In this document: piece by piece, positions 1-64,000 of the stretch | Layout: every line of letters begins with the position of its first letter | Numbering within the stretch: position 1 is the stretch's first letter | Origin: Eledone cirrhosa | Taxonomy: Eukaryota | Direction of reading: 5' to 3' | NCBI GenBank assembly: GCA_964016885.1 | Contig: OZ024742.1 | Span: 325,190,001-325,254,000, forward strand | DNA length: 64,000 nt | Position numbers and translations under genes: made by a program | The notes under the pieces: generated by a model | Told to the model about the DNA's origin: nothing | Seen by the model: only the letters and a program-made list of their open reading frames with translations | Database searches by the model: none

Positions 1-249
1 CTGCAGGTTCCTTCAGACACATGGAATTCTTTCGGAGCAAATTTTCTCACTGGGGTCCTGTCATCAAAAAACAACTTCAAAAAACATCTTCCACTCTTGT
101 CATGCCATTGGCTGTTGTTTTTCTACGTCACCCTAAATTCTGGTCACTATTTACTGCTACACTGGTCATCAGCCATTTTCCGTCTGACACACTTCAATGG
201 AGCCATGCTGGGTTTGGTATCTCACACGTCTGTCCACGCTCCCGAGTAT

Positions 250-1331
250 GTACCTACATATACATACACACACAAATACACACACATACACACATACACA
301 GGCACACCCACATGCATGCATACACATATGTACGCACACATGTGTAGACACGCATACCCCCATACACATATATACACATACACACTCTCCCTCTCTTACA
401 CATACCCAAGTACATCCATGCCCATATATAGACCACCACCTATTGGCGCCTGTCTATACAGCCCCTTACATCCGGTCCCACACGCACGCACACGCGCACA
501 CAAGCGCAGAGACACAGACACACACATACATAGACACATACCGGCGTTCGGGCACATCTGCACATATATACACAGACACTCTCAGACACATACATAGACA
601 CACACACGCACATACACGCATATCCTTATGGATAGGCATCACAGACAGACACAATTCCAAATACATAAGCCGACATACACACACAGACACAGACCTGTAT
701 ATGTATCTACACACAAGTCCATGTACCCGCATATAAACATATAGACAAACCCTGTCCTATGTGGGTGTACGTACGCCCCCCCCCCCCACACGCCCACTGA
801 CAGATACACACACCATGTATATATGTGTGTGTACATAGACACACACACATACCCACGCATACAGACACACACACATTCACAATACATATATATACACATA
901 TATATACACACATACACATACATACTTATACACACATATGTCCATATGTGTACACACACACACACACACATACATACACATAGACACACACATATACCTA
1001 CGCATATCCATATATACACATACATATATATACATACACATGCATACATATATACACATACATACACATAAATAGATACACACACACATACACACACCTA
1101 TATATAAAACTCTACATGCATACACATACCCACATACACATATACACATATATATACATACATATATATACATACGCACACGGACAAACACATGCACATA
1201 TGCATATATGCATATATGCTTACACACACATGCTTACATATACATATATAAACAAAACCGTTAAATAAATATATAATATACAATACAAATACAATATACA
1301 ATAAAATAACAATATAGTATACAATATAATA

Positions 1332-1375
<44 letters not shown>
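250..1375. repeat. Degenerate (CA)n/(TA)n low-complexity tract
   Basis: Nearly continuous CA/TA dinucleotide mosaics ending in a pure (TA)n run; the overlapping ORFs are H/T/Y/I or C/V/M artefacts. Confidence 0.9.
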
Positions 1376-1382
<7 letters not shown>

Positions 1383-2878
1383 CATGAATGAAGGTTCTGT
1401 TCAAATCATTTATTCGCTTACAATTTTTCAATGATTGTTTACATACTTGACCTCCTTTTCAACACAAGAGACATACAGAAACATATGAATATATTGATGC
1501 AGAGTGGGTTGATATCCATTATAATATTTAAGCATGGCAGTTTACATTTAAAGATTAAAGTCATATTAAAAGAAAATTACAACAAAATTATAGTTATAAT
1601 ACAACATTTGCAGTTTATGAAGATGATGCAGCAGGATAGTTAAAAGTAGTTAGTTACACGTTGGACATGCACGTGTGTCCTATTTATATAAGATTATAGT
1701 GCGGTAAGGTGTTATATGGAATATAAGCACTTTAAGCGGGCAATCAAGTGTATTATGGGGGTTGTATAGTATTTTATATGTATGATACAGAAGCTTGTGT
1801 GCAGAGAAATATTTAAAATATTAAGAATGAGAAGTATAACAGTGTTATGGTTTTCGTATACACCACCATTTTCACAATCCAGGAAACGTAATATATAGAT
1901 TATATGTCCTTCACATAATCTACGATGATTCAATATTGGATGCTTGATGAATTAGGTTGGAATATTACAGCTTGATGTTCTTTAATCCAATATTATATAG
2001 CAGGTTGTTTTTGTTGCGAGGCGTAACATCGTATTATTTTCCGGAAGTGTGTGTGTGATTAAGGGGAGTTAATGGGTGAGGGGAGGTAACTAGCTGATTT
2101 CTATAACTAAAATATATTATCCTAATGTACATTAAATGGTGTCACACATGAGTCTATATCATATAGGTTATAAACAGTTTCTAAGTATAAGTATCCTATC
2201 TATAAATTACAGTCTAGTCTATTAAGATGTACTAAAGGTGTTCATATTAGGATGATTATCCATTATCATAGAGTGCCACAACTGAATATTCTACATGAAG
2301 AGTCAGATCCCCAAATCAATGATCTTTGTAAGTGTAGTCTACCCGCAGAACCTGGCAGGGTTTTATTATAATCACTTCTATATATAACTCCCGGTAAGCT
2401 CAGGGTCAGCGCATGTCTGATTGCATGGCAAAGTTAAATATTACTATGGTAGACCAGAGATTAATACTCACTTACAATGTCACCAATCTGACAATCATGT
2501 CATACATGTATGTACAACTCATATATCACTTGCACATAATTCATTGTACCTAGCATAAAGGTTAAATATTTCTTTTATGTTAATAAATTAATTAATCTTC
2601 CATTTATCCAATGATGGCACTCCATACACAGAACAACATTAGCACAACCCATTCAGTGTTTAAAGTTTACATTAATTATACAGTGGTGTAATGTAGTCTA
2701 AGTAATTGAAGGCAATTATACCAAAAGCAGATGTACATGGGGATATGTCTAGGGTAAAAAGGTTCTAGAAGGAATTCACTATTTGTGTTAATGTGGATCA
2801 TTGAGTGTGGAGATGTGGTGTAAGGTGTGCCCTTGAGGTTTGTTTCTAGAGTTGGTGACGGTTTCAAGTCTGACTTTG

Positions 2879-4436
2879 TTATATATTGGGTTTAAAGTTT
2901 TGGAAGGAGTGTCTGAAGCGGTGCTTGCAAGACGTGAACACCTCTGATTTTTTATTAAGGAGGTTACGGTTTGAGAAGATAATAGTATGGGTCTCTAGTA
3001 GACAGAGGTTACAAAATTTATTAGGTGGTTTGTACGATGTCGCGTTACCTATCACTTCCCATTTAAGTGTATAAGATTTATTTTTAGTTTTTAGATAGTG
3101 TATGTAGCTAGATAGTGAAGTGGAGTTGGCTAGACTGTGTTTTTTGAAAGAGTGGAAGTGCGAATTGTATCTAGTTTTGAAGCAGTTTGAAGTAGAGCCT
3201 ATATAGGTTTCAGAAGAGTTGCTAGTTGTGACGGTGCATGAGTATATTATATCCTTGATTAATCATTTTTTATCTAAAGAGCAGGTTCTATTTGATCTAC
3301 AGTTACAATTATTCTGGGTGTTAGTCTGCCGGTTATTATGTTGTGTAGAAGTCCGGATGGTAGCTATAGGATTATGGTTATGGGGGTTGATGTTCCCAGC
3401 GTTATTACTTACAGTAGTGCTATTACTATTATTACTATTGTTATTAGGGTTAGTTGATATAATGTTATTATGAAGGTTTATCGCCTGTTGTGATTTAGTT
3501 TGTTGGAAGTAAGAATTAATTTTCCTTTTATTGCTACTAGCTATGTGGTATGCTATGTTAGACATAGTAGAGTAGGAGATTTTAACGGTGTTTTTGTTTA
3601 AAAGGCTATGGTACTTGTGGCCAGATGGGAAGTTTTTATCTAGGAGTGAGAAGAAAGCTCTAGGTAGGTTGGTAGATACGTTTAGATTGAAAGGAGGGTT
3701 GAAAAATGTATTATTTCTTCTTCTATTTTTGTTTTTTATGCCTGTTGAGTTGTTTCCTTTTATGGTAGTATGGTAATTTCTGTGGTGTGGGTTACTTTTG
3801 TTGGCATCTACCGTATTAGTGTGTGTGTGGTTGCTATTCTTATTACTAAATTTCCTCATGGACATATTGTGCGAAATAATATTGTAGCTATGTGTTTTTG
3901 TAGGTAGGAACTCGATCTCTATATTATGGCCTGATCTAGCTAATGCCTGATTATAATATTGCGAGTTTCTGCTAAATATGTTTATGTTATATGATAGATT
4001 AGAGATTCTATTGGATACTCCCTTAGAGATAGTTTAATATTGATCTAGGGTGGTTAGACTTGGTATCTACGTAAATGAGTTTTTCGTTAGGTTTATGGAA
4101 AGGTGTATATATCTTTGAGTCTAGGTAGAGGGTGGCGTCCAGGAAGTAAACGTTTTTAGTGATTTTGTCCATGGTGATACTAAGGTTATAGTTTTTGAAT
4201 GTCTTGTGTAATAGTTTTCTAGTTCTTTCTATATTGATTTTTTTATAGTCTATAAGTAGAAGTGCATCATCGCGGTACAAACCACCGTTGAGGTATGGAA
4301 GGTCCTTATGGATTTCGTTAAGTAAATATAGGCCGACCAAATCAGTGACCTGCGCCGAGTCACTAGATCCCTTGTTTATGTCGAAGTTATTTTGCGTATC
4401 TTTGCGGGTCCATAATTGGTCTTCAAAGGTGATTAC
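2879..4436 (-). pseudogene. Naiad-type PLE RT + GIY-YIG endonuclease (partial; one frameshift ~4035; in-frame TGA at 3263-3265)
   Basis: Manual translation: FDINKGSSDSAQVTDLVGLYLL, GLYRDD, FHKPN..YV..SNHP, FFNPPF, VKISYSTM, CNCR....CSLDKK*LIKDIIYSC, YIGST..FKTRY, CNLCLLE, LLNKKSE..CKH, stop TAA at 2879-2881. Confidence 0.9.
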
Positions 4437-5138
4437 TAGGATAATATATTTTAGTTATAGAAATCAGCTAGTTACCTCCCCTCACGCATTAACTCCCCTT
4501 AATCACACACACATTTCCGGAAAATAATACGATGTTAAGCCTCGCAGCAAAAACAACCTGCTATATAATATTGGATTAAAGAACATCAAGCTGTAATATT
4601 CCAACCTAATTCATCAAGCATCCAATATTGAATCATCGTAGATTATGTGAAGGACATATAATCTATATATTACGTTTCCTGGATTGTGAAAATGGTGGTG
4701 TATACGAAAAACCATAACACTGTTTTACTTCTCATTCTTAATATTTTAAATATTTCTCTGCACACAAGCTTCTATATCATACATATAAAATACTATACAA
4801 CCCCCATAATACTCTTGATTGCCCGCTTAAAGAGCTTATAATCCATATAACACCTTACCGCACTATAATCTTATATAAATAGGACACACGTGCATGCCTC
4901 ACGTAACTAACTACTTCTAACTATCCTCCTGCATCATCTTCATAAACTTCCAATGTTGTATTATAACTTTAATTTTGTTGTAATTTTCTTTTAATATGAC
5001 TTTAATCTTTAAATGTAAACTGCTATGCTTAAATATTATAATGGATGTCAATCCACTGTGCATCAATATATACATATGTTTCTTTATGTCTCTTGTGTTG
5101 AAAAGGAGGTCAAGTATGTAAACAATCATTGAAAAATT

Positions 5139-5183
5139 GCTCCGAAGACTTCAAACCTCGGTTTGGAAGAAACAATTGTAAGC
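5139..5183 (+). ncRNA. Minimal type I hammerhead ribozyme (variant core) in Naiad pLTR
   Basis: gct-CCGAAGA-cttcaaac ctcg gtttggaa-GAAA-caattg-TA-agc: stem I gct/agc, stem II, palindromic stem III, GUA cleavage triplet. The core has C in place of U4. Confidence 0.65.
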
Positions 5184-6171
5184 GAATAAATAATTTGAAC
5201 AGAACTTTGATTCATGTAATTTCTATATAACTGCACTGTAGACCAACTGATGTTACTACATTGAGGTATTTATCTTACTGGTAATAAGGTAGTAATAAAT
5301 TACTGTCTTTCACTGTTTAGGGTTTAAAATATATATAACTATAAAAGGTTTTAGTGTATACATAACAAGAAGTAGTATCCTTAATACTATATATACATAT
5401 ATATAATTATATATATATAATAGATATATGTTAATAATATATAAGAAAATGAATATATAATCATCCATACACATTCCTGTGAGATGTACACATATATATA
5501 TATATCTAAACATACACATAGACACACATACATATACATACACAGACACATACATACATACGCACTCACATACACACACATACACATACAGAGCTATATA
5601 TATATACATACAACCACATATGTACACACATGTACAAGCATGCACACACACACATATATAAACTGACGCATATACGTACACATATACACATACACACCCA
5701 CACACACAAACACGTATGTATATATCTCTACATACGCACACACATACATATACATATGCACAGGTCTACACATAAACACACATATAAAAAAACAATAAGA
5801 TTATAAAATAAAATAAATTTACAATATGTTAAAATACATTAAAACCTGTATATAACTTCACAAAGAGATATATAAAAAAAAGGGTAAAGGAGAAGGTACG
5901 GGTATTCATGTGATATACTACACACGTAGTATGAGGTGAAAACATAGGTCCGTGTATGGAACAAACAATAATAGCAATAATAATAGTAATAATAATAATA
6001 ATAATAATTGTTCCAAAGTTGAACATGTGGAGGGTATATATTCAAGATTGACACATAAAATATATAAAAGATACAGAAGCGAAAACCAACCAAACAGTGA
6101 GTGTGTTCTGTTATTAATTCTGGCAATCTTATTATAACAATAACAATAACAATATGACCCTCCCCAAGTAT

Positions 6172-6250
<79 letters not shown>

Positions 6251-6254
6251 TTTA

Positions 6255-7115
6255 TATGTATATAAATGGAAAAAATGAAACGAAATTTCATTTCTCACTC
6301 TTAGTACTGCTGTTACTTAAATATAAGTATGTATACGTATATATGTATACAGACGTACAGTAGTATGTATATATATACATACATGCACATATATATATAT
6401 ATGTTCGTATGGATTTACCGAACATTTATTATAATGCTAGGTTTGTTTGTAAACAAACATCCCGAATTAAGCCGTACAGTATTTAGCAACCATCGTTGCC
6501 CTTTTGTTCAACACTGACAAAGGAACGATTTACTAGTTTCAAGCTTATTAGCTATCGTATTTACAAACAAACCAAGCATTATAGTAAATGTTCGGTAAAT
6601 CCATACGTACATATATATATGTGTGCATATACATACTACTGTACGTCTGTATACATATATGTATGTACGTATACATACATACTTACATTTAAGTAAGTGC
6701 CGTACTAAGAGTGAGAAATGAAATTTCATTTCATATTTTCCATTCATCGTTTTCGGTGCGCCCGGCCGATTAACTCACTCGATATGCAAATTAAACTGCT
6801 GAGCCGTTAATATGCATAAGGAAAGTATATACTTTCAGACGTTCAATCAGCTGGCAGGAAGACATACGGTGCTGACGATAGCTCATGAGCTTGAAACTAG
6901 TAAATCGTTCCTTTGTCACTGTTGAACAAAAGGGCAACGATGGTTGCTAAACAATCTACGGCTTAATTCGCGATGTTTGTTTACAAACAAACCGAGCATT
7001 ATAATAAATGTTCGGTAAATCCATACGTACATATATATATGTGTCCATGTATGTATATATATACATACTACTGTACCTCTGTATACATATATGTATGTAC
7101 GTATACATACTTATA
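6255..7115. mobile_element. HHR-containing ~420-bp tandem unit (retrozyme-like / non-autonomous PLE), with inverted 5' arm
   Basis: ccatacgtac recurs at 6601 and 7021 (period 420). 6255-6558 is the reverse complement of parts of the same unit. The same family occurs at 39670-40445 and 8250-8310. Confidence 0.75.
6866..6908 (+). ncRNA. Type I hammerhead ribozyme
   Basis: acggtg-CTGACGA-tagctc at gagctt-GAAA-ctag-TA-aatcgt; palindromic stem III (actagt). Confidence 0.75.
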
Positions 7116-7407
<292 letters not shown>

Positions 7408-7435
7408 TTTATATATAAGTTTCTATATATATAAC

Positions 7436-7628
7436 TTTATCCCGGGTTCAATCGGGGGTAACCACAGTAGGTAAGGTACTCAATACAAAGTAGAGTAGAA
7501 GTATTTAATATAGAAAAGGCTTCTACAGGATTAGAACTGTTTAATTTGGGAGAATTCATCAGGAAGCTGCTGCTGATTTTTTCCCCGACTAAAACAGTCC
7601 TGTAGAAGCCTTTTCTCGTTTTCTATAT

Positions 7629-7632
<4 letters not shown>
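7436..7632. mobile_element. Palindromic PLE pLTR remnant with degenerate HHR
   Basis: gaaaaggcttctacagga...tcctgtagaagccttttc inverted arms; same family as 44496-44672 and 8388-8428. Confidence 0.6.
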
Positions 7633-7679
<47 letters not shown>

Positions 7680-7681
<2 letters not shown>

Positions 7682-8233
7682 TGGCTGCCAACTCGTTTTC
7701 GAGTACGGCCACTACTTTATATCCACGTAGGAGAACCCCTACCGATGCACTGAACGAGTCTGACTTTTTAGTCCAGCCAGCGACTTGAAAACTCTGGTAC
7801 AAACACTACACTTGTGACAATTATTGACACATAGTGCTGGGCCCATGGTACCATGTGACGACAAGTGCAGAGAGATCTCCAGATATAAAGCAATGCCTGT
7901 GCCGTGAAGCTTTTATAGTGAGCAAAGGCACTGCACAAAGCCAGTCCCACTCTCTTAACCAAGATGATATTTACCAAAAAGACGAACAAGTCAACATCAT
8001 TGGATACCATCAGGGTTGCAGGTGTTATATCAGAGTTTCCCTTCTCCTAGAATTCTGCCTTGACAAAGGCTAAAGGGTCATCTCTCCCGGTGATTTTGGA
8101 TGGCCATTGACTCTTAGCTCCTTTGCCCTTTGACAGGTTTTGGTTTTAGTCCTGCAGGATGTCCAAAGTCACCCTCCTCACCAAGAAACCTTGGTGGGGT
8201 TGCCAGTTTAGTCTCTAACGACCCGACCATGGG
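7680..8233 (-). mobile_element. Probable degenerate interspersed repeat (RTE-like 5' region?)
   Basis: Higher-GC island between (TA)n runs. The motif cagagtttcccttctcctag..gcct..aggct recalls RTE-clade 5' UTRs (from memory); no ORF support. Confidence 0.3.
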
Positions 8234-8527
8234 TATATATATATATATATATACATACTACTGTACGTCTGTATACATATATGTATGTACGTATACATAC
8301 TTATATTTATACATATATATATATTTATATATATATATATATATATATTTATATACATAAGTTTATATATAAGTTTCTATATATATAACTTTATCCCGGG
8401 TTCAATCGGGGGGTAACCACAGTAGGTGGTTATATTTAATTAGAGGTTATATTTAATTTGTTGGGATACAACAAGCCAAATATTTTTATAACTGATATAA
8501 AGCACTCAACAAATTCTTGGAGTAAAT

Positions 8528-8832
8528 ATACAATATATTAACAAATGGAAGCTATATTTATAAAACCATATTTATTTCATTATACATATTTCAAGGGCCA
8601 CCAAGGCAAATTATGAAGTATAATATAGGTTAGTTTTATAAATACATATTGACAGGAGATTCCAACCAGAATGGTTGCATTTTTTCAGGGTATGTCAATA
8701 TTTATTTATAAAACTAACCTATATTATATTTTATCTGATGAAAGCGCACCATATTTTGCCTTGGTAGCTCTTGAAATATGTATAATGAAATATATATGGT
8801 TTTATAAATATAGCTTCCATTTGTTAATATAT

Positions 8833-8837
<5 letters not shown>
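8528..8837. repeat. Inverted repeat (AT-rich dispersed family)
   Basis: 8528-8654 is the reverse complement of 8693-8837 with one indel; related fragments at 13560-13780 and 14770-14865. Confidence 0.75.
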
Positions 8838-8926
<89 letters not shown>

Positions 8927-9008
8927 AAAATGGAACGGGAACAAAAGAGAGAGGCAGAACGAAAAAAGGTTTATTAGTTTCACGCTCTTGAGAGTGGGGG
9001 GGGGGGGG

Positions 9009-9037
9009 CGTTTCGGGCATAAGCCCTTCTTCAGGCG
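9009..9037 (-). ncRNA. Hammerhead ribozyme core in Neptune pLTR (cleavage triplet lost to poly-C)
   Basis: Minus strand: gcCTGAAGAagggc ttat gcccGAAAcg followed by a C run instead of the GTC seen in the 55086-55119 copy. Confidence 0.6.
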
Positions 9038-10209
9038 AAAAGTGTGTGGGAAGAGAGTTCCGAGGGTGTGTAGGGGAGTGGGGGAGAGACATTTAGAAAA
9101 AAAGTGGGTGAGGAAAAATGGTGGAAGGGGTACACATGAAAATAAATATTTAAAATATAAAAATAAAAATAAAAATGAAGATAAACAAGTGGTGGAAGGG
9201 TGTGGAGCGTGTAGGGGTGTTGGCGGGTGGAGTGGGGAGAGGGAGGCGGGTGTCCGAGCGGGGAGAGTCTGAAGGTGGTGTATGTGTGTAGGTGTACGAC
9301 TGTGTGTGTGTGTGTATGTGAATGTGAGAGTTGGGGGAAGAACGAGGTTCCATGTTCAGGAAAAGGTGTGTGTGTGGGGTGGGGTGTAGGTCGATGTTTG
9401 TGTGCGCGTGTGAATTGGAATGGGTCAGAGGTGTGGTTAGAGAGGATTCTTGAGGCTGAGTGTGTATATATGTGGGGGTACGCACGTATCTGTGGTGTTT
9501 ATACGTATTGTGGATGTAGGTGGCGTGGTTGGAAAAAGATTTTGTGAGTGTATGTCCGTGGGTAAGTTCCTAAAGTAGTTCCGTAGAAAGTGTGGTGTGC
9601 TGCGGATATTTTCCTTGTGATGGAGTTGATGGTGTGAACGATGGCCAATGTGTGTAATCCTTGGTTCTGTTAGTCGGAAGAGGGGAGATGTGGGGTGCGC
9701 GCGCAACAGGAAGTGGTCAGAGGGTCAAGGCAGGAGGAGGGTAGAGGAGAATGACAGGTGGAGAGGGCTGTGTGTCTATGTGTGCGGAGAAGTGGTCAGA
9801 GGGTCAAGGCATAGCAGCAGTAGAGGGGAATGGGAGGTTGAGAAAGTCAGTGTGTGCGGAGGTGCAGTGGTCAGGGGAGAGGATGGTAGGTGTGAAAGGT
9901 GGGGTAGGGATGGGGTCGTGCGGAGGGAGGGGGTTTGTATTAGTAGAGGTGTTAGTGGGATGTGTGTGTGTGTGTGTGTGTGAAGGGGTGTGGGTGGAGC
10001 GGAGAGAGGGAGAGAAAGATGTGGGGGTCGCTGGAGGGTGTGTAGTGTACTGGTGTGTGTGTGTGCATGTTTGGATGAGTGTGTGTGTGTGGTGAATGGG
10101 GTGTTAGTGGGTGTTAGTATACTGGTGGTGGGGAAAGGGTTGAATGCGGGTGTGTTAGTGGGGTCAGTGATGGTAGGCTGTGTAGAATGGGTGGTGTAAG
10201 TACGAGTGG

Positions 10210-12550
10210 GTGGGTGGGTGTGTTCGTGGGTGGGGAGTTCAGGCCGGGGGAAGTCTGGGTCTGTAGGCTGAAGATGGTGCGTTGTTCGTCCCTGAGGAGG
10301 TTGGCGGGTGTTCCGTGGCATTGGAGTAGGCCACAGACTGTGAGGTGGTACGCGGAATGTCCAGGGGAGCCATTGTGGCGGGCGATGGGGCAACTCCCGC
10401 CGAGACGAATATCCCGAAGGTGTTCAGTGAAACGGTCCGCCAGGCGACGGCCAGTCTGTCTGACGTAGGTTGCGCTACACTCCGTGCAGCAAAGTCCATA
10501 GACTAGGTTGGAGGAGGTGCAGCGGAAGCCGTGCCGGACAGAGAGAAAGTGGCCGTTGGGACCCTGGAAGGTGGTGGTGTTGGTGATGTGGGGACAGGTG
10601 TTGCAACGAGGGCTGGAACAGGGAAGGAAACCGGGGGGGGGTTGGGGTAGGGATCCGCGGACGAGGAGGGTGAGGAGATTGCGTGCGCGTTTGAAGGAGT
10701 TGAGTGTTGGGATGGGAAGATGTGGGAGGTGGAGGTGTCGGACTGGAGGCGTCGGATGAAGCGGAGGATGGTGTGGTAGAGGGGTAGGGTGGAGGGGTGC
10801 TAGGTGATGGAGAAGGGGAGACAGTGGGTGCGTGTGCGGTGGAGTGGGGTGAGGGTGGTGAAGCGGTGGACAGCACGGGCGCGAGTGAGGGCGGTGTGGA
10901 CGAGAGGAGGGAGTTGGGGGGTGGGGTAATCTCTCCAGATAAAATAGCTGACTAGGGAAAGGGCCTGGGACTCAAATTCAGCATCTCGGCTGCAGAGGTG
11001 GCGGTTCCTGAGGAGTTGGGAGTAGGGAATATGGTGTTTAGTGTGTGTAGGGTGGGAGGAGGTGAAATCGAGGTAGGAGCGGGAGTCGGTGGATTTGAAG
11101 AAGACGGAGGTGACAAGGGAGTGGTGGGAGGGGTCGATGGCGACGGAGATGTCTAAGAAGTGGACGTGGGTTGTGGAGATAGAGGTGGAGAAGTGGAGGG
11201 AGAGGTAGAAGGAGCAGAAGGAGGAGAGAAAGGAGTCGAGCTGTTCTCGGGTGAGGGTCGTGGCTCTGATACAGTCGTCGATGTAACGACCGTACAGTTC
11301 GGGCGTGGGGCCGGTGTACTGGGCAAAGATTTGGGTCTCAACATGGCCAACGAAAAGGTTGGCATTATTTGGGCCCATTCTTGTGCCCATGGCTACCCCC
11401 ATGACCTGTTGGTAAAACTCACCCGAGAAGGAGAAACAGTTGAGGGTGAGGACCAGCTCGGCAAGGCGAGGGTGGATGGGGGTGGATATGATGGGGGAGG
11501 GGCGAAGGTCGAGGTAGTACTTGAGGGCACGTAGGCCGTCGGCGTGGGGGATGACAGTATAAAGCGACTTGATATCTAGGGTGAAGAGGTCCGCCGGTTA
11601 GATGACGATGTTATCTCGGCTACGGAGGGAGCGGAGAGCGAGGAGTTCGCCCCGTGAGATGTTATTCCGTTTGGACCGGTGGCGGAAGTCGAAGCGATTT
11701 ACTGAAACGCGTCTAGGGTGCTAAATTGCCCTGGGGCCGGCGTCCAAGACGATGGTCGTCGGAGAGGGCGAGAAACGGGTTTGGGGCGTTCGGAGCCGAT
11801 GGCGTTTGATCGGAATGTGCCTGTAGCTTCGTGCGTCGCACGAATCGATCGACTTCCGTTCGGGTGCGGAACTCGTCGCTGTGCGGAGTGTGGGGTATGA
11901 AGTGAAGGCCTCTACCGGGGAGTGAGCGCTCAGGTGCGGAGAGGTGGGTGAATGGGGGGGTGGGTGGATGGGGGGCATTGGGTAGGAGTGTGTGGTGGGG
12001 AAGGGATGGAGAGTGGTGGGGATGGGAGGGATTGGGGGGTCGGGGGTGGAGGGTCAAAGGGATGTGCGGGGGGTGGGGGGGGGGGGGTAGGGAGGAGTGA
12101 GTTTAGCTTAAGGGCTTTGGTGGAGGTGAGGAAGGAGAAGAGGTCGTGGTTGAGGTTTTGGATGAAGAGGAGTATGGAGTGGGCGAGGAGGGGGTGACAG
12201 GCGGAGTTAAGGCGGATGAGGGTGGGAGTCAGTTGGTAGTCAAGTTTGCGGATGGTGGAGCGGGAGGCGCGGAGGGAGGATACGTTGGGTGGATGGGGAA
12301 GCGGAGGGGGAAGTGTGGAAGTGTAGACGGAAGCCAAGGGGGATAAGGTGGAGGTGGAGGCAGTGGCTGAGGAAAAGGATGTGGCTGGAGTGCCGGGTTT
12401 TGGCGAAGAGAAAGTAGGAGAGTTGGAAGGCCGAGGGGAGATAGCAGGGTGGGGGGGTGGGGGGTGAAGAAAAGTTTGAGGTGGGTGTGGAGTTGGTGGA
12501 GAAAGGATCTCAGGCTGGGCATAGTGGACGTGGAGTCAAAGCAGGGGGTG
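10210..12550 (-). pseudogene. Neptune PLE RT/GIY-YIG, fragmented
   Basis: Track ORF 10800-11402 carries the RT core; frameshifts and stops elsewhere; TSSNLVY..C..C..TYVRQTGRRLADRFTEH near 10420-10520. Confidence 0.85.
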
Positions 12551-13315
12551 GAATAAGAAGGGAGGTGTGTGATGCCGGGCGGGGTGGAACGAAGGGGTGA
12601 GTGCGAAAGGTAGGCAGGGACGGGATTAGGGAAAATCAAACAGAAATAACGTAAGGAGAGGAGAGTGTACACAGGAAAATCATATATAAAAAATCATAAT
12701 CGTAAATAAACACAGGCAATCATGGACAAAAAAATCATAGACAGAAATAAACAAATACAGTAAATAAATCAATCAAAAAGTAATGCAAAGAAAGGAAAAA
12801 ACGGGTTGTGCGAGGGTGTGGGGAAATTTCAGAGAGTGGTCACGGCAGATTAGATCGGGGTTGAGCCGGTAGTCAAGGTAGTACTCTAAGTTGGTATGGA
12901 AGCCGTGGACGCGTGTATTGTATAGTGAAAAATGGAACGGGAACGAAACAGAGAGGCAGTACGAACAAAGGTTTATTAGTTTCACGCTCTTGAGAGGGGG
13001 GGGGGGGGGTTCGGGCATAATCCCTTTTTCAGGCAAAAAGTGTGTGGGAAGAGAGTTCCGAGGGTGTGTAGGGGAGTGGGGGAGAGACATTTAGAAAAAA
13101 GAGGGGAGGAAAAGGAGGAAAAACGGTGGAAGGGGTACAAATAAATATAAATATAAAAAAATAAAAAATAAACATGAAGATAAACAAATGGTGAAAGGGT
13201 GTGAGGCGTGTAGGGGTGGTGGCGGGTGGAGTGGGGAGAGGGAGGCAGGGTGTCCGAGCGGGAGGGCTGAAGGTGGTGTATGTGTGTAGATGTACGTGTG
13301 TGTGTGTGTGTGTGT

Positions 13316-13374
<59 letters not shown>

Positions 13375-13514
13375 TGTGAGAGTTGGGATATTTATATTTA
13401 TATATAGCTCAAGCGATTAGCGACCTCTAGACTCACCTGATCGATGAAACAACTGTCAATACCTGAAATAAGCCCCTTATTGTACTGCCAACGATGTTAA
13501 TCTTCATACTTTCA

Positions 13515-13559
<45 letters not shown>

Positions 13560-13854
13560 AAGTTTTATTTAAATTGTTGGGTTACAACGAGTAAATATTT
13601 ATAACTGATATAAAAGCACTCAACAAGTATTTGGAGTATATTTACGATATTACATAAATGGAAACTATGTTTATAAAACCATATTTATTTCATTATATAT
13701 ATTTCAGGGATATCATATTAAAAATATGGTATGCCTTCTTCAGACAAAATACAATATAAACAGTCTTATAAATAGATAGATTTGACATACCTTACAACTT
13801 CAACTTCCATTTAAAAAGTTGATTTGGTAGTGAAAAATGTTAGGGACAGTTATA

Positions 13855-14007
13855 AAAAGAAAGAAAGAAAAAAAGCGAAGAAAAAGAAGAAATGCATGCA
13901 ACTAAATAGAGAGAGATAGATATAGAGAGATAGATAGAGAGAAGAAATTCATGTAAAGAAACAGAGAGAGATAGATAGAGAGAGAAAAAACACAGAGGGA
14001 GATAGAT

Positions 14008-14039
<32 letters not shown>

Positions 14040-14075
14040 AAAAATAGAGAGAGATAGATAGAGATAGAGAGAAAG
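13855..14075. repeat. (GA)n/(GATA)n-rich purine tract
   Basis: Degenerate AG/GATA repeats. Confidence 0.85.
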
Positions 14076-14862
14076 AAAATAGGTAGTTGGGCACCAGTTG
14101 AATGACGTATCAATGATATATTTATTTATTTATTTAGTTCTAGTATTAAGGTAGAGAGAGATATATGTGGTTAGGAGAGAAAACAGCCGTTACATAGAGA
14201 GAAAAGAAAAATATCCAGAGATAAACGAGGCAGATTTAAAACATTATGTTTCATCAATGTAAAATATCAATTCGTATGAATTAGGTATTATAATGTAAAT
14301 ATCAGTATTCATGAATGAGACACGTATCAATAATGTGTGAAAAATAATGATCATATGTCTAGTTTAAAATTCCTAGGTTTATATCAGAGCTGAGATAAAA
14401 ACTGAGATAAAAAAAAAAAACTGAGATAAAAACTGAGATAAAAAAATTCAAAAAAAAAAAACAAAAAAAAAAAAAAACAAATTGAAATACATAAGTATAT
14501 ATGCACTTTCATGAAAAAAGAAAAAGAAAAAGAAAATAGAAGGTTATCCCAGATTCGATACTATAGACTTCCATGTGAATTTACGTGATCAACTCTGCAA
14601 ATTCCTATTTCACATGAAAACATTCTCATTGTGCTATAAAAATTCTAGTATACATATATGTGTACATACACACAAATATATATAGAATCTACATTAATTT
14701 TAACAATACTATTCTTGTCTTTACTCTACATGATTATCGTTCAAGCATAAATAGACAACAGATATCAATTTTAGATATCATATTTTTAGATATGATATCC
14801 CTGAAATATATATAGTGAAATAAATATGGTTTTATAAGCATAGTTTCCATTTATTTAATATC

Positions 14863-14908
<46 letters not shown>

Positions 14909-15201
14909 AGATGCATTATTGGTTGTGTAAAATGGTCCAATACATTTATGTTAGCAATATTAACTTCTCCACGCTTTTGTATATCTCCTATTCCATTCAA
15001 GGGAACAGCTAGATGATGTAAAACGGAGTATAAGTATCAAAATGAAAATCCGAAGGCAAGGTAAAATTCCAATCATTTAATCACGGCACATGTTTCAATA
15101 AGAGATAGATCGATTGTGAAGCCATGATCGATTATCACTGATCTCAAATTCTTGATATGAGGGAGAAAAAAAACACGAGGTTCTCTCAGAATTCATTCCC
15201 T

Positions 15202-15266
<65 letters not shown>

Positions 15267-15368
15267 ATATATTTATATATATGTAGGAGGTGAGTTTTAT
15301 TGTAGTACAATAAAGCAATGCAGATATCGGATAAGAAGCACTCTACAGTTTGTGGGACTGGAGTATGC

Positions 15369-15844
<476 letters not shown>

Positions 15845-15904
15845 AATATATATATATATGTACATATACACAGTATATATATATACATATATATATATAT
15901 ATGT

Positions 15905-16955
15905 ATATATATAAAGATTTACATATACATAAAGTCACAGATATATATGTGGCAACCGGTCACGTTGTGGCTCAATGAAGAATTAATAAATTAAATAATC
16001 AGAGCAATATATCATAAATCATGTCCTTAGAATTATTAGATGATTTCTTCTAAGTTTAAATTTACACCTAATTGTGTATGGTTGACGGTATATTTAGTCA
16101 GTTTCTACATGCTGTTGAAATGTTGGGTAAATACTCTATTGAGGTCACTGCGAAGAGGCCGCTTTCGGTTATTTATCAAATATTTCTTAATAGGAGCCTT
16201 TATTCTTAGGGCCTGGTCTAATTGAAATTTTTATATGGTTAATTATGCTAATTGGGTGAGGAAATGGTATATATTTTATCTAATAATTCTAAGGACATAA
16301 TTTATGATATATTGCCCTGATTATTTAATTAATTAATTCTTCATTGAGCCACAACGTGACCGGTTGCCACATATATATCTGTGACTTTATGTATATGTAA
16401 ATCTTTATATTTAATAACTCACGTTGGGTTGTGATGCAATTGGGCTATGTTGGGCTGCGCTTTCCAGCAACCAGCCTACCCGCCGTAAGCAACTAATAAC
16501 ATTCTTTCTAACTTGACCACTGCCACTCACGATTCTTAGTATTTTTTAAATCTATTTTTGGCGCGATCGCTTTGGAAAATTAACTGTCCAACTTGAGTTC
16601 GTCTCCTGAAGAGTCTGTTATTCTAGATTCATCCTAACAATAGGATATCTAAAAATACGGACGAAATCATGGTAGATATGTAATTACGGTATGTACACGT
16701 TTCTTCTAAGTTTAAATTTACATCTAATTGTGTATGGTTGACGGTATATTTAGTCAGTTTCTACATGGTGTTGAAATGTTGGGTAAATACTCTATTGAGG
16801 TCACTGCGAAGAGGCCGCTTTCGGTTATTTATCAAATATTTCTTCATAGGAGCCATTATTCTTATAGCCTGGTCTAATTGATTTTTTTATATGGTTAATT
16901 ATGCTAATTGGGAGAGGAAATGGTATATATTGTATCTAATAATTCTAAGGACATG

Positions 16956-16960
<5 letters not shown>
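15905..16960 (+). mobile_element. HHR-containing ~656-bp tandem unit with inverted 5' arm (non-autonomous PLE / retrozyme-like)
   Basis: tttcttctaagtttaaattta at 16044 and 16700 (about 260 bp direct repeat). 15905-16041 is the reverse complement of 16278-16410. Flanked by (TA)n. Confidence 0.75.
16601..16678 (+). ncRNA. Type I hammerhead ribozyme with long stem II
   Basis: CTGAAGA-gtctgt...(extended hairpin)...acggac-GAAA-tcatgg-TA-gat. Confidence 0.7.
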
Positions 16961-17049
<89 letters not shown>

Positions 17050-17053
<4 letters not shown>

Positions 17054-17490
17054 CATGTACTTCTAGCATAGTTCAAATTCCGCCCAGGTTAACTTTTGTT
17101 TTTGTTTTTGCTTTTGAGGCTCCAACGTAATTTTGTAAATGATTTTTCTATTTCTGACAAGCAACTAATTATATTTACCTTCTTGAACGTCGCATATTTA
17201 GGTGGTAGTTGAAATACAGATAATTCATCAGGGTCTACTGCAGTGTTGCCGTATATATTTGTGTTGTTGTTGTTGAACTCATCTGTTAATGAGATGTCGG
17301 CCATATTTTTACCGTCAATTTTGTCGGGGCTATCTATTGGTATTCTATACAGTATCCTGATTTAGTTTTATCTGCTTAAGCCACTTTAGTTTCTTGTTAA
17401 AGTGCTTATCACATTCTTGAGCAATGTACTGTTCTTCAGGACGTATAAGGCTTATAAATATTAGTTTTTCTCTTGGTGTGGTGATCTTAG
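17050..17490 (-). pseudogene. Inverted N-terminal fragment of PLE ORF
   Basis: ..ELSVFQLPPKYATF..EIEKSFTKLRW resembles the PLE N-terminal region; head-to-head with the plus-strand PLE RT starting ~17490. Confidence 0.65.
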
Positions 17491-17524
17491 TTATTTCTCC
17501 CTGATCATACGCCCCATCATTGAA

Positions 17525-19260
17525 ATGTCCCCAGATGTATGTGACAGCATGGAGGACCTCCTCAGCAGAATCGGCGAGAGTAACCGATCTAGGGACCTAA
17601 CACACTGCATAATAGGTAGTATGGATGTTGTGTCCCTGTATCCATCTATTGACGTGGATTTTGCTGTGGAGAAATGCGTAGAAATGATCAGTGAGAGCAA
17701 TGTTGAGTTCCGTGGGATTGATACCAGTGAGCTGGTACTCCTACTTAAACTTACCTATAGTAATAATTACCTAGACACATATGACCTTAGCAAACTGTGC
17801 CCTACAAGACCAGCAAGAGGCAGACCACCTACCATTACCTCAATGGCCAAGAAAACCCACACAGATAGATGGAACGGGTGGACCAGAGCCATACGGACAC
17901 CTGAAAACCACGATGAACTAAAGAAAATGATTGCACATGCGGTGGGGGCCAGCATAAAATTAACCCTTAAGGAACATATGTTCAAATTTACTGGAAAAAC
18001 ATATGCCCAAGAGGAAGGAGCAGCCATTGGTGTTAGCATTGCAGGCGACATAGCTAACTTATTCATGGTATGGTGGGACAGTAGACTTAAACTTAAACTT
18101 AAAGAACAATTAGAAGACTCCTTAACCCTCATAATGTACTCCCGCTACGTTGATGATATAAACATCGTAGTTAAAACACCCCCACTAGAGAACAGTCAGG
18201 AATTAGAGAAAAACACAATGGAAAGCATCCAGCAAATAGCTAACTCCATCCACCAGAGTATTAGAGTTACTATAGACTACCCAAGTAAACACCCCAACCA
18301 TCGATTACCTGTACTAGACACAGAGCTCTGGTTAGATACCATTAATAACAAAAAACAAATCCTCCATTCCCATTATGCCAAACCCATGACTTCCAAATAT
18401 CTGATCCACCGAAACTCAGCTATTTCGGACCATACCAAAATCAACATACTGATTGCAGACTTGGTACGGGTGATGAGAAACGTGTCCCGCATGTGCAACC
18501 TCGAAGAACTAGAGAGACACATACAACACTTCATCCACCGTATGCAGTTCTCTGGTTACAATCAGAGACATAAAATCAGAGTGTATAGAGGAGCCAGAAC
18601 CAAATGGGAAAAAATGGTAAATAATGACACAAATGGGACCTGCCCCTTGTATAGGAGCAAATTTTGGAATAGAATAGAAAGAACTAGGAATAAGGCTAAT
18701 AGAATAAACTCATGGTATGATAGCAATAAATACCAGAGTGTAATGTTCATTGATACAACCCCTAGAGGTGAAATAGCTTACAAATTTAGAAGAGCCCTAG
18801 ATAAACATAAACTCAATATTAAGATAGCAGAAAGACCAGGTACCTCCGTAAAAACACTTATTAACAAGACATACCCTTTTCAAAGACCCCCCCCCTGTAT
18901 AGATAAGTCATGTATAACCTGTAAATTAAGCCTCCATATTAACTGTAATACTAGAAATGTAGTATATAGCATAAGATGTACTGAAGGACAATGTAGAGAC
19001 AAAAATATAGTGTACATAGGTAAGACAGCTCGTAGTGTAGGGGAACGGATAAATGAACACTGGCGAGACCTTCAAGATAGTAAATAATCATCTGTACTCT
19101 ACCAACATGCTAAAATAGAACATAAGGTTAAATTAGAGAAAATAGAAATAAAAATAGAATCTACACACAGAAAAGACGCAATGTTTAGACAAATCACAGA
19201 GGCAATAAACATAAAAGAATTACAACCAAAATTAAATAGAAAATATGAGTGGAACAGCAA
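17525..19260 (+). pseudogene. PLE reverse transcriptase + GIY-YIG endonuclease (premature TAA at 19085-19087)
   Basis: GSMDVVSLYPSI, GAAIG, YSRYVDD, LPVLD, HYAKPM, CNTRNVVYSIRC..YIGKTAR..ERINEH. The frame continues after the stop as SSVLYQH...RQITEAINI...LNRKYEW. Confidence 0.9.
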
Positions 19261-19468
19261 CATGACAACTTACAATTACGGACAAAATGAAAACACACAC
19301 GCACATAGAACAAACAACCAACCTGTAACATGCAAATAAACGAATATAAACACACACAGACACCCGGATGTGGCGCTTGCGCAGACTGAGCACACAACAC
19401 ACACACAGAAACAAAATGGCGTAGGACAGAACAAAGGAGAGGCACAAAAACAAAGAAAAGAATCCCCA

Positions 19469-19511
19469 GTCACTGAAGAGGTCACATAATGTGTGACGAA
19501 AGAACTTTGAC
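19469..19511 (+). ncRNA. Type I hammerhead ribozyme in PLE pLTR
   Basis: gtca-CTGAAGA-g gtcaca taatg tgtgac-GAAA-gaac-TT-tgac; stem I gtca/tgac. Confidence 0.75.
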
Positions 19512-19704
19512 ATCTGGTTGTGGAACCAACCAACAAACCGGAAATTTATAAATTCCTAAATTTATAAATTTATTATAATAAATTGAAGTGAAAGTTACTG
19601 GTGCGTGTGTTTCTTATTGGCAACATGACCCTCCCAAAGTATAACAATATCGGTTTCAACACACGTTTTCAGAAAAAGAATCTTGCTAAACAAATTCAGA
19701 AACG

Positions 19705-19742
<38 letters not shown>

Positions 19743-19835
19743 CGAAGGAAAAGTGGTAAGGAACCAGGTGGACCATAACGCACCAAAGTACTCAATACTT
19801 AGGGTAGTAGAGTGGGTAATAGGAACAAGTAAGAC

Positions 19836-19865
19836 CCCGACGGCTGAGCTCAAGCCGTTTCGACG
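19836..19865 (-). ncRNA. 3' half of a hammerhead ribozyme (truncated)
   Basis: Minus strand: gtc-GAAA-cggct tgagctc agccg-TC; the CTGANGA box is missing before the (TA)n run. Confidence 0.4.
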
Positions 19866-19879
19866 GCTAATTCTGGACT

Positions 19880-19956
<77 letters not shown>

Positions 19957-20876
19957 CATGTGTTTGTATGTATGTGTGCGTGAGTGCATTTTAAATCTTC
20001 TGTGCCATGGTCCCGCGTACCAGCATTTCGATACCAATCCGTCAGTATGTGCACTCGCAGCATTCTATGTTCATGTGTATGAATGAGTTTATATGCGAAC
20101 ACAGATATTCACATCGGTGGGCCTATATATGTATGTGGAATTGTACGTGTATGTGCTTGTATGTGTAAGTGTGCTTATGTAGATATGAGTATGCATAGAT
20201 AGGTTTATATTTGTCTATATTTGCAAATGTTTATATGTTTATATATGATCTGACAATGCATCTACATATTTAGCATCTTTTTTCTAATATATATTTTTTC
20301 TCATAGCCTTTCTCGTTCGTCCTTCTTTTTATTTTCCTTTCTTTTGTTTTACTTTTTATTTTTTACTTTGGATACGTTCTCTGTGTTTTGTTAAGCATGC
20401 ATATATCTCTCCATCCACATACTTCTCAGTATACATGCCTCTGTGTGGATATGTGCATGTGTAGCTATGCCTGTCTATATGTAAAACTCTCTATGTATCT
20501 GTATGTCTGTGTGTGTGACTGTGGATGTATGCACACTTGTCTACAATACACATTATCCCACCGTATCACTCCGTCAGCGCAGAAATGTATGAGAATATAT
20601 CGGATCTGTTTGGCACGGCGACATAAATGATTTTATGACCCTATACACTTCGCTAACAACTACTAAAATTGATAAAATAAATTCTATCGGATTTGACCGT
20701 AACACAATATCTCGCTAATACGTACAGGTTCCTTAATTTTTGTCACCTCATCGATCCTTTATTTCTCCTCCCAACCATAACCACACTCTACAAAATGTTT
20801 TCCTGACTCGAAAGTAAATAAAAATCGTGTTTCATTGTTCTTGAGGAAGACGGAGTGATTCATCTCGAATGTCGGC

Positions 20877-22174
20877 ACCGTCGTCCCTTGCCCCGGCCCA
20901 ACTCTTACCAAAACGGAGCGCCTCCTCTTCCGCTTTTTGTGGAAGAGACGCGCTCCCATGGTCAGATGATCCATCTGCTGTCAACACCCGTTGCGTGGAG
21001 GACTGGACATGCCATGGCTGATGAGGCGCAAACATGCGCTGAGGCTGCGGCATCTCTGGTGCTTCCTTGACGGTGAACAGGTGTGGTCGCCGTTCGCCAG
21101 GCACGTTTTCCCACAGCTCGTCTCCTTAACGGATCTGCAGTCAGAAAAACCCCGAGGCATAGCGCTTGGAAACTGGAATGTCTCCAGGCGCTCACTGCCC
21201 TCTGTCAGCTGGGCACCAGTATCGGTGAAACATCCACCTCGGCGTTCTATAGAGGACTAGTTGAGGGGAAGAGCGACGACGTTCTCGGAGAAATTCTGGG
21301 CGTCGAAGAACATCAGCTGTTTGCTCTCTGTCGGAGAACTTTCAGCTCGGGGCCTATGGATAACTTCCAAAAATCCCTGGCCTGGCAGTGCTACCGGGGA
21401 ACGCTGCCGGTTCGAGATAAGCTCTACAGGCATAGAAGTGCCGTCAGCCGAGCCTGTCCGAGATGCGCGCAGAGCGACGAAACCGTCGTGCACGCACACG
21501 TTCAGTGCCCGAGCATTGCTGACTTGTAGAGCTATGTCGAACAGTTGCTGTCGCGTGTAGGACTGATCCGGTTATCGACTGAGTCCTTTGTGCAGATGGT
21601 CTCACCGTCTTCCTTCGAGGAGAAAGGGCAGGCGGATTTCATCTGCCTGGTGGCCATGGCGAAAGAGATTATGTGGTGGACAAGGTTGAAAGGGTTAAAT
21701 ACAGACACTTTCCTCTTCGGCGAATCCCTAATTAACTTTTTCAAGTTTCACTTGAACACGAAAATCAGGGTGGAAAGACAAGTGCGGCTTTCTAGCCGTT
21801 TGTTAAAAGGTGGGTGAATGTAGCGAGAATGGTCCGAGTGAACGGGACCGCTCTGAATATACTTCTGTAGTTTGAGAGATGGAAAAATTGAGAGAGGGCG
21901 CTTTCCCTGGTGGTCAGGGTGGCCGTGGTCTTTTGTGTGGTTTTCGCCACGAGTAAACCTCGAAGGTTTCCCCCTAATCGGGAATTTGTCATTGTTTCAA
22001 TTTTCATTTTTATTGTTTATATATATATGTGTGTCTATGTCTTTTTTTTTCTTTTCTTATATAAATAATAAAAAATATTTACACCCACAAAACCCACATC
22101 GTACCGTCCTGTACCGTCCTGTGCCGTCTGTAATGTTTTTCTTGATGTTAGCCCTTGTGGCCAATAAAGAAATC
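20877..22174 (+). mobile_element. Tx1-clade non-LTR retrotransposon T1, 5'-truncated, followed by (ATT)8
   Basis: C-terminal ORF2 remnants (GLDMPWLMRRKHALRLRHL; CPRCAQSDETVVHAHVQC); 3' end gcccttgtggccAATAAAgaaatc. Confidence 0.9.
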
Positions 22175-22408
22175 ATTATTATTATTATTATTATTATTGA
22201 CGACCTACGTAGTAAATCGTATCATCGTGAGCTCCGCAAAGGTTTGTTATTTCCGTTTGTTAAAAATTGCCTTTTATGGAAAATTTTTATTGTTAACTAT
22301 ATATAAGCGCACATACATTGTTTTCCGAAAAGGACACCCAATAAGATTGGGGCCTTGTGCCCAATATTTAAACTTTTATGATTATCAAAAAATTTCTTTG
22401 AAAAAACA

Positions 22409-24294
22409 ATGGCTAATTCACCACTGCACCAAGCAGCTGAAAGCCTTTCTCACAAATTAACACCTCACACCGACACCACCATTGTAAATGATACTACGTC
22501 TGCCAACACACACAATTTAAGCACTAGCAATATTTTAAATTTATCTCAGGCAGACATTCATTTCCCGCCATTACCAATGACTGCAGGTGTTAAAGCCTCC
22601 ACCACAACCACCACCACCACCACCACCACCACCGCGACAACAGAAACAAAAGGAAAAAATAAATCAACTCGTGATGTCGAAATATTTTCAACCAAAATGG
22701 ACTCTCCCAAACCGAACTTCACTGACGTCACCACCACCACAACTGAAACTAAAATTAATAATAACAAAAATAACGATAGCAACAACAACAACAATGACAT
22801 TAAAAAAACCACCCTGAGTTTTGCCAGAGTAGCAAAACAGTGCGAAGCATATACAGTAACTCAGGAAGAATTAGAAAATGCCAAACAAATGGTAAAGAAA
22901 GCTGGGTACAGGGTCAGCCCCCCCCCCACCTAATAAAATGGAGCATCGGCGCCTATGCACCGTGTCGTATCGAACAATAAATGTAAAATCGCGCCGAGTG
23001 GAACGGGCATCCGAGGTCCCAAATACAAAAAGCTTTGGAACATGTGTGGGCAAGAAAAACCCACATCAGACGTGGGCAGAAGTATGGAACCGTGGACGTG
23101 TTCTTTGAAACACCAGAGGAGGCTAGAGAACACTCCATGGCCCCATTAAGAAGTGACGACTTTACACTCGTCCCAAGCTATTGTGGCCAGAGACTCGTAA
23201 AGATCAGGGTGACCCACGTTCCACCGGCCATCGAAATTCCCTGGCTAATAGCGACCGTCCTCGCCGGCATCGAAGCAAACACAAAGATAATAGCAATAGC
23301 AAAAGAAAAGCAGGAGAACTGGTCCGGATCTGGGATGGAGCTCCTGATCCAAGCGGACCAAAAAAGCATTGAGGAGATCCTAGAGGTAATAGACCTCACT
23401 GACGGCAGCCACCTCACCGTAATTGTCGAGGGCAGAAGGCCCAGGTGTGTCGTTTGTGGTGAAGGAACCAACCTAAGGGCTTTCTGCCCTCAGGCTAAAA
23501 GGTTGAGGCCACTTCTCCTACCCACCCCAGTGACACAACCATCAACACCACCAGTAGCAGAGATGGCAGCAACAACTGTAGCAGTAACAACAGAAGCAAC
23601 TATAACAGCAACAGTAGCAAAACCAACACCACCACCACCAGCAAAACCAGCGCCACCACCACCCAACGCTTCAGAACTAGCACCAGCGCCTACACCATCC
23701 ACCACGCCACAACCAAAACTAACGCCTGTGGAGGATTTTCCACTCCCCGGCCTATCACAACTGGAGACAGATTGTGACGACGAGGAGTGGGAAACGGTAT
23801 CAGGAAAAAAAAAAGAAAGCAAAAAAGTTAGGACAGATATGCCACCATCCACACCAGCATCACCAACCCCATCAACCCAAACACCAACACCATCACCATC
23901 ATTAACCCCAACACCACCATCACCTACACCACAAAAGTCACCAAAATGCGAAACAGAAACAAACCCACAACAAACGCAAACAAAACAAAACAACCAAAAC
24001 GATACACACTACACAGCATTAAATTTGAACAACAAGCAATTATTACACTACATCCAACACAACACCAGCATCACAGAAAAAGACTACACAAAAACCCCAA
24101 AATTCACACCACTTCCACACATACAAATCACTCGCATCACACAGAAAACGTACATGACACTAAAACAAAAATTCCCCAAAGACATCGGAGACTTCCGACA
24201 AGCACTCTCCAGGAGGATTTATAAGGACATCCTTCCCCTGGAGGCCACAATTGTGAAAAGGATGGAAAAACCGTCCTTCCTCTACGAGAAGTAA
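22409..24294 (+). pseudogene. T2 ORF1 (Tx1-type ORF1, zinc knuckle, Pro/Thr-rich), frameshift in poly-C ~22925
   Basis: Track ORFs 22409-22933 and 23035-24294 join with removal of one C; VEGRRPRCVVCGEGTNLRAFC; homologous to T3 ORF1. Confidence 0.85.
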
Positions 24295-24333
24295 GGTAAG
24301 TGGTCTTTCCCATCTTTTCCACTCCTTTTCAAC

Positions 24334-27300
24334 ATGACCTCACTCAGAATAGGCAGCATAAATGCGCGTGGTGGGGTCGTCATGGAAGCAGGGCCACCTG
24401 CTCAACGACCTCAGGTCACTAAACATAGATGTAGTGGCCATCAGCGAGACTAGAATCTCCGAAGCACGGGCCTTCGCACCGATCTTCGGCGGCCACGATG
24501 TGTACGCATCGCCCAGCCATCCGGGATCGGGGAGAGGAGTTGCTGTGCTTTTTCGCAGAGGTTTGGATCTTGCCATACGGGCCATCTTCCTGGACCCAGA
24601 AGGTAAGTTGGTGGTGCTGGACGTGACCAGCGGAGACGGGCAAGCTTTCAGGTTAGTGGCCGTCTATGCCCCGAAAGGAGCAGGGCGGCCTGATTTCTTC
24701 CGGCGTCTGAAGACCTTTCTTGGAACGTCCCGCTCTTTAGTGTTAGTGGGTGACTGGAAAGGGATCTTAGATGCACGCTGGGATTGTGTGGGATTAGTGG
24801 ATAGGGAAGGAGGGTGCAAGAGTCTCACCAACCTGCTCAGGCGTTTTGAACTGTCTGACAGGTACCTATTGGATTTCCCGAATGTACCAATGTGGACTTG
24901 GACAAATCGCATAGGGTCATCCAGATCATATCTAGATAGAGTATTTTGTAGGGAAATAGATAGTTCTAGCATAGGCTGTCCACAATTCAAGATAGTCAGC
25001 TACACAGACCACAAATTCGTGATCTGTGTGCTTGACTTAGATAGGCTTCATAGACGAGGATCCGGCTACTGGAAGCTAAACGCGTCCTTACCAGCGCGCA
25101 ATGCCTACAAAGACCGGATTACAAACTAGTTAAGCGGGCGTTGACGGGGGCCATCGTCAATAACAAGTGGTGGTTTGCTCTGAAAAGAGCAATTAGAATA
25201 GAGTCCATTAGGTTTAGTAAGGCTTTAGCAATAGAGAAAAATAGAGCAGAGGGAGAATTAGTTAGAAAATTAGACGAGGCGCTTAGCAAAGGCATCGCGA
25301 CCGACGTACTTGCGGCGAAATTGGCCCTTGACCAATTCTTCAATGCAAAGCACGAAGGCTGCGTTGTCAGAGCTAGGGTGCGTGCTCTCAGAAACGAGGG
25401 GACGAAAGCCGTTCAATGGGCCCGAGTGGCGGAGGCGCGTCGTGGCAACAAAGCCACGATCCGGTCTTTGGTGGACCACGACGGGCGCATGCTACTCGAT
25501 CCCGGGAAAATGTGTGAAGCTTTTCAGCGACACTTCACTCAAATGTTCGGGGGCAGTGGCCGCCCGGATCGAGGGATGGACTTTAGTGTCTACCTCGACG
25601 GACTGCCGCGGCTTTCGACCACTGAGGCGGAGTGTTGCGAAAAGCCGATAACAACCGCTGAAGTACGGGAGGCAATGACTGGCTGCACAATGGGTAAATT
25701 GCCTGGTTTGGATGGTCTGCCCTATGAACTTTACGTACAAATGCCAGACTTGTTCGGAGGCCTCTTGGCGGACGTCTACTGCAACTGGCAACAGAACGGG
25801 AGAATTCTCAGCTCTGTGAGACGAGGAGCGGTGGTGCTGCTGAGAAAGGATCCGAACAAGGAGGATAACATAGATAATTTTAGGCCCATAACTCTGCTAA
25901 ACACAGAGTTCAAGATTTTGGCCAAGGTGCTAGCAAAGAGGTTGGCGCTAGTCGTTGGTGGTCTGGTGGGAGAGGCACATACATGCGCCATTCCCGACAG
26001 ATCCATCCACGACAACCTCCACCTCATACGATACATCGTAGAGAGGGTAGCTAGGGAACCTGGCACGGGTGGGTCTTTGATCAATTTAGATCAGTCGAAA
26101 GCCTTCGATAGGGTCGACCATCGTTACCTAGCGGCAGTCCTGAGGGCGGCTGGCTTTGGGCTCGTCTTCAGAGGCTGGATCGCTGCCATGCACAGCGACA
26201 TCTGCTCTGTAGTGAGAGTGAACGGTCACCTTTCGGAACCGTTCAACATCATGCGCTCGGTCCGCCAAGGATGTCCCATCTCGTCTCTATTGTACGTATT
26301 GACTCTCCAGCCATTACTGCACAAACTGGAGACGTTGAGGGGGTCCCGCGCGAACTAGGATGCGGAAGATCCGTGTCAGCATATGCGGACGATGTCACCG
26401 TAGTGGTGTCGAACGTCAAACACATCGAGGCGATCGGCACTACACTAAGAGAATACGAAGCGGTGACAGGAGCAATGATCAACCAGGAAAAGTCAGTGGG
26501 CCTGCAGCTCGGCACCTGGATAGGCAGGTCCATGCCGTCCAACAGCGTCGTCGGGCGCTGGACGGACGGACCGGTTAAATTGCTAGGGGTCTGGTTCGGT
26601 CCAGACCTCCAGACGGACAAAAACTGGGACGAGGTGACGAGCAGGGTGGCTTCTCTCACCCAGAAATGGGCCGAGAGGAAGCTATCCCTGAAAGGTCGAG
26701 CGGAGGTGGCTAACGCGTACATCGCGTCCGTCATCTACTACCGCCTGACCGTCGTACCTTGTCCTAAGCCCCGCCTGACTCCGCTGGAGCGTTTGCTCTT
26801 TCGCTTTTTGTGGAAGGGACGCGCTCCGATGGTCAGGCGGTCCATCTGCTGTCAATACCCGCTACGTGGAGGGCTGGGCATGCCGTGGCTGATGATGCAC
26901 AGACACGCGCTCAGGCTACGACATCTCCACCTCTTCCTCGACGGTGATCAGGTGTGGTCGCCGTTTGCTAGACACGTTTTTCCCCAGCTCGTTTCCATGA
27001 CGGAGCTGCAGTCCTGGGTCAAGCGAAGACCGAGAGGGAGCGCTTGGAGACTGGAATGTCTTCAGGCGCTCACAGTCCTCGACCAATCGGGCAATGTGAT
27101 CGGTGGAAACTCCACCTTGGCGTTCTATAGTGGATTAGTGGAGGGGAAGAGCGACGACGTACTCGGACTCGGAGAAACTCTAGGCGTCGACGAAAATCAA
27201 CTAGCCAATCTCTTCGGAAGGACTTTCGGGTCGGGGCCTATGGACAACTTCCAGAAATCCCTGGCCTGGCAGTGCTACCGGAGAGCTTTGCCAGTTCGGG

Positions 27301-27755
27301 ATAAACTCTACAGGCATGGAGGTGCCGTCAGCCGGGCATGTCCGAGATGCGCACAGGGCGACGAAACCGTCCTGCACGCACTCGTCCAGTGTCCGAGCAT
27401 TGCTGACTTGTGGGTTTATGTCGAACACCTGCAGTCACGTGTAGGACGGATCCAGCTATCAGCTGAGACCAGCGTGAGGATTGCCCCGCCCTCTTCCTTT
27501 AGCCGGGAAGGGCAGACAGTTTTTATCTGTCTGGTGGCCATGGCGAAAGAGATAGTATGGTGGACACGTTTGAAAGGGCTGAAGACGAGCACTTACCTCT
27601 TCGGTAATGCCCTGATTAACTTTTTCAAATTTCATTTGAAAAGGAAAATCAGGGTAGAGAGGGAAGTGCTCTCTTCCCAGCATTTTGTTGAAAGATGTGT
27701 GAGAGAAGCAAGTATGGCCCGAATGAATGGGCCTTCTCTGAGTATGTGTCTGTAA
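24334..27755 (+). pseudogene. T2 ORF2 APE endonuclease + RT + C-terminal zinc finger, about three frameshifts
   Basis: GSINAR, ISET, SYLDR, TDH, PGLDG, FRPITLLN, KAFDRV, RQGCP, YADD, CPRC..ETVLHALVQC across track ORFs 24362-25129, 25141-26358 and 26271-27755. Confidence 0.92.
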
Positions 27756-28020
27756 ATTAAATGTGGAAAACTGGGAGAGGGCACTTGCCCTGGTGGTCAG
27801 GGTCACTGTGGTCTTTTAATGGGCTTTCTCCACAAATGTCCCTCGGAAGTCTCCCTCCTATTGGGGAATTTTTCTTTGTTATTTTATTACATCCTCTGTT
27901 TTTTTTACACGCAGAAATGCCCATTTGTACCGTCCTGTATTGTCCTGTACTGTCCTTAATGTCTACTTTATGTAAACCCTTGTGGTTAATAAAGAAAACA
28001 TTATTATTATTATTATTATT

Positions 28021-31000
28021 ACAGTTGCATTTATCTTGCTTTATGTTCATACGAGTTATCACCAAGTCACAACCAGTGACCTCATGAGACAACAAGGTCC
28101 GCCATGTTCAAGAAAGAACATACATACTCACACATGCATCTTTAGTGTTTAGACAGAATCTTCCTTAGTATATGGGCAGTTTCCATTAGTACTATCTTTT
28201 GTATTTCTCCTATACGCGGGTTTCCTGGGATTTGCGATAAGTAATTATTAGACCCCTTAGGTATCATTTCCAGAGCGCCTACAACCACTGGTATTGTTTT
28301 ACTTCTCAATTTCCACATTTTTCCAATTTCTATCTCCAGGTCCTTATACTTGCTCAATTTTTCAAATGTTTTTATAGATACATTCTTGTCTATTGGAACA
28401 GACATATCAATTAGCAGGCATACCCTCTTTTTAAAGTCCTTCAATATTATATCAGGTCTATTTGCATCTATTTTTCGGTCTGTTTGGATGCTAAAGTTCC
28501 ACAAGATTGAGATGTGATCTTTTTCAAGTATGGGAGGTGGTTGATGCTCCCACCAATTCTTTTGATGGGGCAGGTCAAAATGCTTACACATTATCCAATG
28601 TATGTATTGTGCAGCTCTGTCATGCCTGTTTAGGTATTCGGTTGGAGCTATAGGACTGCACATTGAAATTATATGGTCAATGGTCTCTGGTTGTTTTTTG
28701 CATACACGGCATAATGGGCTGCATCCATTTTTTATTATGTTGGCTTGGTAATTGTTTGTTGGCAGACACTGATCTTTTGCTGATATAATCAGTCCTTCAG
28801 TCTCCGATTTCAGTCCAGAGGATGCCAACCACTGATGGGTTAAAGTTTTGTCAACATCAGGACTGTTAGCTCGTTCTGGGTATTTTCCATACAGAGGCTT
28901 TTCTTGCCATTTCTTAGCCAGTTTCTGTAGCAGTTCTTTCTTTGCAGTTACTTTTACCTGCTTTGCTTTTTCTGTGTTTTCCATTTCAGCAGTAAATGGG
29001 ACTTCTAGATAATCCAATTGTTGCAGTTTTCAACGCAATGTCTAACTGGATTAACCCACCTCCTCCTTCTTTCCTAAGGAGATATATTCTATCTGTATCT
29101 GCCTTAGGGTGATGCATTCTGTGCATGGTTAAGAATTTTCGAATTTTTGTATCGAGCCTACGGATCTCTGTGCTTGACCAGTTGATGACATTGTAAATGT
29201 AGGTTACTACTGGTATGGCAAGCGTGTTTATGGCATCGATCCTATTCCTTGCATTCAATTCCGTTCTTAAGATTGCTCTTACTCTGCGGTAACATTCCTT
29301 CCTTATCCTTTCCCTCATTGTCGAGTGCTTGATTCCGTCTCCTTCACAAACACCTAGATATTTTAAAGTTTCCTCTTGATCAAGTTCTCTGATCACATTC
29401 CCCCGATCAAGATTAATGTCTGAACTTTTCAGCAGCTTTCCTCTGGTGAACGTTGCTTTGGCGCATTTATCTAGTCCAAACTCCATTTTAATGTCATCAC
29501 TGAACTGCTCCACAGTGGATAATAGCCCTTGCAATTGTTCATCATTTTTTGCAAATAGTTTCAGCTCATCCATGTAGAACAAGTGATTAATGGTTTTGTC
29601 ATAGACTTTATATCCATGTTTTGTTTCATTGAGCATTTTACTTAATGGTATAAGTGCGATGCAGAATAAAAGCGGTGATAAAGAGTCACCCTGAAAAATT
29701 CCACAATTAATATTAACTTCTCCAGCTTCCAGTGATTTTGTTTCACTATTCAAAAGGAGTGTCGTTTTCCATGTCTTCATACTGAATGACAAAAACCTCC
29801 TGATAAAGGGAGATATTTTGAAAATCTCTAAACATTTTTCAATCCAACTGTGTGACAAACTATCGAATCCTTTTTTATAATCTATCCAAGCAATTGATAG
29901 ATTTTTGTGTCTATTATGACAATCTTCCAGTATCATTTTGTTAACCAAAAGCTGATCCTTACAGCCATATGAGCCTCGTTTACACCCTTTCTGCTCAATG
30001 GGAAATAGGTCATTTGTTATCAGGTGGTCATATGTATATTCAGCTAGGACTGATGTTAACATTTTTTTACATTATAGTCAAGCAAGTTATCGGTCTGTAA
30101 TTTTTGGGATTGTTTGTCTCATCATTCTTCGGAAGCAGGAATGTAATGCCTTTAGGTAGCCATGATGGTATCTTTTCTGGCTCCTTAACTATTTCATTGT
30201 AAAGTTGGACTAACAGCCCATGAGACTCTGTGAAGGCATTTATCCAAAAGTTTTGTATTTTGTCTTTTCCTGGGGATTTCCATTTGCTGGTTTTTCTTAG
30301 AACCAAACGCAACTGTTTAACTGTTATATTTTCCCATAATTGTTCCTCAAGGTGAGCTGTATCTTTCATTTGTCTGTCTATCCATGGGGCATGTATATTA
30401 GGAACTTTTTCTTCGGCCCAGATATTTTCCCAGAATTCTTGCACTTCTTCCTTGGGTGGTATTGATTTAGCAGTTATTGTTGACTTACCAATTTTTCTGT
30501 AGAAGTTTCTTTGGTTGTTTTTGAACATATTATTGTCCTTATAGAATCTAGATCGTTTTTCAAAGCGCCTTATACGAGCAGCTTTGGCCGACACGTTTTG
30601 ATTGATTATTTCTATTAGCATGTCTATGTCACCTGTTGGTTTTATACTGTACTTTCTTTTCAATTTTCTAAGTTTAGTTTGTTCAACATGTTCACCTACT
30701 TTATAGTTTGTTAAAATTTCTATGTCAGATCGGAGAAGGTTTATTTAGCGATTGATGTTCTCTTGCCAAGTAGATTTCTTGTGGGAATTCCTTTGTTTTT
30801 TCACTTCCCTCCACATAAGTGAGTGGTGACTTTAGCCGATGTTTAATAGAGATGATTTAAATCACTAATGTTTAGTTTGTTTGTGATGATAATGTTTTTG
30901 AGAATTATGTTAGTCTTGTGTATTATCTTTTGGTTCTGTTTGGAGTTCTGGATCTTAGGGAGGGTGTCTCGTTCCCCCATGTCAGATTCTTTCATTTTCA

Positions 31001-31309
31001 TCCATTCGATCATAATTTCATCCTTCAAGTTGGCAAGTTCATTCTCATTCATTTCTTTATCATTTACGATCTCATTATTTTCATTTGGAGTTTCATCTTG
31101 AGCATGCATTCCCTCCACTTTTTCGATCCTTTCTTTAATTTGTTCTGTTGTCAGTGATTCCGCCTCAACCCTGGGATTCGAAGTGTTACAATGTACCTCA
31201 TTTTCACTGACCCATGTTTCATTTTCCCTTCGCTGACTTTGTGCTAATAGCTTGATCTGATCAATTTCTATATCAGTTAGTAACTTTTTTTTACAACATT
31301 TCTTCGTAT
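28021..31309 (-). mobile_element. R4/Dong-clade non-LTR retrotransposon (RT + restriction-like endonuclease), 5'-truncated, in (TAA)n
   Basis: The 3' end runs into (AAT)n on its own strand and the 5' end abuts (ATT)8. Dong elements are known TAA-repeat targeters. Confidence 0.88.
28142..31309 (-). pseudogene. Dong-like ORF: RT, CCHC knuckle, RLE (frameshifted)
   Basis: KSPGKD, NYRPITCL, EQKGC, AWIDYKKGFDS, GIFQGDSLSP, YMDE (degenerate YMDD), CRVC..ETIDHIISMC, RHD, RPDII, IDMSVP, K..KY. Confidence 0.9.
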
Positions 31310-31547
31310 ATTATTATTATTATTATTATTATTGACGAAAGTGGATGTACGTTTTTTGAAGCTCCGTGAGTAAGCAATTTTTTGAGGATTAATTGTAGAG
31401 AATTGTTTATTTTTTGTACCGCTGAAGCATTATAAGACATTAATTTGTATCCTGTGAAGGAATAACTCATAATATTTGGGCCTTTTGGCCCAAATATTTG
31501 AACTTTATTTTGAAAAAAAAAATAATAATTTTTTTTCTCAAAAAAAC

Positions 31548-33458
31548 ATGGCGGAGCCACGCCCCCTAGAGGCGGGTCTGCTGTCGTGCAACGGCGACTT
31601 GAGCGTTGAGAGGAGAGGTGAGGCGAGGAGCGCCACCAGCACGAATGTGAGCAGCGACAGTGCCAGCACCAACGGGCCGAGCGGCGCGGAAGGTGGTAAC
31701 AGCGACAACACCAACACCAACAAGCCGAACAGCGCAGAAGGTGGTAATAGCGAGAGCACCAACAAAACGAACAGCACAGAGAGTAATAGTAGCGACAGCA
31801 GCAGCACCAACAAGGCCAACAGCACAGAAGGTAACCACGACACAGGGGAGAACAACAACAGCAATAGCAGCAGCAACACCAACAAGAACAACAACAGTGA
31901 CAACACCAACAAGAACACTTTCGCTGCTGTGGCAGCGGCTAAAAGGAGACCATGCTACAGCATCGACTTAACCAACAGAGAGGAAAAGTTGGCCCAGGCC
32001 TGGAAAATCATAAATCAAGAGCAGACCTGGGCAAACTTAACTGTCCCGGCAGAAGCCATTGAGGCAGTGGAAAAAAGAACGGTGCATTTCAGATGCATCT
32101 CAGTAGAGACAAAGAGGGCAGCGATAATCGCCCAAGCTGACATAGAAGCCGCACTGAAATACATCAGAGAGGACACAGACTTCATAGAGAGGGGCAGGCA
32201 ATACGGCACCGTTTCGGTGCTGTTCAAGTCTGAAGCCCTCGCTGTGAAGCATTCAATGACCCCTTGCAAAACCAGCAAGGTCATAATGTACCCCTCCCAC
32301 ATGGGAAAACGAATAGCACGTGTGCGCATTCCCAGGATTCCACCAGGACTTGATATGTGGTGGCTCCTGGGTTGCGTAATCGTGGAAGGAACGGATACAG
32401 TCCCGGTAGAGGCAACGAGAACTGCCAGGGACGACTGGTCCGGGGTTGATCTGGAGATACTGCTCCAAATCAGACCCGAAAACGTAAAAACAATCCCGGA
32501 CCACATCCGCCTCCAAAACGGGAGGGTGTTGCATATAATGACTGAGGGCAAAAGGCCGCATTGTTTCCTTTGTGGGGAAACGACACACTTGCGAGCCTTC
32601 TGCCCTCAACTGCCGAAAAGCGCAAGGGGTCGAAAGATTCCACTGCTGGCGACGCCGGGACAAGGACCACCAGCAACACCGTCAACAATGGAACCACCAA
32701 AATTGCACACCCAGGGGGGAAACGAGGAAAGCTCTCCCATTCCCCCTCCCCCCCAAAATACACACACGAACAAGAACATAAACACTCACTCAGACACAAA
32801 CACGCTCACAGCCACAGACCCCTCATCCTCCAGCAGTGAAGATGAGGGAAAACCAAAGTCCCCCAAAATACAAAAAACAAAACACAAAAAAAAAAGAAAT
32901 CCACAAAGCACAAACACCCCCACAAAAAAAAATACACACACCACCCACACAAACATTTTCCCCACAGCATCACCAACACAACCACCAAAATCCCCCAAAC
33001 GCAAACAAGCTAAACAGACACAAGAACAAATAGACACACAAACATCAGAAACTACAGACACCCCACCCACAACAAACGCAGACACAATAGAAACAACACT
33101 AACAAAGCTATCACCACCACAATCACACGAACAAATAAAACCCGAGCAACAAAACATTAAAAACTTCGTGCTTGCCAGAAGGGCCAACAAGGAATTGATG
33201 GCCCATGTAGCACGAAGCACAAACATCGAAAAAGACGGGGAAACATTTGAAGCGAGCACATTTCGCGTACCAGATAATTTGCTTCTGATGCGAATGTCGC
33301 TCGCTTCATACAAAGAAATTCGAAAGAGCTTTCCTCGGGATGTGGGAACCCCGAACGTAAAACCCACGTCAAGACTATTAAAGGGGTTCCCAAAAGAAAC
33401 CCCACAAACCATGGAGGTCGAACCACCCGACCTTCACAAGACCCCGGAAGGTAAGTAA
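31548..33458 (+). CDS. T3 ORF1 nucleic-acid-binding protein (CCHC zinc knuckle)
   Basis: Likely ATG at 31548 (aaacATGg); N/S/T-rich N-terminus, FAAVAA motif, CFLCGETTHLRAFC knuckle, P/T/K-rich C-terminus. Confidence 0.88.
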   Translation: MAEPRPLEAGLLSCNGDLSVERRGEARSATSTNVSSDSASTNGPSGAEGGNSDNTNTNKPNSAEGGNSESTNKTNSTESNSSDSSSTNKANSTEGNHDTGENNNSNSSSNTNKNNNSDNTNKNTFAAVAAAKRRPCYSIDLTNREEKLAQAWKIINQEQTWANLTVPAEAIEAVEKRTVHFRCISVETKRAAIIAQADIEAALKYIREDTDFIERGRQYGTVSVLFKSEALAVKHSMTPCKTSKVIMYPSHMGKRIARVRIPRIPPGLDMWWLLGCVIVEGTDTVPVEATRTARDDWSGVDLEILLQIRPENVKTIPDHIRLQNGRVLHIMTEGKRPHCFLCGETTHLRAFCPQLPKSARGRKIPLLATPGQGPPATPSTMEPPKLHTQGGNEESSPIPPPPQNTHTNKNINTHSDTNTLTATDPSSSSSEDEGKPKSPKIQKTKHKKKRNPQSTNTPTKKNTHTTHTNIFPTASPTQPPKSPKRKQAKQTQEQIDTQTSETTDTPPTTNADTIETTLTKLSPPQSHEQIKPEQQNIKNFVLARRANKELMAHVARSTNIEKDGETFEASTFRVPDNLLLMRMSLASYKEIRKSFPRDVGTPNVKPTSRLLKGFPKETPQTMEVEPPDLHKTPEGK

Positions 33459-33487
33459 ACCTTTCCTCTCCCATTCATCCTGCCAGC

Positions 33488-36400
33488 ATGGCCATAAGAG
33501 TAGGAAGTTTAAATGTTCGTGGCCTGGGGTCGCCCTGGAAGCAAGGGCACTTGCTCAACGACCTCAGGTCACTAGGAATGGATGTAATTGCCATCAGCGA
33601 GACCAGAATTTCCGACACACGCGCACTGGCGCCGATTTTCGACGATTATCAGATCTTTGCATCTGTTAGTCGGCCGGGAATGGGAGGTGGAGTGGCTGTG
33701 CTGTTTAGGAAATGTCTGGATCTCGAGGTAAGGTCAATCTTCCGGGATCCTGACGGAAAGTTGGTGGTCCTGGACGTGAGCAATAGCGAAGGTGGTGCCT
33801 TTAGACTGGTGGCCGTCTACGCCCCTACTGGGGCCGGTCGGCCGGACTTCTTTAGGCGCCTGGAAAACTTTCTGCTTACGTCTCGCCCTTTACTGTTAAT
33901 AGGGGATTGGAATGGCATCTTAGAAGCACGCTGGGATTGTGTGGGAGTATCTGATAGGAGCGGGGGGTGCAAAAGCCTCAAGTACCTGATCAGCCAGTTT
34001 CAACTGTCTGACAGGTACCGACTAGATTTCCCTAATGCGCCAGTATGGACCTGGACCAATCGCATAGGGTCATCTAGATCGTACATAGATAGGATTTTCA
34101 TTAGGAAAAGAGATAGAAATAGTGTAGGATGTCCACATTTTAAAACGGTTGCCTATTCAGATCACAAGCTTGTGATCTGTATGGTCGACCTAGATAAGAC
34201 ACGTAGGTTAGGACCTAGCTACTGGAAGCTAAACATGTCGTTTCCGGCACGTAAAGCTTACAGGGACCGGGTCAACAACTTAGTTAAGCAAAAGTTGACA
34301 GGGGGGGTTGTCAACAACAGGTGGTGGGGGGCACTCAAAAGAGAGATTAGAGCAACCTCGATAGGATTTAGCAAAGAAGTAGCAATAGAGAAAAATAGAA
34401 AGGAGGAGGGGCTGATAGCTAAGTTAGACGAGGCTATTTGTAGTGGCATTGCAACAGACGTGCTAGCGGCGAGAATGGCACTAGACCATTTCTTCAATGC
34501 GAAACACGAAGGTTGCATTGTCAGAGCTAAGGCGCGTGCTCTGAGGAACGAGGGAACCAAAGCTGCCCGATGGGCTCGCTTTGCAGAGACGCAGCGTGGA
34601 AATAAAACCACAATTCGGTCTTTGACGGATCGAGATGGACACGAACTGAGCAATTCCAAGCAGATGTGTGAGGCCTTTCGCCAGCACTTTGCTCGATTGT
34701 TCGGGAGGATGGGTGAGTCGGAGACGGCGGCGGACTTCAGTCCCTACCTCGACGGCTTGCCACGCCTCTCGACGGCCGACGCTGAGCGCTGCGAAGAGCC
34801 GATAACATCAGCCGAAATTCAGGACGCCCTTGTCGGCTGCTCGAGTCGCAAGTCACCCGGTTTGGATGGTCTGCCCTACGAGCTTTACGTAAATATGCCA
34901 GACTTGTTCTCCGATCTCCTCGAAGCGCTCTACTGCAACTGGCAGCAGAACGGGAGCATTCCCAGTTCTGTGAGCCGTGGCGTAGTGACGCTGATAAGGA
35001 AAGACGAGAACAAGAGGGACACACTAGATAATTTCAGGCCCATAACCCTGCTCAACACAGAGTTTAAGATTTTGGCCAAGGTGTTAGCGAAAAGGTTGGC
35101 GCTTGTCGTCAAAGATTTGGTTGGGGAGGCGCAAACTTGCGCAATCCCGACCAGGTCCATACACGACAACCTCCACCTCATGCGATACATCATAGAGAGG
35201 GTTGGGTGCAAACCTGGCTTCGGTGGGGCTCTGATCAATTTAGATCAATCGAAAGCATTCGATAGGGTCGACCATCGGTACTTGGAGGCTGTCCTCGAGG
35301 CGGCTGGCTTCGGCCCCGTCTTCAGAAGCTGGATCGCTGCAATGTACAGCGGCATCCGCTCGGTGGTCAAAGTTAATGGCCACCTCTCGGAACCGTTTCA
35401 GATCTCTCGATCGGTCCGTCAAGGATGCCCTCTCTCCTCACTTCTGTACGTATTGACTCTTGAGCCTCTACTGCGGAAGCTGGAGTTGTTGCAGGGCATC
35501 CCGCTCGAACCGGGACGTAGAAAGGCTGCGTCCGCTTATGCGGACGACATCACCGTGATGGTGTCGGACACCTCGGAAATCGAGGTGATCCGCACCCATT
35601 TGGAGGAATATGAAAGGTTGACGGGAGCAAAACTTAACCCGGAAAAGTCGGTGGGCTTGCAGCTCGGCACCTGGAGAGGCAAGTCCATGCCGTCCAACAG
35701 CGTCGTTGGGCGCTGGACAGACGGACCGGTAAAGTTGCTCGGGGTTTGGTTCGGACCAGACCTCCAGGTGGATAAGAATTGGGACGAGGTGACGAGCAGG
35801 ATAGCCAACCTCACCCAGAAATGGGCTGAGAGAAAGCTATCACTGAAAGGGCGGGCGGAGGTGGCGAACGCGTACATCGCGTCCGTCATCTACTACCGCC
35901 TGACCGTCGTGCCTTGCCCCCGTCCACGCCTCGCCAATTTGGAACGGCTCCTTTTCAAATTTTTGTGGAGGGGACGGGTCCCGTTGGTGAGGCGGTCCAT
36001 CTGCTGCCAGCACCCTCTTCGTGGAGGGCTGGGCATGCCGTGGCTAATGATGCGCAGACATGCGCTGAGGCTGCGACATCTCCAGATATTTTGCCTAAAC
36101 GGTGAACAGGTGTGGTCGCCGTTTGTTAGACGGGCCTTTCCGCAGCTCATCTCTTTGACTGAGCTGCAGTCCTGGGTCAAGAAGAGACCGAGACTGGGCG
36201 ACTGGCATCTGGAATGTTGCCAGGCGCTCACTGCACTCTGCAGGGTGGGCAATGCGGTCAGTGGAACTTCCACTCAAGATTTCTATAGAGGATTAGTGGA
36301 GGGCAAGTGCGATGACGTACTAGGAGAGGCTCTGGGCGTCAACGAAGTAGAACTGACCAGTATGTTCCGGAGGACTTTCGAGCCGGGGACGATGGATAAC

Positions 36401-36907
36401 TTCCAGAAATCCCTCGCTTGGCAGTGCTACCGGGGGGCGCTGCCGGTTCGGGATAAACTCTACAGGCACGGAAGTGCTGTCAGACGAACCTGCCCGAGAT
36501 GCGCGCAGAGCGACGAAACCGTTCTGCACGCACTCGTCCAGTGTCCGTGCATTGCTGACTTGTGGGGTTATGTCGAACAGCTATTGTCGCGTGTAGAACG
36601 GATCCGGCTATCGTCCGAGTCCATAGTGAAGATTGACCCGCCGCCTTCTTTTGGTCAGGAAGGGCAGGCAATTTTCCTCTGCCTGGTGGCAGTAGCGAAA
36701 GAGGTTGCATGGTGGACCAGGTTGAAAGGACTGAAGACAGACACTTTTCTCTTCGGCCAATCCCTCATCAACTTCTTCAAGTTTCACTTGGAAAGGAAGG
36801 TGAGGGTGGAGAGAGAAGTGCTGCCCCCCAGTACATTTACTGAAAGGTGGGTGAATGTGGCGAGAATGGCCCGTGTGAGTGGGCCTACTCTGATCATGCG
36901 CCTGTAG
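33488..36907 (+). CDS. T3 ORF2: APE endonuclease, reverse transcriptase, C-terminal zinc finger (1139 aa)
   Basis: GSLNVRGL, ISET, GDWN, SYIDR, SDH; SPGLDG, FRPITLLN, DQSKAFDRV, RQGCPLS, YADD; CPRC..ETVLHALVQC. Confidence 0.95.
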   Translation: MAIRVGSLNVRGLGSPWKQGHLLNDLRSLGMDVIAISETRISDTRALAPIFDDYQIFASVSRPGMGGGVAVLFRKCLDLEVRSIFRDPDGKLVVLDVSNSEGGAFRLVAVYAPTGAGRPDFFRRLENFLLTSRPLLLIGDWNGILEARWDCVGVSDRSGGCKSLKYLISQFQLSDRYRLDFPNAPVWTWTNRIGSSRSYIDRIFIRKRDRNSVGCPHFKTVAYSDHKLVICMVDLDKTRRLGPSYWKLNMSFPARKAYRDRVNNLVKQKLTGGVVNNRWWGALKREIRATSIGFSKEVAIEKNRKEEGLIAKLDEAICSGIATDVLAARMALDHFFNAKHEGCIVRAKARALRNEGTKAARWARFAETQRGNKTTIRSLTDRDGHELSNSKQMCEAFRQHFARLFGRMGESETAADFSPYLDGLPRLSTADAERCEEPITSAEIQDALVGCSSRKSPGLDGLPYELYVNMPDLFSDLLEALYCNWQQNGSIPSSVSRGVVTLIRKDENKRDTLDNFRPITLLNTEFKILAKVLAKRLALVVKDLVGEAQTCAIPTRSIHDNLHLMRYIIERVGCKPGFGGALINLDQSKAFDRVDHRYLEAVLEAAGFGPVFRSWIAAMYSGIRSVVKVNGHLSEPFQISRSVRQGCPLSSLLYVLTLEPLLRKLELLQGIPLEPGRRKAASAYADDITVMVSDTSEIEVIRTHLEEYERLTGAKLNPEKSVGLQLGTWRGKSMPSNSVVGRWTDGPVKLLGVWFGPDLQVDKNWDEVTSRIANLTQKWAERKLSLKGRAEVANAYIASVIYYRLTVVPCPRPRLANLERLLFKFLWRGRVPLVRRSICCQHPLRGGLGMPWLMMRRHALRLRHLQIFCLNGEQVWSPFVRRAFPQLISLTELQSWVKKRPRLGDWHLECCQALTALCRVGNAVSGTSTQDFYRGLVEGKCDDVLGEALGVNEVELTSMFRRTFEPGTMDNFQKSLAWQCYRGALPVRDKLYRHGSAVRRTCPRCAQSDETVLHALVQCPCIADLWGYVEQLLSRVERIRLSSESIVKIDPPPSFGQEGQAIFLCLVAVAKEVAWWTRLKGLKTDTFLFGQSLINFFKFHLERKVRVEREVLPPSTFTERWVNVARMARVSGPTLIMRL

Positions 36908-37157
36908 GCTGGTGAATTCGAGAAGGAGAGGGGTGCCCTTCCCGGGTGCCCTAGGAGCGTCGGGTGGCTCAGGACTGGTGGGGTGCTTGAGTCAACCCTG
37001 GGTGGTGATCCCTCTTATTGGGGAACTTTCATTGTTGTATTTTTATTGTTATTTTGTTTTTTGTTATTTATACTTACTCGATCTCTATGTAAACCCCCAC
37101 TGTCCCTGTCTATTGTGTTGTCCCCTATATGTCGGCCCTTGTGGCCAATAAATGAAA

Positions 37158-37199
<42 letters not shown>

Positions 37200-37212
<13 letters not shown>

Positions 37213-37385
37213 CACTATTTGTACAAATATGCAACATGACAATATTCTGCATATCCGCAATTGGCAATGCATATAATGCTGAAACTGGTATTGTAAATAA
37301 ATTAATGTTTTGATATCTCACTGAAAAAAAATCTCTTCAACATTTTCTACTAAAAGATTATTTTTCCTTTCTACTATTTGTTTAT
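37200..37385 (+). repeat. Dispersed ~185-bp repeat (second copy 41745-41925)
   Basis: attatcactatttgt..aatatgcaac..tctgcatat..gcaattg..ggtattgtaaataa..ttcctttctactatttgtttatata at both loci. Confidence 0.85.
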
Positions 37386-37892
37386 ATATGTTTTTTTCTT
37401 TTATCTGTCTCTACATCGGACCCTCTACACGTATCTATGTACATTTTGAATCTGGTTTTCATGTCAGCACTAAACCCACCAAGGAATCCTTATAAGAACA
37501 CTTACTCAAAGTTACTACAAACATACTATGTACTTACATGCTCTCACTTATCCTTATTTATTTCTTTATATTTTCCATTTTCTCATTTTCTTACTTTTTT
37601 AATGTACACAATCTAATCTTTTACTTTTTACTTTTTACACCTGTAACTTTTCTACCTATTTACCATATATGTTTTATTATTGATGTTATTGTTTTGATTA
37701 TACGCTATTTTTCTATATATGTCTTGCCTCGAGTGAATTATTTTTATATCTACCAGAGGTAAATAATATATTGGAGATCGAGTGGCACAACTTCAAGCGA
37801 ACTCTAGACTCACCTGATCAACGAAACAATTGTCAGTACTTTAAACAAAGCCCCTTATTGTACAGCCAACCATGTTACTCTTCATTCTTTCA

Positions 37893-37954
<62 letters not shown>

Positions 37955-37959
<5 letters not shown>

Positions 37960-38733
37960 AATGGAAGTTCAGTAAGATCGGAGCTCTGGCTGCGGCTAAG
38001 CCTACGAATGCAATCCGGAACGTCCAGCTAAGCACTCGATAAGGTAGTGTCACCTTAGAGTAATAGCATACGTTTAGAAAGCTTGACAAATTGAAGACTG
38101 TGGCCGGTGAGCCAGCCACAAGGACAGAGGCAGCGAGAAAACAAACTCAGGATAATTTGAGAAACCTGGACCATCCCATCGATATTATACAATATCTCCG
38201 GTAGGTTTCTATGAATACGAAATCAACAATACCACTTGCGCGGTATGCAAGTTTTTTGGTTTTGTAAGATCGAACAGTAGATTTACTTTATCAACAGGCT
38301 TCCGTTCTGTGCTGCGATCGTGTGTGAATTGTAGCAGTAAAACTGCTGGCGGTCACGTGGTTTTCCCAAAGGGAGGTAACTCCCGGTTTTGGCGGTCTAA
38401 ATTAAAATTTTGACCAAAGGAATAAATTCCTTTCCACAAACCGAATAAAGCTCTCGACTAGACCTTATTAAACAAACATAAATAATTAACCAATCAATAG
38501 AATTGTCCAAATAAATAAATTAATTAATCATTAAGTCTAGGAGATAATAATACAAATGGAAGTTCAGTAAAATCGGAGCTCTGGCTGCGCCCAAGCCAAC
38601 TAATGCAATCCGGAATGTGCAGCTAAGCACTTGATAAGGTAGTGTCACCATAGAGTGATAACATACGTTTAGAAAGCTTGACAAATTGAAGACTGCAACC
38701 GCTGAGCCAGCCACAAGGACCTAAGCAACGAGT
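37955..38733. mobile_element. Short element with ~180-bp direct repeats (period ~595), in (TA)n
   Basis: atacaaatggaagttcagtaa...gagccagccacaaggac at 37955-38138 and 38550-38733. Confidence 0.6.
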
Positions 38734-39595
38734 GTGTATATATAGTATATAATCCAATTGTTCAAATATAGAGACGTTTGAAAAAAACCGTAAACCAAGA
38801 TGTGGTGTCTCCGGCCCATTCTAATGAAGCAGCCCAGTGATTGTAATATAGCATGTATTTACAAAATTCTTTTTCTGTCCAGCCAGAAGGTTCACTCTTC
38901 CCAGCATTCCACCAAATTTTCAATCAACTAAGATTTCTGTCAGGGCTCTTTATCACTATTTTAATATTAAGGATTTTCCCGTTGTGTAAGAAATTTGGAA
39001 AACTCTACTTCCAACCATTGCACAAATGTACAGACCTGCTAACATTTGGTAATTCTTACCTGTATTCTATATATATATATATGTACTCAGCCAGAACAAT
39101 TATCCCCTTTACGGATTAGTGCGACGTCTCAGATAGTTACTTTTACAGGTTACTTTACTGAATGTAGAAAATGCTGCCTGAATACATTCTCATGCCTTAC
39201 TGCAAAAATGTTCTGTAATATCACATCACTGCTTTTGTAAAGCATCTTTACATATATTTGTGAAATATGAAAGAGAGCCTCTAAGATAAATTCAATATTC
39301 CCAAGAGCATTCGTGCATCCCATTTTCTCTTTGTTATATCATAGCGGCTTTGCTGTTGCCATGCGGTTTATTATCAATTACAGTGAAAATCCTTAAATGT
39401 ATTAGTAATCGATGGATTTTTAGCATGCATATATCAAAATATGAGAAGGATATTTGGAAATAGACGGTAACTATGTGCAAGAAACCCTATCTAGTAGGGC
39501 ACCACGCCTAGTTATGCGCATGCGGATTTTTCTATCCAATAGGAGAGTTTAATATGCATTGTTGATGATCAATGACTCATCGTTGTGTCTGCTTG

Positions 39596-39669
<74 letters not shown>

Positions 39670-39675
<6 letters not shown>

Positions 39676-39755
39676 TATGTATATGTACATACATATATGT
39701 ATACAGACGTACAGTAGTAAGTATATATATATATATATATGTATATACATACATG

Positions 39756-39787
<32 letters not shown>

Positions 39788-40445
39788 CGTATGGATTCAC
39801 CGAATATTTATTATTATGCTCGGTGTGTTTGTAAACAAACATCCCGAATTAAGCCGTACAGTGTCTAGCAAACATCGTTGCTCATTTGTTCAACACTGAC
39901 AATGGAACACTGTACTAGTTTCAAGTTTATTAGCTATCGTCAGCAACGTATGCCTTCCTGCCAGATGGTTAAAAATCTGAAAGTATATACTTTCCTTATG
40001 CATATTAACGACTGAGCAGCCTAATTTGCATATCGAGTGAGTTAATCGGCCGGGGTACCGAAAACGATAAACGGAAAAAATGAAACAAAATTCATTTCTC
40101 ACTCTTAGTACGGCTGTTACTTAAATATAAGTATGTATACGTACATACATATATGTATACAGACGTACAGTAGTATGTATATATATACATACATGCACAC
40201 ATATATATATATGTACGTATGGATTCACCGAACATTTATTATAATGCTCGGTGTGTTTGTAAACAAACATCCCGTATTAAGCCGTTGTGTCTAGCAAGCA
40301 TCGTTGCTCATTTGTTCAACACTGAATAAATGTTCGGTGAATCCATACGTACATATATATATGTGCGCATGTATGTATGTATATATATATATATATATAT
40401 ATATACATACTATTGTACGTATGTATATATGTATACATACTACTG
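39670..40445 (-). mobile_element. Second locus of the HHR tandem unit (period ~456) with short inverted arm
   Basis: Reverse complement of the 6560-7115 family; repeats from 40127; flips orientation at ~40324. Confidence 0.75.
39907..39949 (-). ncRNA. Type I hammerhead ribozyme
   Basis: Minus strand: acgttg-CTGACGA-tagct aata aactt-GAAA-ctag-TA-cagtgt; stem I 6 bp with G-U pairs. Confidence 0.7.
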
Positions 40446-40470
40446 TATGTATATATATATACACATACTA

Positions 40471-40524
<54 letters not shown>

Positions 40525-40528
<4 letters not shown>

Positions 40529-40676
40529 ATAATAATAAATTTGAAGACTAAAATCCAAAGAGGGCTCGATAAGGATAAATATATATCAAATATAGAAGAA
40601 CCGTAGGGCAAATATTTATTAAAATAACAGATGAAAGTTTAAGCAAAGAATCACTGCTTTTACCCTTATTTTAATA

Positions 40677-40719
<43 letters not shown>

Positions 40720-41983
40720 CAATTACAATTTAGCTTCAGGCCCAGTTGTATACAGATATTGGAATTTTGTATTTGAGAAGAAATACGGTATGTTTGAAAT
40801 AATCATTTAGAGAGCTGTGGCTAAGCCAAAACACTAGCGACCGACGCCGTCTGGCGGTGGCCAACAGAAGCAAGGCGGACAATCGTGGATGAACAACCCA
40901 ATTTCAGAATGTTTCTCCTCTACAAATTTAAAGACAACGCTTCCTACATCCAGCGCATTAGCAAGGAATCACACTTCATCGCCAACTACGAACCCCTTCT
41001 AAATGCTTCCACTTCGGACTAAACTAAAGCTGGCACACTTTAAAATTAACACCCTAGACAAATTAACCCTTCAGCAATGTATCCTTCTCCAAGATTCCAG
41101 CAACTACTTACAACTATATAATACAGACCAAGCAGCCACATAGAAACACCCAAATCAGCTAGTCCTGGAGGACAGACTTCACGAAGATAGATCGGATAAA
41201 TGGAAGCATTCAGGTGTCAAACTAAATGTTTTACATTCCTCTGAATCTGGATCTCTCTGCTGAAGATATAATGGGTATTCCAGTGGCACTGATCCCCTTT
41301 TTGTGGCAACATTTTCTCCATTGCTCTAAATCTGAAATTTCTGCTAGGGATCGAATTAGTATTTCAATAACTCTGAATCTTCTTTGTGCAAATATAAAAG
41401 GTCAATGTTGATGATTTCTTCTACGAAAAAATAGATATTTTTAGAAACAATCACCCCGGGTCAACTCTAAGGTCACCCTGCCTTTCAAACCAAACCAGCC
41501 AGATCTTGTTACCACTCTCCAAAGGGTCTCTCACAGCCACCTGCCACCACAAATATCCACCTCCTCCTTCTCCTCCTTCTTCTTCTTCTCCTCTCCCCTC
41601 CTTCTTCTACCCTCTCTCCTTCTCTTCCTCCTCCCCCAACTACTACCAGTCATAACAAGCTATTAAAAGTGAATGATGGACAGAGAAATGAACTCTCTTC
41701 TCTGAATGAACATGTATGTGAAAATTAATTTTTCTTCCCCTTTTTATTATTATTATTATCACTATTTGTAGAAATATGCAACTTAACAATATTCTGCATA
41801 TTCGCAATTGACAATGCATACAAAACTGAAAGCGGTATTGTAAATAAGTTAATGTTTTGCTATTTCACTGAAAGAATCTCTTCAACACTTTCTACTGAAA
41901 AAATCTTTTCCTTTCTACTATTTGTTTATATATATATATGTATATATATATAAGATCGATCGACTTTCGGCAACATATATATA

Positions 41984-42052
<69 letters not shown>

Positions 42053-42267
42053 TTTATACATATATATACGTGTGTGTGTGTGAGAGAGAGACGGGATCTT
42101 CTGAAAGTGAGTTTCAGTAGATCCCGTTAAGGGTGAAAGCAACGATTCTTTGCTTAAACTTTAATCTATTATTTTAATAAATATTTGCTCTACAGTTGTT
42201 ATATATTTGATATATATTTATCCTTATCGAGCCCTCTTTGGATTTTAGTCTTCAAATTTATTATTAT

Positions 42268-42272
<5 letters not shown>
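40525..42272. repeat. ~145-bp inverted repeat pair (40525-40670 versus 42127-42272)
   Basis: agtaataataataaatttgaagactaaaatccaaagagggctcgataagg... is the reverse complement of 42220-42272 and continues inward. Confidence 0.8.
40891..41735 (+). mobile_element. 3' remnant of a PLE (GIY-YIG C-terminus + degenerate pLTR)
   Basis: 40891-41022 reads EQPNFRMFLLYKFKDNASYIQRISKESHFIANYEPLLNASTSD* (R..KE..FI....P.LN is typical of the PLE GIY-YIG end); decayed HHR-like motif at ~41672-41716. Confidence 0.55.
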
Positions 42273-42360
<88 letters not shown>

Positions 42361-42363
<3 letters not shown>

Positions 42364-42600
42364 TAGATAATTATCAAAGTTGCGTTCAAATCATTTAACA
42401 CCTATTAAATGATTTGAACGCAACTTTGATAATTGTCTAATTTATTTTCCTGCTCTGTAAAACACCTGATCTTCTTACATTGAGCTATTTCTCTTACTGG
42501 TAATAAGGTAGTAGGAAATGACTGACCTTTCTTGTTTATAGTTGTTTATAGTATATACATAACTATAAATAGTATTATTATTATAATATATTATTATATA
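42361..42600 (+). mobile_element. Palindromic remnant related to the Naiad pLTR tail
   Basis: 38-bp inverted arms at 42361-42442; downstream tacattgag.tattt.tcttactggtaataaggtagta matches 5257-5295. Confidence 0.65.
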
Positions 42601-42601
42601 T

Positions 42602-42795
42602 GGGCGGTGGATTGGCAGCATCGGCAAAGGGTCGGACACCATGCTTTGAAACATAGAGTTACCTCCCTTTATGATCTGAGTTCAAATCCCGCCGAAGTTA
42701 ATTTGCCTTTCATCCTTACAGTGTCGATAAAATAAAGTTCCAGTAATAAACTGGGATAATTGCTGGCCTTGTGCCAAAGTAGAAACAATTATTAT
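42602..42795 (+). mobile_element. tRNA-derived SINE (octopus-type), ending in ATT repeats
   Basis: ggcggtggattggcagcatcgg (A-box-like), gagttcaaatccc (B box), tttgcctttcatcc..gtcgataaaataaag core; decayed copies at ~59590-59725 and ~60160-60275. Confidence 0.75.
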
Positions 42796-42814
42796 AATAT
42801 GTATATATATATAA

Positions 42815-43772
42815 TCTATATATATAAAACTGAGGTTGTCTGTCTGTCTATCGATTTTTGGCACACATCTCCTCTTAGAATCTCTCACGGAATTGCACCG
42901 AAATTGCTATACTTGTACATTGAGCCCTAGCGAAGACATCGGAAAAAAAATATTTCAAATTGACCCGCCCTATCTGACGAAATCGAATATAATGTATCGA
43001 TTTTTGAGCGTAAGTGATCAGTTATTTCCCTTTGTTCTGTTTACATTGAGCGTCTGCGTGCAAAAATTAAAAAAATTACGCTGGCTTTCTCAGCGTTTAA
43101 AATGACATTAACACAATACACGAACAGTTGTCGAGCCAGCAAAATTTTGACCTGCAAAATTCATCAGTTCGAACACTAAGCTTCCGTTTTGCTTCATTTC
43201 CTTTTAAAAGCCTTTTAAAACAATATTTTTACTTGAAAACAAGTCTATTTAAAGACTACGTAAAACAAGCAAATATTTCGTAAAAAAAAAGCAAAAATTA
43301 TATAAGTTTATTTAAAATATATGTATCTGTAAATTTCGTTAGGCGTCCAGACAGACAGTCGTGCAGAGAGGTGATATACGCGTGCAGACAGATAGTCGTG
43401 CAGAGAGGTGATATACGCGTGCAGACAGATAGTCGTGCATAGAGGTGATATAGGCGTGCAGACAGACATAACTGATAATTTGGTTACGCTAATGTTTTTC
43501 CCTGCGTTGCAGTGTTTACATTTTCGATCTTTGTTAATAAATAACCAGTGCAGTTTTTATCCCCAGCATCCTCTTTTGTTATAACATTCGGGTTATCGTT
43601 ATGTTTTCTTAACTTCATAAGGCATATTGTTGGTTGAGGGAATATTAATCAAAAATACCACATGCAAGTCTGCACAGTAGACACTACAGTTTTTAAGCCA
43701 AAAAAGAAACTTAACATTGTAACTTTAACACAGCTACTGAGCGACCCCGAGCAACGCCGGGCTTTACTGCTA

Positions 43773-43773
<1 letters not shown>
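42815..43773 (+). mobile_element. Non-autonomous Helitron
   Basis: 5' TC (TCTATATATATAAAA..GTCTGTCTGTCT), subterminal hairpin cccgagcaacgccggg, 3' CTAG, inserted between A and T. Confidence 0.8.
43342..43468. repeat. 37-bp minisatellite, about 3.4 copies, inside the Helitron
   Basis: cagacagatagtcgtgcagagaggtgatatacgcgtg starting at 43348, 43385, 43422 and 43459 (partial). Confidence 0.9.
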
Positions 43774-43812
<39 letters not shown>

Positions 43813-43910
43813 TAGTCGATCGACTTTCGTCAAATCGGACCGAGGAAACTATGTTTCCGTTGGTCTTTCCAATTGCTAATACTATCTATCGGTCGCAACT
43901 CCAGGTAGAA

Positions 43911-44029
43911 GGAGCAACGTGAAATAAAGTGTCTTGCTCAAGGACATAACGCATCGCCCGGACCAGGAATCGAACTCACAACCTCACGATTGTGAATCCA
44001 ATACTCTAACCACTCAGCCACACGCCTTC
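43911..44029 (-). mobile_element. tRNA-derived SINE head + core
   Basis: Minus strand: A box TGGCTGAGTGG, B box GTTCGATTCC, then tgtccttgagcaagacactttatttcacgttgctcc. Confidence 0.8.
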
Positions 44030-44495
44030 ACAAATATATATATATATATATATCCAAAATTAATGTAAAGGACTCGGCTGCTATTTATAGCTGTCGATAA
44101 CCCTATTCACGCCACTAGGATGACGCTAGCATGCTGTTAGTAGTTTTAGAATTGCAACACGTGCGATCGGTCACTCGCAGATTTGCATTTGATGTGTAAA
44201 CACAGATAGTTAAACATTCTCCCTTGCTGAAGATCCTGAATTTGACTACTGTGACTTTACGGATTAATGGTGAAATATATTTCCATAATGAAATATATAC
44301 AAGGAAGATTAATCATTTTTTAAAATGTAATATTTGAAACTCTAGTTAAACTTTAATTAGTTACCTACCTAACTGTGTGATTACACACTTTACAAATTAT
44401 CCCCTGTGATTGTTTCATGTGTTTATTTTAAATATATATATATATATGTCAATCAATTTCTAGTTGATATATATATATATATATATATATAAGAC

Positions 44496-44672
44496 CTTCT
44501 ACAGGACTAGAACTGTTTCATTCGTTAGAAATCATCAGGGCTCCCTGATGATTTCTCACGAATGAAACAGTTCTAGTCCTGTAGAAGCTCTTCTATATTA
44601 AAACTGTTATACTCTGCTATGTATTGGGTACCTTACTTACTGTGGTTACCTCCGATTCAACCCGGAATAACT
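44496..44672 (+). mobile_element. Palindromic PLE remnant: head-to-head minimal hammerheads
   Basis: 45-bp arms 44496-44540 and 44543-44587; CTGATGA at 44545, ttc/gaa stem, GAAAC at 44564. Confidence 0.65.
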
Positions 44673-44694
44673 TATATATATATACATATATATA

Positions 44695-44890
44695 AAGCCT
44701 AAAGTCTGTCTTAAGCCAGAAGGTTCATTTGGCCGGTGCTTATCCCGGTCTCATGGCATGAAGCGACTGAGATTACAAAACTCCTCCCAGTCTATCGCAG
44801 GGTTAGACTCCCAGTTATTGCTGGTACTCGTTTTCAGCTGAGTATACTGGAGCAACGTGAAATGAAGTGTTTTACTCATGAACACATCAT
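44695..44890 (-). mobile_element. SINE, 5'-truncated copy of the 63661-63941 family
   Basis: Closely similar to 63661-63868. Confidence 0.85.
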
Positions 44891-46148
44891 GAAACCCAAA
44901 TAGGTATATATGTAGATATTAAACATGATATAGCTTTCGTAGCGTGTCTAATTCGAGTCAAACAGGAACGTCTGAATGACGATACATTACCGCACACAGC
45001 TATAACACTACATTTTCTAATTAGAACGTGTCGATTTCAGATTTTCCTTTGTTATTCAGTGAACAGAAAATATAATATATTAACATGATGTTATTATTGA
45101 CCTGCAGCCTGAAAATTCATTAATGTATTGCATTCTATTTACTTGAATATATCCCTTCGTTAAAGTATTAGTATTATGTTTATTCAAATTAAATCAATTC
45201 AGAAACATAAAGGACGGACGTTGAAACCTATCATCTCTTATTGACTTTAAAATAGAAATTATCCAACGATAATAACATCGCAACATTTCTAAGAAATCAT
45301 TGTATATTCTTATTTCTTTTAATCAAATAATTAAGAAGAATGAAGTGAGAAACTGTCTAAATCCTCTTAAATCAAGATCTGATGTTGTATTGTAGAAAGT
45401 TTGTGTATAATAATTTCACGCGTGAGACTATCATTCGTAATGATAATAGAAATAGATACAATTTGTAATTTTGGCATTTTAATTAGTTTTTCGTTTCTTT
45501 TCTCTAAGTTCTTTTACAGAAATAACAAAAAATATTCATGTTTTTCATCATTAAATTGTGTAGACTTTTTCAATTCCGAGCCACGATTTGTCACTTCTTT
45601 GAACATCCTGTCAATATTTTATACTGTAAAAAAAACAACAAAAAAACTGAAGCCATAGACATAGGCTCGAATATCTGACACCATGATAATGTTTAGTATT
45701 TATTGTATCAATGTTGTCACTAAAACTGTTTGATTTATAATAGCAGAATATCCCGGAAATATCACTTATTGGTTGTTAATCAGTTGCCATTTTACGAAGC
45801 AATCTTTAAATCATATGGGCCTAAAATAATGTTCTAGCTTCTTCGACAGGATGTCGTGATCGAGATTCAAACTTTTCAAAGTAGTAAAATAAAGAACGAT
45901 TTTAATGTTATTGAATCCCATTTTAGACAGCAGGTATGTCGTTACTTAAAGAAAATGGAATCGAGAGTGGCTATATATCATAATGTCAGCTGAGGAAGGT
46001 AATGGCTATTCTAAACATGGCGCCTCAGTAAGAAAACTGAATTTGTTAATTTTACGCATTCAGCCTGAGAGACTGCATTGACGTTCGACACGCTAATGTT
46101 GGAAATAAAATATAAAACGTTTCTGCTTTATATGCACGCATACATGAG

Positions 46149-46180
<32 letters not shown>

Positions 46181-46181
46181 A

Positions 46182-46230
<49 letters not shown>

Positions 46231-46236
46231 AATCTA
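46149..46236. repeat. (CTAT)n microsatellite, 5' flank of T4
   Basis: About 21 CTAT units. Confidence 0.95.
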
Positions 46237-46461
46237 GCTGTCGTCTGTTCTACAGTGTGGATGTCATTCACTTCGCACAGAAGTTTTGTTCAAATTTATT
46301 GAGGAAATTTTGTGAGTTCAAACTTAATTTTGATACAATTGTGTAGCTTGACCCTCCCTCTGAACTGTCAGGCGGTGGGTCAGCTCATATTTACCCCTCC
46401 TAGAGGTGAAAAACCTGTTTTAAAAAAAAATTGTGTAAAAAATTTCAATCGTCTAACAGAA

Positions 46462-48352
46462 ATGTTAAACGCAGCGAACGAAAATAGTGGTGGGGGGACA
46501 GCGGTAAGAGTTGTAAGCTCGCACGCTTTAGTCCCCCCTTCCTTCCCAACTAACGTCATAGAGAAGGAAGGAAAAATTAAAATAAAAACAGACGAATCTG
46601 CGGAGAAAAAAAATGACGAAAACACAAATCTGGACATGGATTCCAACAGCGAAAAAAAAAAATTTGAAAAATTGCATGACAATACTAATAACACAAACAA
46701 AGAAACAACAAACACAAAAATAACATTTGAAAATAACACCATAACAGAAAGCAAAGCAGACGACAAGATTTCATTTGCACAGAAAACAAAGATATCTTTG
46801 ACTTATATAGCGGAAAATATTTCAGATGTGGCACGAAGGATCACAGACGCCAAACAATACATAAGTGAAGGAGAGAATGGTATTTTATCGGTAAAAATGC
46901 CTCAAGAATTCACCAAAGACATTGAAAGCCGAACGGTCAAGTTTCGGACCATCAACAACAGTACAAAAAAACCTGAACAGCCTTCTCAAGCAGATATCAA
47001 AACAGTACTCACAGAAGTACTTAATGAAACCACTTTCATAAGAAAAGACAGACTGTATGGAAGCCTAGCAATTATCATGAAGAACGAATCGGCGGCAAAA
47101 AAATGTGCTTTGTCACCGATTCGTTCGAAAAATTTCACCTTTTATCCATCTTATATGGGGAAAAGAACTCAACGCATATGGCTGGATGCAATGATGCCAG
47201 ATGTGGACTACTGCTGGCTCATAGCTGGCTTCATCGATCCAGTGAATGACAACGTGATTTCCATTGGGAAAACCACAGGCAATGCGTTCAGTGGAACAGG
47301 TATAGAGCTGGTAGTGCAAATGAAGCCTGAACGCATCGCCCAAATACCCGACAGAATCCTATTAGAGGACCACGGGTATATAAACATTAGCGTGGAGGGG
47401 AGAAGGCCGTCCTGCCATATCTGTGCAGGCACCTGAAGGCCGCTTGTCCCCAACTCAACAAAAAGAAAACCCTGCTACCAACACCAGCTCCACCACCACC
47501 ACCACAACAGATAAACAAACAACAAAACTCAGTCCCACCCAACCCGTCCCTCAGTAAAACCACAACACCACCACAACACAAACAGTCACAACACATTACC
47601 CCAAAACAAAATACAGGCCCACCCAACCTCTCACTCAATAAAACAACACAACCACCGCAGACACAACACACAACACAGTCTAACATAGTGACATCCATAT
47701 CCCCCACAAAGAAAACCAACACGGAAACATTACCAGCAAACATACCTCTTCCCTCCAACACTGAAGATAACCCAACGAATTTGGAGGAAGAAACGGAGTC
47801 CTTCAGACAGATCAAAAGGAAAAAAAGAAAACATGTGCAAAACACACAAGGCCAAACAACCCCCACCCAAATCTCAACACAATCCAACAAAACAGGAAAC
47901 ACCCCTCCAGCAACAAACAAAACCAAACCTGCCCCTCCCCTCTTCGAAACACTCACACCATCCGAAAAAAAGATATTACACTATACTTACATCAACAGAA
48001 ACAATAATAAATTAAATGAACTCATATACAATAATCCTTCGGTACAAACCGAAGGTGTAAACTTTGTTTCTTCAGAAAACTACCCACATTTAAAATTAAT
48101 AAAGATCCCAATGAACCTCTACCAAAAACTAAAAAAGGATTTTAAGGAGGATCTAGGACCACCCTCTGTCAAACCCATAAACCGCGTCCTACTAAAAAGC
48201 TTTCCCCCTCCCCTCCCCTCCCCAACACAACTCCAAACACCCCAACCCCACCACACACTGACGACCCCACACCACCACAAGACACCCCTTCACCCAACAC
48301 CCCCGACCCCATGGAAGTCGTGCAACCCGAACCCCGGGAAGCGGAAAGGTAG
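46462..48352 (+). pseudogene. T4 ORF1, frameshift in zinc knuckle (~47430) and probably one in the C-rich tail
   Basis: SFAQ motif, RTVKFRTIN, YPSYMGKR, VEGRRPSCHIC/HLKAAC. The alternative frame ends TPMEVVQPEPREAER*, matching T3 QTMEVEPP. Confidence 0.8.
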
Positions 48353-48385
48353 GTCTCTACACTCTCCTTTGGCTCTGCCGCCCAC

Positions 48386-51300
48386 ATGGATGTGTTAAGA
48401 GTAGGATGTTTGAATGCACGTGGCCTGGGCTCAACTTGGAAGCAAGCAAAGCTTCTAAATGACCTCAGGTCATGTAGTATAAATGTAATGGTTATCTGTG
48501 AGACTCGAATCAGCGTCGTGCGGCAGCTGGCTCCCACCTTCGATGACTTTGAGGTGCATGCATCTCTCTGTCAACCTGGAGGTGGGGGTGGGGTTGTCGT
48601 ACTGCTGCAAAAACACCTGGGTCTTGCCGTACAGGTTGTGCACTCGGACCCGGAGGGTCGTTTGTTGGTGCTAGACGTTGGCAGTAGTGAAAGTGCGGCC
48701 TTGAGACTGGTCGCCGTCTACTCCCCTTTCGGAGCTGAACGGCCCGACTTCTTCCAGCGTTTGGAGACTTTTATGGGAACGTCGCGTTCCCTGCTTCTAG
48801 CGGGGGATTGGAATGACATCCTGGATGCACGTTGGGACTATGCAGGAGATTGTCCTAATAGAGGGGTGTGTAACAGCCTCAAGGGGTTACTCGACCGTTT
48901 TAACTTGGTCGATAGATATCGACTAGATTTTTCAACTGTGCCTACCTGGACTTGGAGCAACCACGGTGGTCAATCTAGATCGTACTTAGATAGATTCTTA
49001 GTTAGAAGTAAGGATAGGGACATATTAAGCTGTCCAGAAATGCGCACGGTTGGCTACACGGATCACAAATTAGTGACCTGCGTGGTCAATCTCGAGAAAA
49101 CACATAGACAGGGTCCCGATTACTGGAAACTTAATTTGTCTTTACCGGCAAAAGAGACTTACAGAAACCGGATTAGCAGATTAGTTAAGGAGAGGTTGAC
49201 GGGTGCAATCGTCAACAACCGATGGTGGGCATCTCTCAAAAGAGAGATTAGAACAGAATCAATAAGTTATAGCAAGATGTTAGCTGCCGATAGGAATAGA
49301 AACGAGAAAGAATTAACAGGTAAATTAGAAGAGGCAATCAAGAGCGAAGATGTGGCCAGAGTGCTGGCATCGAGGACGGCCTTGAACCAGTTTTTCGATG
49401 CAAAGCACGAAGGCTGCGTCATTCGAAGTAAAATACGTGCTCTAGAAGCTAAGAGTGGAAATCGATCCACCATCCGGTCGTTGCAAGACGAAGATGGACG
49501 GGTGATCCGGGAGCCTAAGCAGATGAGCGAGGCCTTTCAAAGGCACTTTGCCCGATTGTTCGGGGGAGGCGAGGGTCCGGGCGGGGGCGTGGATTTCGGT
49601 CCATACCTCGACGGCCTGCCGCGTCTCTCGAGCGAAGAGGCAGAGTCCTGCGAGGGACCAATCTCGGCTGATGAGATCGGAGATGCGCTGAGCCAATGCA
49701 GCAGACGCAAATCTCCAGGTCTCGATGATATACCTTACGAACTTTATTTAGCAATGCCGGTCTTCTTCTCTGAACTCCTCGAAGCGGTCTACTGCAATTG
49801 GCAGCAGAACGGGAGAATTCCTTGTTCTGTAGCCAAGGGCGTAGTCACGCTGGTGAGGAAGGACGAGAACAAGGGGGATAGTATAAATAATTTTCGGCCC
49901 ATAACCCTGCTAAACACAGAGTTAAAGATTTTGGCCAAGGTGTTAGCAAAGAGGTTGGCGCTTGTCGTGGGTGGCCTGGTGGGAGATGCGCAGACATGTG
50001 CTATCCCATCCAGGTCCATTCACGATAACCTCCACCTCATGCGATACATCATAGAGAGGGTTGGCAACAAACCCGGCTTCGGTGGGGCCCTGATCAACTT
50101 GGATCAGTCTAAGGCCTTCAATAGGGTCGACCATGGTTACCTGGATGCGGTGCTAGCGGCGGCTGGGTTCGGTCCTGTTTTCAGAGGCTGGATAACTGCC
50201 TTACATAGCAACCACATCTGTTCTAGGATCAAGGTGAACGACTACCTTTCGAAGCCATTCGAAATCACACGATCCATTCGACACGGGTGCCCTCTCTCCT
50301 CCCTTCTGTACGTATTGACTCTCGAGCCTTTACTGAGGAAGTTGGAGTTGTTGCAGGGTATCCCCCTGGAACCAGGATTGAGCAAAGCGGTGTCGGCCTA
50401 CGCCGATGACGTAACAGTAATGGTATCGACCGACTCGGAGATCGAGGCGATCGGTACCTTACTGGAGGAGTACGAAAGGTTGTCAGGAGCGAAACTGAAC
50501 CGGGAAAAATCCATCGGGCTGCAACTCGGAACGTGGAGAGGCAGACTGATGCCTCCTGACGGTGTCGTCGGACACTGGACGGAGGGCCCGGTAAAGTTGC
50601 TTGGGGTCTGGTTTGGACCGGACCTCCAGGTGGAAAAGAACTGGAACGAGGTTACGAACAAGGTGTTTCAACTAACCCAGAAATGGGCCAAGTGTAAGCT
50701 GTCCCTAAAAGGCTTGGCGGAGGTGGCGAACATTTACATAGCGTCCGTCACTTACTACCGCCTGACTGTCGTGCCTTGCCCTAAGGAAACACTCACCACC
50801 ATGGAACGCATGCTCTTCCAATTTCTTTGGAAGAAGCGCCCTCCTATGGTGAGAAGATCCATCTGCTGCCAACAACCTTCGAAAGGAGGGCTGGGGATGC
50901 CGTGGTTGATGATGCGTAGGCACGCATTAAGGCTACGGCACCTACAGGTATTCCTCACTGGTCAACCGGTGTGGGCTCCGTTCGTGAAACGAGCCTTTCC
51001 GAGACTCGTCTCGCTCACCGAGCTACAGTCCTGGGTCAAGCAAAGATCCGGAAAACTGGGAAACTGGCACACTGAGTGTGCTCAGGCGCTCAGGGCTCTC
51101 TGGCAAGCGGGCCAGGCCATCGGTGGAGAATCCACCTCATCATTCTATAGAGGGCTGGTGGCTAGCAGGGGCGATGACACCCTTGGAGAGTCGCTGGACA
51201 TGGAAGAAGACGAACTGGCCAGCCTGTTCGGTAGGACTTTCGGCCCAGGACCAATGGACAACTTCCAGAAGTCACTGGCCTGGCAGTGCTACCGGGGGGC

Positions 51301-51781
51301 TCTACCCGTTCGAGAGAGGCTCTACAGACACGGACGCCCGGGCAGGGATCCCTCAAAAAAGATTTGCCCTAGATGCGTGCGTCACGAAGAAACCGTTGCG
51401 CAAGCATTGGTGCAATGTCCGGGCGTGGCTGATCTGTGGAGCTACGCCGAACGACTGCTGTCGCGGGTGGCGCCGATTAAATTGACCGCCGAGTCCGTGA
51501 TGACAATCAAACCGCCTCCCCTCTTCACAAAGGAAGCAAAGGCGGTTTTTCTGTGCGTAATAGCCATGTTGAAAGAGGTTGTTTGGTGGACACGATTGAA
51601 AGGTCTGAGGTCAGGCAACTTCCTCTCTGGCCATAGTCTGGTCTACTTCTTCCGATATCACTTCGGAAGAAGGATAAGAATGGAGAGAGAGGTGCTTGGC
51701 CACAGGCAGTTTTATGAAAGGTGGGTGATAGTGGCGAGAATGGCTCGTGTAAATGGGCCTTCTCTGTATACCATCCTGTAG
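48386..51781 (+). CDS. T4 ORF2 APE + RT + zinc finger (1131 aa, open but with lesions)
   Basis: All domains present; short in-frame deletion at RALEAKSGN; KAFNRV and RHGCP replace KAFDRV and RQGCP. Confidence 0.88.
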   Translation: MDVLRVGCLNARGLGSTWKQAKLLNDLRSCSINVMVICETRISVVRQLAPTFDDFEVHASLCQPGGGGGVVVLLQKHLGLAVQVVHSDPEGRLLVLDVGSSESAALRLVAVYSPFGAERPDFFQRLETFMGTSRSLLLAGDWNDILDARWDYAGDCPNRGVCNSLKGLLDRFNLVDRYRLDFSTVPTWTWSNHGGQSRSYLDRFLVRSKDRDILSCPEMRTVGYTDHKLVTCVVNLEKTHRQGPDYWKLNLSLPAKETYRNRISRLVKERLTGAIVNNRWWASLKREIRTESISYSKMLAADRNRNEKELTGKLEEAIKSEDVARVLASRTALNQFFDAKHEGCVIRSKIRALEAKSGNRSTIRSLQDEDGRVIREPKQMSEAFQRHFARLFGGGEGPGGGVDFGPYLDGLPRLSSEEAESCEGPISADEIGDALSQCSRRKSPGLDDIPYELYLAMPVFFSELLEAVYCNWQQNGRIPCSVAKGVVTLVRKDENKGDSINNFRPITLLNTELKILAKVLAKRLALVVGGLVGDAQTCAIPSRSIHDNLHLMRYIIERVGNKPGFGGALINLDQSKAFNRVDHGYLDAVLAAAGFGPVFRGWITALHSNHICSRIKVNDYLSKPFEITRSIRHGCPLSSLLYVLTLEPLLRKLELLQGIPLEPGLSKAVSAYADDVTVMVSTDSEIEAIGTLLEEYERLSGAKLNREKSIGLQLGTWRGRLMPPDGVVGHWTEGPVKLLGVWFGPDLQVEKNWNEVTNKVFQLTQKWAKCKLSLKGLAEVANIYIASVTYYRLTVVPCPKETLTTMERMLFQFLWKKRPPMVRRSICCQQPSKGGLGMPWLMMRRHALRLRHLQVFLTGQPVWAPFVKRAFPRLVSLTELQSWVKQRSGKLGNWHTECAQALRALWQAGQAIGGESTSSFYRGLVASRGDDTLGESLDMEEDELASLFGRTFGPGPMDNFQKSLAWQCYRGALPVRERLYRHGRPGRDPSKKICPRCVRHEETVAQALVQCPGVADLWSYAERLLSRVAPIKLTAESVMTIKPPPLFTKEAKAVFLCVIAMLKEVVWWTRLKGLRSGNFLSGHSLVYFFRYHFGRRIRMEREVLGHRQFYERWVIVARMARVNGPSLYTIL

Positions 51782-52014
51782 GTAAGGAAGTAAAGGAGAG
51801 GGGAGCACCTTCTCCATGTGCTCCCCGGGCAAAGGATTGCACACTTTTTCGGGGGTGTATGCAACCCCCATCACGTCCCCTCCCTTTTGAGGTTATTTTC
51901 GATTATTTTCATGTTACACCCTTTTTACTCGATTATATGTAAACTCCCCCTTTGTATTTGTCCCTTCTTTTTATGCCTTTATGGTAAATAAAGAAATCTA
52001 TCTATCTATCTATC

Positions 52015-54571
52015 GCTGGTATTAGACGTGTGTTACTTCGGCCGCAGCCTTTTGGATTTGTATTACGTTTTTGACTGTGAGTTTGTTTTTCATTTGCTTT
52101 ATTTGTGTGACCTAACCTCCCGCCTGGACTTGCAGACGGGTGGTTATTTTATTTTGACCCCTTTTTGGGGGTAAAAACTACTTTGAAAAATTTGTATACC
52201 AACTTACAATAATGAGGAGACGAAGTCCTGCAAGGGGCCGATTTCAGGTGCTGAAATAGGGGACGTACTGAGCCAATGCGGCAAACGAAAATATCCGGCT
52301 CTCGACTGTCTTCCATACGAACTATATCCAGCTATGCCGGACTTGTTCCCCGATCTCCCCCGGCGGTCTACTGCAACTGGCAACAGAACGGGAGAATTCC
52401 CTGTTCTGTGACCAAGGTCGTAGTCTCGCTAGTAAGGAAGGACGAGAACAAGGGGGACAAAATACGTAATTTCAGGCCCATAACTCTGCTAAATGCAGAG
52501 TTAAAGATTTTGGCCAAGGTGTTAGCAAAGAGGTTGGCGCTTGTCGTGGGAAACATGGTGGGAGATGCGCAGACATGTGCTATCCCGTCCAGGTCCATCC
52601 ACGACAACCTCCACCTTATGCGATACATCATAGAGAGGGTTGGGAACGAACCCGGCTTTGGTGGGGCCCTGATCAACTTGGATCAATCTAAGACGTTCGA
52701 TAGCGTCGACCATGGTTACTGGGATGCGGTGCTAGCGGCGGCAGGTTTCGGACCCGTTTTCAGGAGGTGGATCACTGCCATGCACAGCAGTGGCATCTGC
52801 TCTATAGTCAAGGTGAACGGCTACCTCTCGGAGCCGGTCGAAATCATGCGGTCCATCCAACAGGGGTGCCCTCTCTCATCCATTCTGTATGTATTGGCCC
52901 ACGAGCCACTGCTGGGGAAGTTGGAGTTGTTGCAGGAAATCCCTATGGAACCGGGATTGCGGAAAGCGGTGTCGGCCTACGCCGATGACGTAACAGTAAT
53001 GCTGTTGACCAACTTGGAAATCGGGGAGATCAGCAGCTTACTGGAGGAGTACGAAAGGTTTACAGGGTCTAAGCTGAACCGGGACAAGTCGATCGGTTTG
53101 CAACTCGGCACGTGGAGGGGAAAACCAATGCCCTCCGATGGCGTCGTCGGACGCTGGACCAAGGCCCGGTGAAGTTGCTCGGGGTCTGGTTCGGACCACA
53201 CCTCCAGGTGGAGAAGAACTGGGAAGAGTTAACGAACAGGGTGTTTGCACTGACCCAGAAGTGGGCCGAGTGAAAACTATCCCTGAAAGGTCGGGCAGAG
53301 GTGGCGAACACTTATATAGCATGCGTCATCTACTACCGCCTGACCGTCGTGCCTTGCCCAAGGGAAACGCTCACCAAAATGGAGCGCGCACTCTTCCAAT
53401 TCCTTTGGAAGAAACGGGCTCCTTTGGTGAGGAGATACATCTGCTGTCAACACCCTTCGAAAGGAGGGCTGGGGTTGCCGTGGTAGCTGATGCGTAAACA
53501 CGCATTAAGGCTACGGCACCTCCAGGTTTTCCTCATCGGCTAACAGGTGTGGGCCCCGTTTGTGAGACGTACCTTTCCGAGACACGTCTCACTCACCGAG
53601 CTGCAATCCTGGATCAAGCAAAGACCGATAAAACTGGGCGCCTGGCACACCGAGTGTGCCCAGGCGCTCACGGCTCTCTGGCAGGCGGACACGGCTATTG
53701 GTGGAGACTCCACCTCGTCATTCTATAGAGGGCTGGTGGTTAGTAGGTGCGACGACGCCCTCGGAGAAGCCCTAGGCATGGAAGAAGACGAACTGGCCAG
53801 CCTATTCGGGAGGACATTTAGCCCGGGACCTATGGACAACTTCCAGAGGTCCCTGGCCTGACAGTGCCTCCGAGGGGCGCTGCCCGTTCGAGAAAAGCTG
53901 TACAGACACGGGCGCCCGGGTACCGGGTAGGGACCCCTCGAAAAAATCTGTCGCAGATGCGTGTGCGACGTGGAAACCGTTGCGCACGCATTGGTACACT
54001 GCGTTGCCGATATATGGGGCTATGTCGAACGACTGCTCTCACGGGTGCGACCAATCCGGTTGACCACCGAGCCCATTGTAACGATCAAACCGCCTCCCCG
54101 CTTCAAAAATTGAGATGCGGTCTTCCTCTGTGTTATAGCCATGGTGAAAGAGTTGGTATGGTGGACACGTTTGAAAGGGTTGAGGTCGGACACCTTTCTC
54201 TCCGGCCAACAACTGGTCCTTTTCTTTAAATACCATTTTAAGAGAAGGATCAGATGGAGAGGGAGGTGCTCTACCCCAGCAAGTTTTATGAAAGGTGGGT
54301 GAAAGTAGTGTGAATGGGCCTTCTCTCTTTATCAGCCTGTAGGTGGAAAGGTGGAAGTTCAAAGGAGCACCTCCTCTCTGTGCTGCTAAGGAAAAGGGTT
54401 GCACACTCTTTCGGGGGGGGGGGAGGGGTGTAACCCCCAAAACGCCTCCTCTCTATTGAGGACTGTATTGTTAATTTTATATTTGTTATTTGTTTTTTAC
54501 TCGTTCCTTTATGTAACCCTCCTTGTATTTGTCCCCTTCTTTTGTGCCCTCGTGGCAAATAAATAGAAACT
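52015..54571 (+). mobile_element. Tx1-clade element T5, internally deleted, in (CTAT)n
   Basis: Starts GCTG with a T4-like 5' UTR, jumps at ~52212 into the middle of ORF2, decayed RT to 54342; ends gccctcgtggcaAATAAAtagaaac before (TATC)n. Confidence 0.88.
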
Positions 54572-54772
<201 letters not shown>

Positions 54773-54962
54773 CGGTGTGATGTTGGCACAAGTAAGGACG
54801 AGTACTTATTAACAAAGTAAAGTTTAAATATTCTCTATAATAGCTAAGTCATGATATATGTTACTCTGGAGATTCACCTATTTACACACGATCCTGTGAA
54901 TACACAGACGAAATTCCAGAGGACGAGATTCATCGCTTATAAATATAAATACACACACACAC

Positions 54963-54997
<35 letters not shown>

Positions 54998-55000
<3 letters not shown>

Positions 55001-58000
55001 GAAAAATTGAACATGGGCAGAACAGAGAGGCAGTACGACAAATGTTTATTAAATTCACGCTCAGGAGAGTGGGGGGTAGGTGGGGGACGACGTTTCGGGC
55101 ATAAGCCCTTCTTCAGGTGAGAGTTCAAAAGGTGTGTAGGGGAGTGGTGGAGAGACATATAGCGAAAAGAAACGGTGCGAATGAAAAATTAACAAATAAA
55201 GACAAAAATATAATAAATAATAAATAAAAATAAAGCATGATCAAAATACAAGGAATGAGAAAATTTAAAAATAAAGGCATGATCAAAATAAACTGAAATT
55301 AAAAGGGGGGTAAACAGGTGGTGGAAGGGTGTGGGGTGAGTAGAGGTGGTGGCGGGTGGAGTGGGGAGAGGGAGAAGGGGTGTCCGAGCGGGGAGGGCTG
55401 AAGGTGGTGTGTGTGGTTAGGTGTGCGTGTGTGTGTGTGTGTGTGTGTGTATGTGAAAGTGAGGGTTGGGGGAAGAACGGGGTTGCATGTTCAGGAAGGT
55501 GTGTGTGTGTGTGGGGGGGTTGTGGGTCGGAGGGTCTGTGCGTGTGTGGATAGGGGGGTGGGGGGGAGAGGAATCAGGGGGTGAGGGTGTAAATATGTGG
55601 TGGGAAGCACGTGTGTGTGGTTTAAGCGTGTTGTGGGTGTGGGTGGCGTGTGGATAAAAACATTTGTTTTGGGGTGTGTGTGTGTGGGTGGTTGAAAAGT
55701 GGTAAGTTACACGGATGTATGGAGATTTTGGTGAGAAGTCAAAACGCGTGTTGGTAATCCAAGAAGCGATGGTCGGAAGAGGAGAGATGTGGGGTGCGCG
55801 CGCAACAGGAAGTGGTCAGCAGTGGAAGTGCTGTGGTCAGTTGGTGCTGAGACAGTGGTCGGAAGGGCATAGCAGCAGTCGGCGGAATGGTAGGGAGGCG
55901 AGGATGGGTAGGTGTGAGAGTTGGAGTGAGGAGGGGGGTGTGTGTGTGTGTGTGTGTGTGTGTGTATTAGTGGGGTGTTAGTGGGATGAGTGAGTGTGGA
56001 GCGAGGAGAGAAGAGTGTGTGTGGTTCTATGGAGGGAGTGTGGTGTACTGGTGTGTGTGTAGTTTGGTGAAGAGGTGTTAGTGGGTGTTAATATACGGGA
56101 GGTGGGGAGGGGTGGAATGCAGGTGTGAGTGGGGGTTAGTGGGGGTAGGGTGTGTGGAGTTGGTGGTGTACGAGGGTGTGTGGGTACGTGTGCGTGGGGT
56201 TGGAGGGTGTTAGTGATGTTAGTTGCGTGGGGGTGGGTGGTGTAAGTGGGTGCGTGTGTGCGTGTGATAAGGAGGGGGAGGAGGAGAAGAGGGGAGGGAA
56301 GGGATGTTAGTATGTTAGTTGGGGAAGGGTGGTCAGATGAGGGGTGGAGTGGAGGTGTTAGTATTGTTAGTGTGGGGTGGGCGGTGAAAAGGAGGGGTGT
56401 GTTAGTGGTGTTAGTGGGGGATAAGTGTGGGGGGAGGGGGGCGGTCGAACGCTAAAGGAATAAGGGTGGGGAGTTCAGGCCGGGGGGAGTGTGGGTCTGT
56501 AAGATGAAGATAGTACGTTGTTCGACCGTAAGGCGATGGGCGGGTGTTCCGTGGCACTGGAGTAGGCCACAGACTGTGAGATGGCGTGCGGAGTGTCCAG
56601 GGCCACCAAAGTGGCGGGCGATGGGGGCACTGCCCCCGAGACGAATGTCCCGGAGGTGCTCCGTGACTCGGTCCGCCAGGCGGCGTCCCGTCTGTCCGAC
56701 ATAAGTCGCGCTGCACCTCGTGCAACGAAGTCCGTAGACTAGGTTGGAGGAGGTGCAGCGGAAGGCATGCCGGACCGAGAGAGGGTGGCCGTTGGGACCC
56801 TGGAAGGTGGTGGTGTTGGTGATGTGGGGACAGGTGTTGCAGCGGGGCCTAGAACAGGGGAAGGAACCGGTGGGGAAACGGAGCGTGGGTTGGGGGGTAG
56901 GGAGCTGTGGACGAGGAGGGTGCGGAGATTGCGTGCGCGTTTGAAGGAGGGGAGTGGTGGGGTTGGGAAGATGTGGGAGGTGGAGGGGTCGGACTGGAGG
57001 TGTCGGAAGAGGCGGCGGATGGTGCGGTGGAGGGGTGCGGTGGAGGGGTGGTAGGTGATGGGGAAGGGGAGACGGTGGGTGGGTGTGCGGTGGTGTGGGG
57101 TAAGGGTGGTGGAGCGGGGGATAGCACGGGCGCGGGTGAGAGCGGTGTGGACGAGAGGGGGGGGGTAACCTCTGCGGATGAAATGGCTGACTAGGGAAAG
57201 GGCCTGGGACTCGAAGTCGGCATCTCGGCTACAGAGGCGGCGGATCCTGAGAAGTTGGGAGTAGGGAATGGAGAGTTTAGTGTGGGTGGGGTGGGAAGAG
57301 GTGAAGTCGAGGTAAGAGTGGGAGTCGGTGGGTTTGAAGAAGGCAGAGGTGACGAGGGAGTGGTGGGAGGGGTCGAAGGCGACGGAGATGTCCAAGAAGT
57401 GGACGTGGGTGGTGGAGTAGAGGTGGTGAAGTGGAGGGAGGGGTGGAAGGAGCAGAAGAAGGAGAGAAAGGAGTCGAGCTGTACTCGGGTGAGGGTCGTG
57501 GCTCCGATACAGTCGTCAATGTAACGACCGTACAGTTCGGGCGTGGGGCCGGTGTACTGGGCAAAGATTTGGGCCTCAACATGGCCAACAAAAAGGTTGG
57601 CATAGTTCGGGCCCATTCTTGTGCCCATGGCTACCCCCGTGACCTGTTGGTAAAACTCACCCGAGAAGGAGAAACAATTTAGGGTGAGGACCAGCTCGGC
57701 GAGGCGAAGGAGGGTGGGGGTGGAGGGAATGGGGGAGGGGCGAAGGTCGAGGTAGTGTTTGAGGGCGCGAAGGCCGTCAGCGTGGGGGATGACGGTATAG
57801 AGGGACTTGATGTCTAGGGTGAAGAGGAATGGCTGAGGGCCGGGTAGGTAGGTGAAGGAGTCGAAAAGGCGCAGGGCGTGGTTGGTGTCAGAGATGTGAG
57901 AGGGGAGGGTGGTGACAAGGCGGGCGAGGAGGGAGTCGAGAAAGGCGGAGATGAGTTCGGTGGGGCAGTTGCAAGCGGAGACGATGGGGCGGCCGGGGTT

Positions 58001-58204
58001 GTCGGGTTTGTGGAGTTTGGGGAGGAAGTAGATGGTGGGGGTGCGGGGGGTGCGGACGATGAGGTGGGAAGCGGTGGGGGGAGGAGGGAGGAGGCGATAA
58101 GGTCTTTGATGGCGGAGGAGACTTGTTGTTGGTAGAGGGGGGTGGGATCGGAGGGTAGAGGGCGGTAAAAGAGGGGGTTACAGAGCTCCCTGAGGGCTTC
58201 GGCC

Positions 58205-58205
<1 letters not shown>
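54998..58205 (-). mobile_element. Neptune-type PLE, second copy, 5'-truncated into (TA)n
   Basis: pLTR homologous to 8921ff; minus-strand YFLPKLHKPDNPGRPIVS, GTRMGPNYANLFVG, RYIDD, FKPTDSHSYL and a GIY-YIG region ending ~56455. Confidence 0.9.
55086..55119 (-). ncRNA. Minimal hammerhead ribozyme in Neptune pLTR
   Basis: Minus strand: cacCTGAAGAagggc ttat gcccGAAAcgTCgtc; palindromic stem III acgt, GUC site. Confidence 0.75.
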
Positions 58206-58257
<52 letters not shown>

Positions 58258-60484
58258 CACACATATATATATGCGCGCCTGTGTGAGCTCGGTTTCTGAT
58301 AGAGTCTTGTTCGAAAGAAATTGATTTCTGTTGGACTTACTGTTTCAAAGCACTTTCATCCGGGATCTTGTCGATCGATCGGAGCGAGCGATATCCTTGT
58401 GAGGGACAATGGTTAATAAGGCAATATGTTCTCATTACTTGTGATGCTGTAGAGTATATACACATAAAATAGTTATCCACTCGCTCAGATCATGTTACTC
58501 TATCTTGAAATAAGGAAATGGATGTAAATTAGTTCATTGTGAATTTATATATTTCACAATACATTATTCTCGAAGTTACACGTGTTGCACGTTTTCCGAC
58601 ATTTATACTTAAATATCACTTGTTATATAAGTAATATAAGATTTCAATGTCTCTTCATAAATGTACTTGAGTATAGGGAAACACATCAAAGTATGCTTCG
58701 TTATCAGATATCTCACGACCAGGCTTAGGAACCGCCATGATTTTAGAATAGAATATATTAAGATGTTCTTACAATATCTATATTTAGATGTTCTTACAAT
58801 ATGTATATTAAGATGTTCTATATACTCTTATGTATATTCTGTATGTTATTGTGTATATTATACTTTATATAATATATATCATATATATTATTATGTATTT
58901 TATAGGCATGATAAATATTATTTTCTTATTTCTGCTCTCAAGGCTTTAGAAATCATTAAACTAAAATTAATTGCATTCATTTTAAATGAGATTAGAAACA
59001 CAACCAACACATATATAGGCACTAGTTTCGAAGCATTCCCCCATTGTATACATTTTAAGAGAAAAATTATAGCTAATACTGCCTGCATTTATTCGCCTGT
59101 GAAACACCTTAGCCTTATATGGAATCGAAAATTATTTCAGTTTGAAATTTAAACGTCTTTAGCTCCAAGATTATGAAACAACTTCACATTAATATATACA
59201 AACCGTGATGAAGCAATTACAATGTCGTTTCTCACCTCTGTTATTTAGAAAATGAAGCAAAAGGTAGACTCCATTTTAATTTGAATTCAGTATTAAAAAT
59301 GCAAATAAAATTATGCATTACAATTCGAGGTGCGTTCTATGTGTTTTACAAATTGAACTGTTGAGTAAGTGATGCATTGCAATTTCACATTCCATGCTAG
59401 GGAAAGGCTATTGCAGAGCAATTTTGATGGTAATTACCTTTCCAGAATAGTTATGATATCTGTCGTTCTTGAACATAATTGTAGTAAACTAAATCTTATT
59501 TCTGAAAGACATTTAGTCAATACGTTTAACAATTGTAACCTCACCACTTTATTAATGACAAATTTATTATTATATAATATAATAAATATTCCTGCGGGGA
59601 TGGTGGAGTGATGGACAATGCAGTATCGGAGCGAAGTGTTCGGGGCATTTATTATATTACCTGGCACAAACCAATTCGATTCTGACTTTGCCATTCATCT
59701 TCGTGGATTTGATAACATATTGACTTAACCATTTACCGCATTTCCCATTTGCCGCCTTTGGGTTAAGTGAGAAATTAATATAAGAAACTATTTCATAGTA
59801 CCCGAGTGCTTGACACATTCCCATTTTGTTTTGGTAAAAGAAATGTTTTATGAGAGAACATTTGAGTTATATAACATTTAGTACTGTCATAACTTCGCTA
59901 TCCCGATAAAAGGAACACGCATGGTGTGGGGGTCCTTTCTCTAGAGTGTGGGACCCCATACACAATCCATCTAGAAGAGCGATTGGATAGAATGGAGAAA
60001 ATATTGCCCAGGAGGAGAAAATTAGCTTCAATTTTCCTTGAACTGTGCAAGGGTTATGATGTCAGTAACAGCTCCGCGCTAGATTTTAACGGAAGTAAAT
60101 CATCTACATATGCTTCGGCATGTGATAACGTAAAGCATCAATAACAGATAATAGAAGTGCAGGGAATTAACAGATTCGTTAGAGCGCCGGACAAGAGGTT
60201 ATATAATATTTAGCTACAACCGTTTATATCCAGTAGATTTAAAACTTTGCATTTCCTTCTTTCGTGGTGGAGGAATTTAATAAGGATTATACACAAATTG
60301 TTGTCAACATATTCATCTGACCATCGTCTACAGAAATCTATACATTTGAGCAATCCTAAGAATCCTATAGTAGCGTGTGTGCGTGACAGCTCACACCTAT
60401 GCAGGTTTAGCTGGCCTCATCCAAAGTATATCTCGTTCGAGATGTTTTGGGTAATTTAATGATAGGGAATCTAGTCCTATCATA

Positions 60485-60616
60485 TCATTTCTACAGCTGA
60501 GTAAAGTGGAGCAACGTGTCTTGCTCAAGGAAACAACACATCACCCGGTCCGAGAATTGAACTCACAACCTTTCGATTGCAAGCCCAATGCTCTAACCCC
60601 TAAGCCATGCGCCTCC
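60485..60616 (-). mobile_element. tRNA-derived SINE fragment
   Basis: Same head and core as 43911-44029. Confidence 0.75.
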
Positions 60617-60992
60617 AATAGTAGGCAATATAATATATTCATCTCAGCAATAGATTTGCCTATGCAAACATTTTTATTGCTCACTGAAATAAACGTTAGT
60701 ATATGTATTCGCGGAAAGGCATAACCTTATTCCATTTTAAAGGCAATTATGAGTAGATTGCATGAAATAACTATACGTGACATTTTATCACAACGATTCA
60801 GACTTTAATGCCAATTAACCTGCGAAATCTGGCGTAAATAAATGTGTATATAAAGTATTCCACTTAAAATAAACTAATTTATGGCGTTATCCTTTTCATC
60901 ATAACTTCATCATAATGTATTCAAGTGATACACAATGTCAAATAATTTTACAGTTAATTACACGTCTATACATATTCAGTATATAGATCTAA

Positions 60993-61125
60993 TATGTATG
61001 TATGTACGTATGTATGTAAGCATGTATGCATGTATGTATGTATGTATGTATGTATGTATGTATGTATGTATGTATGTATGTATGTATGTATGTATGCATG
61101 CATGTAAGCATGTATGTACGTATGC
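60993..61125. repeat. (ATGT)n microsatellite
   Basis: Read directly from the sequence. Confidence 0.95.
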
Positions 61126-61761
61126 AAATGTCTCTGTATGTAGATATGTACTCCTGGTTTTATAATTTCACAAATGTTTGCCAATAGAGAGAGTCGGTTT
61201 CTAACATAGACACAAGACTCTCTCATTGGAATTTACGCAACATCAACTAGGTGGATATGTATGTATGTTTGTATGCATGCGTGTGTGTGCAAGTTTGAAT
61301 GTTATGTTATATGTGGATGTGTATCTTTTGAGTTATATGTGTGCATGTGCATATGCTTTGTATCTGTACATGTGTATATGCAGTTATTAGATGCCGAATT
61401 TTTTTTATGTTTTATATATTTTTACTGTTCCATTAATGGATTGTACTTGTAACTTTCCAACTAGTCATGTTCTTAATGTTTCTGTGAAGCCCAGCTACTC
61501 AAGATTCGCACTGAGGCAGTTACTAACATTTCCCAGTGCCCCTATAATCACATGCGTAAATCTGAAGGTATAGTCAGGGTGGAGTATCTGTACATTTCTC
61601 ATGAGTTCTGCATAGATATTCTGCATAGATTATCGGCCATTGCCTTTCCCCTGGAGAACAGCATTGGTGTGGAGAGGGAAGACTGGTATGGGTGACTGCT
61701 GGTCTACCACAAACACGGTTTCCTAGGTGCAAAACCATGGTCATTTGTGACGGATGCGGTC

Positions 61762-61820
<59 letters not shown>

Positions 61821-61933
61821 AGGGGGTGTAACTTGGAGTTACTGCAGGTTTACTTGAGCTTATCAGTGGCGAAACTCGCGTCACCTACCAATAAGTGTAT
61901 TGAAGGAGTATCCAATCGTCCTTGTTATACTTT

Positions 61934-62008
<75 letters not shown>

Positions 62009-62809
62009 GGGAGAAAGAAAGATAGAGAGAGATTGATGTATAGACACACTGGCACACACATAGACTCATATGCGCGCGCACACAGTAGCACAAACACAGA
62101 AACACACATAAGAGTTATATTCCAGTACTTTCCTTTGCTCTCCTCTCCCTTCACTATCTTAAAATTGATTCTCTACCATTGTAATTCTGGTAGCAAGATT
62201 TTCCCTTTCTCTATATATTGCTTATTCTGAATCCTTCTCCAGTATAAAATACATATATAAGTAAAAATACTATATATGATGGCATGTGAATATAAATATT
62301 CACTAATGCTTTTGACGATAGCTTCTGTCGTTGTACTACTGCATGAAATCTATTTTCTTTTCAGACTTACCATATATATAGACGAAGACAGTTTTAAATA
62401 TATCTAGCTGAAAATATATATCCGTCTTTATTCTTTAATAACAGCGGAAAACGCTATATAACTCGCATTTTTAATACGGAAATATTTACATGCCAAATCT
62501 TAAAATGTGTTGCCTACTCAGAAAATAAACGTATAATTCTTGAAGTAAACCATAATTTACTTCGACTAATAAACTTCTATCCTGCTATATTTTATGTTAG
62601 CCTCACTAAATGATTTGTCTTATAAGCTTTGGAAATATTCAATCGATACGTTTGAATACCACAATAAAACAGTTGCGATTTGCTGATACTCTAATATATA
62701 TATATATATATATATATGCGCGTGTAATAAATGTATATATAAGATACAGAGAATAGGTTTGTATTTTTGAAAATTATCTTTGTTTACAAACATCGAGGAA
62801 TTTGATAAC

Positions 62810-62906
62810 GAAATAGAGCTTCCGCCGCATTTTTCACAAAGTAGATTAACCAAATAGTTGTAGTTATAAAGAGCCCCAGTAAAAAATACGGCGGAAGCTC
62901 TATTTC
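62810..62906. repeat. Short inverted repeat (~26-bp arms)
   Basis: gaaatagagcttccgccgcatttt / aaaatacggcggaagctctatttc. Confidence 0.75.
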
Positions 62907-62910
62907 ACTC

Positions 62911-62964
<54 letters not shown>

Positions 62965-63616
62965 TTGCCGTTATGAGGCTGTTTGCTTGCAAACGCTTCG
63001 AAAATTAATAATATTATTATAATATTATTATTTACTGAGAATGCATTTACGGATCCACATGCTAGAGCGAAAATAAATTATAGATACTAGCAGAACCCCC
63101 CCCCCCCCTTCGGGTGGTTTTCTGCTAGCTTGTATAGTGTGTATATTGATATTTTACGCAGGTATATATACATGTAGATATGATACATCAAACAAAATCG
63201 TAATTGACAATATACACAGAAATTGAACAAAGATTGCGTTACATTGTCTTATGTAATCAGTAACGTAATCAATGATATATTAAAAAAGACGATATTATAT
63301 ATAAACTGCATTAGGAGAAAATTAGTGACAGAAAATTAGTGTGTTTATTTAATCGATCGCCACCGGTAGTGTTGAGGTCACATACTCTCTCTTTCTTTAT
63401 ATATAGTAGTTGAAGTGGTGGTGGTGGCGATGATATACCAGAAGTGCAACTTTGAAAAGAAGTCAATTTTAAATCATTTATTTTTACGAAATGGAGTAGA
63501 TAAATTATGTAATATTCATTCATTATTTATTCAAAGTAATCCAACTTATTTTACAAACAGGGGGGGGGGGGACCGTACGCAATCCCGCAGACCTTCCTTT
63601 ATTATAGTTTAGATAG

Positions 63617-63647
<31 letters not shown>

Positions 63648-63660
63648 ATTATATATCTAA

Positions 63661-63941
63661 AAAGTCTAAAGTCTGTCTTAAGCCAGAAGGCTCATTTGGC
63701 CGGTGCTTATCCCGGTTTCATGGCGTGAAGCGACTGAGAGTACAAGACTCCCCCCTGGACAGGACACCAGTCCATCGCAGGGTTAAACCTCCAGCTATTG
63801 CTGGTACTCATTTTCAGCTGAGTATACTGGAGCAACGTGAAATAAAGTGTTTTGCTCAATAACACAACACGCAACCCAGAATCGAGCCCACGACATTATG
63901 ATCATAAGTCCAACACTCTTACCACTAGGCCACGTGCCTCC
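63661..63941 (-). mobile_element. Full-length tRNA-derived SINE
   Basis: Minus strand: ggaggcacgTGGCCTAGTGG..GGCTCGATTCT, core ttattgagcaaaacactttatttcacgttgctccag..cagctgaaaatgagtaccagc, (agacttt)-like tail. Confidence 0.85.
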
Positions 63942-64000
63942 ACTATGATTATATATATATGTATATATATATATAATTGATTTTCCTCTAGCCTTGTGGA

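What the first reader, a model, noticed from the sequence alone, without database searches (positions are those of the whole stretch)
20877..37210. 16-kb retrotransposon stack in one (ATT)n microsatellite, hit on opposite strands by two unrelated endonuclease classes
Seen: T1-(ATT)8-T2-(ATT)7-[Dong, antisense]-(ATT)8-T3-(ATT)17. The three Tx1 copies are distinct subfamilies, co-oriented, never interrupt each other and lack poly(A) tails. The RLE-bearing Dong element ends in (AAT)n on its own strand. Established: Tx1-clade APE elements can be sequence-specific (e.g. Kibi/Koshi on TC/TTC repeats) and Dong targets TAA repeats. Inference: this is an ATT-specific Tx1 lineage, which I do not recall being described, converging with Dong on the same duplex but nicking the opposite strand. 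Each insertion regenerates target sequence, producing a self-growing landing pad.
Basis: partly seen in the sequence, partly recalled or inferred. Interest (0 to 1): 0.75.

Follow-up and report, generated by a model that had tools for sequence, protein, structure and literature searches.

The report
Retrotransposon stack sharing ATT microsatellite targets
Thousands of copies of a young jumping-gene lineage in this animal genome sit in short ATT repeats, which an unrelated jumping gene occupies facing the other way, so they pile up in chains like this 16-kb one, likely because each cuts the repeat on its own strand; repeat-seeking relatives are known, but I found no report of this target.

Summary
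Anatomy confirmed: T1-(ATT)8-T2-(ATT)7-[antisense RLE element]-(ATT)8-T3-(ATT)17. One correction: T1's left end has no ATT and the left half of the original target is missing. ATT is the target, not just a tail. All 100 listed T3 5' ends (324 found) and 31 of 31 T2 5' ends follow ATT, and 13-18-bp target duplications carry diagnostic letters. About 11,000 ATT-flanked 3' ends exist genome-wide. The Dong-like element (RLE fold, R2 top hit) always faces the other way (40 of 40 ends followed by AAT). T3 lies directly behind another Tx1-like end in 25 of 60 cases, against 2 of 24 random tracts; array neighbours are mostly independent insertions. A sister family in the same window targets (TCTA)n, has a different endonuclease hairpin loop and ragged 5' junctions. 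One T3 pair inherited an upstream ATT variant, suggesting R2-like RNA that starts inside the target. A SINE shares the 3' stem-loop. Opposite-strand nicking is inferred, not shown. Tx1-clade membership was not tested against named references, and Repbase/Dfam could not be searched. Precedents: Kibi/Koshi, Dong, Keno/Utopia, TRAS/SART. This scan noted the same system before on other pieces of this genome. Verdict: new variant of a known kind.

The parts
20877..22174 (+). T1: 5'-truncated 3' fragment of an ATT-type L1/Tx1-like LINE, oldest (92% to its closest copy held); left junction not ATT
22175..22198 (+). (ATT)8 spacer
22199..27999 (+). T2: full-length ATT-type LINE, ORF1 and ORF2 broken; 96-97% to other copies; 31 of 31 5' ends follow ATT
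28000..28020 (+). (ATT)7 spacer shared tail-to-tail by T2 and the Dong-like element
28021..31308 (-). Dong/R4-like RLE retrotransposon, 5'-truncated (joined to the AAT tract through AATA microhomology), frameshifted; 97% to other copies
28145..28780 (-). CCHC finger plus PD-(D/E)xK restriction-like endonuclease; model pLDDT 91.5, best fold match R2 (E 7e-10, TM 0.71)
31310..31333 (+). (ATT)8 spacer, head-to-head between the Dong-like 5' break and T3
31334..37159 (+). T3: intact, youngest ATT-type LINE (7 substitutions from its nearest copy held)
31548..33458 (+). T3 ORF1, 636 aa, one CX2CX4HX4C knuckle, no Pfam hit
33488..36907 (+). T3 ORF2, 1139 aa: APE endonuclease, RT, zf-RVT; closest solved structure human L1 ORF2p (E 1e-56)
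34046..34084 (+). APE hairpin-loop region WTWTNRIGSSRSY, identical in T2 and T3, different in the TCTA family
37134..37146 (+). 3' stem-loop (loop CTTGT) kept through compensatory changes across subfamilies and in a SINE
37160..37210 (+). (ATT)17, right remnant of the target
37211..37390 (.). right half of the dispersed host repeat whose short internal ATT tract was the likely original landing site
42602..42787 (+). abundant SINE-like repeat with the same 3' loop, inserting at ATTAT with target duplications; candidate passenger
46234..51997 (+). T4: sister LINE (68-70% DNA identity) inserted in (TCTA)n; family-wide TCTA target, ragged 5' junctions
52015..54570 (+). T5: internally deleted TCTA-type LINE stacked behind T4, followed by (TATC)n

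Best explanation
T1, T2 and T3 are three waves of an APE-type (L1/Tx1-like) LINE lineage that sits in (ATT)n microsatellites in one orientation, while a Dong-like RLE element sits in the same tracts in the other; each likely nicks its own strand to prime reverse transcription, and the repeat left on both sides likely serves as the next landing site. Inferred steps: the APE nicks the AAT strand at an AAT|AAT step and primes at the element's 3' end. The second nick falls about 13-18 bp away, so the duplicated target is itself ATT. The RNA often begins a few repeats upstream in the tract, so the cDNA end anneals to the target and gives the invariant ATT|G junction. The RLE element nicks the ATT strand. 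Stacks grow mostly by fresh insertion, partly by local duplication. In this window the divergence order fits left-to-right growth: T1 92%, T2 96-97%, Dong-like 97%, T3 99.9%.
For: 5' flanks: 100 of 100 listed T3 ends (324 matches, control 1) start with AAT on the minus strand, 97 with 3 or more perfect units; T2 31 of 31. 3' flanks: 30 of 30; in a sample not ranked by score, 25 of 30 start ATTATT and the other 5 are degenerate ATT. Target duplications with diagnostic letters: L293 18 bp, L294 15 bp, L296 13 bp starting with a target G right after the element end; L231/L232 share one ATC variant at all three junctions although the copies differ by 29 substitutions. Truncated T3-type copies L149, L150, L154 have ATT at the 5' break. 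RLE element: 29 of 30 followed by AAT, 8 of 30 tail-to-tail with Tx1-like ends, 5 of 8 truncated copies with AAT at the 5' break; 40 of 40 distinct ends across all loci followed by AAT, none by ATT. Stacking: 25 of 60 T3 behind a Tx1-like end vs 2 of 24 random tracts of 15 bp or more in 600 kb (Fisher p 0.004). Array neighbours were not nearest relatives in 4 of 4 pairs outside the large array. The APE loop is constant in ATT families and changed in the TCTA family; this loop alters nicking specificity in L1 grafts (PMC1950540, section 17). Inherited 5' ATT: L238/L239 are mutual nearest neighbours (3 substitutions), the only 2 copies genome-wide with an AAT variant 10-12 nt upstream, and the variant is absent from their 3' flanks.
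Against: No nicking or RNA data. T1 here and truncated L084 have no ATT at the 5' break; of 10 truncated T3-type copies only 3 have a clean ATT run, 2 join by microhomology at an ATT site and 5 are uninformative or rearranged. Of 13 T3 copies chosen for interrupted flanks, 3 showed a diagnostic duplication; in L295, L299, L300 and L305 the 3' tract allows at most 7-9 bp. Interruptions at L094, L088, L071 were not duplicated. The inherited-flank case is one pair and could be gene conversion. In the 10-copy array L228 and L229 are identical and L223 looks mosaic, so local duplication contributes. Stacking enrichment could reflect survival in safe regions.
Confidence: 0.72

Rival explanations
1. 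RNA-guided targeting: the endonuclease is loose (any T|A step), and specificity comes from ATT repeats at the RNA's 3' end (read-through past AATAAA into the tract) annealing to the nicked strand, so only ATT tracts prime productively.
For: AATAAA lies 5-7 bases from the element end, so cleavage would fall inside the tract (general knowledge); no poly(A) is copied; 5' ATT can be inherited; 3' annealing has been proposed for SART1 (PMC7265360 passages); L1-EN nicking is less defined than integration (PMC1950540 abstract).
Against: L296 begins its 3' flank with a target G, not an RNA-templated A. TCTA-family copies and the SINE duplicate imperfect, largely unique 11-25-bp targets at a fixed phase. 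The APE loop tracks the target class.
Confidence: 0.18
2. ATT is an element-encoded tail and head; the elements insert at random and stacks come from tandem duplication or passive accumulation.
For: One inherited 5' variant; identical neighbours L228/L229; T1 and L084 lack 5' ATT.
Against: Diagnostic duplications; ATT at 5' breaks of truncated copies; repeated insertion into ATT tracts of the same host repeats at unrelated loci; stacks mix subfamilies 76-78% identical and an unrelated clade in fixed orientation.
Confidence: 0.06
3. Assembly artefact: repeats mis-joined through ATT overlaps.
For: All junctions are low-complexity.
Against: Spacers are only 21-24 bp, orientation is fixed by clade, target duplications match across 5.8 kb, and the same junction types recur on many contigs (44 Tx1-Tx1 and 9 Tx1-Dong distinct junctions in the loci held).
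Confidence: 0.02

Closest known systems
Kibi (TC)n, Koshi (TTC)n and crocodilian Tx1 families on (TTCC)n/(TTTC)n (PMC4494074 passages and section 15; PMC3812793 passages)
   Same: APE-type LINEs that insert specifically in microsatellites; sister families with different repeat units.
   Different: Targets here are (ATT)n and (TCTA)n, not listed in the passages read. No sequence comparison with Kibi/Koshi was possible.
Dong, DongAg, DongBg (TAA microsatellites; PMC3812793 passage; PMC3774820 passages)
   Same: Antisense element has RT then CCHC and RLE, and AAT/TAA repeats at its 3' end and at 5' breaks.
   Different: Not compared with named Dong sequences; here it shares tracts with an APE lineage.
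Keno (APE, Tx1 clade) and Utopia (RLE) on U2 snRNA genes (PMC4640811 passages)
   Same: Two endonuclease classes converge on one target.
   Different: Keno and Utopia share the same 3' flank, so the same strand; here the two classes face opposite ways on a microsatellite.
TRAS1 and SART1 on (TTAGG)n (PMC7265360 passages)
   Same: Two elements insert into one repeat in opposite directions; the endonuclease swap changes target.
   Different: Both are APE elements with poly(A) (SART1) at telomeres; here APE vs RLE, no poly(A), dispersed tracts.
R2 elements with upstream vs junction RNA cleavage (PMC3774820 abstract and passages)
   Same: Uniform 5' junctions with heritable upstream variants when the RNA carries target sequence (like T2/T3); ragged junctions with extra bases when it does not (like T4).
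   Different: R2 is RLE-type and uses an HDV-like ribozyme; no ribozyme match was found here and no RNA end was observed.

Membership tests
Tx1 clade (L1 group) | Two ORFs; ORF2 with N-terminal APE, RT and C-terminal cysteine-rich finger, closest to L1 among solved structures | tested here: met
Tx1 clade (L1 group) | RT phylogeny groups with Tx1L/Keno/Kibi/Koshi and not with L1 proper | not testable with these tools
Tx1 clade (L1 group) | ORF1 with CCHC zinc knuckle (feature recalled, not from a call) | tested here: met
   CX2CX4HX4C in T3 ORF1; no Pfam hit
Target-specific Tx1 families | More than 20% of flanks of one sequence type (criterion of PMC4494074) | tested here: met
   100 of 100, 31 of 31; TCTA family 24 of 30
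Target-specific Tx1 families | Endonuclease nicks the target sequence-specifically in vitro | not testable with these tools
   needs bench assay
Dong / R4 clade | RT followed by CCHC finger and PD-(D/E)xK restriction-like endonuclease | tested here: met
Dong / R4 clade | Insertion in TAA repeats | tested here: met
   29 of 30 3' ends; AAT at 5' breaks in 5 of 8 and 4 of 4 truncated copies
Dong / R4 clade | RT phylogeny with named Dong/R4 | not testable with these tools
   no named reference among 120 listed hits
Dong / R4 clade | HDV-like ribozyme at the 5' end | not tested
   window copy is 5'-truncated; true 5' end not reached in L266-L270
SINE mobilised by this LINE | Shared 3' end structure and target signature | tested here: inconclusive
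   loop CTTGT in 131 of 165 LINE ends and 65 of 80 SINE ends; duplications start ATTAT; similarity spans only about 25 nt and the search pattern favoured stems

The most novel reading that the evidence does not exclude
A recent radiation of sister APE LINEs has switched microsatellite target (ATT vs TCTA) through a few residues of the endonuclease hairpin loop and, at the same time, switched 5'-joining mode: ATT families start their RNA inside the target repeat and anneal the cDNA to it, R2-style, while the TCTA family does not. The ATT machinery also drives one of the genome's most abundant SINEs and shares every tract with an RLE clade on the other strand, making ATT tracts self-renewing landing pads that expand the genome.
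Probability: 0.35. Interest if true: 0.65.

Novelty: new variant of a known kind. Interest (0 to 1): 0.47.

Why it matters
Sister enzymes about 60% identical in the endonuclease, with different repeat targets and many intact young copies (25 of 55 full-length T3 copies have both ORFs open), give a natural pair for testing how APE specificity changes; PMC3812793 says the mechanism of microsatellite targeting by APE elements is not well understood. The uniform-versus-ragged junction contrast makes the R2 annealing model testable in an APE element. About 11,000 ATT-type ends and a candidate passenger SINE bear on how this 3-Gb genome grows.

Tried and rejected
Single-sequence fold of the RLE domain failed (pLDDT 32) and phmmer against PDB found nothing; the 73-sequence alignment worked. 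Rfam on 20000-55000 gave only sub-threshold hits on simple repeats, no ribozyme; ARAGORN found no tRNA, so the SINE's tRNA-like head is not shown. No RNA holder listed; contigs of four runs said nothing about flanks or RNA ends. Clade placement by named homologues failed. My first degenerate 3'-end pattern caught only T3-type ends; T1/T2-type ends were counted separately. The first enrichment test with 9 random tracts was not significant (p 0.14); it became so with 24 tracts. My guess that (ATT)17 is the tail of a minus-strand LINE was dropped: the right flank is a repeat with an internal short ATT tract. Literature searches found no ATT- or TCTA-specific Tx1 family; (Tx1, retrotransposon, target, ATT, microsatellite as whole words) returned 0 papers. 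Kojima and Fujiwara 2004, the original Dong paper, Repbase and Dfam were not readable, and the supplement of PMC4494074 was not held; any of these could list this target.
Full report
Observation. The stack is in the sequence as described: T1 20877-22174, (ATT)8, T2 22199-27999, (ATT)7, an antisense element 28021-31308, (ATT)8, T3 31334-37159, (ATT)17. T1, T2 and T3 are 76-78% identical. T3 has open ORF1 (636 aa) and ORF2 (1139 aa; APE, RT, zf-RVT), closest to human L1 ORF2p among solved structures. T2 is full length with broken frames; T1 is a 3' fragment. The antisense element has RT, and its C-terminal part, folded from a 73-sequence alignment (pLDDT 91.5), matches R2 proteins first (E 7e-10, TM 0.71), so the RLE is real. 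One correction: T1's left junction has no ATT. The sequence right of (ATT)17 is half of a dispersed repeat that normally holds a short ATT tract, and its left half is not upstream of T1. A deletion likely removed the left end of the stack. The host is an unnamed 3.0-Gb animal genome; earlier notes of this scan call it octopod-like, which I did not test.

Target or tail. The 16-base start of T3 occurs 324 times (control 1; copies with C at the pattern's last place are not counted). All 100 listed are preceded by ATT, 97 by three or more perfect units. T2 starts follow ATT in 31 of 31 distinct junctions. 3' ends are followed by ATT in 30 of 30 best-scoring copies; in the first 30 exact matches on contig 1, 25 start ATTATT and 5 are degenerate. 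Of 31 copies chosen by their 3' end, 28 showed ATT at an intact 5' end, one truncated copy (L084) did not, and two were not scored. Exact 3' ends followed by ATTATT number 2,799 (T3 type) and 8,235 (T1/T2 type). Flank counts alone cannot separate target from tail, so I looked for interrupted tracts. Of 13 T3 copies picked for this, three duplicate the interruption on both sides: L293 (18 bp), L294 (15 bp) and L296 (13 bp, where the first base after the element is a target G). Four allow at most 7-9 bp, and the rest are uninformative. The tandem pair L231/L232 has the same ATC variant at all three junctions, yet the copies differ by 29 substitutions and have different nearest relatives. Of 10 short or truncated T3-type copies, three have an ATT run at the 5' break, two join by microhomology at an ATT site, and five are rearranged or unclear. 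ATT is therefore mainly the target.

Part of the 5' tract can travel with the element. L238 and L239 lie 115 Mb apart with unrelated outer flanks, differ by 3 substitutions (next nearest 10-11), and share (ATT)4-AAT-(ATT)3 upstream but not downstream. They are the only two such junctions in the genome. L296 also has two extra T's that complete ATT. This fits an RNA that starts inside the upstream tract, as shown for R2 elements whose RNA keeps upstream 28S sequence and which have uniform, heritable 5' junctions (PMC3774820, abstract and passages). It rests on one pair; gene conversion is not excluded.

Opposite orientation. The RLE element is followed by AAT on its own strand in 29 of 30 copies, lies tail-to-tail with a Tx1-like end in 8 of 30, and has AAT at the 5' break in 5 of 8 truncated copies and 4 of 4 (window copy included). 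Over all loci held at that point, 40 of 40 distinct Dong-like ends are followed by AAT; of 183 Tx1-like ends, 150 are followed by ATT, 24 by TATC, 9 by other sequence and none by AAT. Under target-primed reverse transcription (established knowledge) the first nick is on the strand opposite the element's sense: AAT strand for T1-T3, ATT strand for the RLE element. This step is inferred.

Stacking. 25 of 60 distinct full-length T3 copies sit directly behind another Tx1-like 3' end. In 60 evenly spaced 10-kb stretches, 2 of 24 tracts of 15 bp or more do (Fisher p 0.004; 3 of 37 at 12 bp, 1 of 15 at 18 bp). Neighbours in four tandem pairs differ by 19-43 substitutions and are not each other's nearest relatives. 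The ten-copy array on contig 1 mixes three clusters but includes an identical pair and a mosaic (nine copies extracted). So stacks grow mostly by new insertions and partly by local duplication; survival bias is not excluded. In the window, identity to the closest other copies rises from T1 (92%) through T2 and the Dong-like element (96-97%) to T3 (99.9%).

Beyond the finding. T4 and T5, 9 kb to the right, are sisters (68-73% DNA identity to T2/T3) in a (TCTA)n tract. 24 of 30 T4-family starts have three or more TCTA units upstream, and the rest have degenerate versions. 6 of 15 copies read at both ends show clear 16-20-bp duplications of imperfect targets with 1-7 extra bases at the 5' junction, unlike the invariant junction of T2/T3. 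The endonuclease hairpin region reads WTWTNRIGSSRSY in both T2 and T3 (about 70% identical domains) and WTWRNHSGQSRSY in most T4-family copies. It aligns with the grafted loop of the L1/Tx1L chimera, which changes nicking specificity (PMC1950540, abstract and section 17). All subfamilies end in a small stem-loop kept by compensatory changes (GGCC/GGCC in T3, AACC/GGTT in T2, TGCC/GGCA in T5); a SINE-like repeat has the same CTTGT loop and duplicates targets starting ATTAT. The pattern used favoured stems and the likeness is short, so mobilisation of the SINE is a lead.

Comparison with what is known. Microsatellite-specific Tx1 families are known on (TC)n, (TTC)n, (TTCC)n and (TTTC)n (PMC4494074, passages and section 15), and Dong on TAA (PMC3812793, passages). 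APE/RLE convergence on one site is known for Keno and Utopia (PMC4640811, passages), and opposite insertion into one repeat for TRAS and SART (PMC7265360, passages). A recent Octopus vulgaris annotation lists active L1-Tx1 and Dong-R4 families and has no occurrence of the word target (PMC13282606, passages). PMC4758252 and PMC8869645 (passages) added nothing. Nine paper searches found no ATT- or TCTA-specific Tx1 family, but Repbase, Dfam, Kojima and Fujiwara 2004 and the supplement of PMC4494074 were not readable. The elements work like target-specific Tx1 families; formal membership of the Tx1 and R4 clades could not be tested for lack of named references. This scan has noted the same system on at least eight other pieces of this genome; those notes are not independent evidence.

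Verdict. Real, family-wide, and well supported at the sequence level. It is a new target variant of a known lifestyle, and the mechanism awaits a nicking assay and RNA ends. Interest 0.47.

Noticed in passing
window 46149-54680: A second stack, T4-(TCTA)-T5, of sister LINEs in a (TCTA)n tract; family-wide TCTA target with 16-20-bp duplications and 1-7 extra bases at the 5' junction.
   Followed up: yes
window 42602-42787: Abundant SINE-like repeat (hits in 13 of 20 random 10-kb stretches) with the LINE's 3' loop and duplications starting ATTAT.
   Followed up: partly
window 31460-31515 and 22345-22365: Hairpins in the 5' UTRs of T3 (-21.1 kcal/mol) and T2; the T2 one has the same CTTGT loop as the 3' stem-loop.
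   Followed up: no
L221-L230 (G000:C1:423.36-423.42 Mb): Ten T3 5' ends in a row at 5.8-kb spacing with 15-bp spacers; nine extracted copies fall in three clusters, with one identical pair and one apparent mosaic.
   Followed up: partly
L132, L148: Short elements made of a T3-like 3' end preceded by its inverted copy; possible non-autonomous derivative or twin-priming product.
   Followed up: no
L085, L245, L358: A third ATT-type 5' end (starting GAATGCC) joined to a T2-type 3' end, so more subfamilies exist than the three in the window.
   Followed up: no
L130: Dong-like copy followed by (AAG)n and not (AAT)n.
   Followed up: no
L244, L248-L250: A Dong-like subfamily carries a SINE 3' fragment inserted at an ATTAT in its 5' region and passed on to several copies.
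   Followed up: no
window 9000-13100 (-), 55000-58400 (-), 17465-19087 (+): Penelope-like elements (RT plus GIY-YIG-like motif by eye; weak RVT_1 hits); not part of the stack.
   Followed up: no
window 39788-40325, 42128-42445, 44485-44598: Several short inverted-repeat (MITE-like) elements among (AT)n tracts.
   Followed up: no

Follow-up and report, generated by a model that had tools for sequence, protein, structure and literature searches.

The elements described here carry a splice donor-like motif at the end of ORF1 that is real and probably under selection, whatever the host or reading frame, and the two ends of their ORF2 can pair in a predicted helix. In our best reading, to which we give an even chance, regulated excision of ORF2 yields an ORF1-only mRNA while the helix guards the full-length RNA. 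For a family as active as this one, the donor and a co-evolving helix that would loop out ORF2 offer a concrete mechanism open to direct test.

Results

Putative Tx1-clade elements in the window

The window is the whole 64,000-nucleotide stretch of Eledone cirrhosa DNA analyzed here, and its elements, T1 to T5, all lie on the + strand. T1 (20877..22197), recognized by tblastn and blastn, is a 5'-truncated copy made of an ORF2 3' remnant and 3' UTR, with its stop in CTGTAG|T at 21870, an AATAAA at 22163, and an (ATT)n tail. Inside this tail sits T2 (22198..28020), a decayed full-length copy whose ORF1 is split over two frames and whose ORF2 (24334-27755) carries two frameshifts. T3 (31334..37158) is intact and very young (36 scored matches at 99-100% identity), is flanked by (ATT)n runs, and has its AATAAA and (ATT)n tail/target at 37147..37212. 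Its ORF1 (31548..33458) encodes 636 amino acids with one C-x2-C-x4-H-x4-C knuckle and matched no Pfam family; database searches for ORF1 homologues, which could have revealed a spliced C terminus, found none. T3 ORF2 (33488..36907; 1139 amino acids) encodes an APE endonuclease, RT, and zf-RVT (Pfam), and its best PDB match was human L1 ORF2p (E 1e-56). T4 (46229..52011), a full-length copy within an (ATCT)n run, has an ORF1 with one frameshift (46462-48352) and an open ORF2 (48386-51781); Exo_endo_phos, RVT_1, and zf-RVT (Pfam) were found in the ORF2 of both T3 and T4. In T5 (52013..54570), a 5' UTR is fused at 52215/52216 to mid-ORF2 sequence that runs to a CTGTAG|G at 54342. T5 was ruled out as a spliced copy: related 5' ends run on without a GT at the joint, which by this comparison is an internal deletion and not a splice.

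We refer to the elements as putative members of the Tx1 clade, a label that comes from the initial annotation's reading of the sequence. The APE endonuclease-RT-C-terminal zinc motif order of ORF2 and, in T3, a separate upstream ORF1 with a CCHC knuckle are those of the Tx1/L1 group, and a target preference of the Tx1 kind is seen in T3, of which 30/30 loci terminate in (ATT)n; other lineages terminate in (ATCT)n-like runs. Genome-wide, the family comprises at least 20,649 ORF2 3' ends, with hundreds of near-identical copies. An Rfam search gave no match, and no relative was confirmed among metagenome and viral contigs. The comparisons below draw on 29 elements with both ends kept, of which 15, 11, or 10 representatives were used per test; L135 (false start), L076 (chimeric ends), and copies missing an end were excluded before counting.

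A conserved splice-donor motif at the end of ORF1

The donors that the initial annotation had placed at the ORF1 ends (AG|GTAAGT at 24296 and 33451 and AG|GTAGGT at 48349) were confirmed, judged against the consensus 5' splice site. AAG|GTAAGT lies one base past the ORF1 stop in T2 (24293..24301) and in phase 1, with the ORF1 stop two codons later, in T3 (33448..33456); in T4, AAG|GTAGGT (48346..48354) is in phase 2 and overlaps the stop. The donor-to-ATG distance of 37-38 nt holds for T2, T3, and T4 (38, 37, and 37 nt, to 24334, 33488, and 48386), but lineages span 27-45 nt.

Conservation of the donor extends to further lineages. G|GTRRGT stands at the ORF1 end in 15/15 lineage representatives and in 27 of the 29 elements with both ends, and a distant family with 41.5% ORF2 identity has stop+G|GTAAGT in 18/18 copies listed. 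The elements show the conserved consensus 5' splice site expected of a spliceosomal intron. Positions -1, +1, +2, +5, and +6 are invariant in all 15 representatives, -2 is A in 14 of them, and +3/+4 are only A or G. The motif occurs in ORF1 phases 0, 1, and 2 and past the stop (four arrangements). It is unchanged in 30/30 T3 loci, the exact T3 donor 18-mer occurring 338 times in the genome, and identical in 19 of the 20 T2 loci listed, the remaining one having a point change at -2. Copies with a non-G base after the donor numbered 5 and 23, each a point change or a one-base indel. Because these positions are invariant in the same 15 representatives in which just 19/101 four-fold degenerate ORF2 sites are, we conclude that the donor exceeds chance and has probably been kept by selection.

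Further donor-like motifs were noted at TCC|GTGAGT near the T3 5' end (31363..31371) and at 46312 in T4, and most lineages listed have a GTRAGT that lies 30-90 nt into the element. The distant family has a third such motif directly past the ORF2 stop. In this genome, the sequence past the stop does not qualify as another conserved donor, since it is GT in many copies but GC or TT elsewhere.

A family of 15 hybrid copies bears on the use of the donor. In these copies, the exon side of an A/B-lineage donor is fused to a CAG| site that lies 23 nt upstream of the F-lineage donor, and each of the 12 hybrids retrieved resembles the A/B lineages upstream and the F lineage downstream. The junction falls exactly at the donor, matching a splice prediction, which shows that the donor is in all probability able to splice. 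Against ORF2 excision, the donor in the hybrids bypassed its own element's acceptor, if present.

The ORF2 end as candidate acceptor

CTGTAG at the ORF2 end was verified in the four copies for which it had been reported (21870, 36907, 51781, and 54342); the next base is G in three of them and T in the fourth. T2 ORF2 terminates in CTGTAA at 27755, without AG at the stop. Among 39 distinct ORF2 ends compared, TAG was found in 29 and TAA in 8/8 T2-type ends, so that the T2 TAA is a family-wide state and not the decay of a single copy; 7 of the 8 T2-type ends have an AG 7 nt past the stop. The distant family has TAG|G in 16/18 copies and TCG in 2/18, and its ORF2 stop falls within a predicted hairpin loop. 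When ORF2 AGs are ranked by pyrimidine count, the pyrimidine-leaning stretch described before the acceptor falls only within the top 1-19% in 10/11 lineages and is unremarkable in T2, and the AG-free zone and pyrimidine count at the ORF2 end modestly exceed those of other ORF2 AGs. No branch-point motif common to all lineages was found. At most ends the sequence could serve as the acceptor of the original proposal, but the AG is lost in T2 and in the 2 distant copies with TCG. The candidate acceptor is weaker than the donor. Because CTGTAG|G can base-pair with the sequence around the ORF2 start and also fits the predicted helix described below, its conservation would need no acceptor function.

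Modeling the splice reproduced the predicted products, namely ..PEGW* instead of the unspliced ..PEGK* in T3 (proposed intron 33451-36907) and ..ER* with or without splicing in T4. The claim that a stop past the junction preserves ORF1 held in part: in 7/11 lineages (3.3 expected), ORF1 read on in the phase of that lineage meets a stop no more than three codons past the junction, and the other 4/11 miss. The P values of this test (0.009 with random phase and 0.018 with permuted phases) are too small, as the 11 lineages are related and perhaps represent four independent matches. The four lineages that miss have an AG located 7 nt upstream, and a junction there would end ORF1 two codons on. A post hoc rule that takes as acceptor whichever AG comes first in the final 30 nt preserves ORF1 in 10/11 lineages. 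The downstream stops were ruled out as a backup stop for ORF2, being outside the ORF2 frame.

HAL1 (half-L1) elements have ORF1 only, and a HAL1-like product would be expected from retrotransposed spliced RNA. The ORF2-less copies foreseen in the initial annotation did not turn up: six genome patterns, which covered lineages other than T1 and one E-type variant and of which two had a matched positive control, found 0 copies with the ORF1 end adjoining the 3' UTR vs 338 and 2,252 matches for the unspliced-junction controls and at least 20,649 ORF2 3' ends. Intron-less processed copies are supporting, not required, evidence for a spliceosomal intron. We note that the predicted spliced junction lies only ~250 nt from the 3' end, yet has no genomic copy.

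Contigs assembled from sequencing runs of unrecorded kind were compared with T3. The predicted joint was absent among the 15 joints listed of 1,045 from four runs, and contigs of run X4 alone gave 4 joints, none of them 33450-36908; contigs lose rare forms. ORF1 depth was even in X1 and X2, resembling genomic DNA. In X4, single contigs span the donor (33407-33982) and the acceptor (36844-37147), and contig depth, which cannot rank parts of the element, was 20 over the ORF1 5' half, 191-197 over 32280-33436, 21 on the donor-spanning contig, and 348 at the 3' end. The depth drop is calculated at about 33440-33490 and, the kind of run being unrecorded, counts neither way.

A predicted helix between the two ends of ORF2

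The spacer between ORF1 and ORF2, together with the ORF2 AUG, is predicted to pair with the end of ORF2 3.4 kb away. In T2, the 5' arm (24291..24340) contains the donor, spacer, and ORF2 AUG, and the 3' arm (27750..27795) includes the ORF2 end CTGTAA; the calculated duplex (-39.2 kcal/mol, z -6.0) was top among 15 partners. The T3 5' arm (33446..33495), with donor, pyrimidine-rich spacer, and ORF2 AUG, pairs with a 3' arm (36900..36950) that includes the acceptor-like CTGTAG|G at 36902-36908 (-42.5, z -4.9; again top among 15 partners). The T4 3' arm (51776..51821) likewise includes an acceptor-like CTGTAG|G, and the helix of this family, calculated on copy L078, scored -33.0 (z -2.4, rank 5 of 242). 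The helix ranks 1-5 of about 240 windows in 14/15 representatives. Arms were specific for their own partner across 10 lineages (p=1e-5), and none of 12 control pairings was significant (p 0.06-0.90). Double changes occur at 8/131 inter-arm pairs, and the T3 clade has 3 inter-arm pairs with such changes. The arms are thus shown to be complementary and co-varying; the helix itself is predicted. The donor paired with the 3' arm in 9/10 individual co-folds and in just 2/5 groups by consensus fold.

For 7/8 copies of the distant family, the best pairing partner of this 5' arm was the homologous position in ORF2. What this family shares of the helix is the 11 bp that cover the ORF2 AUG; pairing with post-stop sequence is not shared (rank 93-257 of 261). 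Even if the splice is rare, a 3.4-kb clamp over the ORF2 AUG would have been retained at 41% identity, and no precedent for such a clamp turned up among the open-access papers listed by topic searches. In one young family, 4/4 copies carry ATA where the ORF2 AUG would be.

Proposed excision of ORF2 and alternatives

The idea that ORF2 is controlled as an intron survives in part: conservation of the donor and the hybrid family joined at it favor the idea, but the acceptor half is not established and the six patterns found no ORF2-less copies. On the evenly balanced reading stated at the outset, some transcripts would be spliced from the donor to an AG located at the ORF2 stop or shortly before it, and removal of ORF2 would leave an ORF1-only mRNA. 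In the remaining transcripts, the helix would mask the acceptor, the ORF2 AUG, and a portion of the donor, thereby keeping the full-length RNA intact. Because the 3' arm is transcribed along with the acceptor, splicing would compete against formation of the helix, and the outcome of this race would set the ORF1p:ORF2p ratio. Spliced RNA would lose both the helix and the conserved 3' end of ORF2, a possible reason for its apparent failure to retrotranspose. U1 binding, formation of the helix in vivo, the choice of acceptor, and the ORF1-only mRNA are what we infer from these signals. We note that intron-exon pairing over both sites would block splicing and not help it, which counts against the scheme. 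More tentatively, and with less confidence than an even chance, the elements may represent an old LINE lineage with a retrovirus-like two-RNA strategy, in which all of ORF2 is a regulated intron, an RNA clamp over its start and end blocks its excision and marks full-length RNA as the sole template for retrotransposition, and read-through splicing from this donor shuffles ORF1 modules between tandem elements.

An unlikely but serious alternative, already raised in the initial annotation, is that the donor is a rarely spliced docking site for U1, which would aid elongation and curb early polyadenylation; the helix would hide the donor once ORF2 is transcribed, only complete RNA would escape nuclear retention, and CTGTAG|G would be a by-product of the helix. 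Such a role fits the persistence of the donor in T2, whose ORF2 stop codon no longer provides an AG, the additional donor-like motifs near the 5' end and, in the distant family, past the ORF2 stop, the lack of spliced copies in the six patterns, and the donor pairing in individual co-folds; in addition, U1 suppresses termination in EVD (PMC5580714), and cells retain and degrade mRNAs whose 5' splice-site motif is intact (PMC9074902). However, U1 would have little to suppress because ORF2 has only 0-2 sense-strand AATAAA/ATTAAA in 15/15 representatives, and the in-frame stops past the junction, the scarcity of donor pairing in consensus folds, and the ability of the donor to splice in the hybrids go against it.

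Somewhat more doubtful is that the helix serves mainly to control translation, either masking the ORF2 AUG until opened by ribosomes that complete ORF1 (termination-reinitiation) or bringing the ORF2 stop near the start, and that the donor has a separate and minor role or is used with other acceptors. The 11 bp over the AUG shared with the distant family, the absence of its post-stop pairing, the ATA of the young family, and the influence of RNA structure on SART1 ORF2 initiation (PMC3894237) all speak for this account, which nevertheless explains neither the frame-matched stops nor why every lineage, and the distant family as well, keeps a perfect donor where ORF1 stops. Finally, that the motifs are inherited stop-codon coincidences (GTAAG contains TAA, the stop overlaps the donor in phase-2 lineages, and CTG TAG could be plain inheritance of an ordinary Leu-TAG end) is very improbable and, for the donor, contradicted, since the donor stays though the stop shifts among four arrangements, varies within the consensus only, outlasts four-fold sites, and is present at 41.5% ORF2 identity; it holds solely as a partial account of the acceptor.

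Relation to known elements

Kibi and Koshi are Tx1-clade (L1-group) non-LTR retrotransposons that target microsatellites (PMC4494074). The elements described here share with them two ORFs, an APE endonuclease, RT, and C-terminal zinc motif, an ORF1 zinc knuckle, and insertion into microsatellites, here (ATT)n and (ATCT)n, but the portion of that account consulted describes neither a donor conserved where ORF1 ends nor a helix spanning ORF2 such as is predicted here. In the Arabidopsis Ty1/copia element EVD, RNA data show that splicing generates the subgenomic shGAG RNA (PMC5580714). Both have a conserved donor of the U1 type close to where the structural gene ends, and splicing from it gives, here as a proposal, an RNA for the structural protein only. 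EVD, as described in the part of the report available, is an LTR element with a short intron over the protease and coupled early termination, whereas the intron proposed here is an entire 3.4-kb LINE ORF2, the normal 3' end would be retained, a predicted long-range helix is added, and the system is known from DNA alone. Membership in the Ty1/copia shGAG group was rejected given the non-LTR architecture, and the likeness is one of analogy only.

Splicing of human L1 produces SpORF2 (PMC2896524) and SpIREs (PMC5860796). Spliced L1 RNAs that retain ORF2 have retrotransposed, which may be compared with the hybrid family; in the portions of these reports consulted, L1 splices remove 5' UTR/ORF1 sequence and are deemed inhibitory dead ends, whereas the conserved donor described here would excise ORF2. 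An RNA structure near the ORF1/ORF2 boundary also affects ORF2 expression in SART1 (PMC3894237), although that structure, in the part of the account seen, is local and follows an overlapping stop-start, whereas here the pairing spans 3.4 kb and the spacer is 13-45 nt. By what means two-ORF LINEs make ORF1p in great excess over ORF2p, and what governs the translation of ORF2, is described there as an open question (PMC3894237). Beyond the elements themselves, thousands of strong sense-strand donors can influence host splicing.

Elements and their copy number

Five copies of a two-ORF non-LTR retrotransposon lie among microsatellites in the window, all on the + strand: T1 (20877..22197), T2 (22198..28020), T3 (31334..37158), T4 (46229..52011) and T5 (52013..54570). 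Their 3' ends are (ATT)n or (ATCT)n, and copies are inserted in one another's tails. A domain search detected APE endonuclease, RT and zf-RVT domains in ORF2 of T3 and T4, human L1 ORF2p was the closest solved structure to ORF2 in a structure-database comparison, and T3 ORF1 has a CCHC knuckle. Their anatomy, and a microsatellite target preference like that described for Kibi and Koshi (PMC4494074), fit the putative label Tx1. In the genome searched (G000, 3.0 Gb), patterns for the ORF2 start and end gave 3,943 and 20,649 matches, respectively, and tandem arrays with a ~5.8-kb period occur at other sites. With 36 scored genome matches at 99-100% identity, T3 is a very young element. We note that G000:C1:423365589-423418119 holds 10 T3-type donors spaced ~5.84 kb apart, a head-to-tail array of full-length elements.

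The splice donor at the ORF1 end is conserved

Every donor-like motif at the ORF1 end (T2, 24296; T3, 33451; T4, 48349) and acceptor-like motif at the ORF2 stop described in the initial annotation was found in its place. From 40 fetched regions and the window, we retained 29 elements with both ORF2 ends, and their tree resolved ~10 lineages. Bearing out the conservation proposed for diverged elements, the donor, measured against the splice consensus, reads G|GT-R-R-GT in 15/15 lineage representatives, with A at -2 in 14, and is kept in 27 of the 29 elements, two old copies having a G-to-A change. By comparison, these representatives all agree at only 19 of 101 four-fold degenerate ORF2 sites, and deep pairs share 50-66% of such sites. 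Further, the donor persists across differing ORF1 frames (phase 1 in T1, the T3 clade and loci L133/L143; phase 2 in T4 and most others; phase 0 in loci L147-L150; in T2, the ORF1 stop precedes it), assignments backed by long open frames wherever ORF1 is intact, and in a distant family considered below. Judged by these sequence comparisons, the donor is under selection.

Most lineages share a Met-Glu motif ~40 nt before the donor (33411-33416 and equivalents), although the ORF1 end around it is low-complexity protein. Near the 5' end, most lineages also carry a second donor-like GTRAGT, 30-90 nt in, that runs into U-rich sequence (31366, 46312 and 52077; also L066, L068, L075, L077, L138, L143 and L148); none was found in T2.

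The acceptor and the reading frame

The acceptor evidence is weaker than the donor evidence. The proposed acceptor-like TAG stands for 29 of 39 distinct ORF2 ends (27 followed by G), the others being TAA (nine) and GAG (one); it does not hold for T2-type ends, which have TAA in 8/8 and an AG 7 nt later in 7/8. AG-free length and pyrimidine count at the ORF2 end rank among the top 1-22% of ORF2 AGs, the T2 pyrimidine count excepted. Read in each lineage's own phase, ORF1 reaches a stop no more than three codons past the modelled junction in 7/11 lineages, versus 3.3 expected (P = 0.009 and 0.018). The claim that ORF1 is preserved with a stop right after the junction is upheld in these seven but fails at the stop AG in the other four; there, splicing to an AG 7 nt upstream would stop ORF1 two codons later. 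A first-AG rule accommodates 10/11 lineages but is post hoc; because of this, and because the lineages are related, the frame test is only suggestive. Over the last 20 ORF2 codons (36845-36907), synonymous codons appear kept across lineages above the ORF2 average, possibly marking a further cis-element.

A hybrid family probably records use of the donor

In loci L031 and L061, the A/B-lineage ORF1 end runs up to the donor's exon side and is followed by the final 23 nt of F-lineage ORF1, which in the F lineage are directly preceded by CAG. The joint, first recognised by eye, is common to 15 genomic copies and is probably a single event. In all 12 hybrid copies fetched, the upstream part is A/B-like (best matches 71-86%) and the downstream part F-like (11 copies match F best, at 94-96%, and the remaining one D). 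Splicing of read-through RNA from tandem copies would yield this joint as seen; homologous recombination is expected not to duplicate the shared segment. It is likely, on the structure of the joint, that the donor has been used for splicing.

A predicted helix brackets ORF2

In the 15 representatives, 45 nt from the donor are predicted to pair with 45 nt at the ORF2 stop, 3.4 kb away, at -26 to -46 kcal/mol (z scores -1.2 to -6.5). Compared with ~240 windows taken from the element itself, this pairing ranks 1-5 in 14 representatives and 11 in F. An arm pairs best with its own lineage's partner in 6/15 representatives. In a separate test on 10 lineages, the excess for own partners has a permutation p of 1e-5, versus 0.06-0.90 in 12 shifted controls. 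Compensatory double changes affect 3/21, 2/34, 1/23, 0/31 and 2/22 inter-arm pairs of the consensus folds. The core pairs the spacer and ORF2 AUG with the last ORF2 codons, the stop and ~30 nt of 3' UTR; because it covers both the ORF2 start context and the stop, CTGTAG|G would also be the pairing partner of that start context. Local hairpins compete for the donor end, which is paired in 9/10 single co-folds and 2/5 consensus folds. The helix is, in all these respects, a predicted structure.

In the distant family (L163-L201; ORF2 identity 473/1139 residues), an intact two-ORF LINE is repeated in tandem arrays; the contigs are assigned to a bacterial MAG but are most likely host DNA. Stop+G|GTAAGT lies 13 nt before the ORF2 ATG in 18/18 printed copies, and ORF2 ends in TAG|G in 16 and TCG in two, the stop sitting inside a 6-bp hairpin with a TTAG or TTCG loop; another donor follows 14 nt after the stop, plus a short pyrimidine tract. 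The 5' arm does not pair with post-stop sequence here (rank 93-257 of 261). Its best partner, joined through a predicted 11-bp stem over the AUG, is a site 68-23 nt before the stop in 7/8 copies (5/8 with longer arms, z -2.6 to -4.4), and this site aligns with the T3 ORF2 end.

Proposed regulated excision of ORF2 and its alternatives

Retroposed copies lacking ORF2, envisaged in the initial annotation, did not appear: patterns joining the ORF1 end to the 3' UTR start (T3, T3 clade, T4 plus C-F, T2, G and A/B) gave 0 genomic copies, versus 338 and 2,252 matches for unspliced control junctions. The result speaks against a spliced RNA that is abundant and trans-mobilised in the germ line, and is not evidence against a spliced RNA that ORF2p ignores.

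The best reading, on which we are evenly balanced, is regulated excision of ORF2 in some transcripts and a clamp, formed by the helix, in the rest. U1 would bind the donor, and a fraction of transcripts would lose ORF2 by splicing to an AG that lies at its stop or close by; ORF1 would then have a stop adjoining the junction, and the usual 3' end would be kept. In the remaining transcripts, the clamp would form while the 3' arm emerges, hiding the AUG, the acceptor and part of the donor. The working likeness is to the logic of the Ty1/copia shGAG scheme (PMC5580714), of which these LINEs are not members. Known L1 splices take out 5' sequence (PMC2896524, PMC5860796), whereas the splice proposed here would take out ORF2. 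Our search of the open-access literature on the topic turned up neither an intron nor a clamp spanning ORF2 in a LINE; active L1-Tx1 families are listed in the repeat annotation of one cephalopod, and "splic" is absent from the main text of that paper (PMC13282606).

Alternatively, the donor may be a U1 site that acts without splicing and is masked on completion of the RNA (compare PMC9074902), which, beside the hybrid joint, we hold to be doubtful. Unlikely, too, is a clamp serving translational control (compare PMC3894237), which would account for the paired AUG. Motifs arising by chance, set beside the conserved donor, seem very improbable.

Start variant and other remnants

In L147-L150 (G000:C1), a young family with copies ~99.9% alike, ATA replaces the ORF2 ATG of other lineages in 4/4 copies. 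ORF2 of L147 is open for ~1,165 codons, with its first Met well within the endonuclease, which suggests non-AUG initiation or mobilisation in trans.

In T5 (52013-54570), the 5' UTR and start codon are fused straight to mid-ORF2; we rejected a splice as the origin of this joint in favour of an internal deletion of ~3 kb. Other RT-bearing remnants are a G-rich pair related to each other (8861-11597 and 54938-58177; -) and two unrelated elements (17465-19087, +; 28142-30744, -), with weak or partial RVT_1 matches in three of the four.
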